Under the pieces are notes generated by a model. It was not told the origin of the DNA and searched no databases. It worked only from the letters and a program-made list of their open reading frames with translations. A DNA stretch of 64,000 bases, taken from NCBI GenBank assembly GCA_965261395.1, contig OZ253462.1, forward strand, positions 5,888,001 through 5,952,000. The letters are read 5' to 3'. Shown piece by piece: positions 1 to 64,000 of this stretch (position 1 is the first letter of the stretch; every line of letters starts with the position of its first letter). Position numbers and translations under genes: made by a program. Source of the stretch: Candidatus Latescibacterota bacterium (GTDB lineage: Bacteria > Latescibacterota > UBA2968 > UBA8231).

Positions 1-3000
1 ATAGCATCGCGCACCTGCGGAGTACGGTCGCAGACAGGAATAACCCCTCCGGGAATCGCCGTTATGTGTGCAGCATCACCACTACCATCCCCACCTCTGG
101 CACGGATTTCAAAGGTATACGATGTTCCGTTGGTGAGGTTAATGTCAATAATGTCGTCAACATTAGGATTGTGATCTCTATCTCCAATGGTACAACTCGT
201 CCGATTGCTTTGACCTGAACGACTACTTGAAATGATGTCCCAGTCCGGATTCCAAGTATTTCCGCCATCGTCGCTCACCCGAAATTCATATTCGGTAACA
301 GGTAGTGTAGTTGGGTCAGCATTTGTAGGAGGTTCCCAAGACAAGGTTACCTTCTCGTAACCGGGAGTTGCTGTAAAGTTCGTCGGTGCTCCTGGCGGTA
401 TAGGTGTCGTTTCAACAACGCGGACCTGTACCTGCTGACCGACTGACCAATTTAAATCTACATTGTTCCACTGATGTAGATTGTAATCAAGTGCCGAAAA
501 AGACCTAAGCAGATGCGAGTCCAGATGCAACTCAAATCCTCGTAACATCGGACTTGTTTGAATTTCAAGTCTTTTTCCCGCCACACTATAATAGAGTCTG
601 TACAAGGTGTAAGAAACACCATTCAAGACAAATGTACGAGAAGAAAGAGAGCCAAAGTTCCAGTCAGGGACCGAATGTGGGTTGTAGCCTCTTAATGCAG
701 CACCGGGGCCCGCGCCTACTGTCAACGTCAAAACGGATTCGTTAGGTGTGTTGCCCTCGGTTAATACTAGCGGCAGGTCGCTGGATTTGACGAAGGCGTA
801 GCCGGAATGGTTTGTGGGCAATCCCGGCAACGTGCCAATGTCCACGGTGACGGCGGATGTCGTGCCGGGGGTGCGGGTCACGGTGAGGGGTTCGCTTTCG
901 ACGCTACCGGAGGGAATTGTGATCGTGGTTGCACCGCCGTCAATGCTTCCATTCACAACGCTAAGCGGCAGGACGATCTCGAACGGCGCGCCGGTAGGTG
1001 CCACGGCCTTGACCTGATCCTCGCCTACCTTCTCCAAGGATACGGTAATGCTAGCGTTATTCCGTTGATTGTCGGAATCTGTCCCACCAGGTCTTCCAGC
1101 CAGGGCACCAGGCGGTACGTTGGATACTGGGGTAGAAGACAGGTCGAGCGTTGTCAGTGACAGCCCAGTAAAAATGCCATCCGACAGGCTGAGCTGTGGA
1201 TTGTTGCTCAGGTCGAGCGTAACCAGCGAAGACAATCCAGAAAAAATGTCAGCAGGCAACGTGGTCAACTGGTTGCCATTCAGGCGGAGTTCGGTCAAAC
1301 CGGTGAGTCCGTCAAAATCGCCAGTTTGCAAGGCGGTGATGTTGCTGTTATTCAGATACAGGGAGGTAATTCCAGCAAGGTGAATCTCCGTGATGTCAGC
1401 GTAGTTAGAGATGCTAGGATAGTTTAAGCGAACTACGCCGAGAATGGCGTCGCGCACTTGCGGCGTGCGCTCGCTGACTGGGGTGAGAGCTCCCGCCAAG
1501 CGACTGAATATTTCCAGCGGCAGGTCAGCAGATTTGACGAGGGTGTAGCCGGAATGGTCTGCAGGCAGCCCCGGCAAGGTGCCAATATCTACGGTGACGG
1601 CGAACGTCGTGCCGGGCGTGCGGGTCACGGTGAGGGGTTCGCTTTCTAAGCTGCCGGCGGGTATCGTGATGGTGGTTGCGCCGCCGCTGATGTTGCCGTT
1701 GGCAACGGTGAGCGGTAGCACCATTTCAAACGGCGCACCGGACGGGGCCACGGCCTTGAACTGACCTTCAGCAACCTTCTCCAGTGAGACGGTAAGGGGC
1801 AGCGGATTAATAAGGTTGTAGGTCAGGTTGAGGTATGTCAGATTGGTGAGATTACCAAACAGGCCCGCTGGTAATGAACTCAACTGGTTGTCGTTTAGGC
1901 CGAGAAAGAGCTCGGTGGGATTACCAAAGAGGCCCGCTGGTAACGAACTCAACTGGTTGTTGCCCAGCTCGATGTATGTCGGATTGGTGAGATTACCAAA
2001 GAGGCCCGCTGGTAACGAACTCAACTGGTTGTCGTGCAAGTAGAGCTCTGGCAGGTTGGTGAGATTACCAAAGAGGCCCGCTGGTAACGAACTCAACTGG
2101 GTGTCGTACAGGTAGAGCCCTTCCAGCGCGGTGAGGTTGCCGAAGAGTCCGTCTGGTAATGAACTCAACTGGTTGCCGCTTAGGTCGAGGTATTGCAGTG
2201 CGGTGAGGTTGTCAAACAGGCCCGCTGGCAACGTGCTCAACTGGGTGTCGTGCAAGTAGAGGTATTGCAGTGCGGTGAGGTTGTCAAACAGGCCCGCTGG
2301 CAGCGTGCTCAACTGGTTGCCGTTCAAGCTGAGCGTTGCCAGCGCGGTGAGGTTGTCAAACAGGCCCGCTGGCAACGAACTCAACTGGGTGTCGTTCAAG
2401 CTGAGCCCTCGCAGGTTGGTGAGGTTGTCAAACAGGCCCGTTGGCAGCGTGCTCAACTGGGTGTCGTGCAAGTTGAGCGTTTCCAGCGCGGTGAGGTTGT
2501 CAAACAGGCCCGCTGGCAACGAACTCAACTGGTTGTCGGACAAGTTGAGCCCTCGCAGGTTGGTCAGGCCATCAAAATCGCCGAGTTTCAGTGCTGTAAT
2601 GGAAATGTTCCGAGAATAAAGGCCCCCATGATTTAGGTCCAGCCTCGTAATCGTCGCAAGGTGTGCCTCGGTTATGGCACTGCACGCGCTTGTACCCGTT
2701 CTCCCCCAAATCGCGTCGCGCACCTGCGGCGTGCGTTCGCAGACCGAGATCATGCCCCCGAATTCCGTGAACACCAGCGGCAAGTCGGTGGGTTTGACGA
2801 GAGCATAGCCCTCATGGGTTGAGGGCAGCTCCGGTAATGTTCCGATATCCACGGTTACGGCGAATGTCGTGCCGGGGGTGCGGGTTATGGTGAGTGTCTC
2901 GCTTTCCACGCTGCCGGCGGGAATCGTGATGGTAGTTGCGCCGCTGCTGATGCTTCCATTCCCAATGGTTAGCGGCAGGACCATATAAAGCGGCGAACCG

Positions 3001-6000
3001 GCAGGGACCACCACCTTGAACTGACCATCCGCAACCTTCTCCAGTGAGACGATGAGAGGTAGGGGGGCACCTGGGTTGCCGGTCAGGTCGAGACTTGTCG
3101 TGTTGGCGCTGTAGTCATAGGTGTCCTCTGTTAATGGACCCAGCGGGTTGCCGAACAGTTCGAACCCTGTAAAGTCGGGGGGTTCGTCAAAAATGCCCTT
3201 AAAGAGTCCGTCTGGTAATGAACTCAACTGGTTGTCGCTTAGGTCGAGAGCAAACGTAGCTTTGTCAAAGAGTCCCTCCGGCAATGAACTTAATTGGTTG
3301 CCACTTAGGTCGAGCAACGTAACTTTGTTAAAGAGTCCGTCTGGTAATGAACTTAATTGGTTGCCGCTTAGGTCGAGAAACGTCAGGTTGGTTTGATTTT
3401 CAAAGAGTCCCTCCGGCAATGAGCTCAACTGGTTGCCACTTAGGGAGAGCAGTCTCAGGTTGGTGAGATTTTTAAAGAGTCCGTCTGGTAATGAACTCAA
3501 CTGGGTGTTGGCTATGCCGAGGGCTTCTAGGTTGATGAGATATTCAAAGATGTCCTCCGGCAATGAACTCAACTGGTTGTCGACTAGGCCGAGCCCTCTC
3601 AGGTTAGTGAGATTGTCAAAATCGCCGGGTTTCAGTTCTGTAATGCTACTACCAGACAACTCCAGCTCCGTATCCGTAATCGCTGCGAGGTGTACCTCGG
3701 TCACATTGCGACAATTGCGTACGCCCGGCACCGCGGCCACAATCGCGTCGCGCACCTGCGGGGAGCGGTCACAGACGGGGGTGTCCCCGCTGAATTCCAG
3801 CGATAAATTCGACGAGTTGCTGTTGCCGGGTAGGATGAGCGTTGTCAGATTGGTGAGATGGTCAAAATCGCTCTCCTGCAGTGAGCTCAACGGGTTGTCG
3901 AACAGGTTGAGTAGGGTCAGGTTGGCGAGCCGGTCAAAGAGGCCGTCTGGCAATGCACTCAATTGGTTGCTGTTTAGGTAGAGCCTTGTCAGATTGGTGA
4001 GTTGGTCAAAGAGGCCGTCTGGCAATGCACTCAACTGGTTGTTGTTTAGGGTGAGTACTGTCAGATTGGTGAGTTGGTCAAAGAGGCCGTCTGGCAATGC
4101 ACTCAAATCGTTGTTGCTTAGGGCGAGCTCTGTCAGATTGGTGAGCTGGTCGAAGAGGCCGTCTGGCAATGCACTCAACTGGTTGCCGTCTAGCTTGAGC
4201 TCCGTCAGATTGGTGAGCTGGTCGAAGAGGCCAGATGGCAATGCACTCAACTCGTTGTCGTCCAGGCGGAGCTCTGTCAGGTTGGTCAGGCCATCAAAAT
4301 CGCCGGGTTTCAGTTCTGTAGCGTTCCCCTGCAAACTAAACCAATTGCCTCCGAGGCTTAAGTCGCCCCCACTAGACCCAGATACATCCAGACTCGTAAT
4401 CGCCGCGAGGTGTGCCTCAGACACATAGTGGCCAAAATTGGATGTCTGGTCTGTAAATCTCCCGTTCACCATGTAGCGTACCTCTCTATCATGGAGGACG
4501 TGATTTATCTCTGGCACTGCACCTACGATAGCGTCGAGTACCTGCGGTGTGCGTTCGGTAACGGGGGTGGGTGCTCCCGGCAAGGGGCTGAATATTTCCA
4601 GCAGGAAGGATGATCTGTAGAAGCTGTAGCCGGAATGCCCCGTAGGGATACTCGTATTCGGCAACGTCTCAATGTCCACGATGACCGCAGCGGTTGTGCT
4701 GGGAATACGGGTCACGGTGAACGGCGCGCTTTCGACGCTGCCTGTGGGTATCGTGATAGTAGTTGCGCCGCCGTTGATACGCCCATTCACAACGTGGAGC
4801 GGCAGGTCCATGTCAAACGGCGCGCCGTAGGGTACAACCACCTTGAACTGACCTTCGCCAACCTTCTCCAGCCCTACGGGAAGCGGAAGAATCGGATAAA
4901 GCGAAGGATCATCACCGTGTATGTTAGTATAATAGAGGAAGTTGAGCCGGCTCAGCGAAGTGAGTCCTGCAAAAATCCCTGCTGGCAGAAGACTCTCCTC
5001 CGAAAATCCGTCCCCCAATCTTAGTTCAAGGCTTTCCAAACCGGTGAGACCATCAAGATCGTTAGATTGCAGGGGAGAGTCTGAAGCATGGATATTATTC
5101 ACAAACAACGTATTTATGGCAGCAAGGTGGGCATCAGTGATGTGTTCATAGCTAGAGACGCTCCGATCTTGGAACCTACTGACTACTTGATAAATAGATT
5201 CGCGCACCTGTGGTGAGCGTTCGCTGACTGGAGTGTTCGCCTGCGGAATATTTATTGCCTGAAGCGTCCAATCATAGGGTGAATCAATTCTATTTCCCTG
5301 CTTATCAACAGCCGAGACATAAATCGTATGCCGGAGCTGATCGAGAAGACTCGTATCATCATCACCCTTAGAAGGCAAGCCTCCCTTATAATTGAAGGTG
5401 ACGGTTGCATCTGTTTGACTGGACAAATTATGATAACTTACTACTTCATTATATCCTGTGGGAAGATTGACTCCTTCAGGCGTCTTAACGAATAAGATTA
5501 CCTGCTGAAGTCCGTCGGCATCTCGGACTCTGACTTGGACCGGCACACTCGTTGCGCCATACGAATATTGCGTTGAAGAAAGAAGTTGAACGGATGGTGC
5601 TGATCCCGCTTCAAGTGGAACACTGCTATTAAAATAGGGATTCACGGCTAAAAACTGTGCTGCGCCTGCAGACAAAGAATTTCGACCGGATCCATACCCC
5701 ATGATGTACGCATCATCGCGAAAATCGTGTTGCAAGCCGAAGGCATGTCCTAGTTCATGGGCTGCAGTGCGCCAATCCCATCTTCCATCAACGATTGCCT
5801 GTCCCCTCTGTTTAATCCCGACACCACGTCCACCGGATGATCTACTAATGTCCATAACGATTAGTTGAACGATTGAAGAGGTGTCAAACTCTCGGTTAAT
5901 CTCGTTCTGGGGACGCCCCCGGGTTTTGTAATGGCTGTCGGAGTAGTCCCCATTCACGCGATGAACGATCGGCACGCCTTGGGCATCGGTTTCAATTTGG

Positions 6001-6335
6001 AAGGTTTTGTTCCCGTATCCATGCGTCGCCATCTGCTCGCGATAGAAGGACTGGACCTCAAGAATCCCCGTTTGCATCGCCTCAACTACCTCGGGGCGCT
6101 CCGTCCGGTCTTCGGGCAAGAAGTAGAACAGCCGTACGGTGCGGGGTTCGCCGACGTCCAGAGCCGTCCGCTTGGCCGCAGGGAGGGGCTGCTCGCGCTC
6201 CCACTCCTCGAGATCAATAACTTGGCAGAAATGCGCGCTATCGGCCGGCGAGGGCGAGGCATAGGCGACCGCTAGCGGTGTGAGAAAAGAACCGAGCAAC
6301 GCCAAAAACACGAAGTGAAGAACGGGAGTTTTCAT
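1..6335 (-). CDS. Giant secreted protein, 3'-partial (>2100 aa): signal peptide + zinc metalloprotease (HELGHAFGLQH) + tandem [cap-LRR-Ig-like] modules + fibronectin type III
   Basis: Manual translation: ATG at 6333-6335 (MKTPVLHFVFLALL), AGGAG upstream. The same frame is open at 3-810 (PGAPTNFTATPGYEKVTLSWEPP FN3; ends VCDRTPQVRDA at the edge). The ORF track reports no stop-terminated ORF in this frame, consistent with run-off. LRRs of type NQLSSLPAGLFDNLT. Confidence 0.85.
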   Translation of the reverse strand, partial: MKTPVLHFVFLALLGSFLTPLAVAYASPSPADSAHFCQVIDLEEWEREQPLPAAKRTALDVGEPRTVRLFYFLPEDRTERPEVVEAMQTGILEVQSFYREQMATHGYGNKTFQIETDAQGVPIVHRVNGDYSDSHYKTRGRPQNEINREFDTSSIVQLIVMDISRSSGGRGVGIKQRGQAIVDGRWDWRTAAHELGHAFGLQHDFRDDAYIMGYGSGRNSLSAGAAQFLAVNPYFNSSVPLEAGSAPSVQLLSSTQYSYGATSVPVQVRVRDADGLQQVILFVKTPEGVNLPTGYNEVVSYHNLSSQTDATVTFNYKGGLPSKGDDDTSLLDQLRHTIYVSAVDKQGNRIDSPYDWTLQAINIPQANTPVSERSPQVRESIYQVVSRFQDRSVSSYEHITDAHLAAINTLFVNNIHASDSPLQSNDLDGLTGLESLELRLGDGFSEESLLPAGIFAGLTSLSRLNFLYYTNIHGDDPSLYPILPLPVGLEKVGEGQFKVVVPYGAPFDMDLPLHVVNGRINGGATTITIPTGSVESAPFTVTRIPSTTAAVIVDIETLPNTSIPTGHSGYSFYRSSFLLEIFSPLPGAPTPVTERTPQVLDAIVGAVPEINHVLHDREVRYMVNGRFTDQTSNFGHYVSEAHLAAITSLDVSGSSGGDLSLGGNWFSLQGNATELKPGDFDGLTNLTELRLDDNELSALPSGLFDQLTNLTELKLDGNQLSALPDGLFDQLTNLTELALSNNDLSALPDGLFDQLTNLTVLTLNNNQLSALPDGLFDQLTNLTRLYLNSNQLSALPDGLFDRLANLTLLNLFDNPLSSLQESDFDHLTNLTTLILPGNSNSSNLSLEFSGDTPVCDRSPQVRDAIVAAVPGVRNCRNVTEVHLAAITDTELELSGSSITELKPGDFDNLTNLRGLGLVDNQLSSLPEDIFEYLINLEALGIANTQLSSLPDGLFKNLTNLRLLSLSGNQLSSLPEGLFENQTNLTFLDLSGNQLSSLPDGLFNKVTLLDLSGNQLSSLPEGLFDKATFALDLSDNQLSSLPDGLFKGIFDEPPDFTGFELFGNPLGPLTEDTYDYSANTTSLDLTGNPGAPLPLIVSLEKVADGQFKVVVPAGSPLYMVLPLTIGNGSISSGATTITIPAGSVESETLTITRTPGTTFAVTVDIGTLPELPSTHEGYALVKPTDLPLVFTEFGGMISVCERTPQVRDAIWGRTGTSACSAITEAHLATITRLDLNHGGLYSRNISITALKLGDFDGLTNLRGLNLSDNQLSSLPAGLFDNLTALETLNLHDTQLSTLPTGLFDNLTNLRGLSLNDTQLSSLPAGLFDNLTALATLSLNGNQLSTLPAGLFDNLTALQYLYLHDTQLSTLPAGLFDNLTALQYLDLSGNQLSSLPDGLFGNLTALEGLYLYDTQLSSLPAGLFGNLTNLPELYLHDNQLSSLPAGLFGNLTNPTYIELGNNQLSSLPAGLFGNPTELFLGLNDNQLSSLPAGLFGNLTNLTYLNLTYNLINPLPLTVSLEKVAEGQFKAVAPSGAPFEMVLPLTVANGNISGGATTITIPAGSLESEPLTVTRTPGTTFAVTVDIGTLPGLPADHSGYTLVKSADLPLEIFSRLAGALTPVSERTPQVRDAILGVVRLNYPSISNYADITEIHLAGITSLYLNNSNITALQTGDFDGLTGLTELRLNGNQLTTLPADIFSGLSSLVTLDLSNNPQLSLSDGIFTGLSLTTLDLSSTPVSNVPPGALAGRPGGTDSDNQRNNASITVSLEKVGEDQVKAVAPTGAPFEIVLPLSVVNGSIDGGATTITIPSGSVESEPLTVTRTPGTTSAVTVDIGTLPGLPTNHSGYAFVKSSDLPLVLTEGNTPNESVLTLTVGAGPGAALRGYNPHSVPDWNFGSLSSRTFVLNGVSYTLYRLYYSVAGKRLEIQTSPMLRGFELHLDSHLLRSFSALDYNLHQWNNVDLNWSVGQQVQVRVVETTPIPPGAPTNFTATPGYEKVTLSWEPPTNADPTTLPVTEYEFRVSDDGGNTWNPDWDIISSSRSGQSNRTSCTIGDRDHNPNVDDIIDINLTNGTSYTFEIRARGGDGSGDAAHITAIPGGVIPVCDRTPQVRDA
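1830..2600 (-). repeat. Tandem ~72-bp LRR coding repeats (~11 units)
   Basis: Recurring caggcccgctggcaacg..ctcaactgg with variable intervening codons; further LRR blocks at ~3200-3630 and ~3840-4310. Confidence 0.9.
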
Positions 6336-6456
6336 CGCGTCTGGCTCCTGTAATATAGGTTTGCTTCTAGGTCGGGCCGTGCCCAAACGCGGGGCTGTCC
6401 CCGATCCCGCTTATACATTAATAAATACAGCGATACAACTACGAACGTATATATAA

Positions 6457-7425
6457 TCATTTATACAGCGCCCCTGCGGCCTTCATCTCCGCCGCAATCT
6501 CGCGCCGCAACTCGTCCGGTGCCAGCACCTCACACTCCGGCCCCCACCCGCGAATCCAAGACTTGATCTCCAAAACGTGATTGACCCGAAACGTCAGCGT
6601 GCACCGTCCGTCTTGGTCTTCCTCTTGGGCGATCACCCCCGGCCAGTCCGATTCCCGCACCCGATAGACCGCCTCCTTGGAAAACCGCATTTTCACCTCC
6701 TCCTCGCAGCCGCCCCGGACTCCCCAGGCGTGCTTGAGATACTCGTAGGGGTCAAAATCCGGCGGCTCAAAGTGGGTCTCCAACACCTCAACCCGCTCCA
6801 ACCGCTCGATCTTGAACGAGCGGTTGGCTTGGCGAAAGTGATCGAACCCATACACATAGCAGGAATAGCCAATAAAGGACGGCTCGATAAAAAAGGGATC
6901 GAACAGGCGCTCTGAACGCGTCCCAGAGACAGGATCTTGATAGGTGAGCTGCACCTGTCGCCGGTTAGCCCAAGCGCGGGTCAATCCTTCCAAGACATTC
7001 AGATACTTCGGCGCAGGCTGCCTTTGGGAAACGGTCTCCGCTGCGGACTCAACGTGCTCCCCAATCGCCTCGGGCAAAACCTCGGCCAGCTTGAGCAGGG
7101 AGGCGACCATGTGCGGATTGTGCTTATCGCTGTAGGCCGACAGCATCCGCGCCGCCAAGTACAGCGCGAGGGCCTCGTTTAAGTTCAACCGGATGCGCAG
7201 CGGATCCATGTGCCCGCCCTCCATGAGCTTCCAGACCCGGCCCTGCCGGTACACGGGCAGCCGCCCCCGCTCGGATAACTCCATCACATAGCGCCGGGCC
7301 GTCCGTTGACTTACGCCTAATAGCTGGGCGATTTCCATAGTTCCCACTCCTTTGGGCCGCCGCAGGAACAGTACTCTGATTTGTTCGAGCCGATCCGCCT
7401 TGTGGATTGCATCGGTTATGGGCAT
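6457..7425 (-). CDS. wHTH-WYL-WCX transcriptional regulator (PafB/PafC/DriD-like), copy 1
   Basis: N-terminal HTH (EIAQLLGVSQRTARRY), WYL core (LTYQ...RLFDPF...YVYGFDHFRQANRSFKIER), WCX tail (WIRGWGPECEVLAPDELR). Confidence 0.92.
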   Translation of the reverse strand: MPITDAIHKADRLEQIRVLFLRRPKGVGTMEIAQLLGVSQRTARRYVMELSERGRLPVYRQGRVWKLMEGGHMDPLRIRLNLNEALALYLAARMLSAYSDKHNPHMVASLLKLAEVLPEAIGEHVESAAETVSQRQPAPKYLNVLEGLTRAWANRRQVQLTYQDPVSGTRSERLFDPFFIEPSFIGYSCYVYGFDHFRQANRSFKIERLERVEVLETHFEPPDFDPYEYLKHAWGVRGGCEEEVKMRFSKEAVYRVRESDWPGVIAQEEDQDGRCTLTFRVNHVLEIKSWIRGWGPECEVLAPDELRREIAAEMKAAGALYK

Positions 7426-7490
7426 AACTCCAGCCTCCAGCAGATAAAGATAAGATTTAAGCAGACAGGGAATGTCCGTTGCGTTAAAAA
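7423..7490 (-). promoter_or_regulatory. Conserved operator/promoter element, copy 1
   Basis: Minus strand TTTTTAACGCAACGGACATTCCCTGTCTGCTTAAATCTTATCTTTATCTGCTGGAGGCTGGAGTTATG; homologous copies at 12653, 16337, 23293. Confidence 0.8.
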
Positions 7491-7582
7491 ATTTATTTTT
7501 TTGTGTCGCACGTCTCAGCCTTCTCCGTAGCGAATACCTATTTCAGCAGCAACAGCCGACGTACCTGTACTCCTTGCCATCC

Positions 7583-8737
7583 TCACCGATGGTCCTTTTG
7601 TTCCCCACCGAAAATAAAAGAGGCACCTAGGGTTACCGGCACATGCCGGGTTGGTAGCTCAAAAAACGGCTGATCCACTCGCAATTCGAGCTTGAAGCCG
7701 ACATCGTGGAAACGCAGTGCCTCTATTCCACCGACAGCATAGCCCCCCAGACCGTTGCCCGACTCTCCGCTAATGATATAGGTGAACCCACCGCCCACGT
7801 ACGGCGAGAAATTCTGCTTGTTGAAGAAGTGACGTCCGCCGAGTCCCAGGAAACCAAATTCAACCGATTCAATCTCTTCACCATCTATCTCTATGCGTCC
7901 GGCAACCCCAAACTCAAACCCCATAGCATAGGATGGGCGCTCGTTAGAAAACGCTATTTTGAAGCCGGGCTTGGCTCCCGAGTCCATGTCCGTGCCGAGG
8001 CCGTAGATGCCGAAGATTCCTATTTCCCCAGACACCTGGCTGGGTATCTTCCGGAGCACACGAGCCTCCTGTTCGACGACACTCTCCACGTCAACCGTGG
8101 AAGCGAGCGATTTTCGGTGGACGAGCGCATCGACCAATCGCGGCGCGGCTGGGATCATCTCTTCGATATTTCCCAACTGGAGCTGGCGCTCGATAAGGAC
8201 CGTTCCGATGGGGTTTTCCTGACTCAAGCGCACCAGAACCTTTTGACCGAGGCGATGCAAACCCACGCGATAAATACTCGCCGAGTACGGCGCACGGTAA
8301 ACGGGCTCGCCGACCGGTATGCCCTGCTTGCGCAACTCGTCACACACCAGCAGGGCCGCGGTGCGCGCGTCGGCTTCCGGGAAACCCGAATGTTCTCCAA
8401 TCAAGCAGACAGCCGGGGCAAATCTCGGCTCATCCGGCTCATCGGCCTGCGAAGACGGCGTTTCAGTTTCAGCCACAGGGGCGTCCTTCTTGGCATCGAC
8501 GCGACGGCTCATCTCCACAGGTTTCTTGGAGATCTTGGCAATCTCATCCATGATATAGACGAACACGCTGCCGTCTTGGGTCTGTATCTTCAGCAATCCG
8601 CCCGGAATCTGCTCGATGATGGTGCCGCGAACGATGCTTCCATTCTTCAAGTGAACGACATCTTCCATCTGCTGGGCGAAAGCCGGCGCGGTCCCTACAA
8701 AAGCCGTCAGGCACGCGACCAAGATAAACCGTAGCAT
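7583..8737 (-). CDS. Secreted hypothetical protein, C-terminal outer-membrane beta-barrel-like region
   Basis: Signal peptide (..APAFAQQ), DVVHLKNGSIVRGTIIEQ N-domain, amphipathic strands (FSPYVGGGF, FKLELRVD). Confidence 0.7.
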   Translation of the reverse strand: MLRFILVACLTAFVGTAPAFAQQMEDVVHLKNGSIVRGTIIEQIPGGLLKIQTQDGSVFVYIMDEIAKISKKPVEMSRRVDAKKDAPVAETETPSSQADEPDEPRFAPAVCLIGEHSGFPEADARTAALLVCDELRKQGIPVGEPVYRAPYSASIYRVGLHRLGQKVLVRLSQENPIGTVLIERQLQLGNIEEMIPAAPRLVDALVHRKSLASTVDVESVVEQEARVLRKIPSQVSGEIGIFGIYGLGTDMDSGAKPGFKIAFSNERPSYAMGFEFGVAGRIEIDGEEIESVEFGFLGLGGRHFFNKQNFSPYVGGGFTYIISGESGNGLGGYAVGGIEALRFHDVGFKLELRVDQPFFELPTRHVPVTLGASFIFGGEQKDHR

Positions 8738-8836
8738 ATCTTCCTCTTAAGGAATTCTACCACTTAAACACCTACGGCGGTGCAAGGTGTTACCTGTGCA
8801 GCGGATTTTTTTGTCGCTTTGCTCTGTTGAAAAGTC

Positions 8837-9008
8837 CTACGACAGCTCGCCGATAAGCCTGCGGATGTTGGTGTAGTTAGTCTGCATGGCTTCGAGCCGC
8901 GAGCCGCTTGCCGGCAGGAAGTGGGTGGCAATCGACAGGACGACGTCGCAGCGGTTGTCGCGTAGGTTGCGCAGGATAGTCGGGTAATCGACGTCTCCCT
9001 CGCCGATG
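8837..9008 (-). pseudogene. 3' fragment of the sugar-phosphate isomerase gene; direct repeat of 23491-23662
   Basis: 172 bp with 9 mismatches by manual alignment; similarity ends exactly at the stop codon. Confidence 0.9.
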
Positions 9009-9199
9009 TGAGACCACACCGTGGAGATCCATCTTGAGGGTTTCAAAATTTTCATAGGGAGTATGGTTGAATATCTACGCGGGTTAGGAGTATATTTTTC
9101 GAGTACGAAGCGGATTCACCACTCCCGAAGGGTGTGCCAAGGGTACGAAGCTTATACCTATCCGGCCCTCTTTCATTTATATCCTTAAGGTTATTTTTA

Positions 9200-11608
9200 A
9201 TGATCAAATCACTTAGCCGCATGGGCACTTGGAAGACGTATTCCATAGACGATGGCCTCGCATCGCTGCGCATTGAACACATCGCCGAGGACCGCGAGGG
9301 TTCTATCTGGTTTGCCGCGTGGGACAACGGTGCCAGCCGCTTTGACGGAGATGAGTTCCAAAATTTCACTACACGGGACGGTCTTGTTCACGACCGGGTT
9401 TTCTTCATTCAAAAGGATCGTCAGGAGCGGTTGTGGTTTGGTACCTCAAAGGGGGTCTGCTGGTACGACGGTGCAGACTTCCACCCTTTGGAGGACGACG
9501 GCATTGCAGGGCGTTCCGTGCAGTTCATCTACGAGGATCGTCAGGGTCGTATCTGGTTCGGCGGCACCGGTACCCTAGGGTATTACGATGGCTCGGCTTT
9601 CCACGACTTAATTCCACGCTATCTCCAGCAGTACCAGCCGCCTCCCTCTCCTGAGTGGGGCAACTATTGTTGGGGCATCACCGAGGATCCGCAAGGCCAC
9701 CTGTGGTTTGGCTTTGACCTCCTTACCCGCTTCGATGGCGAATCCTTCCACCGCTACAACAAGGATGAGGGTTTTCCCCGAGCAGATAACAGTTATGTCG
9801 TGAGCCAGGACCATACCGGCAAGGTGTGGATCGGTCGTAATGATTGCCACGATAAACTCTGGTACTATGCCGATGGTACCTTCCAGTCTATTCGGGTAGA
9901 TTTGGATGGCAACCTGCGCAAGATTGTGTGCGACCGGGAAGGTCGGATGTGGTTATGCACCAAGCATGGGGCATTCTACCAAGACGGTGAGGGATTCAGC
10001 CGATTTACCCCTGCCGATGGCTTACCCCATCCCGCCGTCAAAGCCATGTTCCATGATCGCGAGCATCAATTTTGGTTTGCCACTTGGGGCGGCGTCGGGC
10101 GGTACGATGCGCATAGTATCCACGTTTTCGACCTTCGTGCGAACGCAAATAGAGACATGCGTGAAGTCTCGCAGATCGTGCAAGACCGGCAAGGTGATAT
10201 ATGGGTCGGGTATGCGTCTCCCCTTATCACCCGTAAGCTCAAAAGCGTCGCCCGCTTCGATGGCGAGCACTTTACATTTGTAGATGACGAAGAAGGCTCT
10301 GACATCGGCAACTGTTTTTCCATCTACGAGGACCTTGAGGGATACCTATGGTTCGGCGGCGGAAATGGTCTGTTCCGCTACGAAGGGCAGACGCTCAAAA
10401 AGAGGAGGATAGCGGCCGATTCAGACGAAGGGGGTGTCAGCAGCATTACTCAAGATGGGGAAGGAAGATTCATTTTCGGCTATTGGGAACACTATACCCT
10501 AAGAGATAGAAAAAAGCTTTTCACCAGCCCATTAAAAATCGTGTACCAGCAGGGTGAGCAGTTCCAAACCATTTTTACGGAGGACGACAAAAAAACACTT
10601 CGTAGCCGTATAGATACGGTGATTGCCACGAACAACAACGCAATCTATTTCCATTTGGCCAGTAGCGATGGCCCAGCGAGCGGCACTGGCTTCGCCCGCT
10701 GGCATCCTGAAGAGGGCCTTACATGGTATGGGGTTGAAGATGGGCTGATCGACAACGATGTCAACGACCTACTATTAGACCGCCATGACAACCTATGGAT
10801 CGCCACGCGGGGCGGTCTCAGTTGCTTTGACGGCAGCACCTTCCGCACCTTCACCACCGAAGACGGGCTGCCGGGCAACCACATCCACTGTTTGTTTGAG
10901 GATGCACAAGGGCACCTCTGGATCGGTACCGACAGGGGTATAGGTCTTCACGATGGTCGGCTTTTCCAGACCATCAAATCACCCCATATAGCACCGGTTT
11001 GCCGCATCCTCGAAGATCGCGACGGCACCTTCTGGTTGGGCACGGTCTTGGGTTCCATTATACGCTACCGGCCACAGCAAACACCGCCCCTGATTCGTCT
11101 AATCCGGGTTGCCACCGATCAGGTCTATGAGAACATAGAGGACGTCTGCTCCTCCACGGTGGGACAGCCGGTGGTCTTCGAGTACAAGGGCCTGAGTTTT
11201 TCCACCCATCCCCGCGACATGCTCTATGTGTACCGCTTGCAGGGATACGACCTCGACTGGTGTTCAGCGACCCGAGAGCTACGAGCCTGTTATCAAAACC
11301 TGCCGCGGGGAGACTACACTTTTCAAGTCCGAGCGATAGATCGGGACCTCAACTACTCGGTGACGGCGCAGGCGCAGCTTGCGGTAGAACCTGTAGAATC
11401 CGTTAGGGAGTTATCAGTTTCTCAAGGCCCCCAAATAGTGCCTCTACTTGAATTTGAACGCCGCTATATTCTCGAAGCACTCAAAACCACCAACTGGCAG
11501 GTAAAGGGGGCAAAAGGGGCGGCGGCTCTGCTGGGGGTGCCGCCTTCTACGCTGTACGGCAAAATGAGAAAGTTGGGTATTATAAACGTTCCTAAGAAGC
11601 GTTCTTAA
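9200..11608 (+). CDS. Two-component-regulator beta-propeller + Y_Y_Y domain + C-terminal Fis-type HTH
   Basis: Repeats DGL..(N/D).V..I.ED..G.LW.GT; YQNLPRGDYTFQVRAID; ERRYILEALKTTNWQVKGAKGAAALLGVPPSTLYGKMRKLGI. Start moved to ATG 9200. Confidence 0.85.
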   Translation: MIKSLSRMGTWKTYSIDDGLASLRIEHIAEDREGSIWFAAWDNGASRFDGDEFQNFTTRDGLVHDRVFFIQKDRQERLWFGTSKGVCWYDGADFHPLEDDGIAGRSVQFIYEDRQGRIWFGGTGTLGYYDGSAFHDLIPRYLQQYQPPPSPEWGNYCWGITEDPQGHLWFGFDLLTRFDGESFHRYNKDEGFPRADNSYVVSQDHTGKVWIGRNDCHDKLWYYADGTFQSIRVDLDGNLRKIVCDREGRMWLCTKHGAFYQDGEGFSRFTPADGLPHPAVKAMFHDREHQFWFATWGGVGRYDAHSIHVFDLRANANRDMREVSQIVQDRQGDIWVGYASPLITRKLKSVARFDGEHFTFVDDEEGSDIGNCFSIYEDLEGYLWFGGGNGLFRYEGQTLKKRRIAADSDEGGVSSITQDGEGRFIFGYWEHYTLRDRKKLFTSPLKIVYQQGEQFQTIFTEDDKKTLRSRIDTVIATNNNAIYFHLASSDGPASGTGFARWHPEEGLTWYGVEDGLIDNDVNDLLLDRHDNLWIATRGGLSCFDGSTFRTFTTEDGLPGNHIHCLFEDAQGHLWIGTDRGIGLHDGRLFQTIKSPHIAPVCRILEDRDGTFWLGTVLGSIIRYRPQQTPPLIRLIRVATDQVYENIEDVCSSTVGQPVVFEYKGLSFSTHPRDMLYVYRLQGYDLDWCSATRELRACYQNLPRGDYTFQVRAIDRDLNYSVTAQAQLAVEPVESVRELSVSQGPQIVPLLEFERRYILEALKTTNWQVKGAKGAAALLGVPPSTLYGKMRKLGIINVPKKRS

Positions 11609-11671
11609 AACTCTTTTCCCGCTTGCTTCCGGCTCGCCTTTGGTATCACCGGGCCATGCCACTTCTTCGCT

Positions 11672-12655
11672 CTACTCTCGAATGGTCTTATACAGCGCCC
11701 CTGCGGCTTTCATCTCCGCCGCAATCTCGCGCCGCAACTCGTCCGGTGCCAGCACCTCACACTCCGGCCCCCACCCGCGAATCCAAGACTTGATCTCCAA
11801 AACGTGATTGACCCGAAACGTCAGCGTACAGCGCCCGTCTGGGTCTTCCTCTTGGGCGATCACCCCCGGCCAGTCCGATTCTCGCACCCGATAGATCGCC
11901 TCCTTGGAAAACCGCACTTTCACCTCCACCTCCTCGTAGCCGCCCCGGACTCCCCAGGCGTGCTTGAGATACTCGTAAGGGTCAAAATCCGGCGGCTCGA
12001 AGTGGATGTCCAACACCTCGACCCGCTCCAACCGCTCGAGCTTGAACGAGCAGTTGGCTTGGCGAAAGTGATCGAACCCATACACATAGCAGGAATAGCC
12101 AATAAAGGACGGCTCGATGAAAAAGGGATCGAACAGGCGCTTTGAGCGCGCCCCAGAGATGGGATCTCGATAGGTGAGCTGCACCTGTCGCCGGCTGGCC
12201 CAAGCGCGGATCAACCCTTTCAACACGTCCAGATACTTCGACGCAGGCTGCCTTTGGGACACGGCCTCGGCCGCACGCTCAACGTGCTCCCCAATCGCCT
12301 CGGGCAAAACCTCGGCCAGCTTGAGCAGGGAGGCGACCATGTGCGGATTGTGCTTGTCGCTGTAGGCCGACAGCATCCGCGCTGCCAAGTAGAGTGCGAG
12401 GGCTTCGTCTAAGTTCAACTCGATGCGAAGCAGATTTAGGTGCCCACCCTCGACTAGCTTCCAGACCCGGCCCTGCCGGTACACGGGCAGCCGCCCCCGC
12501 TCGGATAATTCTATCACATAGCGCCGGGCCGTCCGCTGACTCACGCCTAATAGCTGGGCGATTTCTCTGGTACCCACTCCTTCGGGCCGCCGCAGGAATA
12601 GTACTCTGATTTGTTCGAGCCGATCCCCCTTGTGGATGGCATCAGTTATGGGCAT
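11672..12655 (-). CDS. wHTH-WYL-WCX transcriptional regulator, copy 2
   Basis: Near-identical paralog of 6457-7425; start set at MPITDAIHK (12655) by homology and RBS GGAG. Confidence 0.92.
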   Translation of the reverse strand: MPITDAIHKGDRLEQIRVLFLRRPEGVGTREIAQLLGVSQRTARRYVIELSERGRLPVYRQGRVWKLVEGGHLNLLRIELNLDEALALYLAARMLSAYSDKHNPHMVASLLKLAEVLPEAIGEHVERAAEAVSQRQPASKYLDVLKGLIRAWASRRQVQLTYRDPISGARSKRLFDPFFIEPSFIGYSCYVYGFDHFRQANCSFKLERLERVEVLDIHFEPPDFDPYEYLKHAWGVRGGYEEVEVKVRFSKEAIYRVRESDWPGVIAQEEDPDGRCTLTFRVNHVLEIKSWIRGWGPECEVLAPDELRREIAAEMKAAGALYKTIRE

Positions 12656-12720
12656 GACTCCATTCTCCAGCGAATAAAGATAAACTTTAATCGGACAGGG
12701 AATGTCCTTTCCGTTAAAAA
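12653..12720 (-). promoter_or_regulatory. Conserved operator/promoter element, copy 2
   Basis: Minus strand TTTTTAACGGAAAGGACATTCCCTGTCCGATTAAAGTTTATCTTTATTCGCTGGAGAATGGAGTCATG. Confidence 0.8.
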
Positions 12721-12860
12721 ATTCATAAAAGAGAGAGTTGTCAACAAAAAGGTCCATATATGGTAAAAATGGTCCATATGTGGTCCTTGCAAAAAGAACG
12801 ATATACCATTCCTAATAAAAACAACTAAATGTGTCACATATTTTTTAGGGGCAACCAATG

Positions 12861-12985
12861 GGTCGGACAGAGCAAGGGCCTGCGTCATTTCCAAACCAGA
12901 CTCATGGAGGTGGTGCCAAACCGATGCAGATCAAACAGCCGCACCTGCACGCCAACGGCTAGTAATCGGCCTAATAATCTGCACG
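12861..12985 (-). pseudogene. Degenerate remnant of the 5' part of a 16442-18628-type gene
   Basis: tcaaacagccgcacctg, ggtggtgcc and aatcggccta(a/t)aatctg-like segments match 18390-18530 and 18679-18700. Confidence 0.6.
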
Positions 12986-15900
12986 TTACCGCAGCAGGAT
13001 AAGCTTGCGCGTCAAAACGGTCTCTTCCGTCATCAGCCTGTATAGGTACATGCCGCTGGCCACGGGGCGACCCGCGTCGTCACGACCATTCCAGTGCAGC
13101 CGGTGGTAACCCGCCTGCTGCAGCCCTTGCTGCAAGACCGCCACCCGTTGTCCGGTCAGTGCGAACACTTCCACGCTCGCCGGACTAGGCGCGTGCAAGA
13201 AATAGGCAAGAACCGTCTGGCTGTTGAACGGATTGGGCGCGTTTTGCGCCAACTGCGGGTTGTCGGGCAGAGCCACCCGCTTGCCACCCCCCAAAAAAGC
13301 GTCGAAGAGACTAACCAAGGGCGACTCCTGCCCGGTAGCGGTAAAGGTCCCCGGCTCCAGCCCCTCCACAATGGCCGAAACCGCGTTGGTCCCAGGCTCA
13401 CTGCCCAGCGTCAGTCTGGTAGCAGCGCGGCCGTTGGCATTGGTGGTGGCGGTGGCAGCCGACAGCGTCCCCCCACCAGCGGTGACCGTAAACGACACCA
13501 CCACCCCGGCCATTGCCGTACCCTCTTCATCCGACACTAAAACCACAAACGGCTCGTCCAGTAGTATGCCGGCCGTGCCCTCTTGGCTATCGCCGCAGAC
13601 CTTCGCCAGACTATGGGGCATTGCTTGCTCGGCAGCAGTAGCGGTAAAGGTCACCGGTTCCAGCCCCTCAACCGTGGCCGAAACCGTGTTGGTCCCCGGC
13701 TCGCTGCCCAGCGTCAGCCGAGTTGCGGCTTGGCCGTTGGCATCGGTGGTAGCGGTGGTGGACGACGTAGATGATTCAATAGTACAAGGGTCGGCATCGG
13801 TGGTGGACGACAGCAGCCCGCCGCCAGCGGTCACTGAAAAGGTGACGGTCGCCCCGGCAAGGGGTGAGCTAGCTTGATCCAACACCGAAACGACAAACGG
13901 CGTGGCTAGTTTTGTGCTAGCCGGGCCTTCTTGGCTATCGCCGGAGACCTTGGTCAGACTATGGGGCGTTTGCTCGATGGCCGTAGCGGTAAAAGTCTCA
14001 GGTTCAAGCCCGGCGACGGTGGCCGCAACGGTGTTGGTCCCCGGCTCGCTGCCCAGCGTCAGCGTGCTTCTGGCTTGGCCGCTGGTATTGGTAGTAGCGG
14101 TGGCAGCCGACAGCGTCCCTCCGCCGGCAGTGACCGAAAAGGTGACGACCGCCCCGGCAATCGCCGTGCCATCCTCATCCAGCACCGAAACGACAAATGG
14201 CGTGGCCAATTGCTCGCCGGCCAGGCCCTGTTGATTGTCGCCGGAGAGTTTCCTCAGCGTGTGAGGACGGGACTCCTGTTGCTCATCGCCGGAGGTTTCC
14301 ACCACCGTGTGAGGACGAGACCCCATCCACTCCGATACATCCCACAGTGCGATCATGCCAGGTGCCCCGCCCGGCAAGCCTGACCCGGAGGCGAGCGTGG
14401 CATCGTCGCCAAGAAACACTACCGAACGGACCTCACCCGTGTTCGGAAAAACGACGAGCTTTTGGCGTCTCAATACATCCCACAGTATGACCCTGCCGTC
14501 TTTTGACCCGGAAGCCAGGAGGGTCCCGTCGGGCGAAAACGCTACCGAAGTGACGTTCTTCGTATGCTCCTCTAGGATGCCGATCTGTGCGCGACTCGCA
14601 ACATCCAACAGCCTGACCGTATCATCGGACATCCCCGTTGCCAGGAGGGCACCGTCGGGCGAAAACGCCATCGAACGGACCTTATCCATAGTCAGGCTGC
14701 CGACCTTTGTGCGGCTCGCCACGTCCCAAAGCTCCGCGCCATCACTCGACCCCGTTGCCAAGAGGGCACCGTCAGGCGAAAATGCCACCGAATGGACTGC
14801 ATCTATAGACAGGCTACTGACCTTTGTGCGGCTCGCCACGTCCCAAAGCTCCGCGCCATCACGCGACCCGGAAGCCAAGAGGGCACCGTCGGGAGAAAAC
14901 GCCACCGAACGCACCCAATTCGTATGCCCTTTTAGGCTGCCGACCTTTGTGCGGCTCACCACGTCCCAAAGCAGAATCGTGCCGTCACGAGATCCGGAAG
15001 CCAGAAGGGCACCATTACGCGAAAACGCCATTGCCCAGACCCCATCCGTATGCCCTTCCAAGGTGGCGATTTCTTCTCGGCTCGCCACGTTCCACAGCCT
15101 GACCGTGGTATCTCTTGACTTGTCAGCAGTTCCCGCTCCGGAGGCTAGAATGCCCCCGTCGGGGGAAACCGCCATCGCCCAGACTCCATCCGTATGCCCT
15201 TCCAAGGTGGCAATGTGGTACGGGGAGATCTCTACAAGAACGAACTCCGTCTCGCCCACATCTCCCTCGGTATCAACTACTCTGATCTCAATCGGATGTG
15301 CAATCGGATCGGAGAGACTTGAGACAAAGGAAGAGGGAATGCTGCCGTCATAGTCGAATTCAACGAGGGTATCTCTCTCGCCTGACAACCCACGACACGC
15401 CTTGACTTCGAGAGTATTAATGCCAAATTCCCCCCTCGTGGGAGCGAACAGAAACACTTGGTGAAGCCCTTCCGAATCGCCGACTTTGAGTCGAATGGAG
15501 ACGCTCTCCGAGCCGGCCGGATAGGCGCGCGGCGATATGAGTTCGACGGTCGGTGGCAGTGTCCCATGAATTGGGCTGTCGGGATTGAAATAGGGATGCA
15601 CGGACAAAAATTCGGCAGCGCACGCAGATAACTGATCCGGTGTCCAGCCATACGACATGATGTACGCATCATCGCGGAAATCGTGATGCAAGCCGAAAGC
15701 ATGCCCCAATTCGTGGGCCACGATTATGAAGTCCACACTTTCAGATACGAACGCAAAGCCACCTTTCTTGTTGTACCGTGTTCCGATTCCTCCACCCATG
15801 CTAGCGTCGACGAGATGAAGTAAATGTTCTCTTGGAAATCGAACATCCGAATCTCATCTCTACTATAGAGGGGGTTTTGATAGTAGCTGTCGGGATGTTG

Positions 15901-16290
15901 CCCGTCGACGCGATGCACCAGCGGCTCGCCCTGCGCATCTGTCTCAAAACGGAAGGTTTTATTACCGTAGCCGTGTGCCTGCATCTGCTCGGCATAGAAG
16001 GTCTGAACCTGGCTAATCACCACTTTCATTTCATCAACCATTTCTTGACGATACGGCCGGTCATTGGGCAAAAAGTAGATCATCCGCACCGTGCGCGGCT
16101 CTCCCACGTTGAGGTCCTCCAGCCGCTTGGCCGCAGGTCGGGGGTGACCGCGCCGCCACTGTTCGTAGTCGTCGAAGGCGCAGAAATGCACACTATCGGC
16201 TGGCGGGGACGACGCATGGGCCAGCACCAGCGGCGAGAGAATGAGGCCGATTAACGCGAAAAGAGCGGAATGACGAACTGGAGTTTTCAT
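12986..16290 (-). CDS. Secreted zinc metalloprotease + WD40 propeller + 3 Big_1 Ig-like + FlgD-type C-terminal domain; frameshifted near 15813 (pseudogene or sequencing error)
   Basis: ORFs 15724-16290 and 12986-15799 together form one homolog of the N-terminus of the 1-6335 protein. HELGHAFGLHH; LEGHTDGVWAMAFS..G.LLASGS.D WD40 repeats; LAQNAPNPFNSQT...TRKLILLR tail. Confidence 0.8.
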
Positions 16291-16336
16291 GGGTTCAGCC
16301 TCCTGTAATTTCGATTTGCGTCCATGTCAGTGTCGG

Positions 16337-16404
16337 CATGGCTCAATCCTCCGTCAGATAAATATAAACCCGAAGCGGTCAGGGAATGTCCGTTATTTAA
16401 AAAA
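16337..16404 (-). promoter_or_regulatory. Conserved operator/promoter element, copy 3 (followed by 14-aa mini-ORF 16295-16339)
   Basis: Minus strand TTTTAAATAACGGACATTCCCTGACCGCTTCGGGTTTATATTTATCTGACGGAGGATTGAGCCATGCC; same spacing as the other copies. Confidence 0.75.
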
Positions 16405-16441
16405 TTAGGGCATTAAAGCGTATTGCGTCTCGGAGACTGAC

Positions 16442-18628
16442 CTAGTCGGCGGCCATCACATAGACCTCTGTGTTGCCATCGCGATTGGACAAGAAGGCGA
16501 GGCGCTGGCCATCTGGAGCCCAAACAGGAGACCAGTCGTCACCGACGTTCTGCGTGAGGTTGGTGGAGTTGGTGCCGTCGGCGTCCATGACATAGACCTC
16601 TGTGTTGCCGTCGCGATTGGACAAGAAGACGAGGCGTTGGCCGTCGGGAGCCCAAACAGGAGCCCACTCACCGCTGAAGTGGTATGTGAGGCTAGTTGGG
16701 TCGGTGCCGTCGGCAGCCATGACATAGACCTCTGTGTTGCCGTCGCGATTGGACTCGAACACAATGCGTTGGCCATCGGAAGACCAAACAGGATTCCCGT
16801 CGATGCCAGCGTCTTGTGTGAGGTTGGTCAGGTCGCTGCCGTCGGCGGCCATGACATAGACTTCCGCGTTGCCGTCGCGATTGGACGTAAACGCGATGTG
16901 TTGACCATCGGGAGACCAAACAGGAGCCCAGTCGTCGCCCGCGCTCTGGGTGAGGTTGGTGGGATCGGTACCGTCGGCGTCCATGACATAGACCTCTGTG
17001 TTGCCATCTCGATTGGACGTGAAGGCGAGGCGTTGGCCGTCGGGAGACCAAACAGGAGCCCAGTCGTCGCCCGTGCTCTGGGTGAGGTTGGTGGGATCGG
17101 TGCCGTCGGCGTCCATGACATAGACCTCTGTGTTGCCGTCGCGCTCAGACGTGAATGCGAGGCGTTGGCCGTCGGGAGACCAAACGATATTCCACCCGTC
17201 GGTGTCGGCGTTCTGGGTGAGGTTAGTTGGGTTGGTGCCGTCGGCGTCCATGACATAGACCTCTGTGTTGCCATCGCGACTGGACGCGAAGGCGAGGCGT
17301 TGACCGTCGGGAGACCAAACAGGAGCCCAGTCGTCACTGGCGTTCTGGGTGAGGTTAGTTGCGATGTTGCTAGCGCTGCTGAGACTCCGCACATCAAGCG
17401 TATAGTCTGTCGTCGATCTGTACGCCTCTATATGGATGTAGTAAGTACCTGAACTGACAGGAACAAGAATTTGGAAATTGAAGCCCGCAGCGGAGTTGCC
17501 GTCCCTAGCCAAGACGTTGCCAGAGCTATCAAAAATGAAGGTGTAGGCACCCATGCTACTCGTCACAGAAGCCGACAAGACGCCCGCAGTGTTCATCTCA
17601 AGGCGAAAATAATCCACATCACCCTCCGATATCGAGCCAACAGTCGAACTCCCCAAAGGCACCTCCGTCGCCTCAGAGAGCGTGTCGCCATGATCATCGC
17701 CGATCAGCGGCAACGTCGGATCGGACGGATTGTCGGTGTAGCGGACGAGGAGCAAGAGATCGGCTAAATCGACCGTGCCATCGTTGTTTATATCGCCGAG
17801 GGAAATGTCGCCGTTGTTGGGAAGAATAATGGAGGAGTCTGCTATAACATATAATAGTACATACAGCACATCCGAGATATCGACTTGCCCATCGTTGTTC
17901 ACATCCCCTAATAACCCGCCCGCAGCCACCTTCATCCGTGGGATACCGCCGTGCTCTTCGATCACAAGGTCCGCCTCGTCAATCCCCATCCGAAAAGCCG
18001 GGTTCACATACGCAACCAAACCCTCGCCCGAGACCGTCAGCCCATAGACCGAGCCATCCGCTGCCACTAAATCCTCGACCGCCGACCGCACCGGCCCCGC
18101 CGGAATCCCCGCCTGCCCATCCACCAACACCATCCGCCGACTCTCCGTCTGATCATTGCTGCTCAGCCGGTAGATATACACCCCTGCGCCCACGGCTCGC
18201 CCCGCTGCATCCGTAGCATCCCATTGCGCCATATGCACCCCTGCCGACCTCACCCCATCCACTAACGTCGCCAGACGCTGACCCAGCAGGTTGAACACTT
18301 CCAGCCGCACATGGCCAGCCACCGGCAGTTGGTAGGGAATGACGGTCGAAGGATTGAACGGATTGGGGTAATTCTGCCCCAGCGCAAAGTCGGTCGGCAG
18401 AGCTGTGCCCCTTGCCCTAGAGAGTGCTCGCAGCGGCAGCGCGAAATGCCCGGTCTCGTCCGTGGTGGTGCCGACGAACCGGCGCAGATCGGTCAAATCA
18501 AACAGCCGCACCTGTGCGCCAATGGCTGGCTGCCCAGACGACAGTCGCACCCGGCCTTCAAGGAGAGATTCTGCGCCGACGCTGACGCTCAGCACCAATC
18601 CGATGAAACTACCGATCAAATACTTCAC
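16442..18628 (-). CDS. Secreted protein: internal FlgD-like domain, dockerin/EF-hand pair, PPC-like domain, TolB/PD40 beta-propeller
   Basis: Signal peptide; LGQNYPNPFNPST; GDVNNDGQVDISD and GDINNDGTVDLAD; seven P.WSPDGQRLAF.S.RDGNTEVYVM repeats. Confidence 0.88.
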   Translation of the reverse strand: MKYLIGSFIGLVLSVSVGAESLLEGRVRLSSGQPAIGAQVRLFDLTDLRRFVGTTTDETGHFALPLRALSRARGTALPTDFALGQNYPNPFNPSTVIPYQLPVAGHVRLEVFNLLGQRLATLVDGVRSAGVHMAQWDATDAAGRAVGAGVYIYRLSSNDQTESRRMVLVDGQAGIPAGPVRSAVEDLVAADGSVYGLTVSGEGLVAYVNPAFRMGIDEADLVIEEHGGIPRMKVAAGGLLGDVNNDGQVDISDVLYVLLYVIADSSIILPNNGDISLGDINNDGTVDLADLLLLVRYTDNPSDPTLPLIGDDHGDTLSEATEVPLGSSTVGSISEGDVDYFRLEMNTAGVLSASVTSSMGAYTFIFDSSGNVLARDGNSAAGFNFQILVPVSSGTYYIHIEAYRSTTDYTLDVRSLSSASNIATNLTQNASDDWAPVWSPDGQRLAFASSRDGNTEVYVMDADGTNPTNLTQNADTDGWNIVWSPDGQRLAFTSERDGNTEVYVMDADGTDPTNLTQSTGDDWAPVWSPDGQRLAFTSNRDGNTEVYVMDADGTDPTNLTQSAGDDWAPVWSPDGQHIAFTSNRDGNAEVYVMAADGSDLTNLTQDAGIDGNPVWSSDGQRIVFESNRDGNTEVYVMAADGTDPTSLTYHFSGEWAPVWAPDGQRLVFLSNRDGNTEVYVMDADGTNSTNLTQNVGDDWSPVWAPDGQRLAFLSNRDGNTEVYVMAAD

Positions 18629-18701
18629 AGGTCATACTCCTTGTTGAATGGTTGATTGTCTTCCGACGAGTAGAAAGCAATCGGCCTAAAAATCTGTCAA
18701 G

Positions 18702-21700
18702 CTACCGCAGCAGCACGAGTTTGCGCGTCAGGATGCCCTCGTCTGTCACCAGCCGGTACAGATAGATGCCGCTGGCTAGGGGGCGACCCACGTCGTCGCG
18801 GCCATTCCAGCGCAGCCGATGGTAGCCGGCCTGCTGGTGTCCCTGGCGCAGGACGGCCACTCGCTGCCCGATCATCGAGAACACCTCGAGGCGCGCCGGT
18901 CCTGGTTCCAACAGGAAGTAGGAGAGGACGGTCTGGCTGTTGAACGGATTGGGCGCGTTTTGCTGCAACTGGGTTTTCTCCGGCAGGCCGATCAACGCCT
19001 GGGCCTTAGCTGCCGGCTGGGACGGCGCCGCCATGTGGTAGGCGTAAATCTTGTCGTCCTCCTCGTCCGCCACCCATAGGGTCATGCCGTCCGCCCAGAG
19101 GCCCGTGGGGCTGTCGTTTCCAGCGGCTTGTAGGGTATTGAAATCGTTGTTGGGGTCTCGGGCCTTGGTGGACAGGTTATAGGCGTAAATCTTGTCGTCC
19201 GTCACGTCCGTCACCCACATGGTCGTGCCGTCCGACCAGAGGCCATAGAAGTAGGTGTTTCCAGCGGCTTGTAGGGTATTGAAATCCTTGGTTGGAACCC
19301 GTACCTTGGCGGCCATGTCGTACGCGTAGATCTTGTCGTCAGAACCGTCCGCTACCCACATGGTGATTCCGTCCGACCAGATGGCTTTGGGGTGGTCGTT
19401 TTCAGCGTCGTCCAAGGTATTGAAATCCTTGGTTGGAACCCGCTCCTTGGTGGCCATGTCGTACGCGTAAATCTTGTCGGTACCCCTTTCGTCATCGTCT
19501 GCGACCCACATGGTCGTTCCGTCGGACCAGATGCCTGTAGGGCGGTCGTTTCCAGCGGCTTGTAGGGTATTGAAATCCTTGGTTGGAACCCGCTCCTTGG
19601 TGGCCATGTCGTACGCGTAAATCTTGGTTCTACCAGAGGTGTCATTGAACCACCCCTCTAGAACCCACATGGTCGTTCCGTCGGACCAGATTCCCACAGG
19701 GGAAGAGTTTCCAGCGGCTTCTAGGGTGTTGAAATCAAACTTTGGGTTCCGGACGTAGGGGACGAGGAAGCCGGCGGTGACGGGTATTTCTACGGTGAGG
19801 GCGGGCCCGTCGTAGTTGGCGATGGCCTGCGCTTGCACCGTGAAGATCAGCGTGCCGTCGGTGGCCATGCCGCCGACGAGATCGCCGATGTACGTCAACC
19901 TGACCGTCACCACCGTGTCGCTCACGCGCCTTATGTCGGAAGAGCTGTCAAACGTTACGCCGAGGATGCCCGACATGGTCACGGCATATTGGATGGCGGA
20001 GAGATCCTGCTGGTAGGAACGGCTCGTTAGGGTCAGCGCCACCACGATGCCGTTCAGCGAGGACTCCCACAGCTGAGACGGGGATGCGACCACCGATTCC
20101 GCCACCGCGGTGACGGGTATTTGTGCGGTGAGCGCCGGCCCGTCGTAGTTGGCGATGGCCTGCGCCCCCACCGTGAAAGTCAGGGTGCCGTCGGTGGTCA
20201 GATCGCCGCTGAACGTCAACTCGACCGTCACCACCGTGTCGCCCACCCGATTTATGTCGGAGCGGTTGACCGTTACCTCGGCGATGCCCGACACGGTCAC
20301 GGCTTCCCGGATGGCGGAGATAGACCGCTCGTAGGGACGGCTCGTTAGGGTCAGCGCCACCACGCTGCCGTTCAGCGAGGACTCTCGTAGCGGAGACGGG
20401 GATGCAACCAGCGATTCCGCCAGTGCGGTGACGGGTATTTGTGCGGTGAAGGCGGGCCCGTCGTAGTTGGCGATGGCCTGCGCCCCCACCGTGAAAGTCA
20501 GGGTGCCGTCGGTGGTCAGATCGCCGCTGAACGTCAACTCGACCGTCACCACCGTGTCGCCCACCCGATTTATGTCGGAGCGGTTGACCGTTACCTCGGC
20601 GATGCCCGACACGGTCACGGCTTCCCGGATGGCGGAGATAGACCGCTCGTACGCTCCACCTGACAGCAGCAGTGCCACCACGCCGCCATCTACCGTCGCC
20701 TCCGTCAACGGGCCCGCCGTGGAGACGATTAGGGTTGGGGTTCCTTCCTCCCCTCCGGGTGCTTCTGGTTGTTGGGGTTGTTCGGGTTGCTGATCCCCGC
20801 TGTCGCCAACCGTCCCGACCGTGGACGATTCGTTGCTGTCGGTGACGTTGATGGTGACGATGATGGTGTCGGTGAGGCTACCATCGGAGACGGTGACAAC
20901 CACCGAATAGGCAGACTTCGTTTCGTAGTCCAGTGCCGCCTTGGTTTTTAACTGACCGGTCGTGGACTCTATGTTGAACGCCGCCGCATCGGTGCCGCGG
21001 AGGGTGTAGGTGAGCACGTCGTGGTCGGCATCGGTGGCGGCGATGGCGGTGCCGATGTTGACGCCGGCGGCCGTATGCTCCGCTATGGTGCGAGTGGTGC
21101 TGGCCCCGTCGGTGAACACCGGCGCGGTGTTCGCGAGAACCTCCTCTAGGTCGGTGACGTTGATCGGGACGATGATGGTGTCGGTGAGCGTTCCATCGGA
21201 GACGGTGACAACCACCGAATAGGCAGACTTCGTCTCGTAGTCCAGTGCCGCCTTGGTTTTTAACTGACCGGTCGTGGACTCTATGTTGAACGCCGCCGCA
21301 TCGGTGCCGCGGAGGGTGTAGGTGAGCACGTCGTGGTCGGCATCGGTGGCGGCGATGGCGGTGCCGATGTTGACGCCGGCGGCCGTATGCTCCGCTATGG
21401 TGCGAGTGGTGCTGGCCCCGTCGGTGAACACCGGCGCGGTGTTCGCGAGAGTACTGATGACTTCCAGCGGCAGGTCGTTGGCTTTGACGAGGGCGTAGCC
21501 GACATGGTTGGTGGGCAGTCTCGGCAAGGTGCCTATATCCACCGTGACCGCCGCCGTCGTGCCAGGGGTGCGCACCACGGTGAGGGGCGCGCTTGCTACG
21601 CTGCCGGCGGGGATCGTGAGGGTGGTTGCGCCGCCGCTGAGGCGGCCGTTGGTGACGTTAATCGGCAGCACGATCTCAAACGGTGCCCCGATGGGTGCCA

Positions 21701-23177
21701 CCGCCTGGACCTGATCCGCGCCAACCTGCTCTAACGAAAGGGTAAGCGGCAGCGGATCTACGGCGTTGCCATATAGGTAGAGCGTGGCCAGCGACGATAG
21801 CCCGTCAAACAGACCATTAGGCAACGAACTCAACTGGTTACCGTTCAAGTAGAGCGTCGTCAGCGACGACAGCCCGTCAAACAGGTCTGCTGGTAGCGTC
21901 GATAACTGGTTGTCATACAGGCGGAGTTCCACCAAGCGGGTCAGGCCCGCGAAGTCGTCGGCTTGGAGGGTTGTAATGCTTTGACCGTTCAGGAACAGAC
22001 TCGTAATGCTGGATGCTAACTGTGTCTGGGGCACGTCGTTACAATCGCTTACACTTGGCACGGCGGCCACGATCGCGTCGCGCACCTGCGGCGTGCGGTC
22101 GCAAAGGGTTATGGTTGGGGTACCCCCCTCCCCCCCGGGTGCTTCCGGTTGTTGGGGTTGTTCGGGTTGCTGATCCCCGCGGTCGCCAACCGTCCCGACC
22201 GTGGACGATAGGACTTCCAGCGGCCGGTCGCTGGCTTTGGCAAGGGCGTAGCCGGCATGGTCTGTGGGTAGCCCCGGCAAGGTGCCAATATCCGCCGTGA
22301 CCGCCGCCGTCGTGCCGGGGGTGCGCACCACGGTGAGGGGCGCGCTTGCCACGCTGCCAGCGGGGATTGTGAGGGTGGTTGCGCCGCCGCTGAGGCGGCC
22401 ATTGGTGACGCTAATCGGCAGCACGATCTCAAACGGTGCCCCGATGGGTGCCACCGCCTTGACCTGATCTGCGCCAACCTGCTCTAACGAAACGGCCAGC
22501 GGCAGCGGGTCAACCGAGTTGCCATCCAAGCGAAGCACGGCCAGCGACGACAGCCCAGCAAACAGGCTGTCAGGAAGGGTTGACAATTGGTTGTCGTCGA
22601 GTTCTAGGTGCGTCAGGTTGGTCAGGTTGCCCAGTTCTTTTGGAATGGTCCCCGTCAACTGATTGTCCGAGAGCACCAGTCGTTCTAGGTGGGTCAGGTT
22701 GCCCAGCTCAGCGGGGATTTCGCCGCTTAACCGGTTCTGATCGAGTTCGAGGTATCTCAGGTTGGCGAGGTGGCCCAACTCGGAGGGGATCTCACCGCTC
22801 AATCGGTTCTGATTGAGTACTAGGTATCTCAGGTGGGCGAGGTTGCCCAGTTCAGCGGGGATCTCGCCACTTAACAGGTTTCTTTCGAGACGCAGCTCAT
22901 ACACCTGGCCGACGTTTTCGGTGGAAACGCCTGCCCACTCGCCGAGGGGCTGGTTGCTGAGCCAGTTTGTCTTGTTCCGCCAACTGGGGCCATTGGTGGC
23001 GTTGTATAGCGCAACCAGTGCGACACTGTCGGAGTTTGCGGACTCGGACGTGAGAGCAGAGGTTGCCATCTGCTCGAACGCATCCCCGAGTTCGACCCCG
23101 TTCTGGGCGCGGCTGTCTTGCGCCAACAGAACAGCGACTAATAAGAAGGCGAGATGGAACAAGCGGTTCTTTTTCAT
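18702..23177 (-). CDS. Secreted mosaic protein: plant-type LRR, bacterial LRR-Ig modules, 2 cadherin domains, 3 Ig-like repeats, beta-propeller, FlgD-type C-terminal domain
   Basis: LSGEIPAELGNL repeats; NTAPVF...ATDADHDVLTYTL...ALDYETKSAY cadherin x2; GIWSDGTTMWV..DKIYAY repeats; LQQNAPNPFNSQT tail. Confidence 0.9.
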   Translation of the reverse strand: MKKNRLFHLAFLLVAVLLAQDSRAQNGVELGDAFEQMATSALTSESANSDSVALVALYNATNGPSWRNKTNWLSNQPLGEWAGVSTENVGQVYELRLERNLLSGEIPAELGNLAHLRYLVLNQNRLSGEIPSELGHLANLRYLELDQNRLSGEIPAELGNLTHLERLVLSDNQLTGTIPKELGNLTNLTHLELDDNQLSTLPDSLFAGLSSLAVLRLDGNSVDPLPLAVSLEQVGADQVKAVAPIGAPFEIVLPISVTNGRLSGGATTLTIPAGSVASAPLTVVRTPGTTAAVTADIGTLPGLPTDHAGYALAKASDRPLEVLSSTVGTVGDRGDQQPEQPQQPEAPGGEGGTPTITLCDRTPQVRDAIVAAVPSVSDCNDVPQTQLASSITSLFLNGQSITTLQADDFAGLTRLVELRLYDNQLSTLPADLFDGLSSLTTLYLNGNQLSSLPNGLFDGLSSLATLYLYGNAVDPLPLTLSLEQVGADQVQAVAPIGAPFEIVLPINVTNGRLSGGATTLTIPAGSVASAPLTVVRTPGTTAAVTVDIGTLPRLPTNHVGYALVKANDLPLEVISTLANTAPVFTDGASTTRTIAEHTAAGVNIGTAIAATDADHDVLTYTLRGTDAAAFNIESTTGQLKTKAALDYETKSAYSVVVTVSDGTLTDTIIVPINVTDLEEVLANTAPVFTDGASTTRTIAEHTAAGVNIGTAIAATDADHDVLTYTLRGTDAAAFNIESTTGQLKTKAALDYETKSAYSVVVTVSDGSLTDTIIVTINVTDSNESSTVGTVGDSGDQQPEQPQQPEAPGGEEGTPTLIVSTAGPLTEATVDGGVVALLLSGGAYERSISAIREAVTVSGIAEVTVNRSDINRVGDTVVTVELTFSGDLTTDGTLTFTVGAQAIANYDGPAFTAQIPVTALAESLVASPSPLRESSLNGSVVALTLTSRPYERSISAIREAVTVSGIAEVTVNRSDINRVGDTVVTVELTFSGDLTTDGTLTFTVGAQAIANYDGPALTAQIPVTAVAESVVASPSQLWESSLNGIVVALTLTSRSYQQDLSAIQYAVTMSGILGVTFDSSSDIRRVSDTVVTVRLTYIGDLVGGMATDGTLIFTVQAQAIANYDGPALTVEIPVTAGFLVPYVRNPKFDFNTLEAAGNSSPVGIWSDGTTMWVLEGWFNDTSGRTKIYAYDMATKERVPTKDFNTLQAAGNDRPTGIWSDGTTMWVADDDERGTDKIYAYDMATKERVPTKDFNTLDDAENDHPKAIWSDGITMWVADGSDDKIYAYDMAAKVRVPTKDFNTLQAAGNTYFYGLWSDGTTMWVTDVTDDKIYAYNLSTKARDPNNDFNTLQAAGNDSPTGLWADGMTLWVADEEDDKIYAYHMAAPSQPAAKAQALIGLPEKTQLQQNAPNPFNSQTVLSYFLLEPGPARLEVFSMIGQRVAVLRQGHQQAGYHRLRWNGRDDVGRPLASGIYLYRLVTDEGILTRKLVLLR

Positions 23178-23292
23178 CGGCGATCTCCTTTGGTTAAAGG
23201 ATTTCGACAGTAGCTTCTCCCTCTTGTCTGAGAGAGCTTCCGTGGACTTGAATTCATGGGAATTCGGGGGCCACGATGGTATCGGTTATGGG

Positions 23293-23360
23293 CATGGCTC
23301 TATCCTACATTAGATAAAGATAAACTTTAAGCGGACAGGGAATGTCCGTTGCGTCAAAAA
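23293..23360 (-). promoter_or_regulatory. Conserved operator/promoter element, copy 4 (followed by WYL N-terminal relic MPITDTIVAPEFP*, 23254-23295)
   Basis: Minus strand TTTTTGACGCAACGGACATTCCCTGTCCGCTTAAAGTTTATCTTTATCTAATGTAGGATAGAGCCATGCCCATAACCGAT. Confidence 0.82.
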
Positions 23361-23490
23361 AATTTAAATAGTGGGTCAATTTGAATTTTCAGTCAGGCGA
23401 AACTCATCTTAACCTTCCGCAACAGCAATCGGAACCTCAAGTAATTTCGCCTAAGCGGTGGGGCCGTACCGGCTTAGGAAGTGATAGAGG

Positions 23491-24417
23491 CTACGACAAC
23501 TCGCCGATTAGCCTGCGGATGTTGGCGTAGTTCGTCTGCATGGCTTCGAGCCGCGAGCCGCTTGCCGGCAGGAAGTGGGTGGCAATCGACAGGACGACGT
23601 CGCAGCGGTTGTCGCGCAGGTTGCGCAGGATCGTCGGGTAATCCACTTCCCCCTCGCCGATGGGCGCGTACTCGAATTCGAGCTTTGGGCCGTTTATGGT
23701 GCACAGATCCTTGGCGTGGACGCCGTGCAGGTAGGGGCGCAGGTTTTCGAATCCCGCGGTGGCATTATCGACTTCGCCGCAGTTGTAGTTGTCCGCCGGA
23801 CACCAGAGCACCTTGAAGCGCCGCGAGCCTACGGCTTCGACAATGCGGCGGAAGTTGCGGCTGGTGTTGCCGTAGTTCCACTGCATCATCAGGAAGGCGA
23901 TATCCACGTCGTATTGCTCGGCGAGGTCGGCGAACATGGAGAACGCCTCGACTAGCTTTTCCATGTCGCCGTCGGAGATGATGCCGCCACGGGTCGCCCA
24001 GCGCATGGGCCAGGTCGGCTTGCCGCCGGTGTACTCGGCCGGCCAGGCGAAGCTGCTGCAGCCGACTGCGGCGATTCCCAAGCGGGCCGAAACCTCCATC
24101 GACCGTTCCAGCTTGGTAAAATGATCCTTGAATTGGGCGTGTTCGAGCATCTTGCCCGGCTCAAGCTCGGCGAGGTGCACTGTCTTGAATAACCCAGCGC
24201 CGTCGAGCAGGAAAAACTCGAGACCGTGCGCGGCGACCTGCGCGGCGGCTTGGTCTATCTCGGCGTCGGAAAGCTCGTAGAAGCTGCGATTGTCGGAGTG
24301 GGTGCCGCACCAGACGTAGTGCGCGCCGAGATCGCGCGCCGTGGCCAGCGATTGCTCGAATGGCTGCTGCAGCTCTCCGAGGTAGATCCCCATCTTGAAT
24401 TCGTAGTGGTTGCTCAT
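23491..24417 (-). CDS. Sugar phosphate isomerase/epimerase (xylose isomerase-like TIM barrel)
   Basis: HGVHAKD, PIGEGEVDYPTILRNL motifs. Confidence 0.85.
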   Translation of the reverse strand: MSNHYEFKMGIYLGELQQPFEQSLATARDLGAHYVWCGTHSDNRSFYELSDAEIDQAAAQVAAHGLEFFLLDGAGLFKTVHLAELEPGKMLEHAQFKDHFTKLERSMEVSARLGIAAVGCSSFAWPAEYTGGKPTWPMRWATRGGIISDGDMEKLVEAFSMFADLAEQYDVDIAFLMMQWNYGNTSRNFRRIVEAVGSRRFKVLWCPADNYNCGEVDNATAGFENLRPYLHGVHAKDLCTINGPKLEFEYAPIGEGEVDYPTILRNLRDNRCDVVLSIATHFLPASGSRLEAMQTNYANIRRLIGELS

Positions 24418-24424
24418 GATTTCC

Positions 24425-25258
24425 CTATCCCCGCGACGGCTCGGCCATTTCTGCCCGCGCCTTCGCTGCTAGTTTTTTGAGGTGGCCGTCGTTGGCCATG
24501 CGCTGTTCGAGATGTACCATGCGGCGTTCACTTGCGGTGGCGATCATGGTTTCGCTGTACGCGCGCTCCGCCCAGAAGCGGGCCAGCCCGGCGATGTCTT
24601 GTTTGACGGTGTCGAGCTGATCGTCGGGCACGCGCACCATGCAGTTGATGGTGAACATGCGGCGACGACCACCGCCCCCGAAGGCCGCGTGTTTGAGGTT
24701 GTGCTGGAAGACGACGACGTCTCCTGGGACGATCTCCAGCGCGACGGCGGGTACCTGGTCGCCGGAGATGCCCCACTGCTCCGGCGATTGGCGCGCGTTT
24801 GCTTCGAGTGCATCAGCGTACTGATCGCGAAGTCGGTGGCTGCCTGGGATCACGCGCAGGCAGCCGGTGTCCCGCGTCAGGTGGTCGAGGTAGAAGGCGA
24901 TCTTGACGTGGCGCACTTCCTTCTGGTAGCCGTCGGAGTGCCACTGCGTGTCGCCGGCGTAGTAGTTGCCGTCGGAACTGCTGTAGTTGAAGTCGTCGCC
25001 GAGCAGGCTGGCCAGCAAGCCCTCGATGCGCGGATCGTCGAGCAGCGCGCACAGGCGCTCGTGTTGATCGATGAAAGGCACGATGCAGGAGCGCCGTTGG
25101 TCGTCGTGCGGGTTGCCGTCGTGGCCGCCGCCGCGCTCGGCCCAGACCTGCTCAAAGGCGTCGATGATTTCGTCGATGCAGTCGGCCATCAACCCCGGCA
25201 GCCCGAGGTAGCCGAAGGTGTCGAAAAAGTTGAGTTGCTGTTGGTTGAGACGGATCAT
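24425..25258 (-). CDS. Phytanoyl-CoA dioxygenase (PhyH) family protein
   Basis: LNQQQLNFFDTFGYL, WHSD, GCLRVIPGSH, PGDVVVF..NLKHAA; start set at MIRLNQ. Confidence 0.9.
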   Translation of the reverse strand: MIRLNQQQLNFFDTFGYLGLPGLMADCIDEIIDAFEQVWAERGGGHDGNPHDDQRRSCIVPFIDQHERLCALLDDPRIEGLLASLLGDDFNYSSSDGNYYAGDTQWHSDGYQKEVRHVKIAFYLDHLTRDTGCLRVIPGSHRLRDQYADALEANARQSPEQWGISGDQVPAVALEIVPGDVVVFQHNLKHAAFGGGGRRRMFTINCMVRVPDDQLDTVKQDIAGLARFWAERAYSETMIATASERRMVHLEQRMANDGHLKKLAAKARAEMAEPSRG

Positions 25259-25444
25259 GTGGTTTCTCCCGGAGCGCTTGACGGAGGATGGGGGAGGCGA
25301 TACTTTGGCCGCGACAGGCTTCTTGGATGCCACGTCCAATCTAACAAGGAGCATATCTTCATTCAATGGCTATACAGAAGAACGGATCAACGCCTCTCGC
25401 TGCTGTAGAATGGCATTTGATAGCGACAGACGCGGAGGGCCGCA

Positions 25445-26587
25445 ATGAAAATTGTTGATGTCGGTGCCGTGTTGCTTGAGCCCGTGTCTTGGGTGCTGGT
25501 GAAGGTGCGCACCGACGAGGGGATTACCGGCATTGGCGAGGCCTATCACGGGGCCGGCGTCCACCACATCGCCGTGGACGAACGCCTCACCCAACGCGCC
25601 CTCATCGGCCAAGACCCGCGCAACGTTGACAAGCTCTTCCGCGACATGAAAAGCTCGATGTCGGCGTCGGGGTACTACCAAGGCGCGGTGATGAGCGCGA
25701 TTAGCGGGATTGAGATGGCGCTGTGGGATATCACCGGGCAGGCGATTGGCGTGCCGATCTGGCAATTGCTGGGCGGCGCGTACCGCGACTCGATTCGCAT
25801 GTACAACGACTGTCACGCTGGCGACGAGGACGACAATCCCGAATCTTGGGTGGCCAAGGCCAAGGAAGTGGAAGCGCGCGGCTTTGACGCCATCAAGTTC
25901 GACATCGATCCGCGTCCCGACCGGCGCGACCACTACAATCGCACCATGAGCAACAGCGACATCGCCTTCCACATCGAAGTGGTCACGGCGCTCCGCGAGG
26001 CGCTGCATCCCAACACGGATTTACTCATCGACGCCCACTGGGCCTACGCTCCCCACGACATTCTCAAGGTTGCCTATGCTTTTGAAGCGCTGGATCTGAT
26101 GTGGTTGGAGGATCCGATTCCGGCTGAAAACGTCGCCGCGCTCAAGGAAGTGAAGACCGCGACGCGCACGCCGATCTGCACCGGCGAAAACCTGTACACG
26201 CGCCACGGGTTCCGCGAGCTGGTCGAGACGCAGGCGACGGATATTATCTCGCCCGATCTGGCCAAGGCCGGCGGCCTGTCCGAGGGCCGGCGCATCGCCG
26301 ATTTGGCCGACATTTATTACATCCCGATTTCACCGCACAACATCTGTAGCCCGATTGGCACCGTGGCCATGTGCCACACGTGCGCCGCGTCACCCAACTT
26401 TCAAGTGTTGGAGTTCCACCACCTCGACAACGAGTTGTGGAACAGCCTCACGGTGGAACGCGACCTGATCGTCAACGGGCACATCCCCTTGCCGCAGGCT
26501 CCCGGTCTTGGAGTCACCCTCGACGAGGAAGTGGCTCGCGGCGCGGCGCGCGAGGACCTCGGCTTCTTCGACGCGGAGTCGAGCTAA
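25445..26587 (+). CDS. Mandelate racemase/muconate lactonizing (enolase superfamily) acid-sugar dehydratase-like enzyme
   Basis: AISGIEMALWDITG, LLIDAH, WLEDP, CTGENL, ISPHN, PQAPGLGV. Confidence 0.9.
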   Translation: MKIVDVGAVLLEPVSWVLVKVRTDEGITGIGEAYHGAGVHHIAVDERLTQRALIGQDPRNVDKLFRDMKSSMSASGYYQGAVMSAISGIEMALWDITGQAIGVPIWQLLGGAYRDSIRMYNDCHAGDEDDNPESWVAKAKEVEARGFDAIKFDIDPRPDRRDHYNRTMSNSDIAFHIEVVTALREALHPNTDLLIDAHWAYAPHDILKVAYAFEALDLMWLEDPIPAENVAALKEVKTATRTPICTGENLYTRHGFRELVETQATDIISPDLAKAGGLSEGRRIADLADIYYIPISPHNICSPIGTVAMCHTCAASPNFQVLEFHHLDNELWNSLTVERDLIVNGHIPLPQAPGLGVTLDEEVARGAAREDLGFFDAESS

Positions 26588-26588
26588 C

Positions 26589-27590
26589 TTGTCGCTTAAC
26601 TACGTCTTCCGCCGCTTCGGGGTATTCCTGCTCATCGTGTGGGCAGGGGCTACCATCAACTTCTTGATGCCCCGGCTGGCCCCGGTGAACCCCATCCGCG
26701 AGCGCCTGTTGCAGGCGGTGTCCTTCGGCGGCGCGGGCAAGACCGACATGGAGGCCGTGGTGGCCACGTATGAGGCTCGCTTCGGTCTCGATCAGCCCCT
26801 GTGGAAGCAGTATCTGCGCTACCTCGGGGATGTGGCGCGCCTCGACTTCGGGGTTTCCATTGCCAACTTTCCGAGCCGCGCTTCTGACATCATCATGCGT
26901 GCTCTACCGTGGACGCTTGGGCTGCTGACGACGGCGACGCTGATCGCCTTTGCCCTCGGCACGGTGCTCGGCGCACTGCTGGCTTGGCCGCGATCACCCG
27001 GTGCCCTGCACTACTTTGCCGCGCCCTTCTTGGCGCTGTCGGCGATTCCCTACTACCTGCTCGGCTTGGTGCTCGTGTTCTTGCTGGGCTTCACTCTGGG
27101 CGCCTTTCCCCTCGGTGGCGGTTTCACCTTGGGAACGCTGCCTGGGCCGACCTTGGCTTTTGCCATTGACGTGATCTATCACTCCATCGTCCCCGCCCTG
27201 TCGATTGTGCTGTCGTCGGTGGGGTTTTGGGCTTTGTCGATGCGCGGCATGATGGTCACTGTCCAGGGCGAAGACTATGTCAACTACGCCGAGGCCCGGG
27301 GCCTGAAGAGCCGCGAGATTTTCTTCCGCTACGCCCTGCGCAACGCGCTGTTGCCGCAGACCACGGCCTTGGCGCTGGCTATGGGCTACGTGGTGTCTGG
27401 GGCCGTGCTGGTGGAGGTGGTGTTCGCGTACCCGGGTGTGGGGACGGTGCTGTACCGGGCCGTGCAGACTTTCGACTACTTCGTCATCTACGGCGTCGTG
27501 CTCATGGTTATCTTGGCTATTGCCTTGGTGACCCTGATCCTCGACTTGGTTTACCCGCTGCTCGACCCGCGCATTGCCTACCGCCGATGA
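26589..27590 (+). CDS. Peptide/oligosaccharide ABC permease (OppB-like)
   Basis: FGLDQPLWKQYLRYL, EDYVNYAEARGL, VLVEVVFAYPGVG; TTG start inferred. Confidence 0.88.
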   Translation: MSLNYVFRRFGVFLLIVWAGATINFLMPRLAPVNPIRERLLQAVSFGGAGKTDMEAVVATYEARFGLDQPLWKQYLRYLGDVARLDFGVSIANFPSRASDIIMRALPWTLGLLTTATLIAFALGTVLGALLAWPRSPGALHYFAAPFLALSAIPYYLLGLVLVFLLGFTLGAFPLGGGFTLGTLPGPTLAFAIDVIYHSIVPALSIVLSSVGFWALSMRGMMVTVQGEDYVNYAEARGLKSREIFFRYALRNALLPQTTALALAMGYVVSGAVLVEVVFAYPGVGTVLYRAVQTFDYFVIYGVVLMVILAIALVTLILDLVYPLLDPRIAYRR

Positions 27591-28444
27591 CGCTCTCTTC
27601 GATCTCCGCGGCGGTTCGCCGCCATCCCCAGCTAACAGCCGGCTTAATCGTCGTCTTCGTGGTGCTTGCTTTTGGTCCTGTGGGCACCCTGTTCGTCGAT
27701 ACGGATCTGGCCCGTGTCGGCTCGGCAGAACCCAATCTGTCGCCGTCGCTGGAGCACCTTCTCGGTACTGATGCGGCGGGGCGGGATCTGCTCGCGGTGA
27801 TGGTGGCGGGTACGCCGCTTACGCTTAGGATCGGCTTCCTCGCCGGTGCCGTTGGTCTCGGCATTGGCATCATCCTCGGCTTTCTCGCTGGGTACTTCGG
27901 CGGCTTGGTGGACACCCTGATTCGGGGTGCTGCCGACGTACTGCTGACCGTACCCGGCCTGCTGTTCCTCGTGGTGTTGGCGACCTCTCTGCGCACGGCC
28001 GTTACGGTCGATATGATGGCCTTGGTGGTGGCCTCGCTGGCGTGGATGCTACCGACGCGCACGATCCGCGCGCAGGTGTTGTCGATGCGCGAGCGCGCCT
28101 ATGTGCAGGTGGCGCGGCTCTCCGGCATGAGGGACTTGGAGATCATCGCCCGCGAGTTGCTGCCGAATCTGCTGCCCTATCTGGCGGCCAGCTTTGTCAG
28201 CGCCGTGGGTGCCGCGGTGCTGGCCTCGATTGGACTGGAAGCGCTGGGTTTGGGGCCGCAGAACGAGCCTACGCTCGGGATGACGATCTACTGGGCTTTG
28301 TACTACACCTCGCTGCTGAGGGGAATGTGGTGGTGGTGGGCGCCGCCGATAGTGATGATCGTGCTGATTTTCATCGGCTTGTTCCTCGTCTCCATGGGAT
28401 TGGATCGCATCGCCAATCCGCGCATATGGAAGGTCTCGTCGTGA
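27587..28444 (+). CDS. ABC permease (OppC-like)
   Basis: PSLEHLLGTDAAGRDL, AYVQVARLSG, ELLPNL; ATGA overlap with upstream stop. Confidence 0.88.
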   Translation: MTLSSISAAVRRHPQLTAGLIVVFVVLAFGPVGTLFVDTDLARVGSAEPNLSPSLEHLLGTDAAGRDLLAVMVAGTPLTLRIGFLAGAVGLGIGIILGFLAGYFGGLVDTLIRGAADVLLTVPGLLFLVVLATSLRTAVTVDMMALVVASLAWMLPTRTIRAQVLSMRERAYVQVARLSGMRDLEIIARELLPNLLPYLAASFVSAVGAAVLASIGLEALGLGPQNEPTLGMTIYWALYYTSLLRGMWWWWAPPIVMIVLIFIGLFLVSMGLDRIANPRIWKVSS

Positions 28445-29424
28445 ACGCCGAGAGCAAGAGTCGCGTGGTGCTGCGGGTGCAGGACCTGCGCGTCCACTAC
28501 CACACTTCGCGGGGACCGGTGCGGGCCGTGGAGGGCGTCGGCTTTGAGTTGCGGGCGGGAGAGCGGTTGGGCTTGGTGGGCGAGTCTGGCTCGGGCAAAT
28601 CGACGACGGCCATGGCCCTGCTGCGACTGATCCGGCCGCCCGGGCGGATCGAAACGGGTCGGGTCGATCTCGACGAACTGGAGTTGTTGGCGCTGTCAGA
28701 CGAGCAGATGCGGAGCGTGCGCTTTTCGCGCATTTCCCTGATCCCCCAAGGCGTGATGAACTCGCTCAATCCGGTGATGCGGGTGGGCGCGCAGATCGCC
28801 GACACGATTGAGGCGCACGAGGAGCGGCCGGACCGCGAGGCCCTGCAGGAGCGGGTGCGGAACCTGCTGGCGTTGGTCGAGCTGGACCCGGCGACGGCGC
28901 GCATGTACCCCCATGAACTCAGCGGTGGGATGAAGCAGCGCATTGGCATGGCCATTGCCGTGGCCTTGCGTCCCCAAGTGATCGTCGCCGACGAACCGAC
29001 CAGCGCTCTGGATGTGGTGGTGCAAAAGCGGGTGATGGACACCTTGTTCCGCGTGCAGGAGGAACTCGACGCCGCGGTGATTTTGGTGGGTCACGACATG
29101 GGTCTGATGGCCCAGTGCGTGGACCGCATCGGCGTGATGTACGCTGGTCGGCTGGTCGAACTGGGGCCGGTGCAGAGCCTGCTCGACGAGCCGCTGCATC
29201 CGTACACGCGCATGTTGGTAGAAAGCCTGCCGTCGCTGGAGCGCAAGGGAGTGTTCCGCGGCATTCCTGGACTGCCGCCCTCGCTGCTGGAGCCGCCGCC
29301 GGGATGCCCCTTCCACCCGCGCTGTCCGCAGGTGATGGATCGCTGTTCGGCCCGCGTGCCAGAGTTGGAATTGGTGGCTGCCGAGCGCCGGGCGGCCTGT
29401 TACCTGCACACTGAGGTCTCGTGA
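28441..29424 (+). CDS. ABC ATP-binding protein (OppD-like)
   Basis: GESGSGKST, YPHELSGGMKQR, ADEPTSALD, GCPFHPRC. Confidence 0.92.
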   Translation: MNAESKSRVVLRVQDLRVHYHTSRGPVRAVEGVGFELRAGERLGLVGESGSGKSTTAMALLRLIRPPGRIETGRVDLDELELLALSDEQMRSVRFSRISLIPQGVMNSLNPVMRVGAQIADTIEAHEERPDREALQERVRNLLALVELDPATARMYPHELSGGMKQRIGMAIAVALRPQVIVADEPTSALDVVVQKRVMDTLFRVQEELDAAVILVGHDMGLMAQCVDRIGVMYAGRLVELGPVQSLLDEPLHPYTRMLVESLPSLERKGVFRGIPGLPPSLLEPPPGCPFHPRCPQVMDRCSARVPELELVAAERRAACYLHTEVS

Positions 29425-30479
29425 ACACGCCACTGCTCGAAGCGCGGGGCGCGAGCCGAGCCTTTGGCGGCGGCGTGTTCGACCGGCAGCGGATCGTCGC
29501 GGTTGCCGACGCCTCGCTGGTGATTCCGCAGGACGATCCGGTGGTGGTGGCCATTGCCGGCGAGAGCGGTAGCGGCAAGACCACCCTAGCGCGCCTGCTG
29601 CTGGGTATTTTGCCTCCCACCGATGGATCGGTGCGCTACCAAGGCACGGAACTACACGCGCTCGACGCCAAGGCAAGACAGACGTTTCGTCGGCAGGTAC
29701 AGGCCGTGTTTCAGGATCCCTTTGAGGTGTTCAATCCGTTCTACCGAGTGGACCACACTCTGACGGTGCCGGTCGCCAAGTTCTTTCCAGAGCTGTCGCG
29801 CAGCGAGCGGCGGCAGCGGATTGAGGAGGGTTTGCAAGCGGTCGGTCTGCGCCCGGAGGAGACCCTCGGGCGTTATCCCCATCAGCTAAGCGGCGGTCAG
29901 CGCCAGCGCATTATGGTGGCGCGGGCGCTGCTGCTCGATCCGCGCGTGATCGTGGCCGACGAGCCAGTGTCGATGGTGGACGCCTCGTTGCGCGCTACCA
30001 TCTTGGAGACCTTGTCTCGCATCCATCGAGAGCGCGGCATCAGTCTGGTGTACATCACGCACGACCTGACTACGGCGTACCAGCTCAGCCACACCATTCT
30101 CGTCATGTACCAGGGTGCGGTGGTCGAGGTGGGCGGCGTGGAGCAGGTCATCAAGACACCGAAACACCCCTACACGCAGCTACTCGTGAGTTCCATCCCG
30201 CTGCCGGACGCAAAACGCCGCTGGGGTGAAGGCTCGGTTGATGTTGCACCTAGCAGCGCGGTGAAGTCGCCGACAGTGGAAGAGGGTGCAGAGATTCCGA
30301 GCACTACCGGCGGCTGCGCCTTTGCCGAGCGCTGTCCCCACGTCATGCCGCGCTGTCGCCAGCAGCGTCCGCCGCTGGTGCAGACCGATGCTGGCCGCGC
30401 TGCTGCCTGCTATCTCTACGAGGATGCCGCAGTGCTGTCGGAAGAACAGGTCGCTGGCTTGTCCTACGGAGGTGGGTGA
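29421..30479 (+). CDS. ABC ATP-binding protein (OppF-like)
   Basis: GESGSGKTT, YPHQLSGGQRQR, ADEPVSMVD. Confidence 0.92.
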   Translation: MNTPLLEARGASRAFGGGVFDRQRIVAVADASLVIPQDDPVVVAIAGESGSGKTTLARLLLGILPPTDGSVRYQGTELHALDAKARQTFRRQVQAVFQDPFEVFNPFYRVDHTLTVPVAKFFPELSRSERRQRIEEGLQAVGLRPEETLGRYPHQLSGGQRQRIMVARALLLDPRVIVADEPVSMVDASLRATILETLSRIHRERGISLVYITHDLTTAYQLSHTILVMYQGAVVEVGGVEQVIKTPKHPYTQLLVSSIPLPDAKRRWGEGSVDVAPSSAVKSPTVEEGAEIPSTTGGCAFAERCPHVMPRCRQQRPPLVQTDAGRAAACYLYEDAAVLSEEQVAGLSYGGG

Positions 30480-30482
30480 GCG

Positions 30483-32327
30483 ATGCAGAGAATGGGCTGG
30501 AGGCATTTGATTTCGTCCGTAGGGGCGACCGGCCGGTCGCCCCTACAGGTTGGGTCGCCCCTGCATGCCATCCTCGCGGCGTGTGCAATCTTGGCTAGCT
30601 GCGGGCCGGCGGTGGTGCTGGACGAGGTTCCCCGGGACCGCACCCTGATCTTGATGAATGGCGGGCCGAATCAGTATTCCCTGTTCGACAATCAGAACCC
30701 CTACATCCCCGGCTCCGATCAGGGATACCATATGGGCACGCTGCCGGCGATGTTCGAGCCGCTGATTATGTACAACGTGCTCACTGGGGAATACGAGAAC
30801 TGGCTGGCCGAGAGCTGGGAGTACAACGACAGCTTTACCGCGCTCACCGTGAAGATCCGCGCGGGCATTGAATGGGCGGACGGCGTCCCCTTCACGGCGC
30901 GCGACGTGGCTTTCACCTTTGACATGCTGCGCGATCACGCCACGTCCATGGTGCATCTGGCGGACCTGCCCGAGTTCTTCGACTCCATCGAGGTCGTTGA
31001 CGACCACACCGTGCGCTTGGTGCTGAAAAAGGCGGGGCCGGCGTTTTGGGCGACTACGCTGAGCAGCAACCACGGCATCTTCGTCTTGCCCGAGCACATC
31101 TGGAAGGACCAGGACCCGCTAGAGTTCACCTTCCACGACATTGATGGTGGCTTGCCCTTGGGTACGGGTCCCTATCGTCTTGTTCATGCTTCGCCGCACC
31201 AGAAAATCTACGATCTGCGCGAGGACTGGTGGGCGGCTAAGACGGGGTTCAAGCGTCTGCCGAGAATTCAGCGAATCATCTACGTGCCGCAGCAGGAGGA
31301 GAGCCAAGCCGCGCAACTGCTGCTGACCGATCAGCTCGACATGGCCCCCATCATGCAGGTGCTCACCCTCGAAAGCGTGTTAGAACGCAATGCGCGGGTG
31401 GTGACCTTCGCCGATCGGCAGCCGCCCTACGGCTACTTGGACTGGTGTCCCATCGACCTCAACATGAACTGCTCGGAGCCGCCCTTTGACGATCCACAGA
31501 TTCGCCGGGCGATCAGCATGGCCATCGACCGGGAGAAACTCGTCCAGCTAGCCGAGTCGGGGGCGGGCGTGGTCGCGCTGCATCCTTTCACGCCTTACGA
31601 ATGGTTCACGCCCTTTGACGAGGCCCTGCAGGAGATTCTCGCGCGGCACGGGTACGACTCCAAGCCGCACCTGCAAGAGGTGGACCGGATCATGGAGGGG
31701 AAAGGCTATCGCAAGGACGACGAGGGCTTATGGATCAGCTCGGAAGGCGAGCGCGTCGAGATCGCCCTGTACGTGCCGCAGTGGCTGCGGGCCTACGGTC
31801 CGCCGCTGACTCAACAACTGCGCGACGCTGGCTTTGATGCGAACTTCGACACCTCGCCCGGCCTGACCTCGCTCGTGCAGACGGGGGAGCAGAAGGTTTC
31901 CCTCGGCTGCAAGGGGCCGAGTGGGGTGCGCGGCATGGACCCCTATCTGATGCTGTCTTACTACACCTCGCAGTACTTCCGGCCCACGGGGCAGCCGGCA
32001 CCGCTGTGGTCCACCATCTCGCGCTGGCGCAACGAGGAGTTCGACCGCATTGTCGAGCGCATCGCGCCCCTACAGGTTGGCGACGAGGAACTGTTGGAGC
32101 TATTCGGCGAGGCCATGGAGATATGGGTGGGGGAGTTGCCTGACATTTTCCTAGCGCAGCTAATTATCCGCTATCCTTGTAACACCACCCGCTGGACCGG
32201 CTGGCCGAGTCAGCAAGACCCTTATGGGTTCCCGCATTCTTGGCAGTGGGAGCTGTTGAAGACCTTTATCCGGCTGGAGCCGGCGCAGGCCGTCGGTAAC
32301 GGGGTAACGGTTCGAAACGAGGGGTAG
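30483..32327 (+). CDS. ABC substrate-binding lipoprotein, family 5
   Basis: Lipobox ILASC; WADGVPFTARDVAFTF; GTGPY; PFDDPQIRRAISMAIDR. Confidence 0.88.
   Translation: MQRMGWRHLISSVGATGRSPLQVGSPLHAILAACAILASCGPAVVLDEVPRDRTLILMNGGPNQYSLFDNQNPYIPGSDQGYHMGTLPAMFEPLIMYNVLTGEYENWLAESWEYNDSFTALTVKIRAGIEWADGVPFTARDVAFTFDMLRDHATSMVHLADLPEFFDSIEVVDDHTVRLVLKKAGPAFWATTLSSNHGIFVLPEHIWKDQDPLEFTFHDIDGGLPLGTGPYRLVHASPHQKIYDLREDWWAAKTGFKRLPRIQRIIYVPQQEESQAAQLLLTDQLDMAPIMQVLTLESVLERNARVVTFADRQPPYGYLDWCPIDLNMNCSEPPFDDPQIRRAISMAIDREKLVQLAESGAGVVALHPFTPYEWFTPFDEALQEILARHGYDSKPHLQEVDRIMEGKGYRKDDEGLWISSEGERVEIALYVPQWLRAYGPPLTQQLRDAGFDANFDTSPGLTSLVQTGEQKVSLGCKGPSGVRGMDPYLMLSYYTSQYFRPTGQPAPLWSTISRWRNEEFDRIVERIAPLQVGDEELLELFGEAMEIWVGELPDIFLAQLIIRYPCNTTRWTGWPSQQDPYGFPHSWQWELLKTFIRLEPAQAVGNGVTVRNEG
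30519..30546. repeat. GTAG-type REP-like perfect palindrome
   Basis: GTAGGGGCGACCGGCCGGTCGCCCCTAC is its own reverse complement; a partial second half-site follows at ~30552-30565. Confidence 0.8.
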
Positions 32328-32330
32328 GCT

Positions 32331-34448
32331 ATGGACGCTTCGATCACCGATACCAAAGCGTATAGGGACGCGACCGAGGGTGGCGATGTCCGCCTGCTGC
32401 TGAATGGCGAGTGGGAGTTTGCCGAAGGCCCCGATGGCGACCCGCCGACCGACGGCTGGGAGCGCGTGCGAGTGCCGCATCGTTCGCGCGAGTTTGAAGA
32501 CGATCCGCCCGAGTCCGGCTGGTACCGCACGGAACTGCGCCTGCCCGAAGGCTGGGACGCAGCCGGGCGCATCGTCCTCGACCTCGGGAGGGTCCGCCAC
32601 TTTGGGCGCGCTTATCTCGACGGTGAAGTGCTCGGCGAACACTATGGTATGCGCTTGCCTTGGCGCATTGATCTGATTTCCAGCATCCGCTCGGGGCGCG
32701 AGCACCGGCTCGATGTGTTTACCCACAACTGTAGCGGCCACTATTCGCATCCCGATGCCTCACGCCTGAGCGAAGAGGCGGAAAAAGCCCTCGACACTCG
32801 TTTCTGGTACACGAGCGCCGCCACCGTTGGCATGGAGTCGGATGTGTGGCTGAGTTGGGAGTCGCGGGTGCGGGTCGAAGATGTGCAAATCGTCACGTCG
32901 GTGCGGGAACGCGAAATCCGCGTCGGGTTGACCGTCCGCAACGACGCTGAGGAAGGGTTTCACGGCACCGTTCGTCTCCGGGTGCGCCGCGCGGGCGAGA
33001 CCGAGTTGGAACTCGCAGGCTGCGATCTCGATCTGGCACCGGGGGAGAGCCGTCGCCTAGAGACCGCAGCGCCTTGGCGCGATGCCGTGCTCTGGGGCCG
33101 CCCGCCGTACGGGGAGCCGGTGTTGTACTTCCTCGAAAGTTCGTTGCATTCGGCAGGTCGTGCCGTGCATACCGCCGTGACCCGCTTCGGCTTCCGCGAG
33201 ATCTGGAGCGAGGGGAATCGGCTGCTGCTCAACGGCACTCAGCTAATGCCTTGGGGTGACCACACAGTGCCGTACGTGTACGAGCGCCAGTGGCTGACGC
33301 GGAAGTTCGTCGATCTGGCCGACGCCAACGTCAGCATTGTCGAGCACCACCGCTACGACCCGCCGCCGGTGTTTTACGACGTGGCCGACGAGCTTGGCGT
33401 GTTCGTGGTGGGGGCCAACTTTTGCGTTGGTACGGGACAGGTGTACACGCCAGCGATGGACGCTCGGGAGAAGGTGCTGGTAACGGAGTACCAGCTAGCA
33501 GTGGCCGATCACTGGATTCGCTCGGCCCGCAACCACCCGTCGATCCTGTTCTGGGACATCACGGACGCGAGAGATCCCGAATACTGCGTGCCCTTGCTGC
33601 GCAAGGTGAAGGAGCTCGACGACAGCCGCATTGCCGAAGTCACCTTTGATCCGTCGGTGGCCACGGACGAGCTGATCGAGCTGATTGATTGCTATCGGCT
33701 GTTTAGCGGCTTGGAGAACATTGAGGAGAGCATTGACGAGATCCGCAGCGGGCTCCCGGTGAAGCCGATCCGGGTCGGCGAGGCGGGTATCTTCGCGGGG
33801 GCCTCTTGGGGAGAGCAAGAGGAGCCGCCGCTGGCGGAAGGCTGGTGGGAATTTTTGACCTCAATGCCGGAGCGCAACGTACACGGGCTACAGACGTTTC
33901 ACCTCGCCGACATGGACTATCGCGGCTTCACCGACCAAGTGCCGGGGATGCTGGCTGGACCGCTCGACGTGGAGGTCACGTGGCCGTCGCAGTCGGGAGC
34001 GGACGCCCGCATCGATCCTTTCGGCGCGGGGACGCTGGCGGCGCGGGGCAAGCATCGGCTGTGTCTCAACTGGTGCGATCCGCAGCAGCCGGTCTCTCGT
34101 CCAACGGCGACGACAGAGTGGTCACAGGAGTTGTTCCGCCAGCTTGCCGGGCGGGATGTGGGACCGCTGGCCCACGAGCGATTGGCGGAGGTGCTGGTGC
34201 GGGTGATGTGCGACGGTCGCCCGGTCGCCCGCGCCTGCGTGTTCGTGAGTCCGTTGGCCGGGCAAGCGGTCCTGCCCTATGCCGTGCGGGCCGATTTGGC
34301 GGGCACATCGTGGTTCGCGTTACCCGAAGCGGGTGCGTACCGCTTTACTTGTCAGGGCGCAAGCGTGGATGTCGAGAGTCGGCGGCAGCCGATCCGAGCG
34401 CCGGGCGGATACGACCACGTTCAGTCGGTGACGCTGCATTTGCCTTAG
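32331..34448 (+). CDS. Glycoside hydrolase family 2-like protein
   Basis: LNGEWEF, GWYRTEL, TRFGFREI, YDVADELGVFV, RNHPSILFW, PIRVGE. Confidence 0.8.
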   Translation: MDASITDTKAYRDATEGGDVRLLLNGEWEFAEGPDGDPPTDGWERVRVPHRSREFEDDPPESGWYRTELRLPEGWDAAGRIVLDLGRVRHFGRAYLDGEVLGEHYGMRLPWRIDLISSIRSGREHRLDVFTHNCSGHYSHPDASRLSEEAEKALDTRFWYTSAATVGMESDVWLSWESRVRVEDVQIVTSVREREIRVGLTVRNDAEEGFHGTVRLRVRRAGETELELAGCDLDLAPGESRRLETAAPWRDAVLWGRPPYGEPVLYFLESSLHSAGRAVHTAVTRFGFREIWSEGNRLLLNGTQLMPWGDHTVPYVYERQWLTRKFVDLADANVSIVEHHRYDPPPVFYDVADELGVFVVGANFCVGTGQVYTPAMDAREKVLVTEYQLAVADHWIRSARNHPSILFWDITDARDPEYCVPLLRKVKELDDSRIAEVTFDPSVATDELIELIDCYRLFSGLENIEESIDEIRSGLPVKPIRVGEAGIFAGASWGEQEEPPLAEGWWEFLTSMPERNVHGLQTFHLADMDYRGFTDQVPGMLAGPLDVEVTWPSQSGADARIDPFGAGTLAARGKHRLCLNWCDPQQPVSRPTATTEWSQELFRQLAGRDVGPLAHERLAEVLVRVMCDGRPVARACVFVSPLAGQAVLPYAVRADLAGTSWFALPEAGAYRFTCQGASVDVESRRQPIRAPGGYDHVQSVTLHLP

Positions 34449-34470
34449 GTCCCTTAAATCGGAGAAAGAT

Positions 34471-35916
34471 ATGCCAGACGCTCGCCCCAATATCCTGCTC
34501 ATTATGACCGACCAGCAGCGCGGCGACTGCATGGGGCTCGATCCGCACAGTCCCTCGTGTTTGCAAACACCCAATCTCGATTGGCTGGCCCGCACCGGCA
34601 CGCACTTTCACCACGGCTATTCCGAATGTCCCAGTTGCATTCCCGCTCGCCGCTGTCTGATGACCGGCACGGCGCCCGCGGCTAATGGGGTCGTTGGATT
34701 CAGAGGCGCTCCCTGGGATCCGCCGCACACTTTGGCCGGCGAACTGTCCAAGGCAGGTTATCAGACGGAGATGGTCGGCAAACTCCACTTAACCCCCCAT
34801 CGCAAGCGCTACGGCTTTGACCACATGCAACTAGCCGATGGCACCCGGGGCGCGGACAACGACTATGTCGAATGGCTGCAACAATACCACGGCCGCAATG
34901 AAGTAGATCCCGGCATGGCCCACGGCATTGCCGCCAACGGCTGGGTTGGTCGCCCGCACCATTTGCCGGAAGAACAGATGCATACTTTTTGGTGTGTTGA
35001 TCGGGCTATGGATTTTCTGCGCAAACGCGATCCGTCGGCCCCATTTTTTCTCAATCTTTCCTTTATCGATCCCCATCCCCCGCTCGTGCCACCCGCCCCT
35101 TATTACGACCGCTATATTCACCGCAGTTTGCCCGATCCAAGTGTCGGCGACTGGGCACCCGCATTCGATGGCCCCGAAAAAGGTCTCAATCCCAATGGGT
35201 GGGAAATTCGTCTCAACGAACACGACATGCGCTGTTGTCGCGCGGCCTATTACGGCATGATCAACTTTATAGACGACCAGATCGGCCGCCTCATCCAGTT
35301 TACCGGGGGTCTCAACAACTGCTTAGTCATCTTCACCTCCGACCACGGCGAAATGCTGGGCGACCACAACCTCTTCCGCAAAACCTGGCCTTATGAAGCT
35401 TCGGCGCGAGTTCCATTTTTCATGCGCGCGCCAAAAAATTGGGACTATCCCGAAGAAGTCATTGGCAAAAGCCCCGTCGGCATCCAGGACATCATGCCCA
35501 CCATCCTCAATGCAGCCGGCGTCGACATTCCCGATACCTGCACGGGCAAAAGCCTTCTGCCCGTCATGCAGGGCGATGCCGACGGCGTCAGGGAATTTCT
35601 CCACGGAGAACACGCTGGTTGTTACGCCCGCGACCACGGCAACCACTATGTCACCGATGGGCACTGCAAGTACATCTGGTATTCGCAAACGGGCCAAGAA
35701 CACCTTTTCGATTTGGACGAAGATCCGCAGGAAATGCGCGACTTGTCTCGCGCTCCCGACGCTGAAATTAGGATGCAGCCCTGGCGAAATCGCCTCAGCG
35801 AAATCCTCAAAGACCGACCGGAAGGTTTTGCGGATGGCACGCGCTTAATCCCCGGCCAACCCCATGACGCACTCTTGCCAGACTACGATCCAGAAGCGAC
35901 CTATCCCTATCTATGA
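34471..35916 (+). CDS. Sulfatase (Cys-type, formylglycine-dependent)
   Basis: PNILLIMTDQQR, CIPAR (CxPxR), GKLH, FTSDHGEMLGDH. Confidence 0.93.
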   Translation: MPDARPNILLIMTDQQRGDCMGLDPHSPSCLQTPNLDWLARTGTHFHHGYSECPSCIPARRCLMTGTAPAANGVVGFRGAPWDPPHTLAGELSKAGYQTEMVGKLHLTPHRKRYGFDHMQLADGTRGADNDYVEWLQQYHGRNEVDPGMAHGIAANGWVGRPHHLPEEQMHTFWCVDRAMDFLRKRDPSAPFFLNLSFIDPHPPLVPPAPYYDRYIHRSLPDPSVGDWAPAFDGPEKGLNPNGWEIRLNEHDMRCCRAAYYGMINFIDDQIGRLIQFTGGLNNCLVIFTSDHGEMLGDHNLFRKTWPYEASARVPFFMRAPKNWDYPEEVIGKSPVGIQDIMPTILNAAGVDIPDTCTGKSLLPVMQGDADGVREFLHGEHAGCYARDHGNHYVTDGHCKYIWYSQTGQEHLFDLDEDPQEMRDLSRAPDAEIRMQPWRNRLSEILKDRPEGFADGTRLIPGQPHDALLPDYDPEATYPYL

Positions 35917-35953
35917 GCTAAGTGCGCGACAGCTTGGGACGGGTTCGAGGAGG

Positions 35954-37132
35954 TCACCAAGGCAACTCTCTCAAGGCGTCGGTTTCCAGTGTGAGTTGCT
36001 CGTGGCCGTCTGCGGTGATGACGTGGACGTTCTCCCACAGATACTGCACAGTACCCCATTGTACCCCTGGTTCGGTGCTGATCACCATGCCCTCTTGTAG
36101 CACTGTGTGATCCTCTGGGCATATGCTCGGTGGCTCCGTCACCAGTAGGCCCTGCCCGTGCCCCATGCGGGCGCTCGGCAGTTGTTCCAAGGCACCGAGT
36201 TCAGCTCGGGTTTCAGCGATGGCCTCAACGCCTATCTGGTATAAATCGGAACACCGAACTCCGGGTCCGAGTGCCTGCGCCATCTTTTCGTCCACGCGTA
36301 AGGCGGCTTGGTAGATACGCCGTTGCTCGGACGTGGCCGGTCCCAAGGTGGCCATGCGGGGATAGTCGATGGTGTACATCCCGACGTAAGCCCCGGTGTC
36401 CACGGCCAGGACCATGCCTTTCTCAAGAGGACGGTCGTAGTGGAACGGGTTGCCGGCCCCGGGAATGCCGAGTTGCAAAATGACGTAAGCTGTCCGGTCG
36501 CCGCCCTCCTCTAGGATCAATTGCCGGGTGAGACGGGCCACCTGCCTTTCCGTCATGCCGGGTTCCACTTGGTCGAAGAGCCGTTGTCGAGCCCGGCCGG
36601 TAATGGCCGCGGCTTGGAGCATGTAGGCTAGTTCCTCGCTGGATTTTACCATCCTGAGTCCGATCAAGATGTCGGCGGAATCGACGAATTCAACGTCGGG
36701 AAGGGCCTCCACTAGGGCGTTATAGGTCCGCACGGGTATGCCCATTCGCTGCTCCTGGCCCAGTTCTGCCCCTATGCGCTTGTTTTCAAGACCAGCGTCC
36801 TGCAGCGCTTGCAGGACGATCTGATGGGGGAAGTCGAGAATGTTGGTATAATCCCGCAGATCGGCTATATAGGAGCCCAGCGCGAGGTTGGCCCTTCCCT
36901 GGGTGACGATGATGGGGGCTCTCTCTAGCGGCAGGATAAAGAGAGATGGCCGGGTGAGGGAGTAGTGCAGCGCGATGCTGGCGGTCGTGCCCGCCAGATA
37001 CTGGAAGTTCTCCTCGCCGGACACCAAGAGGGCGTCGATCCCCCGGTGGGCCATCATAGTTCGAGCCCGGGAATAGCGCGTCTCCATCTCCCGGCGGGAA
37101 AACAAGGCGTATTCGAGGTGCTCTGCCGTCAT
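35954..37132 (-). CDS. M24 family (Xaa-Pro-like) metallopeptidase
   Basis: Creatinase-like N-domain, LRMVKSSEE, D..D (VDTG/TIDYPR), GHGQGL, STEPG, WEN. Confidence 0.85.
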   Translation of the reverse strand: MTAEHLEYALFSRREMETRYSRARTMMAHRGIDALLVSGEENFQYLAGTTASIALHYSLTRPSLFILPLERAPIIVTQGRANLALGSYIADLRDYTNILDFPHQIVLQALQDAGLENKRIGAELGQEQRMGIPVRTYNALVEALPDVEFVDSADILIGLRMVKSSEELAYMLQAAAITGRARQRLFDQVEPGMTERQVARLTRQLILEEGGDRTAYVILQLGIPGAGNPFHYDRPLEKGMVLAVDTGAYVGMYTIDYPRMATLGPATSEQRRIYQAALRVDEKMAQALGPGVRCSDLYQIGVEAIAETRAELGALEQLPSARMGHGQGLLVTEPPSICPEDHTVLQEGMVISTEPGVQWGTVQYLWENVHVITADGHEQLTLETDALRELPW

Positions 37133-37163
37133 TGATCGTCCTCCTCGCTAGTGCCAACCACCT

Positions 37164-39266
37164 TCATATTGCCCCTATTTCCTCTTCTCCAACGCGGACA
37201 AAGCCTTGGGGATCAACCAGATTCTGGTAAGCGGTCTTGAGCCAGTCGTCGCTGCGAGCCACCGTGGCTACTCGCACCTCTCCGACTTGGCCGCGGAACT
37301 GGGCTGAGCCGTCGGCCAATCCGCCGACGGCCACTGGTACCTGATTGACCTGCAGGGACCCAGTGCCAGAGCGCTCGGCCACCAAGCGGCCATCGACCCA
37401 CAGCTTGAGGGTGCGGCCGTTGTACACGCCGGCTAGGTGGTGCCAGCCTGGGGTCAGGGCTTGGTGGGCGGCTATGCTCCGCGGTCCTTTAGCGGTATTG
37501 ATCAAAAAGCTGGGTCCGGGCACGGCGGCGCACAGCCCACCGTTGTGTCCATAGTCGCTATAGCGCAGGCTGAACGAGGCGTTGGACCCCGACGTGTCGT
37601 AGCGCAAGACCCGGCCGTGGAAGGCATCTCCCTCTCCGTCGTATAGCGGTGCCCCATAAAAATAGCGCCCGTCAAAAGCCCCGGCGTTATAACCCACTGT
37701 TTTCAAGCCGTCGGTGGCGCTGGCGTCGCACGCATCCCAGCTCTGAGGGGCGCCAAAGGACCCCCGGGTATCGTAGCGCAGAAAATTGGCGTGGTACGTG
37801 CTTTTGTCTTCCCCCGCGGGCACTGTCCGCGTCCAGGGGATGAAATAGACGTAGCGGCCGTCGAAAAAACCACCGTCGAAGCCTCCGGTATCCAAACCCG
37901 AAGTATTGGTAGCGTCAAAGGTTGCCCAGCTAGCGTCGTCGGTAAAATCACCCTGCGCGTCGTAGCGGATCATATGGCTGTGACTGTAGGCGCAGAAGTA
38001 GAGGTAGCGGCCGTCGAAGACGGCACCGACATTCATCTGCATGTTCAACGGCCGGGCGTCGTATGTGCGCCAGCTATCCGGGTCGGCAAAATCGCCTTTA
38101 GTATCGTATTGCACGACCACGCCGTTGGTCAGCGGTACAAAGTAGATATAGCGCCCGTCAAAGGCCCCTCCGTCGAAACATACAGCCTCCTCCGAGAGCC
38201 CCTTGGTGTCGAAGATCCGGTAGGTGGCCGGATCTTTGAAGTCGGCCTGAGTATCCATGCGCAGCACCTTGCCACTGAGTTTACTCTCGGTCAAGGAGGC
38301 CTCCGACGTCCCATCGTATCCCGGGCAGAAGTAGAGGTAGCGGCCGTCGCAGGCGACCCCCTGGTGCGAATGCGGCAGGTCCGCATCATGCGCTTCCCAA
38401 CTCGCGGCGTTTTTGAAGGGACGGTGCGTGTCGTAGCGCAACACCCGGCTGTGGTAGCCCTCGCTGTCGTCGCGCGGTGTGAAGATGACATAGCGCCCGT
38501 CAAAGGCCGCCCCGTAGTAGCACACTGTATTCAACCCGTCCGTGCCGCGGGCATCGTGCGCTTCCCAGCTCTGAGGATCGTGGAAATCGCCTTGGGTATC
38601 GCAGCGCAATACGTTGGCGTGCACCGTGTTGCGCTCTCGATGGGAGCGGATCGGACACCAGTACACATAGCGGCCGTCGAATACAGCGCCGTAGAACCCG
38701 ACGCAGGCTAGGCCGTCGGTCTGTCCGGCGTCGTAGGCACTGAAGGCATCGAAGGATTCCCGCACCGCCCACTTGGACACCAGCGACTGCAGAACCTCAG
38801 CCCCCGATCCCGTCCCCCGCACCCACGCCTCCACGGTCAGCTCCTCGGCCAACTCCATGGCGCTCGAGCCAGCCACCACCCGCTCCCCGTGTTGCACCAG
38901 ACCATACGAGTCCTCCCAAACGCCCTGGGCCGGTGCCGTCGCTGCAACGACCGGATCGCCGTAATACAGATACAGGACCTCGTCTTGGCGACACGATAGC
39001 GCTGGCACTTCGACCCAAGCTTCTAGCTGGCCCTGCTCGGGGTCGTAGGCGACCAATTCGTGGGGCAGCCGGGTGCGGCCATCGGCTTGGGTGAAGAAGA
39101 AGTCAGCACCGTGGAGGTGGGCGACGTGGCCGCCGGCGACGGTGCTGCGCAGGGTCGGGTCGCAGAGGCGAACCAGCAGCGGGAAATCCCGCTGGTCGGT
39201 GTTGAGCACTCGGGTGTGATCGATGGTCAGGCGGCGCCGGTACGGTGAAACAGACTCTGTGGCCAT
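37164..39266 (-). CDS. DUF2341-like + LamG domain interrupted by an FDGRY-repeat beta-propeller, paralog 2
   Basis: Start set at MATESVSP (RBS GGAGG); about seven (F/C)DGRY repeats; WHHLAGVYNGRTLKLWVDG. Confidence 0.8.
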   Translation of the reverse strand: MATESVSPYRRRLTIDHTRVLNTDQRDFPLLVRLCDPTLRSTVAGGHVAHLHGADFFFTQADGRTRLPHELVAYDPEQGQLEAWVEVPALSCRQDEVLYLYYGDPVVAATAPAQGVWEDSYGLVQHGERVVAGSSAMELAEELTVEAWVRGTGSGAEVLQSLVSKWAVRESFDAFSAYDAGQTDGLACVGFYGAVFDGRYVYWCPIRSHRERNTVHANVLRCDTQGDFHDPQSWEAHDARGTDGLNTVCYYGAAFDGRYVIFTPRDDSEGYHSRVLRYDTHRPFKNAASWEAHDADLPHSHQGVACDGRYLYFCPGYDGTSEASLTESKLSGKVLRMDTQADFKDPATYRIFDTKGLSEEAVCFDGGAFDGRYIYFVPLTNGVVVQYDTKGDFADPDSWRTYDARPLNMQMNVGAVFDGRYLYFCAYSHSHMIRYDAQGDFTDDASWATFDATNTSGLDTGGFDGGFFDGRYVYFIPWTRTVPAGEDKSTYHANFLRYDTRGSFGAPQSWDACDASATDGLKTVGYNAGAFDGRYFYGAPLYDGEGDAFHGRVLRYDTSGSNASFSLRYSDYGHNGGLCAAVPGPSFLINTAKGPRSIAAHQALTPGWHHLAGVYNGRTLKLWVDGRLVAERSGTGSLQVNQVPVAVGGLADGSAQFRGQVGEVRVATVARSDDWLKTAYQNLVDPQGFVRVGEEEIGAI

Positions 39267-39304
39267 AGGACTATCCTCCGATTTGCGGTTGTCTCTTGCC
39301 AAAT

Positions 39305-41401
39305 TCACTTCGCTATTTCCTCTTCTCCAACGCGGACAAAGCCCTGGGGATCGCCCAGATTCTGGTAGGCGGTCTTGAGCCAGTCGTCGTTGCGAGCCAC
39401 CGTGGCCACCCGCACCTCTCCGACTTGGCCGCGAAACCGAGCTGAACCGTCGGCCAATCCGCCGACGGTCACCGGCACCTGATTGCCCTGCAGGGATCCA
39501 CTGCCAGAGCGCTCGGCCACCAAGCGACCGTCGACCCACAGCTTGAGGGTGCGGCCGTTGTACACGCCGGCTAGGTGGTGCCAGCCCGGGGTGAGAGCCT
39601 GGTGGGCGGCTATGCTCCGCGGTCCTTTAGCGGTATTGATCAAAAAGCTGGGCCCGGGCACGGCGGCGCACAGCCCGCCGTTGTGTCCGTAGTCGCCATA
39701 GCGCAGGCTGAACGAGGCGTTGGACCCCGCTGTGTCGTAGCGCAACACCCGGCCGTGGAAAAGCTCGTCGTCGCACAGCGGCGAGGTATAGATAAAGCGT
39801 CCGTCGAAAACGCCCCCGTTGTACCCGATAGTCTGCAGACCGTCGGTGGCGCTGGCGTCGTGCGCCGACCAGCTTTGGGGATCGCCGAAGGCCCCCCGCG
39901 TATCGTAGCGCAGAAAGTTGGCGTGATGCCCAGAGCCTTGCGGCCCTTTCAAGCGGCCCGCCCAAGGTGTGAAGTAGACGTAGCGACCATCGAAAAAACC
40001 GCCGTCCGCGCCGCTGGTATCTAGCCCCCCCGTATCGTTGGAATCGTAGGACTCCCAGCTGCTGTCGGCGGTGAAGTCGCCGTGCGTGTCACAGCGCACG
40101 ACCACGCCGTGCATGTAGGGCACGAGGTAGAGATAGCGTCCGTCGAAAACCGCGCCAACACACCAGCCGCTGCCGATGAACGGCCCGATATCGTACGTGC
40201 GCCAGCTATCCGGGTCGGCAAAATCGCCTTTAGTGTCGTATTGGAGGACCACGCCGTTTCTGAGGGGGACAAAGTAGATATAGCGGCCGTCAAAGGCTCC
40301 GCCGTCAAAACACGCGGCGTCTGGGGCAACGCTTTTCGCGTCGAATATCTTCCAGTTGGCTGACTCTTCGAACTCGCCAATAGTGTCCAGACGGACGATG
40401 CATCCGCTGTATTTGTCCTCGGCAATTAGCGAGACGCCCGGGGTTCCTTCGTACCCAGGGCAGAGGTAGATATAGCGGCCGTCAAAGGCCGCGCCCTGGT
40501 ACGAGTGAGTCAGACCTACATCGAATACTTCCCAACTGGCAATGCCCTTGAAGTCCTGGCGGGTGTCGTAGCGCAACACCCGGCTGTGGTACGCCGTACC
40601 TTCGTCCTGGGGGACGAAATACACATAGCGGCCGTCGAAGACAGCGCCGTAGTAATTTACTGTCCTCAGGGACGTTATGTTTTCGACATCGTGCGCTTCC
40701 CAGCTCTGAGGATCGTGGAAATCGCCTTGGGTATCGCAGCGCAGCACCACGCCGTGCACCGACTCCCGCTCGTTGGTGCGGCGATTGGGCGGCCAGTACA
40801 CATAGCGGCCGTCGAAAGCGCCCCCCAGATAGCCGACGCAGGCTAGGCCGTCGGTCTGTCCGGCGTCGTAGGCACTGAAGGCATCGAAGGATTCCCGCAC
40901 CGCCCACTTGGACACCAGCGACTGCAGAACCTCGGCTCCCGATCCCGCCCCCCGCACCCACGCCTCCACGGTCAATTCCTCGGCCAACTCCATCGCGCTC
41001 GAGCCGGCCACCACCCGCTCCCCGTGTTGCACCAGACCATACGAGTCCTCCCAAACGTCCCGGGCCGGTGCCGTCTTTGCAACGATCGGATCGCCGTAAT
41101 ACAGATACAGGACCTCGTCTTGGCGACACGATAGCGCTGGCACTTCGACCCAAGCTTCTAGCTGGCCCTGCTCGGGGTCGTAGGCGACCAATTCGTGGGG
41201 CAGCCGGGTGCGGCCATCGGCTTGGGTAAAGAAGAGATCGGCACCGTGGGAATGGGCGACGTGGCCGCCGCTGGCGGTGCTGCGCAGGGTCGGGTCGCAG
41301 AGGCGGATCAGCACCGGAAAATCCCGCTGGTCGGTGTTGAGCACTCGGGTGTGGTCGATGGTCAGGGGGCGTCGATACGGCGAAACAAGCTCTGCGGTCA
41401 T
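39305..41401 (-). CDS. DUF2341-like + LamG domain interrupted by an FDGRY-repeat beta-propeller, paralog 1
   Basis: DFPVLIRL, EAWVEVPALS, LYLYYGDP; FDGRY repeats; LamG C-half. Confidence 0.8.
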   Translation of the reverse strand: MTAELVSPYRRPLTIDHTRVLNTDQRDFPVLIRLCDPTLRSTASGGHVAHSHGADLFFTQADGRTRLPHELVAYDPEQGQLEAWVEVPALSCRQDEVLYLYYGDPIVAKTAPARDVWEDSYGLVQHGERVVAGSSAMELAEELTVEAWVRGAGSGAEVLQSLVSKWAVRESFDAFSAYDAGQTDGLACVGYLGGAFDGRYVYWPPNRRTNERESVHGVVLRCDTQGDFHDPQSWEAHDVENITSLRTVNYYGAVFDGRYVYFVPQDEGTAYHSRVLRYDTRQDFKGIASWEVFDVGLTHSYQGAAFDGRYIYLCPGYEGTPGVSLIAEDKYSGCIVRLDTIGEFEESANWKIFDAKSVAPDAACFDGGAFDGRYIYFVPLRNGVVLQYDTKGDFADPDSWRTYDIGPFIGSGWCVGAVFDGRYLYLVPYMHGVVVRCDTHGDFTADSSWESYDSNDTGGLDTSGADGGFFDGRYVYFTPWAGRLKGPQGSGHHANFLRYDTRGAFGDPQSWSAHDASATDGLQTIGYNGGVFDGRFIYTSPLCDDELFHGRVLRYDTAGSNASFSLRYGDYGHNGGLCAAVPGPSFLINTAKGPRSIAAHQALTPGWHHLAGVYNGRTLKLWVDGRLVAERSGSGSLQGNQVPVTVGGLADGSARFRGQVGEVRVATVARNDDWLKTAYQNLGDPQGFVRVGEEEIAK

Positions 41402-41439
41402 GGCTTTAAGACCTCATGCTGGTTGGATCATGGCGGGGG

Positions 41440-42771
41440 TCAGAGCGGATCGGGGAAGGCGATCGCCGCGTTCTGGAAGTAGCGGGTGAATATCTGTTCG
41501 AGGTTCTCCAGCAATTGGACTGCCGAGATTTCGCGGGCTACCATGAAGCGGTTCCACTCGTCCCAGTACTGCCGGTATAGAAAGGGGTGCTCGCCTTCGA
41601 GATCGAATGAAAAGGGGTAGAAACTCGTTTTCTCTCCCAAGACGACGTCCAGGCCCTGGTGAGTAGTCGGGATAGACACGCCGATGATTGAGCTGATTCT
41701 GAGAACCTCTTCCACCATCTGCTTCTGGTGCCAGCGGCTGTTTATCAGGCGCAGAAGATAGGCGGCTGGTTCGGGATGGCGCGCTAGGGAGGGGATACTG
41801 AGGGCTCTGGCATAGCCCATCAATTCGCGCAGACTGCCCTCACCCCCCTCGACGGCGGGAAAGGCATAGGTATAGAGGGGAAAATCCCCCATGATATCCC
41901 GCCGTGCGCTAGTCAGCCAATTGCCGACAAAGATGGTGGCGGCCTGACCCCGCCAGAACAGGAATTCGGACTCTATGTGGTTGAGCCCAGAAAAACCTTC
42001 GACGAAGTAGCCCCTGTCTAGCATATTTTCCACCATGCGGGCGGCCCGAAGGAAACCCGCTTCGGTCCACGGAGTCCGCCGCTGTGGATCCCGCAGGGCC
42101 TGGCGCAGCTTCTCGGCACCGAGCAGGCGCAGGGCCAGATGCTCCAGCCACCAAACCGTGTACCAATGGATGCCGTCCTGGGTGATCGGCACCACGCCGC
42201 TGCGTTTGAGGCGTTCGCAGTTGTCGAGGAACTGTTCCCAGGTCTGCGGATTGAGATTGGCTCCGGCGCGCCGGTAGAGGTCCGCGTTGCAGTAGAGCTG
42301 GAGGGAGTAGACATTCTGGGGGATGGCGTAGAAACGGCCCTCGTACATCAGGCTTTCGTGGTAGAGCGGGTCAATCGTCTCCAGCCAGGTCGCTCCCTCG
42401 GTGTCGTAAGCCGGGACCTGAAGGTAGTCGGTTATGTCGAGGACGTGCCCCTGTTTGACATAAGAGAAGATGAGGCCGGTATCGGCTCCAGCAAAGGACA
42501 TGATATCGGGGGGGTTGCCCTCCATCACGCGGATCATCAACTCCTGATAGCCCCCGCCCCCGCCGCTGGCCGGCTCGACGCGCAGATGGGGGTATTGTTC
42601 CCCAAAGCGATCCACCACCTTCCACAGCAGTTGATTGATCCGAACTTGGGAAACCCGCCGCTGGAAACCGGGGATCGAGATTTCCATTAGCTCCTCGTCG
42701 GGCAGATAATTGCCGCAGCCCCCGCTCAGGGTGCCGGCTGCCATGCATTTGAGAAAATCTCTGCGTTTCAC
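41440..42771 (-). CDS. Carbohydrate ABC substrate-binding protein, Tat-type lipoprotein
   Basis: MKRRDFLK twin-arginine motif followed by LSGGC; GNPPDI, GRFYAIP, PQTWEQF. Confidence 0.85.
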   Translation of the reverse strand: MKRRDFLKCMAAGTLSGGCGNYLPDEELMEISIPGFQRRVSQVRINQLLWKVVDRFGEQYPHLRVEPASGGGGGYQELMIRVMEGNPPDIMSFAGADTGLIFSYVKQGHVLDITDYLQVPAYDTEGATWLETIDPLYHESLMYEGRFYAIPQNVYSLQLYCNADLYRRAGANLNPQTWEQFLDNCERLKRSGVVPITQDGIHWYTVWWLEHLALRLLGAEKLRQALRDPQRRTPWTEAGFLRAARMVENMLDRGYFVEGFSGLNHIESEFLFWRGQAATIFVGNWLTSARRDIMGDFPLYTYAFPAVEGGEGSLRELMGYARALSIPSLARHPEPAAYLLRLINSRWHQKQMVEEVLRISSIIGVSIPTTHQGLDVVLGEKTSFYPFSFDLEGEHPFLYRQYWDEWNRFMVAREISAVQLLENLEQIFTRYFQNAAIAFPDPL

Positions 42772-42774
42772 GAC

Positions 42775-43620
42775 CTATCCCTTCAGAGCGCCGACGGTCA
42801 GGCCCTCGGTGATGCGGTCTTGGAGAAAGATAAATACGATGACCAAGGGGAGCATGACGATCACTAGTCCGGCGAATAGCTCTGTCCAGCGCGATTCCGT
42901 CGACATATTCCAAAACAGGGTCTGTAATCCGCGGGCCATGGTGTAGAGCCGGCCGCTGCGCAGGAGGACCAGCGACCAGAAGAATTCGTTCCAGACATTG
43001 ATGAAGTTGAAAATGGAGACCGTGATCAATCCGGGCTTGGCCAAGGGAAGCATGATCGACCAGAAGGTCTTCCACGGCGAGGCCCCATCAATCATGGCCG
43101 CCTCTTCCATTTGACTGGGCAAAGTTCTGAAAAAACCGGTGAGTACGAAGACGGAAAACGGCAGGCCCATGGCTATGTAGAGGACCAGCAGACCCAGATG
43201 ATTGTTGGTCAAGTGCATTTGCCGCATCTGCACGAAGAGCGGGAAGATGTACAGCATGGTCGGCACCATCAAGGCTGCCAAGAATAGAAAGAAGGCTAAC
43301 TGCCTGAAGGGAAAGACCACCCGCGCCAGGATGTAAGCCACCATAGCGGATAGCACCACGGACCCGCAGGTGGCCAGCGCACTGATATAGGCAGTGTTGA
43401 AAAAGTAGAGGCCGATTTCGGCGTTCTTCCAGGCGTAGGTATAATTGTCTAGACGCAGCGTTGCGGGCAGCGACCAAGTGCTGGAAAAGAATTCCGCATT
43501 GGACTTGAAGGAAGTGTAGACCACCCAGCAGATCGCTCCCAGCGAACTCAGGCAGTAGATGCCCATCAACAGAATGGTGACGAGCTTCAGCAGGGCCGGT
43601 CCGTATTGTCTATTATTCAT
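42775..43620 (-). CDS. Carbohydrate ABC permease (MalG-like)
   Basis: MEEAAMIDGAS, LPLAKPGL, VWNEFF, EGLTVGALKG. Confidence 0.92.
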   Translation of the reverse strand: MNNRQYGPALLKLVTILLMGIYCLSSLGAICWVVYTSFKSNAEFFSSTWSLPATLRLDNYTYAWKNAEIGLYFFNTAYISALATCGSVVLSAMVAYILARVVFPFRQLAFFLFLAALMVPTMLYIFPLFVQMRQMHLTNNHLGLLVLYIAMGLPFSVFVLTGFFRTLPSQMEEAAMIDGASPWKTFWSIMLPLAKPGLITVSIFNFINVWNEFFWSLVLLRSGRLYTMARGLQTLFWNMSTESRWTELFAGLVIVMLPLVIVFIFLQDRITEGLTVGALKG

Positions 43621-43632
43621 CTCTTCCCTTCC

Positions 43633-44511
43633 TCAATATTCTACGGCCTCGCGGCGCATCAGGCGGCTGACCAGCAGGCTGATGGTCAGCACTATGAGGA
43701 ACATGACGACGCCCATGGCCGTGCCGTAACCGACGCTCTGTCCCTGAAATCCGGCCCAATAGATATAGGTCCCCAGCACCTCAATGACGTTGGGATAGCC
43801 GCGGGTGATGACGAAAATCAACGCGAAGGCCTGGACCGCGTTGATGATCCAGAGGACGACTAGGATCTGGACGACATCCCAGAGCAGGGGCAGGGTCACA
43901 TGCCAGAATTGTTGCCAGGCGCTGGCTCCGTCCAGTTCGGCCGATTCGTAGAAACTGCGGGGAATTTTCTGCAGGCCGGCCAGGAAGAGAATGACATAGG
44001 TCCCTAGACCCTGCCAGACCATGGCTGCGGTAATAGCCGGCAGTGCAGTACTGTGGCGTCCTAGCCAAGGCTGGGAGTAGGCTCCCAGATCGAGCGCCCG
44101 CAGCGTCTCGTTGAGCAGACCGATGACCGGGTTATAGATACTGCCCCAAAGCACCGCGGTGACGACCACGGACAGGAGCGCAGGGGCGAAGATAATGAAC
44201 TTGAGGAAACGTTCAAAAGGGGGTTTGCTAGCTAGCACTACGGCGAAGAGCAGACTGAGCGGAAAGACTACTAGGAATCCGAGAATCCCGAAGAGGACGA
44301 CGTTCTCCAACGCGAGGAGAAAGGTGCGGTCGGAGAAAGCCCGGACGAAATTGGCCAGTCCGATGAAATGCTTGTACGGGGTTATGCCCGACCAGGAGGT
44401 CAGCGAGTAATAAAAGGCGTTGAGCGCTGGCACCACGAAGAACAGGATGTGCAGCAGGAGACCGGGGCCGAGCAGGGCTGGGATCAACTTGCGGAGTTCG
44501 CGCTGGATCAT
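43633..44511 (-). CDS. Carbohydrate ABC permease (MalF-like)
   Basis: FIGLANF, FLAGLQKIP..FYESAELDGAS, GYGTAMG. Confidence 0.92.
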   Translation of the reverse strand: MIQRELRKLIPALLGPGLLLHILFFVVPALNAFYYSLTSWSGITPYKHFIGLANFVRAFSDRTFLLALENVVLFGILGFLVVFPLSLLFAVVLASKPPFERFLKFIIFAPALLSVVVTAVLWGSIYNPVIGLLNETLRALDLGAYSQPWLGRHSTALPAITAAMVWQGLGTYVILFLAGLQKIPRSFYESAELDGASAWQQFWHVTLPLLWDVVQILVVLWIINAVQAFALIFVITRGYPNVIEVLGTYIYWAGFQGQSVGYGTAMGVVMFLIVLTISLLVSRLMRREAVEY

Positions 44512-44538
44512 CGGCTGCCCACCTGCCGGAAGGCCTTT

Positions 44539-46491
44539 TCAATCCCCAACTGCCGCCGGGAATTTTCGTCCGAGCGTTTCGATGTTTTCATCGAAGAAAA
44601 TCACCTCGTCTTTGTAGGTAGTGCGCAATCCTTCCAGCCAGCGGCCGAATAATACGTGCTCCTTTTCCCGGCGCAGCCTGGCGGTAATCCGCTCCTCTAC
44701 TTCCGCAAAGGGCCGTATCGCCGATTCTCGGCGACTGATCACTTTGGCGACCGAATAGAGAGAATCGATCGCCAAAGGGCCGATGAGAGCGCCGATTTCG
44801 GCTTCCATCGCCTCCCTGACCAAGGGACCGAAACGCGCCTCGTCGTACCAGTGGAGGTGGTAATGGCCCTCTGTCTGGGCACTGCCTGGGCGCACACTTT
44901 GGGCAACCGCCAACTGCCGCGCGATGTACTGCTCCACCAAGTCCTCGGGGCTCGGGACACTGGCGATTTCTTCGAGGACCTGCGCCATTTGCTCTTCGTC
45001 GTCCAGCCGCCGGCTTAGCCAGGCGAAGACCGGCGGATCGCCGCCCAGTTCCCGCAGGGCTTTTACCTCCTCCCCGGTGGCCTGCCCACTCTCCAGTTTC
45101 TGTCTGAACCGCCTGCAAAGGGCAACCAGTGGTGTCGCCCGGTGCAGGTCCGACCCCATCTGCTCGAGCAGTTCCCGGGCCTCGGTTTCGTCCCCGACCA
45201 GAATCTCCACGATCTCGACTTCCGAAGGAGTTCGGTACGTGTCTTTGTTCTCCTCGTAGAATCTCGACACTTCCCGGTCGGTCACTACCACTTTCTGCGT
45301 CGCTTTGAGCCGGCGTATCTCCCGAATCAGGGTCTCCTCTTCCCTGTGCTTGCTCCAGGCTTTGATTTCGGGTTCCCGATCAATTCCCAACTCATACGCC
45401 CAGAGCAGCAAGAGCCGTGGCACGACCACATCGCGCTCTAGAAAGTGGATTACCTTCAGACTGTCGTCGACGCCTCTGCCACGGCGAATAAATGGCGATT
45501 GCTCTATGGCCTCTCCGAGGGGAATATATCCGTTCTCGTACTTGAAAAGTGGCATTGCGGAAGTGGCCACGGATAGACGCCCCACGCCTTCTTCCTGGAC
45601 CCGGCGCAATAGCCCCATCAGAGTGCCGAGGCCGGCGGAATCGGGATCCAGCCCGAACCGCTGCGCCAGCGAATCGATGTAGGACCGGCGCACCGCGTCC
45701 AACTGCTGCCGGACGATTCCCTTGCGGATCCGGTCTCTGACCTCTTCGTAGGCTACCTGCTGCTCGTCCAGGACTTTGAAAAGCTCGTACCCTTTAGGGT
45801 TGGGAACTATCTCCGAGATTTCGCCCACCCGCAGGTGGAACAGCGCATCGCGCACTACCTGAGTAGCGCCATCGGGACTGTAGTAATGGAGCAATTCGCC
45901 ACCGCGCCTCGCACTGGGCGGATACTCCGAGAACTGGCGCGCCACCGCATCGAAGGACCGTCCGGCTCGCAGGGCCGCCATGACCTCATCGGCGCGTTCC
46001 TGGGTGCTCACGACAATGTGGGCGATCTTTAGCCGGCGATTCCAGTGGCCCTGAGCAAAGGCCCGCTCTATTTCCTCCTCGTCAACCTCCACTCGGGGCC
46101 GGATGTGGCGGGAGGCGGCCTCTTGGCCCAGCTTTTTCGCCACTACGCGCGCCAGATTTTTACGGACATTCGGGCTCTTCTCCAGACTTAGGGTCCGCGC
46201 TTCGCGCAGAATGAGGATGCGATCAATCAAGGTCTGCAGATAATCGCGGACCTGGGCGCTGCCTTCTTGCTCACTTGTGGTCCAGGCCGGCAGCTTAGCG
46301 ACGAAGCGTTCGAGATCCTGGACCGAGACCGTCTCCTCCCCAACCTGTGCCAGGATCCGGCCATTTTCCTCTGGGGGAGACTCCTGCTGTCCGCAGGAGG
46401 CGGCGCAGAGGGCGCTCAGCAAGACGCCTACCAGCCACTGGCATCTCCCTGTGGGACAACAGCCATTAAAGAAAAGAGAGACGGTATTCAT
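44539..46491 (-). CDS. Parvulin-type peptidyl-prolyl isomerase / SurA-PrsA-like foldase, probable lipoprotein
   Basis: AASC lipobox; KIAHIVV..ADEV...FDAVARQFSE..SARRGGEL..VGEISEIV; second degenerate rotamase domain. Confidence 0.8.
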   Translation of the reverse strand: MNTVSLFFNGCCPTGRCQWLVGVLLSALCAASCGQQESPPEENGRILAQVGEETVSVQDLERFVAKLPAWTTSEQEGSAQVRDYLQTLIDRILILREARTLSLEKSPNVRKNLARVVAKKLGQEAASRHIRPRVEVDEEEIERAFAQGHWNRRLKIAHIVVSTQERADEVMAALRAGRSFDAVARQFSEYPPSARRGGELLHYYSPDGATQVVRDALFHLRVGEISEIVPNPKGYELFKVLDEQQVAYEEVRDRIRKGIVRQQLDAVRRSYIDSLAQRFGLDPDSAGLGTLMGLLRRVQEEGVGRLSVATSAMPLFKYENGYIPLGEAIEQSPFIRRGRGVDDSLKVIHFLERDVVVPRLLLLWAYELGIDREPEIKAWSKHREEETLIREIRRLKATQKVVVTDREVSRFYEENKDTYRTPSEVEIVEILVGDETEARELLEQMGSDLHRATPLVALCRRFRQKLESGQATGEEVKALRELGGDPPVFAWLSRRLDDEEQMAQVLEEIASVPSPEDLVEQYIARQLAVAQSVRPGSAQTEGHYHLHWYDEARFGPLVREAMEAEIGALIGPLAIDSLYSVAKVISRRESAIRPFAEVEERITARLRREKEHVLFGRWLEGLRTTYKDEVIFFDENIETLGRKFPAAVGD

Positions 46492-46509
46492 AAGGCGAAC
46501 CGAAGATTG

Positions 46510-47340
46510 TCAAATGCCGTACACTCTGGCGGCGTTTTCGCCCAGTACTAGAGTCCGTCCGCCATGGTCCAGGCTCTCTACAAAGCTGCGTACGAGTTCC
46601 AGATTCTGTCTGTAGGTGAGGTGGAGAGCCGCCGGCGGCCAGTCCGAGCCCCAGAGGACGCGGTCGGTGCCCCAGCCGTCGAGTAACCGAGCAATGAAGC
46701 CCAGAATCCGTGGGCAGCGAAAATCCCAGGGCGTTGCTGCCGCAGCATAGAATCCGGACGCCTTGACGAAAAGATTGGACGGCGACTCACCCTCCAGCAG
46801 CCCTCCGTAACTGGGTTCGTCTGGATTGAAGAGGTGGGCTGGCAGTCCCAGGTGGTTGCTCACGAAGCGAATATCGGGATAGGTCCGCGCCAGCCGTAGG
46901 AGGACGGGGTAATCGGGCGGTCTGATCTGCAGATTGCAGACCTGACCGCAGGACCTGAAAGCCTCCCAGAGGGGCTCGCGGTCCGGCTGCACCATCCAAC
47001 TGAGATCGCCATCCGGGGGATAGTAGCTGATGCCCACGGTGCCGAATTCTTCCCGGGCTCGAGTAACCTGCTCCGCTGCATCTGGATTGTCGAGTTGAAC
47101 GTCGACTAGGGTGGCCAAGCGGTCGGGGTGTACCCTAGCGAGGTGGGCACACTCCTCGTTGTTGTGGGGCGAATACGCCGCCACCACGGGGACGAGAACG
47201 GCTTTTTCCACTCCGCACTCGTCCATGTGCTGGAGCAGCCGCTCGCACCGTCCCTCGAACCAATTCTCCCCTCTCTCCTGGTCGGGGTCAACGGGCGCGT
47301 AGTTGTCGAGGACGTGAACATGGGTATCGATGATGCGCAT
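46510..47340 (-). CDS. Amidohydrolase_2 family protein
   Basis: MRIIDTHVH, NHLG, NLFVKASG, RVLWGSDWP, ENAARVY. Confidence 0.9.
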   Translation of the reverse strand: MRIIDTHVHVLDNYAPVDPDQERGENWFEGRCERLLQHMDECGVEKAVLVPVVAAYSPHNNEECAHLARVHPDRLATLVDVQLDNPDAAEQVTRAREEFGTVGISYYPPDGDLSWMVQPDREPLWEAFRSCGQVCNLQIRPPDYPVLLRLARTYPDIRFVSNHLGLPAHLFNPDEPSYGGLLEGESPSNLFVKASGFYAAAATPWDFRCPRILGFIARLLDGWGTDRVLWGSDWPPAALHLTYRQNLELVRSFVESLDHGGRTLVLGENAARVYGI

Positions 47341-47540
47341 GGAAATATCCTTGCCTTTGGCGTTCTCGGAAACACCGGGGATGCCCGTATTGAGCACAAA
47401 GAGAATGCCGGTCAGCACGGTACGGTTATCTATGCTATACTCAACAGCTAGTTTTGTTGGAAACTCTTATTTTGACGCGCTGACTTTATATGTGAGAGTA
47501 AATTATAGATTGGATAGGTTGTATCACAACAAAAATTTGT

Positions 47541-47570
47541 TTGACATCTTTAAGAGACATTTACTATTAT
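47541..47570 (+). promoter_or_regulatory. Putative sigma70 promoter of the 47722-59823 operon
   Basis: TTGACA-N18-TATTAT in an AT-rich divergent intergenic region. Confidence 0.5.
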
Positions 47571-47721
47571 GAACGTAAATTATGGATGGATGGGTAGCAT
47601 CACAAAGCAAAATTATGCGTTTTGTCAGATTTCTCTTTTGCGAAAGGAGGTCGGAAGAGGCGAAGAAATGGGATCTCATACCCAGAGAAGTAATTCTCCC
47701 CCAAAACCTGGAGTAACCCTC

Positions 47722-48603
47722 ATGAAAAGACTTCTTCTCACTGCTAGCTTCATCCTGCTCGCCGCCGCCGCTTGGGCCCATACACCCGCCGGGGTAGTCT
47801 ATCCAGCTGTCCAATTTCCCGATGCCAACCTTCCCACCATAGACGGCGATATCGCCGAGTGGGATGTAGTGAATGAGACCTATTGGATCACCCACGAACA
47901 ATTGGTCGAGACCGTGACGGGGCTAGGCACCAGTTGGGACGCAACGGATTTGTCGGTGCGCGTTATTCTTGGATGGAATCCTACCATCAACAGGCTCTAC
48001 ATCATGGAAGACCGCTTCGACGACGCTATTTGGGTGCTGACCGATTGGGATTCCATGGAATTTGAATTTGACGCTGACCACAGCGGCGGTCGGTTCGGTA
48101 TGTTCAACGACTTGGTGGATACGCAGGAGGAAGCAGACCGCCTGCACGGTGCTCAGGCGCAAAATTACGGCATCAACAACGGTGGTCCGGGCACCTTGGC
48201 CTGGCACAAGGCGCAGTGGCACACTATGCCGCCGTGGGGCGATTGGGCCACGAGCCAGTCGGTTCCAGAGGGTGGGGAAGGGTTCTTTTACGCCGAGACC
48301 ATGATAACAGGGTGGGACGACCTAGACTGGAACGGTGCCGAGACCAGCGTGGTCCACCAACTCGCGGAAAACGAGATCGTCGGTTTCAATTTCACCATGG
48401 TCGATGAAGACAATGTGGAAGACTCTGGTTCGTACGACGGATATTGGGTGCTGAGCGGCCAGACGGATAGTTTCCGGGAAGGCGATCTGCTCACCGACTT
48501 CCTGTTGGCGCCGATCGATCCCGATATCAATTGGGCCGATCAGAAGGCCACGGCGGTGGAGGAGGTGGGGTGGGGCCGGTTGAAGGCCACCTTTGCCGAG
48601 TAG
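47722..48603 (+). CDS. Secreted CBM9/DOMON-like protein with C-terminal AVE..WGRLK motif
   Basis: Signal peptide MKRLLLTASFILLAAAAWA; PTIDGDIAEW; VGFNFTMVDED; tail ATAVEEVGWGRLKATFAE. Confidence 0.75.
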   Translation: MKRLLLTASFILLAAAAWAHTPAGVVYPAVQFPDANLPTIDGDIAEWDVVNETYWITHEQLVETVTGLGTSWDATDLSVRVILGWNPTINRLYIMEDRFDDAIWVLTDWDSMEFEFDADHSGGRFGMFNDLVDTQEEADRLHGAQAQNYGINNGGPGTLAWHKAQWHTMPPWGDWATSQSVPEGGEGFFYAETMITGWDDLDWNGAETSVVHQLAENEIVGFNFTMVDEDNVEDSGSYDGYWVLSGQTDSFREGDLLTDFLLAPIDPDINWADQKATAVEEVGWGRLKATFAE

Positions 48604-48623
48604 TTGTACCCCTTCGTGGGGTC

Positions 48624-48662
48624 ATACCGCCATGCCGGGAGTATCCGGTATGGCGGTATTTT
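48624..48662 (+). terminator. Intrinsic terminator-like hairpin within the operon
   Basis: ATACCGCCATGCCGG ... CCGGTATGGCGGTAT followed by TTT. Confidence 0.65.
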
Positions 48663-48685
48663 GTATGGTCCGCGTGCAGAAACCG

Positions 48686-50410
48686 ATGCGCAACTTGTGT
48701 ACGACCTTGGGCGCGTTGTTCTGGCTGATGCCGCTGAATCCCGTCGCCGCGGCCACGGAAATCTTTGTGGTGGGTGGGGAGGGCAACGGACTCCGCTGGG
48801 AAGAGGCCGCCGGTTCGGCGCCGGTAATCGACTTTGCCGACCGACCGGGATGGATCCTGCCCGGAAACGTGGCCCCCAATACCAATATCGCCCTGGAGAC
48901 TTACGGACGCGGCGGGCGAGTGACCTCGCCGAATGCCCATACCGTGCTGCGCCTGAACCGGGATGCCCTCGGAGACATTCTGCGGAACATAGTCGACGGC
49001 GACAACCAAACGGCTTTTGAGGTCAAAAACGTAGCGGCCACCGGCATTCTGCTGGTCATTGACTTGGGTGCCCGGTTCGGGGTCAACCACATCCGCTTCT
49101 TTCCCCGGCCCTCTTTTTCGAATGATTTTCTCAAAGGGTATGTCCTCTCCATCAACGACGGGGTATTCGGCGCCGACCTCATCGCGTCTTCCTTCACCAG
49201 ACTGCCGGACCAATCCCTGTTCAGTCAAATAGCCCAGGACGGGGGCAACAAACGCGACACGGTTAATGTCCGGTTCCCCCTGCAGTACGTGCGCTACATT
49301 CGCTTGGAATCCACCCAGAGATTCAATTGGGAGATCGACGAACTCGAAATCTTCGGGCAGGGGTTCGTCCCGGAGGCGATCTATGTATCCGAGGTTTTCG
49401 ATTTCGACCAACCAGCCATCTGGGGCCGGTTGAGTTGGGCGGCGGAGCACCAGGGGCAGACCGAAAAGTCCCGTTTGGCCATTAGCACCCGGAGCGGCAG
49501 TAGCCGGTCTCCGGCGGACGCGCCGGGGGATTGGAGCCCCTGGTCCTCTCCTTACAAGAGTAGCAATACCCGGGTGCTCTCGCCGGCACCACGCCGCTAT
49601 TTTCAATTCAAAGTGGATTTTGCCAGCGACGGTCTGGAAGACGGCGTGGGTCTCGACTCCCTAGCTTTTGAAGTCTCCCGTCCCGCCCTGGCGGATTCGA
49701 TCATCGGGGAGATATGGCCCCAAGAGGTCTCCGTCGGCGATACGACCTTTACCTATGTCGTCCGCGTGGTCAACGCCCGCGGCTTTGACCGCCTGGAGAT
49801 CGATACTTCCGCCCCCGTCGAGGCGGTCCGATCCGTCCGCCTCGACGATCGGGAACTGGACTTTGTAGCGACAACAGGAGCCCGCGGCTTGGTGCTCGAA
49901 TTCGCCGGCCAGAGCGGAACGCATCACCTAGAAGTAGTTTTCGACACCGTGGTTCTACGCTACGAAACAGTCTTTGCTGGACGCCTCATCGACCACCGGG
50001 TTGAGACCTTGCCCCAGGAAATCGACGAGGGCAATGCCTCGACGGAGCTACCGGGCGACGATCTGAGCGTGAGAATACCACTGACGGGAAGGTTGATTGA
50101 CCGGATCGAGGCGTCGCCCAATCCATTCACCCCCAATGGGGATGAAGTCAATGATCGGACCGTCATAGAGTACGATCTGTTGCACTTGACGAGAACGGCG
50201 CTGGTGTTCCTAGCAGTCTACGATCTAGCTGGGAATCGGCTCGCGCAGTTGACCCGGCAGGAGGAGACGAGCGGCCGCTTCTCGTATTCATGGGACGGCC
50301 GGGCCGCAGACGGTCGACTGATGCCGCCGGGACTTTACGCAATCCAGGTCGAGGTGGAAACGGATGTGGGGACAGAACGCCGCAGCAGTGCTATTACCAT
50401 CGCCTATTAG
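48686..50410 (+). CDS. Secreted discoidin-like + FlgD/CHU_C-like C-terminal domain protein, paralog A
   Basis: Signal peptide; VIDLGARFGVNHIRFF, VRYIRL, EIDELEIFG; PNPFTPNGDEVND...WDGR...PPGLY. Confidence 0.75.
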   Translation: MRNLCTTLGALFWLMPLNPVAAATEIFVVGGEGNGLRWEEAAGSAPVIDFADRPGWILPGNVAPNTNIALETYGRGGRVTSPNAHTVLRLNRDALGDILRNIVDGDNQTAFEVKNVAATGILLVIDLGARFGVNHIRFFPRPSFSNDFLKGYVLSINDGVFGADLIASSFTRLPDQSLFSQIAQDGGNKRDTVNVRFPLQYVRYIRLESTQRFNWEIDELEIFGQGFVPEAIYVSEVFDFDQPAIWGRLSWAAEHQGQTEKSRLAISTRSGSSRSPADAPGDWSPWSSPYKSSNTRVLSPAPRRYFQFKVDFASDGLEDGVGLDSLAFEVSRPALADSIIGEIWPQEVSVGDTTFTYVVRVVNARGFDRLEIDTSAPVEAVRSVRLDDRELDFVATTGARGLVLEFAGQSGTHHLEVVFDTVVLRYETVFAGRLIDHRVETLPQEIDEGNASTELPGDDLSVRIPLTGRLIDRIEASPNPFTPNGDEVNDRTVIEYDLLHLTRTALVFLAVYDLAGNRLAQLTRQEETSGRFSYSWDGRAADGRLMPPGLYAIQVEVETDVGTERRSSAITIAY

Positions 50411-50467
50411 GCCCTGTAGTAGTCGGGCCGCAAGCAGCTTAGCGACAAGCACATAGGGAGGCGCATA

Positions 50468-53179
50468 GTGCCGGGATGGAGCAGCCGCGTGGACAATCAC
50501 CTTCTTCTCGCCTTGTTCTGCATTGCGTGTATTGCAGTGCTAGCGAGCCAACTCGGGGCCCAGAGGATCGACTACGGCTCCCGACTGGGCCAGACTCGCG
50601 GTGGAGAAGTCTCGTACGAACCCCAGGGGTCGGGCGTGCTCTTCGACGCGCTGGACCCGGCCGTGCGACGGTGGTACGTGCCCCAGGAACTCCACCACTT
50701 CTACAAGTGGAAGCAGTGGGAGTACTCCAACTACGCCCGGGACCAATACCAGCGCTATGTATCTACCATTATCGAGGGGGATTATTTCTACGACCTGTAC
50801 GGCTCTTTCATCTCCCGGGGCTGGCTCATATACGACTGGCGCCAGCAGCAGCCAGAGCAATTCGGCAGCGTCATTTTCAAAGACCCGAAATTCAATGCGT
50901 GGTTCAATCAGGTGGTTATCTCCTCGGACGGAAAAGGCCAGCACCACCTGACGCTGACCATTGGCAGCCGGATTCGCACCACGCTGACGCCCATGACCTT
51001 CTCCAAACCCGCCTTCGACGGAGTCCAGGCCGATTATCAGTCGGACAAGTACGCCCTGACCTTACTGGCATCGCGGATCAATGCCCCAGGCTTCTCCACT
51101 CAGGTACCGGTGGAGACCACCAACAGCACCAATCTCTACGGCTTCCACGGCACGGGACAGATCGGCGATTTCATCACCTTGGGCGGCACGTACGTAAACG
51201 CCCACAACGCCCTGACGCTGCTGGAGAGCTTCAAGGGGAATCCGCTGAGCGGTTCGCTGACGGTAGGCCAAAATCTCGAACACATAGGCCAGCTCTTCAT
51301 CCGCTTGAGCGACGATTCACCGGATGACCGCGAGGGTGGGGCGACGCTATTTTCGTGGGATATCGTCATCGAGGCCGAAACCGATACGTTGGGTGAGAAT
51401 CTGCAGGGAGAGCGGGTCGTGGGACGCCGCAAGGAAGTAGTCCGCGGCAGTGAGATCGGTTTCGAGCCCATTGTCGAGGGCGGCTTCAAGGGCCAGGGGT
51501 TTTTGGTTGCCGATGGGAGCGAGCAGATCGACATGACCTACGACTTTCGCGCCGGCGCGTATAGAGGCCCCGATCCTTCCACCATTCGCCGAGTCTCAGT
51601 CGAAATGGTAGTGGCCAACGATTACCACATCGAGATGAGCTCGGACCGCCAGACCAACCTCCAGTCGTCCCCGCAGCCCGTCTTCCTGACCATGAAACGG
51701 GCGGCGAAAAATGTAAAGGATGGCTCCAACGTGCAGGTTGTGAAACTCGACTACGGTCTGCCCACTGGGAATGATGTCATTGGCTTCAACCTCGAGCTGC
51801 AGAATGCGTGGGGCTTTGACCTTTACGCCGAGTTCGACCGCAGCCGGCGTTTCCGCAAATATCCGAATCGGACCTTCGATACTCACCGCACAAGTGAGGA
51901 GACCGCCAACGCTTGGATGGTCAATCTGGCCAGAAAGTGGCACCCTTGGTTTTTCTTTGGGGAAGCGTATAGTATGGACCGCGACTACGGTACGACGAGC
52001 CTAATCGCCAACCTAGCCGGCGACATCGACTACGAGAACGAGCGCAGGTACTTCTACGAGTGGGTAGACGACAACGACGACCAGGACCGCACCCCCGACT
52101 GGCAGCGACTAAACCAGGGCGGTCCGGATCTGAATATTTTTCCGGGTTGGGACGAAAACAACGATTTCATCTCCGATTTCAACCAGAACGACAACGAGTT
52201 CCGCCCAAATTTCATCCCCGATTACGAAGAGCCCTTCCTGCGCTACAACGTCGACCGCCCGGAGTTCCTCTTTGGGGTGGATATGAACAATAACTTTTGG
52301 ATCGACCGCTTTGAAAACGACGAGGAGCCGGATTATCCCTACGATCGCGACCAGGCGGGCATCAATGCCTACACCGGAGTGTATATCACGCCAGAGATGC
52401 GCTTGACCACCGGATATAAACGGGCGCACATGCTATCCGACAACCGGGTCGATAGAAGCGTCTATAGTCTGCTCACCTGGAACCTCGATATGGCCGGGGT
52501 GGGCCGATTCCGGCTCTTCGAACTGTTCAAAATAGTCGAAGACGAGATCCCGGACCATCTCGTCCAGTGGGTGCAACCGGTGGGCTCTCAGGGAACCCTG
52601 AAGCGCATCGATGATCCGCTGGCCGCCTCCAACACTTGGATCAACTCCACCTTTCTCTCTTTCGATTATACTGGAAGAGCCAATTTGAAACTCGTCAACA
52701 AGCTGAAATACGAAATCTGGCACCAGCGCCAGCGCCAGCCGACTTTCCGCCGCAATCACCAGTTCTTCGGCTTGATCAACAAGGCCGAATACCGACAGCC
52801 GCTGGGTGGGGTCGAGGTGATTCCCAAGATCAAAAACGAACTGAGACTCGAAGCACCGCTGCTGAAAAACGATCCCGTGAGAAAAGAGAATACCCTCATC
52901 TTCTTCCTGATCGCCCGCATGGGGTTGCTGGCCAGTTCCGACGTACAGATGGGGGTCGAGTACACTATATTCAGTCAGCTCAAAGACCCGGCACCACCGG
53001 GTTTGCAGGAGGATTTTCGGGAGACCATCCTCGCAGTCCAGTACTCCAATACGGGCGATTACTTGGGCTATCGCCTGACTACCCAGGTGGGTTTGCGGAG
53101 CAGCCGGTTGGACCGCAAGGGGGAAGACCCCTTCTCAGGGATGAACCTGTTCATCACGACCCATGCGGCGCTCGAATGA
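50468..53179 (+). CDS. Large secreted protein, putative outer-membrane beta-barrel with an acidic Ca-binding-like insert
   Basis: Signal peptide; DDNDDQD, WDENNDFISDFNQNDN, DMNNNFWID motifs; alternating aromatic strands toward the C-terminus. Confidence 0.6.
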   Translation: MPGWSSRVDNHLLLALFCIACIAVLASQLGAQRIDYGSRLGQTRGGEVSYEPQGSGVLFDALDPAVRRWYVPQELHHFYKWKQWEYSNYARDQYQRYVSTIIEGDYFYDLYGSFISRGWLIYDWRQQQPEQFGSVIFKDPKFNAWFNQVVISSDGKGQHHLTLTIGSRIRTTLTPMTFSKPAFDGVQADYQSDKYALTLLASRINAPGFSTQVPVETTNSTNLYGFHGTGQIGDFITLGGTYVNAHNALTLLESFKGNPLSGSLTVGQNLEHIGQLFIRLSDDSPDDREGGATLFSWDIVIEAETDTLGENLQGERVVGRRKEVVRGSEIGFEPIVEGGFKGQGFLVADGSEQIDMTYDFRAGAYRGPDPSTIRRVSVEMVVANDYHIEMSSDRQTNLQSSPQPVFLTMKRAAKNVKDGSNVQVVKLDYGLPTGNDVIGFNLELQNAWGFDLYAEFDRSRRFRKYPNRTFDTHRTSEETANAWMVNLARKWHPWFFFGEAYSMDRDYGTTSLIANLAGDIDYENERRYFYEWVDDNDDQDRTPDWQRLNQGGPDLNIFPGWDENNDFISDFNQNDNEFRPNFIPDYEEPFLRYNVDRPEFLFGVDMNNNFWIDRFENDEEPDYPYDRDQAGINAYTGVYITPEMRLTTGYKRAHMLSDNRVDRSVYSLLTWNLDMAGVGRFRLFELFKIVEDEIPDHLVQWVQPVGSQGTLKRIDDPLAASNTWINSTFLSFDYTGRANLKLVNKLKYEIWHQRQRQPTFRRNHQFFGLINKAEYRQPLGGVEVIPKIKNELRLEAPLLKNDPVRKENTLIFFLIARMGLLASSDVQMGVEYTIFSQLKDPAPPGLQEDFRETILAVQYSNTGDYLGYRLTTQVGLRSSRLDRKGEDPFSGMNLFITTHAALE

Positions 53180-53217
53180 GGCGGCTTGGAGCCGTTGCAA
53201 AACCAGAGTTGACAATT

Positions 53218-55098
53218 ATGAGAACGAGTATCGCGACCCCGCTGGCGGTGCTGGTACTGGCCGCGGGATGGGTCGAGGCCCTGGAGGTCTACCGCATAGG
53301 TGGAGCAGACAAACCCCGCGTGGAGCTACCCGAGGTGAACTACCACCAGCTGCAGTGGAGCGATTTCACGGAGCAGCAGGGCCTCGACGAAGAGGCCCTG
53401 GCCCGGGGGGTTCTGCGGCCCCTTTTCATGAACGCGGGGGAGAATATCGCGCGCACCAGCTTGGCGCGGGGTGGTGGGGCTCATACCTCCGCTGCTGTGT
53501 ACGCCGGTTTTGGAGTGTCCGACGACACCCGCAAGATAACGGACGGCGACCCCGGCACCTTCTACAATTGGGTGCCCGCTGGTCCTTGGGGCGGCCGAAC
53601 CATACCGGTCGCCTTGGATCTAGGCGGTCTGTTCCACATAGACCGGGTGCGGATTTTCACCTTTGGCAGCGGCCATTATCCGGACAGGCTGGATATCGCT
53701 ACCTACGCAACCCCGGCACCGGGCCTTGAGGTTTTGAATGCGGTGAGCGGCAATGTGATCCTCAGATTGACCGAAAATGTACAGGATACAATTGACGTGG
53801 GGTTTCCCTCGACGCTGGCTAGGAGCGTGTACATGGTGTTCACCCGAACGGATCTGGCCAAAGAAGTGAAGGTGGCGGAAATCGAGGTCTACGGGGAGGG
53901 GTACATCGACCAAGCCTTCTATGCGGGAAAGTTCATCGACCTGGGAGAACCGGCAATTTGGGGCGATTTGAAATGGGGGGGGCGCAGTGATCCCCAGGCT
54001 AGGATCTGGATACAGTCGCGGACCGGCAAAGACCTAGATCCAAATGTGTACTGGCGGTTTACCGGGCGGGGCAGCGAAACTGCCCGCTTCGACAGGAATG
54101 GCAATCCCCTGGACGCGAACGCCTACCGCCGCCTGAAGCCCGGAGAGGCCGCTGAAATTACCTATGATACTGAGAACTGGAGTTTCTGGTCTCCGCCCTA
54201 CGCTTTTGCCGACAGCAGCGGCACACCCGTTCTCTCTCCGGGCCCCAATTCGGTTTTTCAGTTGAGGGTCGATTTCTCGCCCACGGCCGGAGACGGCGGA
54301 GAGTTGGAGTTCGTCGAATTGAGCGTCACCAAACCGCCGCTGGCCGAAGACGTGCGCGGGGAAATTTATCCTCCCGAGGTGCCCCTCGGACAGACGGCCC
54401 GGCTCACCTATGCCATTCAGCCCACCATCCGGACCGAGCACTCGGGTTTCGACCGCATAGAAATATCGGCCCCCTTCGGACTGGTGGCCGTCGACTCCGT
54501 GAAGGTCGGCGGGGTTCCAGTGGAGTTCACCCAGCATATCGACCTTCTGGATTCGACCTTTTTTGCCGTCCAACTGTTGGACCGCCTCGAAGCGGGGAAA
54601 TCCGGGACCTTGGTCGAGGTGCTATTCCGCGCCCCCGTACTACGCTACAGCACCGAATTCGCCGGCTGGGTGCGGGACACCTCGCGCCCCTTGGAACTGG
54701 CGCAGCGAATCAACCCGGGAGATGCCGCTAGGGAACTGCGGAGCGAAACCCTATCCGTGCGCACGACCTTTCTCAAGCGACTGCTGACGGATATACAGGT
54801 GGAACCGGCGTCCTTCACACCCAATGGAGACGGCATAAACGAGACGGTCGGATTTTCATTCAATCTGCTGCAACTGACAGGCGTTGCTCCTCTTAAACTG
54901 CTGATTTTCGACCTGTCCGGTCAATTGATAAGGGTGGTCCACGAGGGCGTCCAGCAGAGTGGAAGATTCAGCTTTACTTGGGATGGGATGGACGTCGACG
55001 GGCAACGGGTGCCGCCGGGATTGTACGTCTATCGCATCTCAGTGGAGGCAGAAAAAGGTGTGGATCGGGAAGTGGGGACTATCGCGGTGGTCTATTGA
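53218..55098 (+). CDS. Secreted discoidin-like + FlgD/CHU_C-like protein, paralog B
   Basis: Start MRTSIATP (alternative 53176); LDLGGLFHIDRVR, VAEIEVYG; FTPNGDGINE...WDG...PPGLY. Confidence 0.75.
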   Translation: MRTSIATPLAVLVLAAGWVEALEVYRIGGADKPRVELPEVNYHQLQWSDFTEQQGLDEEALARGVLRPLFMNAGENIARTSLARGGGAHTSAAVYAGFGVSDDTRKITDGDPGTFYNWVPAGPWGGRTIPVALDLGGLFHIDRVRIFTFGSGHYPDRLDIATYATPAPGLEVLNAVSGNVILRLTENVQDTIDVGFPSTLARSVYMVFTRTDLAKEVKVAEIEVYGEGYIDQAFYAGKFIDLGEPAIWGDLKWGGRSDPQARIWIQSRTGKDLDPNVYWRFTGRGSETARFDRNGNPLDANAYRRLKPGEAAEITYDTENWSFWSPPYAFADSSGTPVLSPGPNSVFQLRVDFSPTAGDGGELEFVELSVTKPPLAEDVRGEIYPPEVPLGQTARLTYAIQPTIRTEHSGFDRIEISAPFGLVAVDSVKVGGVPVEFTQHIDLLDSTFFAVQLLDRLEAGKSGTLVEVLFRAPVLRYSTEFAGWVRDTSRPLELAQRINPGDAARELRSETLSVRTTFLKRLLTDIQVEPASFTPNGDGINETVGFSFNLLQLTGVAPLKLLIFDLSGQLIRVVHEGVQQSGRFSFTWDGMDVDGQRVPPGLYVYRISVEAEKGVDREVGTIAVVY

Positions 55099-55176
55099 GC
55101 AGCTGGCTTAAATCCCCGCGTTCTGGGACTATCGGGGTCTTTAAGACAGCTTCGGAAACGACAAAGGAAGAGTACC

Positions 55177-57741
55177 ATGTGCGGCGCTGACCAATTGCGG
55201 GTTATTAGCTGTATTTTGCTGCTCGCGTCGGGGGGAGGAGCCCAGGGTTTCCGCTTTACAGGAGATGAACTGGTAGTCGACGAGACGAACTGGAGGGACT
55301 GGAGCTTTCCCAATGGCGCGGTGGAATTTGGCGTCGCAGGGCCCCGGCCACAATACGTCGAGGCGCGGGCCAATGTGGCCCTGAATGCCCACTCCTTCAC
55401 CTATGGGGAGGGGCTGAGAGGGGGCATCCGGGACGCGGGAACAAACCTGGATCTGGCTGACAATCTCATAGACGGGCAGGACGATACCTACTGGGAACCG
55501 GCCGCGAATACTCCCCTGAAAAAATGGTGGGTCGAGATGGACCTGGGCAGGGCGGTATGGGTGCAGAAAATAGTGGTTAAATTCGTCGGCGAAGAAGTCG
55601 GCGATCCCTTGTTGCAATTCAACCTACTCACCTCAAACGGCCTGTCCGCCTTTCAGCAGAGCGAAGCGCTGAATTACGTCCTCGTTGGTCGTAGCGAAGG
55701 TCTCAACAAGACGCAGCGCGTCTTCGAATTCGATCTGCAGCCGTCCCTGAGGGCCGATCCAGCTCTGCTCGGGGATCTGATCCAATTCGTCCAGATCGTG
55801 GCCACGGCCAGCGATGGAGGCCAGGCCGGAGAAATCAGCGAGGCGCGCTGGAACAGCCTGCCCGAGGAGGATCGGGGCGATATTCTCTACTTTCGCCGTG
55901 AGGCCGCCGGCGTCTTGCGCGAGGTGGATCCGGACGCGTACCAGGCCATTGCCGACCCGGAGGAGCGCGGTCCGGTCAAGTACTACCGCCGGGAACGTCC
56001 GCGGCTGGCCGAGATCGAGGTGTGGAGCGCTGGCGACAACATCAGTCTGGGCACTGTGGACCGGGGCGGCCGGATGGTCGGGTTCGGCAACTCGGGAAAC
56101 GAATTCCGCACAATTGACGGCGACTACAGCTCTTTTTGGGATGTACAGGTAGCAGTAGGCGGTGGCAACGCAGTCGTCGATGTCATCGACCGGGAGATTC
56201 TCTTCGACTTGGGTACCTGGTACTGGATAAATCGGGTCTTTTTCGTCTTCGCCGTAGAAGCGGGCAACGACGGATCGTCCAATGCCACGCTGCCCAACCA
56301 CATAATAAGTTTATCGGACGGCACCCGAGCACCGGACGGCAGTTTTGTCTACGTGCAGTTGGCCGCCCGAGGCCAAGACGGGGCCCAGGATCCGGCGGTG
56401 GGGAAGAGATTTTACCAAGACAACCTCTTCCCCCTCACCAAGGCGCGCTATGTGAAAATCGCGTACCGCCTACTCATCTCGAGGTGGATCAGCAGCAAGA
56501 TACGGGAGATCCAGCTCTATGGCCGCGGATTTATTCCTCGAGTATCGCTGACCTCGGACATAATCGAGTTGGGACAGAATCCCCGCATTCTCTCCAGCAT
56601 CGCTTGGGAGGCGGACACCCCCCTTGGAACCGAAGTGATGATCCGCACCCGGACCGGGGACAAGATCGACAAGAAGATCGAGTATTTCACCTCGGCTGGG
56701 CTTCCGGTGGACAGGAAAACATACTACAAAACGCTGAGTTTTCTGCGGGGGGATTCGCTGATTACCTTTATTCCAGGAGAAGACTGGAGCAACTGGAGTT
56801 CGCCCTATCTGGAGACAGGTGCGGCCATTACCTCACCCAGCCCCCGGAGCCACGCGATGATCCAGGCCACCTTACTCTCCGACGACCCGGAGCGGGCGGC
56901 GCAGCTGCACAACCTGCGCATCTCCCTCGAAGATCCCTTGGCCAGTCAGATCATAGGCGAAGTTGGGCCGCGGAGAACTCGACAGAGTGGACACAGGGAA
57001 GTCCTATCCCTTTTCCTCAAGCCCCTACTCGGAAACAATCACCAGGGATTCGACCTAGTGCTAGTAGAACTTCCTCCGGGCATTGAGGCGGAGTTGGTGG
57101 ATGCGCGGGTGGGGTCGGAGAGCGAACTGGCGGAGGGCGGGGGAAAATTGTACGGCCCGGACGAGTTGGAACGGTTCGAAACTGGAGCCGACTCCTTGTG
57201 GATCCGGCTTCCCGAGCCGGTGCGAGATTCTCAGCAATTGGTAGAATTGCGTTTCGCAAGCGTACTCTATCTGGTGAGCCATGAATTTATCGCCCTGGTG
57301 GGAATGGGAGAGGAGGAGGGGAAAAGAATATGGCAACGCGTGGATGCCGGCGATGCAACCACCTTGGTGGAGGGCGCTGGGATGACGGTTCAGGGCCCGG
57401 CCGACGGCAGTCTGATAGGCGAAATAGAAGTGGTGCCGAATCCCTTCACCCCGAACGGAGACGGCATCAACGATGTGGCGGAATTCGCCTTTCAGGTATT
57501 CAAAATACAGGGGCAAAAGGTCATGCTGCTGGAGGTGTACAGCCTGTCGGGCCGCCTGCTGCGGCGACTCGAAAACCCCGCAGCGCACGCTGCAGGTCTT
57601 CAGCGTCTGGTCTGGGACGGTCGCGACGACAGTGGTCAACTCGCACCGCCCGGTCTGTACATCTGCCGCGTTGGTATGGAGGTGGACGCCGAGGGCTTCG
57701 GCCAGTCGATCGCGGCCAAACTGATCTCACTCGCCTATTGA
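55177..57741 (+). CDS. Secreted protein with two discoidin-like domains + FlgD/CHU_C-like domain, paralog C
   Basis: LIDGQDDTYW..WWVEMDLG; IDGDYSSFW..FDLG; PNPFTPNGDGIND...WDGRDDSG..PPGLY. Confidence 0.75.
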   Translation: MCGADQLRVISCILLLASGGGAQGFRFTGDELVVDETNWRDWSFPNGAVEFGVAGPRPQYVEARANVALNAHSFTYGEGLRGGIRDAGTNLDLADNLIDGQDDTYWEPAANTPLKKWWVEMDLGRAVWVQKIVVKFVGEEVGDPLLQFNLLTSNGLSAFQQSEALNYVLVGRSEGLNKTQRVFEFDLQPSLRADPALLGDLIQFVQIVATASDGGQAGEISEARWNSLPEEDRGDILYFRREAAGVLREVDPDAYQAIADPEERGPVKYYRRERPRLAEIEVWSAGDNISLGTVDRGGRMVGFGNSGNEFRTIDGDYSSFWDVQVAVGGGNAVVDVIDREILFDLGTWYWINRVFFVFAVEAGNDGSSNATLPNHIISLSDGTRAPDGSFVYVQLAARGQDGAQDPAVGKRFYQDNLFPLTKARYVKIAYRLLISRWISSKIREIQLYGRGFIPRVSLTSDIIELGQNPRILSSIAWEADTPLGTEVMIRTRTGDKIDKKIEYFTSAGLPVDRKTYYKTLSFLRGDSLITFIPGEDWSNWSSPYLETGAAITSPSPRSHAMIQATLLSDDPERAAQLHNLRISLEDPLASQIIGEVGPRRTRQSGHREVLSLFLKPLLGNNHQGFDLVLVELPPGIEAELVDARVGSESELAEGGGKLYGPDELERFETGADSLWIRLPEPVRDSQQLVELRFASVLYLVSHEFIALVGMGEEEGKRIWQRVDAGDATTLVEGAGMTVQGPADGSLIGEIEVVPNPFTPNGDGINDVAEFAFQVFKIQGQKVMLLEVYSLSGRLLRRLENPAAHAAGLQRLVWDGRDDSGQLAPPGLYICRVGMEVDAEGFGQSIAAKLISLAY

Positions 57742-57840
57742 GCGGCTTCTTCCTTCCGTCTGCCCCTCGGACTCGCCCCAAGAATAGGTTCCAAGAGCTG
57801 TCAAACCCCCACAATGGTCGAATCTGTAATAAAAAGATAG

Positions 57841-59823
57841 ATGACTGAGGCTCGACATAAAGAAAACACAAGTCCCCTCCAATCTGGGACCGCATCCGGG
57901 GCGAGCGGCATCACGCTACGGAGCATCTTGATCGGAGCGGTGCTTTCCTTTTTCCTCAATTTTCTGGACGTCTACGCCACCACCATGATCCGCGGGTCGT
58001 ACCTCACTTTGAACTTCAGTACGCCGGCGGCCCTGTTCTTCTTTTTTTTTCTGGTCCTAGCCAACGGGCTGGTAGCCCTTATTCGCAGACCTCTGGCCCT
58101 GACCCAGGCCGAACAGATCACCATTTACATCATGCTGATAATAGCCTGCTGTATTCCCGGCATGGGGTTCACGCAGTTCATGATTCCCTGCTTAGTGGGC
58201 TCCAGTTATTACGCCACGCCGGAAAACGGCTGGGATGAGTCCTACAATCAACACATCGCCTCATGGATGATCCCGCAAGGCGAAAACGTCGTGCGGTTCT
58301 TCTTTGAAGGACTGCCCCAAGGTGCCTCGACTCCCTGGGTGCCCTGGATCTATCCGCTGGCCTGTTGGTACGGCTTTTTTTTGGCGCTCTGCGCGGCCAT
58401 GATTTTCAGTATGGTTATTCTTCGCAAGCAATGGATGGACCGGGAAAGGCTGGTGTATCCGCTGGCGCAGGTGCCGATGGAGATGATCCAACAGGAGAAG
58501 GGCGGGATCGTCGGCAGGTCCTTTTTCGCGAATAGAATCATGTGGACGGGTTTCGCCTTCTCATTCATTCTGCTAAGCGTCAACGGTCTGCATGCTCATT
58601 TCCCATTTTTCCCGGCAATCGAGCGCCATGCAAGTCTCCTTCTGTTCCGCAATGAGGTCGCCATGGAGTTCTGGCTCAACCCTCCCTGGATCGGCTTCTT
58701 CTACTTCGTCAATCTCGATATCTCCGCCTCCATCTGGGTCTTCTATACCCTCACCACAATTCAACGCGGCATCTTCAGCATGATCGGTCTACAGAGTACG
58801 CACCGGTTGGATGAATACGCGCCCGACCCTTTTTCCGCTCACCAGGGAATGGGGGCCATGATCGTCTTCGTGGGGGTCGGGCTCTGGGTTGCCCGCAGGC
58901 ATTTGCGAGAAGTAGCCAACAAGGCTTGCCGACGGGATTTCGAGACGGACGATTCGGCCGAGATGCTATCCTACCGGCAGGCCTTTTTCGGTTTGCTTAT
59001 CTCGCTATCCCTGGTCGTTATGGGGTTGTGGATGAGCGGTCTCCCGCTCCTGATGGCACTGATATTCACCCTCGGTGCCATGGTGCTTTACCTGGGCCTG
59101 ACTCGCGCCGTGGCCGAAGGCGGTCTACCGGCAATGCGGCCACCGATCACCACGGCTAGCTTTCTCGTTGCCGGGGCGGGCACTTCCTCTTTGGGAGCCG
59201 AAGGCTTGGTGGCTTTGGGGTTCACCTACGGATGGCATGCTGAGATCCGCTCTTTTGTGATGTCTTCGGTGGCCAACGGGTTGAAGATAAGTCAGGCTTT
59301 CAAAGGCTCGAAACGGCGTCTTTTCTGGGTTGTAATCACTGCTATTCTAGTCAGTCTGGCCGCATCGACTTATATGACTTTGCACCTGTCGTATAAATAC
59401 GGGGGAATCAACCTCAACCCACTCTGGTACGGCTGGGGAGCGGCGAGGGCTGGACCTGCGAATATGGCTCCGCGCATAGCTGGCGAACCTACTGGCCCTC
59501 TTGCCGAGGCCTGGATCTTCATGGGCATGGGCGGCACCGCGATGGCGCTGTTGATGTGGGCCCGGCAACACTTGCTCTGGTGGCCCCTCAGTCCACTAGG
59601 TTATATGATCAGCGCCAACTGGAAGACGGCCCACATCGCCTTCAGCGCGTATCTCGCTTGGCTGATCAAGTTGCTGCTACTGAAATATGGAGGGCCTAAA
59701 CTGTACCGAGGTGCCCGCCCGTTCTTCACGGGGCTGATCGCGGGAGAAATCGTCGCGGCTGCCATCTGGCTGGTCATCGATTATATAACCGGGCACACGG
59801 ATAGTTTCCTCACCCAGATATAG
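57841..59823 (+). CDS. Polytopic inner-membrane protein (DUF6785/DUF6784-like, putative transporter)
   Basis: Many hydrophobic segments; ILRKQWMDRERLVYPL, RAVAEGG, WWPLSPLGY, KYGGPKLYRGARPFFTGLIAGE. Family name recalled from motif similarity only. Confidence 0.7.
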   Translation: MTEARHKENTSPLQSGTASGASGITLRSILIGAVLSFFLNFLDVYATTMIRGSYLTLNFSTPAALFFFFFLVLANGLVALIRRPLALTQAEQITIYIMLIIACCIPGMGFTQFMIPCLVGSSYYATPENGWDESYNQHIASWMIPQGENVVRFFFEGLPQGASTPWVPWIYPLACWYGFFLALCAAMIFSMVILRKQWMDRERLVYPLAQVPMEMIQQEKGGIVGRSFFANRIMWTGFAFSFILLSVNGLHAHFPFFPAIERHASLLLFRNEVAMEFWLNPPWIGFFYFVNLDISASIWVFYTLTTIQRGIFSMIGLQSTHRLDEYAPDPFSAHQGMGAMIVFVGVGLWVARRHLREVANKACRRDFETDDSAEMLSYRQAFFGLLISLSLVVMGLWMSGLPLLMALIFTLGAMVLYLGLTRAVAEGGLPAMRPPITTASFLVAGAGTSSLGAEGLVALGFTYGWHAEIRSFVMSSVANGLKISQAFKGSKRRLFWVVITAILVSLAASTYMTLHLSYKYGGINLNPLWYGWGAARAGPANMAPRIAGEPTGPLAEAWIFMGMGGTAMALLMWARQHLLWWPLSPLGYMISANWKTAHIAFSAYLAWLIKLLLLKYGGPKLYRGARPFFTGLIAGEIVAAAIWLVIDYITGHTDSFLTQI

Positions 59824-59957
59824 GACTCTCTCGATTGATGTACAGGCAAAGACCAGTATTTTGAGGGAATTGGATACGCAATATGCACCAATCCGCAAAT
59901 TCCTATCTATAGGGAATCGCACTGCGTCAACACTACTCAATCAAGCGAGGCCCCGAT

Positions 59958-61130
59958 ATGAGCCAACTTCGCACTGCCGTCGTCGGCGTCAAAGGCGTCG
60001 GCCGCGGCCATCTGCAGTCCATCCGCCAACATGCGCGGACTGACCTAGTCGCGGTCGCCGATCTCGACGCAGCCGCGGCGCGCGCCGCCGTAGGTGACAC
60101 GAGCGCCCGTGCCTATGCCGACTTCGACGCGCTGCTCGCCAGCGAGACCGATCTCGACGCGGCCGTCCTAGCTACGCCCCATCACCTGCACGCCCCCATG
60201 GCCCTAGCCGCCCTCGAGCGCGGTCTGCACGTGTACGTGGAGAAACCGATTGCGACTAGGATCTCTGACGCGGATAGTCTCGTCGCCACGGCGGCTCAGG
60301 CCGGTCGCATCCTCGCCGTTGGACATCAGTACCGCACCTACCGCGGCAATCTGCGACTGAAGCAGCTAGTGGATTCGGGTGTCATTGGCGATGTGCAGCG
60401 CGTCGTCTGGCAGTGGCTGGAACTCCGGGCGGAGGCTTACTACGCCCGCGATCGCTGGCGCTGCACTTGGGAGCACGCCGGCGGTGGCGTCCTGCTGAAC
60501 CAAGCGAGCCATGACATCGACCTAATCTGTTGGCTGTTCGGTCCGCCCGCTGAGGTCACTGCCGTCGTCGGCAATCGCGGACATCAGCACGAGGTGGAGG
60601 ACACGGCCATTGCCACGGTGCGCTTCCACTCGGGGGTGATCGCCAGCTTGCAGTTTAGCACCTGGGACCGCTGCCTCAACTACCGGCAGATCGCCGGTGA
60701 GCGCGGCAGCATTCTGTTTCAGGACGAGCGCAACGCCAACGTCCCCGGCGCGCCCGACCTGTTCCGCCTCGTCCGCTACCAGCATCCCCTCGCGGCCATG
60801 ATTGCTGGCGGCGCACAGCCCGTGGGACGGCTCGACCTAAGCTGGGAAGACGTCGATTGTGCCGACGCCGATTCGCCGACCCTGTTCGACAGCTTCGCGA
60901 CGGCGGCCCTCGACGGTGGGACGCCGATCACGGACGGTGCCAGTGCCCGCGTGACGACGGAGCTGATCTGCGGGATCCTACTGGCCGGGTTGCGGCGGCA
61001 GGTGGTCACCTTTCCGGTGGACCGCGCTGCTTTTGACGAACTGATGGACGAACTGATTGCGGGGAAAGTGCAGGTGCCGAGGCTGTCAGATGGGGCACCT
61101 CACTGCGACGTACCTTTGCAGCAGCGTTGA
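59958..61130 (+). CDS. Gfo/Idh/MocA family oxidoreductase
   Basis: ATPHHLH, HVYVEKP, GGGVLLNQASHDID. Confidence 0.92.
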   Translation: MSQLRTAVVGVKGVGRGHLQSIRQHARTDLVAVADLDAAAARAAVGDTSARAYADFDALLASETDLDAAVLATPHHLHAPMALAALERGLHVYVEKPIATRISDADSLVATAAQAGRILAVGHQYRTYRGNLRLKQLVDSGVIGDVQRVVWQWLELRAEAYYARDRWRCTWEHAGGGVLLNQASHDIDLICWLFGPPAEVTAVVGNRGHQHEVEDTAIATVRFHSGVIASLQFSTWDRCLNYRQIAGERGSILFQDERNANVPGAPDLFRLVRYQHPLAAMIAGGAQPVGRLDLSWEDVDCADADSPTLFDSFATAALDGGTPITDGASARVTTELICGILLAGLRRQVVTFPVDRAAFDELMDELIAGKVQVPRLSDGAPHCDVPLQQR

Positions 61131-61161
61131 ACCCAAGAGTTATATAATCTTTTTTAGGCCG

Positions 61162-61216
61162 CAAAAAGGGGGGTTACCGAGCGAATCGGAACCCCCCTTC
61201 GTCGTTGTAATTACTA
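61162..61216 (-). ncRNA. Candidate ~55-nt small RNA with its own promoter and terminator
   Basis: Minus strand TTGACA(61250-61245)-N17-TATTTT(61227-61222), then hairpin GGGGGGTTCCGA-TTCGC-TCGGTAACCCCCC followed by TTTTT. Confidence 0.45.
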
Positions 61217-61289
61217 TAAATAAAATACTGATTGTCTTTGCTTTTGTCAAGGGGTATATGTACGTAAGTCATTTATAAATAAATACTTA

Positions 61290-61317
61290 TTGACAGTTTG
61301 TCAAGTCTCCTTATCTT
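61290..61317 (+). promoter_or_regulatory. Putative promoter of the S9 peptidase gene with an overlapping palindrome
   Basis: TTGACA-N16-TATCTT; TTGACA-GTT-TGTCAA inverted repeat at 61290-61304. Confidence 0.5.
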
Positions 61318-61367
61318 ATCACATCCGCCCGATCTTAACGCTACATCAAACTAGGAGATGTGATGCC

Positions 61368-63542
61368 ATGCGACCATTCACCGTGGACGACTTGCTGAAG
61401 CTCAATCAGTTTGCCCATCGCTGCCCATGGGATCTCTCTCCGGATGGAGAGTTACTCGCGGTTACGCTGAGCGAGGCGAACCGACGCGAACCGCTCGGCG
61501 ATGGGAGCAGTTCCCGCACGATCCACGGCGTCCATTTTGAAGCGAATGGTGCCCACCTCCTCCTGCTCGACACGGCGACCGGCGAATCGATAGTTCCGTT
61601 TCCCGACGCACCTATGAGTTGGGCGGGTAGGTGGTCGCCAGACGGACAGACCCTCGCCGCATTCGTGGTTGCTTCTCAGACCCAAGCCTGTGTCGGCTTG
61701 TGGGACCGACGGACACGCAAAGTGCGCCTGTTCCGGGACGCTGTCGTCCACTGTGGTCTGAACTTCTGCGTTCCCCAGTGGACACCGGATGGCCTCCGCA
61801 TTGTAGCGACGCTCGTTCCTGCGGATACCCAAGCGACAGTATCTCCCACAGACCCCGACGTCATCGTTCGCTCCTATGACCCGAAAGAGCTAGACGCCGA
61901 TCAGAACCAACCATTCTTTCAACGGCGAGACGCAAGCATGTGTGTGGGTGTTGTGGATGTTAAGTCTGGTGCTATTGCTCGCTACGGGTCTGGTTTGAAG
62001 TTCAACATTCCTCGTTTGGCCCCGAACGGGCGGGCTGTGGCCCTGCTCAACTATATCAAGAGTCCTGTAGGTGGCCGCTCTCACTACGTCCACGACCTCT
62101 TAGTGGTACCGGTCGATGGGAGCGAACCCCATGTCGTCGCGAAAGACGTCCAGGTCAACAGCTATGCAAGCTGTCTCTCATGGTCGCCGGACAGTGAGAT
62201 GATCTGCTTTGTCACGGGAGCCGCGAAAGAACCGCACCATCTCTGGGTTGCCCCGGCGGACGCCTCGGCGGAGCCTACCATGCTGGCAGCGTTGGAGTCG
62301 GCTCCGCATCCCTATCAGGCACCTTGGTGGAGCGCCGACGGCAAGCGCCTCGTCTGGCTGCAAGATGGCGCACTGCATGCTTTCTCTGTTGATGAGAGAA
62401 CTGGTTATCGCCTCTCCGAAGATCCAGGCACTACTCAACTCCATGTCGATCTCCTCTTGCAACGTCACGGGGAATCCGTCCTGCAAACGGATGATCGGGG
62501 CGATTTTTATGGACACGCTCGCAACGGTCGGGATGACTCCTGTGTCGTCCGTATCAATGCTGATTCTGGAAAAACAACGGCCGTCCGATCACTGCCGCTT
62601 CCGGCTGCAAACGAATTCACGACCGCAGCGACCGGCGAGCTCTTTTTTATACGTGGTATTACGATCGGTGATGAGGTGGTTGATGCGTACCCGATGGATG
62701 GAGGAACGCCAAAGACGCTGCTCACACTGAACCCCTGGCGCAAGGAGACGGAGGCTCCCTCGCGGCGGATCATCGAGTTTGAAGATGTGAATGGTCGAAC
62801 GCAGAGGGCAGCGATCTTCACACCATTAGGAGCAGAAGACAGAGGCGCGCTACCAATGGTCGTGACCGTCTATCCAGGCAGGACGAACTCGGAGCGCCAC
62901 GTACCCGGACTCGACTTATACGACTTGGAGATTGAATTGCTCACCGGCGCAGGCTACGCAGCGATGTACCCAGATGCCATCATAGAGGACCATGACCCGA
63001 TCGCCCAGATTGCAGGGGTAACGCTCCCGGCTGTCCAGCGAGCGGTAGAGATGGGTCTTGCCGACTCAGAGCGAGTCGGCGTACGAGGCCACAGTTATGG
63101 TGGGTATGCCGTAGTGGCACTGCTCACCCAAACCAACGCCTTTAGCGCTGGTGTCGCCAATGCCCCTACGGGAGTCAACATGACGAGCACCTATGTTGCG
63201 AATTTCAATGCAATGCGGTGGTGCGAATTCCCCGGAGGACGCACCGGAGGCACACCCTGGGAAAAACGAGAGAAGTACATCGAAAACTCACCGTTTTTCC
63301 TCCTCGACCAGGTTGAGACACCGCTGATGCTTGTGTGCGGGAGCAAGGATGAACCCGCCGCCATGAGCGCCCGTGAGACCTTCTTGGCGTTGAGGCGGTT
63401 GGGCAAGCGCGTAGAAATGAGAGAGTACCAGCGCGAATCACACATCATGACGTGGTCTGCTGCTGATACTAGGGACTACTACGAGAGCGTGCTCAGGTGG
63501 TTTGACCAGTATCTCACGCTTAGCCCAATTGAGAGGAGATAA
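61368..63542 (+). CDS. S9 family (prolyl oligopeptidase/acylaminoacyl) peptidase
   Basis: RBS AGGAG; WSPDG propeller repeats; GHSYGG nucleophile, GSKD, RESH. Confidence 0.88.
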   Translation: MRPFTVDDLLKLNQFAHRCPWDLSPDGELLAVTLSEANRREPLGDGSSSRTIHGVHFEANGAHLLLLDTATGESIVPFPDAPMSWAGRWSPDGQTLAAFVVASQTQACVGLWDRRTRKVRLFRDAVVHCGLNFCVPQWTPDGLRIVATLVPADTQATVSPTDPDVIVRSYDPKELDADQNQPFFQRRDASMCVGVVDVKSGAIARYGSGLKFNIPRLAPNGRAVALLNYIKSPVGGRSHYVHDLLVVPVDGSEPHVVAKDVQVNSYASCLSWSPDSEMICFVTGAAKEPHHLWVAPADASAEPTMLAALESAPHPYQAPWWSADGKRLVWLQDGALHAFSVDERTGYRLSEDPGTTQLHVDLLLQRHGESVLQTDDRGDFYGHARNGRDDSCVVRINADSGKTTAVRSLPLPAANEFTTAATGELFFIRGITIGDEVVDAYPMDGGTPKTLLTLNPWRKETEAPSRRIIEFEDVNGRTQRAAIFTPLGAEDRGALPMVVTVYPGRTNSERHVPGLDLYDLEIELLTGAGYAAMYPDAIIEDHDPIAQIAGVTLPAVQRAVEMGLADSERVGVRGHSYGGYAVVALLTQTNAFSAGVANAPTGVNMTSTYVANFNAMRWCEFPGGRTGGTPWEKREKYIENSPFFLLDQVETPLMLVCGSKDEPAAMSARETFLALRRLGKRVEMREYQRESHIMTWSAADTRDYYESVLRWFDQYLTLSPIERR

Positions 63543-64000
63543 ATGAGCACGGCATACCCGACCAAGTGCATCTGCACACACTTATGGCTACTCTGGATGA
63601 TAGGGGCTGCGCTCGTCGTTGCGTCGTCTGCACCGGCCCACGAAAAGGCTGGCGAAAAGGGGGTCCAGGCCTTTAGGACGCACCTCCGGCCAACCATCGA
63701 CGGCGTCCTAGACGATGCGGACTGGAAGCGGGCTACACCGGCGACGGGATTCATATTGATCGAACCCGAAGAGGGCGTCGCCGCGACCAACCAAACCTTT
63801 ATACATGTACTCTATGACGCCGATTACCTGTACATCGGCCTCAATATGATTGATGCGGAGCCTGGGAATATAAAGGGGCGCATCATGCAGCGGGACGGCA
63901 CGTTCTCCCCGTTAGACCTCGTTGGCCTCGTCTTAGATACCTATCACGACCATCAGAATGCCTACGGGTTCTATATAAATGCCTACGGCGTCCAGAACGA
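63543..64000 (+). CDS. Secreted CBM9-like (DUF5916-type) protein, 3'-partial
   Basis: Manual translation: PTIDGVLDDADW...VLYDADYLYIG...LDTYHDHQNAYGFYINAYGVQ; RBS GAGGAG. Confidence 0.8.
   Translation, partial: MSTAYPTKCICTHLWLLWMIGAALVVASSAPAHEKAGEKGVQAFRTHLRPTIDGVLDDADWKRATPATGFILIEPEEGVAATNQTFIHVLYDADYLYIGLNMIDAEPGNIKGRIMQRDGTFSPLDLVGLVLDTYHDHQNAYGFYINAYGVQN

Follow-up and report, generated by a model that had tools for sequence, protein, structure and literature searches.

A putative promoter–operator of a CRISPR-type WYL regulator, multiplied before secreted-protein genes in a sponge-associated Latescibacterota genome

A short DNA element, present in four copies in the analysed window (the whole stretch of 64,000 nt) and in further copies across the genome of a Candidatus Latescibacterota bacterium, appears to be the promoter–operator of a wHTH-WYL-WCX regulator of the CRISPR-associated type. 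The element spans about 70 bp and consists of an A/T-rich UP-like tract, a dyad GGACA-N5-TG(T/A)CC, a −10-like TAT(C/A)TT box and a short leader. The same operator–promoter is found before genes for secreted repeat proteins, both here and in three or more further genera. The comparison of related genomes supports the view that the dyad functions like an operator of the WYL protein itself, and it is probable that this protein binds the dyad and co-controls the promoters that carry it.

The element, its regulators and the downstream genes

The features of the window considered here are the following:

1–6335, minus strand: giant secreted Metallopep/Reprolysin-LRR-fn3 protein, 4,397 aa, ATG at 6335, extending beyond the window
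6457–7425, minus strand: WYL1, 322-aa wHTH-WYL-WCX regulator with the recognition helix VSQRTARRY
7423–7490, minus strand: element copy 1, with T-tract, dyad (7462–7477), TATCTT box, RBS and the WYL1 start codon (7425–7423)
9134–11608: Reg_prop/Y_Y_Y/HTH_8 regulator gene, inside the window cluster
11672–12655, minus strand: WYL2, 327-aa paralogue of WYL1 (91% identical), followed by a convergent gene
12653–12720, minus strand: element copy 2, dyad 12692–12707, heading WYL2
12986–16290, minus strand: Metallopep-WD40-Big_1 gene with a T9SS-type C-terminal sorting domain, after copy 3
16337–16404, minus strand: element copy 3, dyad 16376–16391, followed by the leader 16339–16295
16442–18628, minus strand: second of the genes behind copy 4; its 728-aa product combines a CarboxypepD_reg-FlgD_ig/T9SS-type-dockerin N-module with a PD40 (TolB-like) propeller
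18702–23177, minus strand: first of the genes behind copy 4; LRR-cadherin product of 1,491 aa carrying a T9SS-type sorting domain
23293–23360, minus strand: element copy 4, dyad 23332–23347, followed by a WYL stub (23295–23254)

The four homologous minus-strand elements of ~68 bp described in an earlier note on this DNA are all present, and their alignment reproduces the reported layout of a T-tract, CGGACA-TTCC-CTG(T/A)C(C/T)G, 9 nt, TAT(C/A)TT, 21 nt with GGAG, and ATGCC; the sequences further upstream are unrelated among the copies. With up to two mismatches, the 16-mer GGACATTCCCTGWCYG matched the window four times, at the four dyads listed above, against 0.16 matches expected, and four matches were obtained in none of 100 shuffles. 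The description of a four-copy element has to be revised for the genome. A regular-expression scan of the 6.55-Mb Candidatus Latescibacterota genome allowing up to three substitutions returned 58 matches, 16 of them with at most two mismatches and 13 with the T-tract and box context, and an nhmmer profile built from the 13 copies recovered the same 13 (E ≤ 1.6e-9) and nothing further up to E = 10. All 13 are intergenic, each pointing at a gene.

Tabulating the downstream genes of this profile scan, as the earlier note had proposed, placed the element mostly before secreted-protein genes. Two copies head WYL genes and 11 do not. Nine stand before units containing genes for secreted proteins of the repeat, Ig-like, collagen or protease kinds (801825, 1888998, 2999480, 3860989, 4011689, 5855509, window copies 3 and 4, and 6279771), one heads a TonB-dependent receptor, and one is followed by an IS5-family insertion; the non-WYL copies thus lie mostly before genes for secreted LRR, WD40, cadherin, collagen, metalloprotease or outer-membrane proteins. 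The N-module/T9SS-like domain gave 86 matches, and only a few of these genes carry the element.

Copies 1 and 2 stand, as claimed, on wHTH-WYL genes with an identical recognition helix, and Pfam assigned the HTH-WYL-WCX architecture to both proteins: HTH_11 scored 26.2 bits in WYL1 and 25.6 bits in WYL2 (cut-off 25), the WYL domain 44.0 and 39.2 bits (cut-off 21.8), and WCX 74.0 and 77.8 bits (cut-off 23.9). The giant protease gene is co-directional with WYL1 and begins 121 nt past its stop, its Pfam content agreeing with the giant LRR protease reported at this place. The genes assigned to copies 3 and 4, namely the WD40-protease gene and the LRR/cadherin and TolB pair, do follow these copies, but the ATGCC opens stubs of 14 and 13 codons, respectively, and the true gene starts lie about 50 nt (copy 3) and 118 nt (copy 4) beyond the stub starts. 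Similarly, the WD40-protease gene has the expected Metallopep-WD40 content but is not a single ORF, since a frameshift near 15760–15790 splits it into ORFs 15724–16290 and 12986–15799.

Judging from profile matches and gene neighbourhoods, the regulator is of the CRISPR-associated type of WYL proteins, rather than part of a new system as had been suggested. WYL1 matched the PADLOC Cas3c N-module PDLC01766 with an E-value of 1.5e-76, followed by the 'CAS associated_signaling' WYL models PDLC01652 (E 4.1e-35) and PDLC01457 (E 1.8e-30), and the NCBIfam model TIGR03985 gave 21.9 bits, below its cut-off of 60. Orthologues with 46–78% identity head cas operons, with type I-B or I-C cas genes following immediately downstream, and orthologues adjoin cas genes in the genomes G012, G013, G041, G004, G132, G043, G150, G029 and G119 of the comparison set. 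The core of the WYL domain is conserved between cas-linked and secreted-protein-linked orthologues. In the source genome, Cas1/Cas3 matches are located at 0.31, 2.77 and 2.97 Mb and the WYL genes at 5.89–5.90 Mb, not adjacent to cas genes; all 13 elements are more than about 20 kb away from the Cas1/Cas3 matches, and the two neighbouring genes that were tested had no match in PADLOC.

Conservation of the dyad and origin of the copies

The comparison set comprised 132 genomes of the class. In all close WYL orthologues examined, whether intact or broken, the element lies upstream at a fixed distance. In a footprint alignment of 22 distinct WYL-own promoters (23 rows; 55–100% protein identity), the C-GGACA and C-TGTCC columns were identical in 20–22 of the 22, and the A, T, T and T of the box nATnTT in all 22, while spacer columns reached 9–16 of 22 and flanks were near random. 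As to whether the palindrome is better conserved than its flanks in relatives, a question raised earlier, the arms are nearly invariant in these promoters, and spacer and flanks are free. Operator and recognition helix also change together. Groups A–C (13 aligned rows) combine the helix VS(Q/E)RTARRY with the dyad GGACA-N5-TGTCC and spacers TTCCC, CCCCC or AAAAC, whereas group D combines the helix VHRSTVYRD with the dyad TGTCGCA-N5-TGCGACA (10 promoters; 6 proteins aligned), its position relative to the box being within 1 bp of that in groups A–C. Conserved arms with a free spacer, together with this joint change, are the reason to regard the dyad as the putative WYL operator.

The pattern GGACA-N5-TGWCC-N10-YATMTT without mismatches occurs 49 times in 24 of the 132 genomes, and a reversed control pattern was found in none of the 132. 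The four matching genomes of family f2 have one site each, and this site is the WYL promoter. Non-WYL sites in G020, G133, G134, G135, G138, G164 and G165 are followed by the same gene classes as in the source genome. Two complete-looking genomes, G021 and G011, have no WYL-domain gene and nevertheless retain the element together with undamaged ORFs of 736 and 930 aa; a search for a substitute binder in them with the 80-aa HTH part of WYL1 gave best E-values of only 0.15–0.41. In these two genomes, constraint by WYL cannot explain the intact dyad arms. However, the whole ~75-nt leader is about equally conserved among these close species, and the time since the loss of WYL may therefore be short.

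The persistence of intact arms in genomes with neither WYL nor a similar HTH, as well as the presence of the Reg_prop/Y_Y_Y/HTH_8 regulator gene inside the cluster, could suggest that some other protein (a regulator or an alternative sigma factor) reads the dyad and that the WYL gene is merely one member of its regulon. We consider this quite improbable, since the change of dyad coincides exactly with the change of the WYL recognition helix, the f2 genomes that match have their single site at the WYL gene, and the geometry, compared by eye, is unlike sigma-54 or ECF promoter spacing. Among the sigma-54, ECF, MerR-type and Bacteroidota −33/−7 geometries compared in the same way, only a −7-like TAnnTTTA fitted, with the −33 TTTG absent at the right distance.

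The search for WYL–LRR/WD40 linkage in related genomes, also proposed in the earlier note, revealed a conserved linkage of WYL to giant secreted proteins, of single origin and distributed over three genera. The secreted-protein-linked WYLs (a label that we assigned from the downstream gene) form one clade of nine rows with support 99/98, nested among cas-linked WYLs. WYL stubs follow the elements at 801825, 4011689 and window copy 4; the last encodes 13 codons, MPITDTIVAPEFP*. In the copy 3 leader, the WYL start codon is fused to the last ~45 nt of the WYL1–protease intergenic region. Comparison shows operon duplication and subsequent deletion of WYL in the source genome. At first the module stood before WYL–cas operons; one lineage then had it at the head of operons of WYL and a giant secreted metalloprotease or repeat protein; and in the source genome these units were duplicated, with WYL deleted from most copies and stubs of 3 to 23 codons left behind. 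One contig of run X6 joins 7438 to 23315, which could reflect strain variation or a collapsed repeat.

Alternatively, WYL may regulate its own gene, with co-control of the secreted-protein genes being incidental, weak or absent and the copies being historical relics of no selected regulon. The copies share even the spacer, which indicates that they are young and that their similarity alone is no proof of selection; the stubs likewise mark them as recent duplicates. An all-against-all blastn of 3-kb flanks confined the similarity to ~55–90 nt, except between paralogous genes. Also in line with a relic are the persistence of the element in WYL-less genomes, the absence of the element from most secreted-protein genes of the family, and the copy at 3860989, the most decayed one in the source genome although WYL is present there (TGGCC arm, TGTCTT box). 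On the other hand, arms and box stayed while flanks and leaders diverged among the copies, non-WYL sites with different spacers and intact arms precede the same gene classes in four genera, and the single-clade linkage of WYL to secreted proteins has been kept across three genera. With these data, a relic without a regulon seems rather improbable.

Multiple dispersed copies with sharp similarity borders could also indicate a mobile element with an outward-facing promoter, and GGACA/UGUCC could form a 5-bp hairpin acting in RNA as a 5′-UTR structure or attenuator. Both explanations are very improbable. A small mobile element was rejected, since no terminal repeats appeared in the blastn of 3-kb flanks and no target duplications were seen, all copies being intergenic and directed at genes and their spread being explained by the WYL stubs. 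As regards an RNA, the arm TGACC in 5 of the 13 copies breaks the middle pair without a compensating change in GGACA in any of them, a conserved −10-like box lies downstream of the dyad, and an Rfam scan of 6000–24000 at E ≤ 1 had no match at an element, with two weak matches elsewhere, below gathering scores.

Promoter architecture and direction of control

The dyad centre is located 18 bp upstream of the TAT(C/A)TT box, and no −35 hexamer is present. A sigma-70 consensus scan of 6000–24000 found 5 sites against 6.9 expected, none of them at any element. A −10 without a −35 is a feature of PafBC-type promoters, which the elements appear to share, the A and T of the box being invariant. If the box is the −10, the dyad would span about −37 to −22, which is compatible with a polymerase block; with the box taken as −12 to −7, the GTC of the proximal arm falls at about −26 to −24.

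A WYL dimer would bind the dyad via the helix VSQRTARRY and control its own gene, and, with WYL deleted from most copies, the 11 other units with the operator, of secreted or outer-membrane genes, would be expected to respond in trans to both WYL genes that are left. In the case of repression, the dimer would occupy the position of sigma region 4, and a ligand of the WYL domain would release it, so that WYL and the set of secreted LRR, WD40, cadherin, collagen and protease genes would be switched on together. Binding, co-control and repression taken together make a plausible though tentative reading. Repression is slightly favoured over activation, because the WYL-less G021 and G011 keep the element and an intact gene, and WYL therefore cannot be an obligatory activator. 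The lack of a sigma-70-type −35/−10 pair at the four elements and the repressor function of BrxR and sll7009 also support repression.

The same regulon could be under the opposite control, with WYL acting as an activator that replaces the missing −35 contact, like the 'sigma adaptation' of PafBC, and the promoters staying silent until RNA polymerase is recruited by WYL with its ligand bound. The lack of a −35 hexamer, seen at every element, and the GTC at about −26 to −24, which resembles the '−26 element' of PafBC (the helix here being SQRTARRY), fit an activator equally. The dyad–box distance, kept within 1 bp despite the changed dyad of group D, fits a stereospecific polymerase contact. Nonetheless, activation appears somewhat unlikely. 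Besides the intact 736- and 930-aa genes behind the element in the two WYL-less genomes, PafBC is a PafB/PafC tandem on a non-palindromic site, whereas a single 322-aa chain and a symmetric dyad covering the −35 position are present here; published cas- and defence-linked WYLs, in the accessible parts of the reports, repress; and the upstream A/T tracts could act as a UP element, making the promoter self-sufficient.

Significance and relation to known WYL regulators

The bacterium is sponge-associated, and the copying of one promoter before about a dozen secreted-protein genes suggests that a single sensor may control its host-facing surface. The published account of sponge Latescibacterota lists eukaryote-like proteins and CRISPR-Cas, with nothing on their regulation in its accessible part (PMC12993501). 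A regulator–operator pair bears on the control of eukaryote-like proteins in sponge symbionts, and the pair proposed here is concrete, a 16-bp dyad and a 322-aa protein, with defined targets at 13 sites in the source genome and at 49 exact-pattern sites across 24 genomes. It would represent a defence-type WYL sensor put to new use beyond defence or repair, and its copies offer a stepwise record of how a regulon grows when an operon is duplicated and its regulator gene is then lost. One could speculate further that, in sponge-associated Latescibacterota, a CRISPR-associated WYL lineage was on a single occasion made the master switch of a fast-evolving type IX-exported arsenal of eukaryote-like giant LRR and WD40 metalloproteases, cadherin, collagen and ankyrin proteins, that the intracellular signal which elsewhere triggers CRISPR (phage or foreign nucleic acid) remodels the host-facing surface, and that the regulon grows by operon duplication and WYL deletion; this broad scenario is possible but doubtful. 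Should the ligand have remained an infection signal, attack by phages would be coupled to host-interaction phenotypes in an animal symbiosis.

A literature search, mostly without subscription journals, found no WYL-domain regulon with leucine-rich repeat proteins, and a search on WYL in sponge symbionts, also mostly outside subscription journals, found nothing relevant among the papers listed. CRISPR-associated wHTH-WYL regulators, such as sll7009 and the WYL N-module of some type I Cas3 proteins, belong to the same protein family; in contrast to them, the WYL genes described here are not cas-adjacent, and the operator has been multiplied onto secreted-protein genes. CapW, like BrxR, is a wHTH-WYL-WCX dimer that binds inverted repeats and regulates its own gene. 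Both regulators head anti-phage operons, whereas secreted LRR, WD40 or protease genes are found downstream here.

The following comparisons refer to the published systems as described in the accessible parts of the reports. In Synechocystis, sll7009 is a negative regulator (Makarova 2014, PMC4012209). BrxR is an autoregulating repressor, its wHTH-WYL-WCX dimer binding inverted repeats with a 5-bp spacer (PMC9122601); its repeats measure 11 bp, are located downstream of the −10 and form two sites in one island, whereas the arms here are 5–6 bp, lie upstream of the −10-like box and form 13 dispersed sites with non-defence targets. PafBC promoters keep the −10, lack a −35 and have a '−26 element' (−23 to −28), whose GTC is read by two arginines (PMC8635444). 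The likeness comprises a WYL-family factor, a −10 without a −35, GTC at about −26 and a multi-gene regulon; the PafB/PafC tandem, non-dyad site and repair genes differ from the single chain, symmetric GGACA-N5-TGTCC and secreted targets found here.

The earlier claim of a WYL regulon of surface proteins is supported by comparison, given the operator-like dyad and secreted targets, but is not wholly without precedent. MbpR of Lactiplantibacillus plantarum, a WYL factor released by its ligand, represses large mucin-binding adhesins for host colonisation (PMC11880434) and offers an earlier case of a WYL factor in control of surface proteins for host interaction. MbpR senses c-di-GMP and its motif lies inside coding sequences, in contrast to the promoter dyad and the lineage from cas-linked WYLs described here. 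DriD of Caulobacter is a WYL homodimer with a palindromic site, autoregulation and a small regulon (PMC9186387); its 20-bp site ends at −36, upstream of a normal −35, whereas the dyad here is at the −35 position and no −35 is present. In sequence, DriD is a weak relative (PDB 8tp8, E 2.8e-7).

The element in the window and along the chromosome

The positions given in the earlier note for a ~68-bp element on the minus strand are borne out: copies 1–4 (7423–7490, 12653–12720, 16337–16404 and 23293–23360) align as one block consisting of TTTTTT, 6–7 nt, CGGACATTCCCTG(T/A)C(C/T)G, 9 nt, a TAT(C/A)TT box, 21 nt with GGAG, and ATGCC, while beyond the T-tract their upstream DNA is unrelated. A search for the 16-mer containing the dyad GGACA-N5-TG(T/A)CC, allowing up to two mismatches, gave four matches in the window versus 0.16 expected, and none of 100 shuffles reached four. 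At copies 3 and 4 ATGCC merely opens stubs of 14 and 13 codons and is not the start of the large genes.

Genes of the cluster in the window (Pfam)
ORF from 6386 to the window edge, minus strand: Metallopep/Reprolysin + LRR + fn3
6457–7425, minus strand: HTH-WYL-WCX protein (WYL1, headed by copy 1)
11672–12655, minus strand: HTH-WYL-WCX protein (WYL2, headed by copy 2)
12986–15799, minus strand: WD40 + Big_1
15724–16290, minus strand: Metallopep
16442–18628, minus strand: PD40 + dockerin + FlgD_ig
18702–23177, minus strand: LRR + cadherin + FlgD_ig

WYL1 is followed by the gene for a secreted metalloprotease-LRR-fn3 protein of 4,397 aa (1–6335, minus strand, extending beyond the window to genome position 5881142), and three of the proteins neighbouring elements contain a T9SS type A sorting domain (TIGR04183) above the cut-off. 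The "WD40-protease gene" placed after copy 3 has the expected domains, but it is not a single gene: a frameshift near 15760–15790 splits this Metallopep-WD40-Big_1-T9SS-tail gene into the ORFs 15724–16290 and 12986–15799. Two paralogues, the 863-aa protein at genome position 6279771 and the giant LRR protein, are uninterrupted at this point; the frameshift could be programmed, mark a pseudogene or stem from an assembly error.

The cluster shows several further features. A 141-nt stretch (~8837–8977) upstream of a 384-aa gene shares 96% identity with the terminal (3') part of the AP_endonuc_2 gene that precedes copy 4 (~23491–23631), apparently a scar left by the segmental duplication from which the cluster arose. 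One public contig of run X6 leaves out 15.9 kb and connects 7438 to 23315, so that the leader of copy 1 adjoins copy 4's upstream part; either a strain may lack the cassettes in between or the assembly may have collapsed at the repeat. The cluster also encodes, at 9134–11608 on the plus strand and convergent with WYL2, an 824-aa one-component regulator (Reg_prop/Y_Y_Y/HTH_8), a candidate alternative to WYL as the regulator.

The genome is a single 6.55-Mb contig (59% G+C) that includes the window, and in it the element is present not in four copies, as previously described, but in 13. A regular expression allowing up to three substitutions gave 58 hits, 16 of them with at most two mismatches, and the context of T-tract and box was found in 13. 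An nhmmer profile built from these copies retrieved just the same 13 at E ≤ 1.6e-9, and no further copies in the whole genome up to E = 10. All 13 are intergenic, each pointing at a downstream gene, and the likeness among them spans only ~55–90 nt, except where the genes are paralogous.

Genes downstream of the 13 copies (genome coordinates unless a window copy is named)
Window copies 1 and 2: WYL1 and WYL2, both intact
Window copy 3: Metallopep/WD40-Big_1 ORFs
Window copy 4: LRR-cadherin, then PD40 genes
486576: TonB-dependent receptor
801825: WYL stub, then secreted 192-aa protein; further downstream, 1,243-aa He_PIG/T9SS-tail protein
1888998: 252-aa ORF without Pfam match, then Big_1/FlgD_ig protein
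2999480: decayed gene with WD40 part
3860989 (most decayed copy): 1,071-aa LRR protein
4011689: WYL stub, then 529-aa LRR protein
5855509: DUF5683, collagen and PD40 genes
6176868: IS5-family transposase insertion
6279771: 863-aa Metallopep/Big_1 protein, then 1,598-aa WD40 protein

The insertion at 6176868 (locus L008, the element and the next ~1.3 kb) is an IS4/IS5-family transposase (DUF4096 + DDE_Tnp_1) just downstream of the element, standing between it and DUF4956, phytase-like and metallophosphatase genes. The N-terminal CarboxypepD_reg-FlgD_ig-dockerin module (N-module)/T9SS-like domain has 86 matches in the genome (E ≤ 1e-10), 16 of them strong, and the element occurs at just a few. 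These matches represent a very large polymorphic family of secreted proteins with a constant N-module and variable repeat cargo.

Sites and WYL proteins in related genomes

The exact pattern GGACA-N5-TGWCC-N10-YATMTT has 49 matches, spread over 24 of the class's 132 genomes; reversed, as a control, it matches in none of the 132. The specificity of the pattern is high. Four genomes of family f2 have one site each, the WYL promoter. By the exact-pattern search, multi-copy sites are confined to family f1: nine matches in the window's genome (13 copies in all), five in G020 (six with a looser pattern), seven sites in G134, three in G138, and two each in G133, G135, G164, G165 and G022. The gene classes seen in the window's genome also follow non-WYL sites in genera g13, g15 and g22 and in the genus of the window itself, g1, namely Metallopep-LRR, Reprolysin + WD40, N-module/CARDB, outer-membrane barrels, lipoprotein and ankyrin/fn3. 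G020 contains a similar, syntenic cluster (AP_endonuc_2, element, PD40 protein, element, WYL), which continues with an element, a lipocalin and a cadherin/fn3 protein, another element, an outer-membrane protein and a WYL pseudogene. Within this G020 cluster (locus L072, contig C25, ~10000–24350), FHA-trypsin, VWA, MotA/ExbB, FHA, PP2C and Ser/Thr-kinase-ankyrin genes also lie between two elements.

Of 168 genomes searched across the phylum, 45 have WYL1 orthologues at E ≤ 1e-30; the upstream regions of 25 of these orthologues and the aligned sequences of 19 proteins were compared. They form groups A (70–100% identity), B (77–81%), C (55–61%) and D (48–51%). Groups A–C combine the helix VS(Q/E)RTARRY with the dyad GGACA-N5-TGTCC (spacer TTCCC, CCCCC or AAAAC) and a TAT(C/A)TT or CATCTT box 10 nt past the proximal arm, whereas group D combines the helix VHRSTVYRD with the dyad TGTCGCA-N5-TGCGACA at the same distance from the box within 1 bp. 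Since helix and site change together, the WYL protein itself is pointed to as the candidate reader of the dyad. Among 22 distinct promoters of groups A–C, arm columns are conserved in 20–22, four box columns in all 22 and the spacer in 9–16, with nearly random flanks; the palindrome is thus better conserved than its surroundings, as the reading in the earlier note demands, and the pattern in these alignments is one expected of the footprint of a dimeric protein.

A CRISPR-associated WYL branch and the origin of the copies

Both WYL1 and WYL2 are wHTH-WYL-WCX proteins that fall by sequence in the CRISPR-associated WYL profiles of PADLOC, where a Cas3c model's N-terminal module scores best (E 1.5e-76), while the nearest solved structures, PafBC (E 1e-7) and DriD (E 3e-7), are distant. 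The gene context of this branch, adjacency to cas genes, is lacking in the window's genome, whose cas loci are near neither an element nor WYL1 or WYL2. Type I-B or I-C cas genes lie directly downstream of the WYL orthologue in G012, G041, G004, G132, G043, G150, G029 and G119; the ORF layout of G013 is the same as that of G012, and HD or Cas5d matches follow in G115, G101 and G040. Linkage of WYL to secreted-protein genes was found in seven genomes (G133, G134, G135, G159, G164, G165 and G138), where a giant CarboxypepD_reg-FlgD_ig-dockerin-LDL-b/CARDB protein follows. On a maximum-likelihood tree of 24 intact WYL proteins (the broken genes of G132, G138, G043 and G007 were left out), the nine that we assigned, from gene context, as preceding secreted-protein genes group together in a single clade (support 99/98). 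This clade is nested among cas-linked WYLs, and its sister group consists of those of the window's genus.

WYL-frame stubs follow the element at 801825, 4011689 and window copy 4, and copy 3, 1888998 and 6279771 share a leader in which the WYL start (ATGCCGACA) is fused to the final ~45 nt of the WYL1–protease intergenic region. The WYL-less copies are thus deletion products, and by these stubs and fused leaders the ancestral unit was element-WYL-secreted protease, still present at copy 1.

Proposed mode of control and relation to known systems

The observed architecture, conservation and distribution of the element allow a mechanism to be proposed, in which a WYL dimer would bind the dyad. 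With TAT(C/A)TT as a putative -10, the dyad would be located at about -37 to -22 of a promoter without a -35, and no -35 was found at the elements. That WYL binds the dyad and co-controls the element promoters is, on this comparative evidence, likely.

Against a simple WYL regulon stands the distribution within the window's genus, where 12 of 30 other genomes contain the element. Among these, a close WYL is intact only in G020, G041, G013, G012 and G004 and broken in G043 and G007, and G010, G009 and G022 have just a 29–31%-identical paralogue. G021 and G011, single contigs that are 93–94% complete, have no WYL-domain match and no HTH similar to that of WYL (best E 0.15–0.41), yet both retain an element with intact arms before intact genes of 736 and 930 aa (MKA.. 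family). Because the ~75-nt leader at this locus, aligned in five species, is conserved over its whole length to about the same degree as the dyad, the arms may persist simply through recent loss of WYL. Two observations in the window's genome, which has WYL, likewise speak against a simple regulon: the copy at 3860989 is the most decayed of the 13, and just a few of the 86 N-module/T9SS-like matches are accompanied by the element.

The retention of the element in WYL-less genomes, together with the precedents of BrxR and sll7009, described as repressors in the available parts of the sources, favours repression, in which the dimer would occupy the -35 position until relieved by a ligand; we hold binding and co-control with this sign tentatively, at slightly under even chances. 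Activation, with WYL replacing the -35 contact, would agree with three features: the lack of a -35, the constant spacing of dyad and box, and a GTC around -26, the last as reported for PafBC promoters in the portion of that work available, and we regard it as the less probable mode. The dyad could also act as an RNA hairpin; this is unlikely, given TGACC in five of 13 copies without compensation, a box located downstream of the dyad and no Rfam match.

As a repressor, WYL would resemble BrxR and sll7009, and as an activator PafBC, yet it is a member of none of these systems. The earlier note knew of no description of such a regulon. A limited literature search turned up no study of WYL regulators in sponge symbionts, nor of any that control LRR or other eukaryote-like proteins, but one published precedent exists for WYL control of host-adhesion surface proteins, MbpR (PMC11880434), which, as far as the accessible text goes, differs in ligand and site type. 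Eukaryote-like proteins and CRISPR-Cas have been reported for sponge Latescibacterota, with regulation not mentioned in the accessible part of that report (PMC12993501). One protein and one 16-bp site provide a clear experimental handle.

In group B, the WYL promoters (L040–L044, from G135, G133, G164, G134 and G159) contain a second dyad (GGACAGTAACTGTCC and variants) ~45 bp upstream of the proximal one, which suggests two operators.
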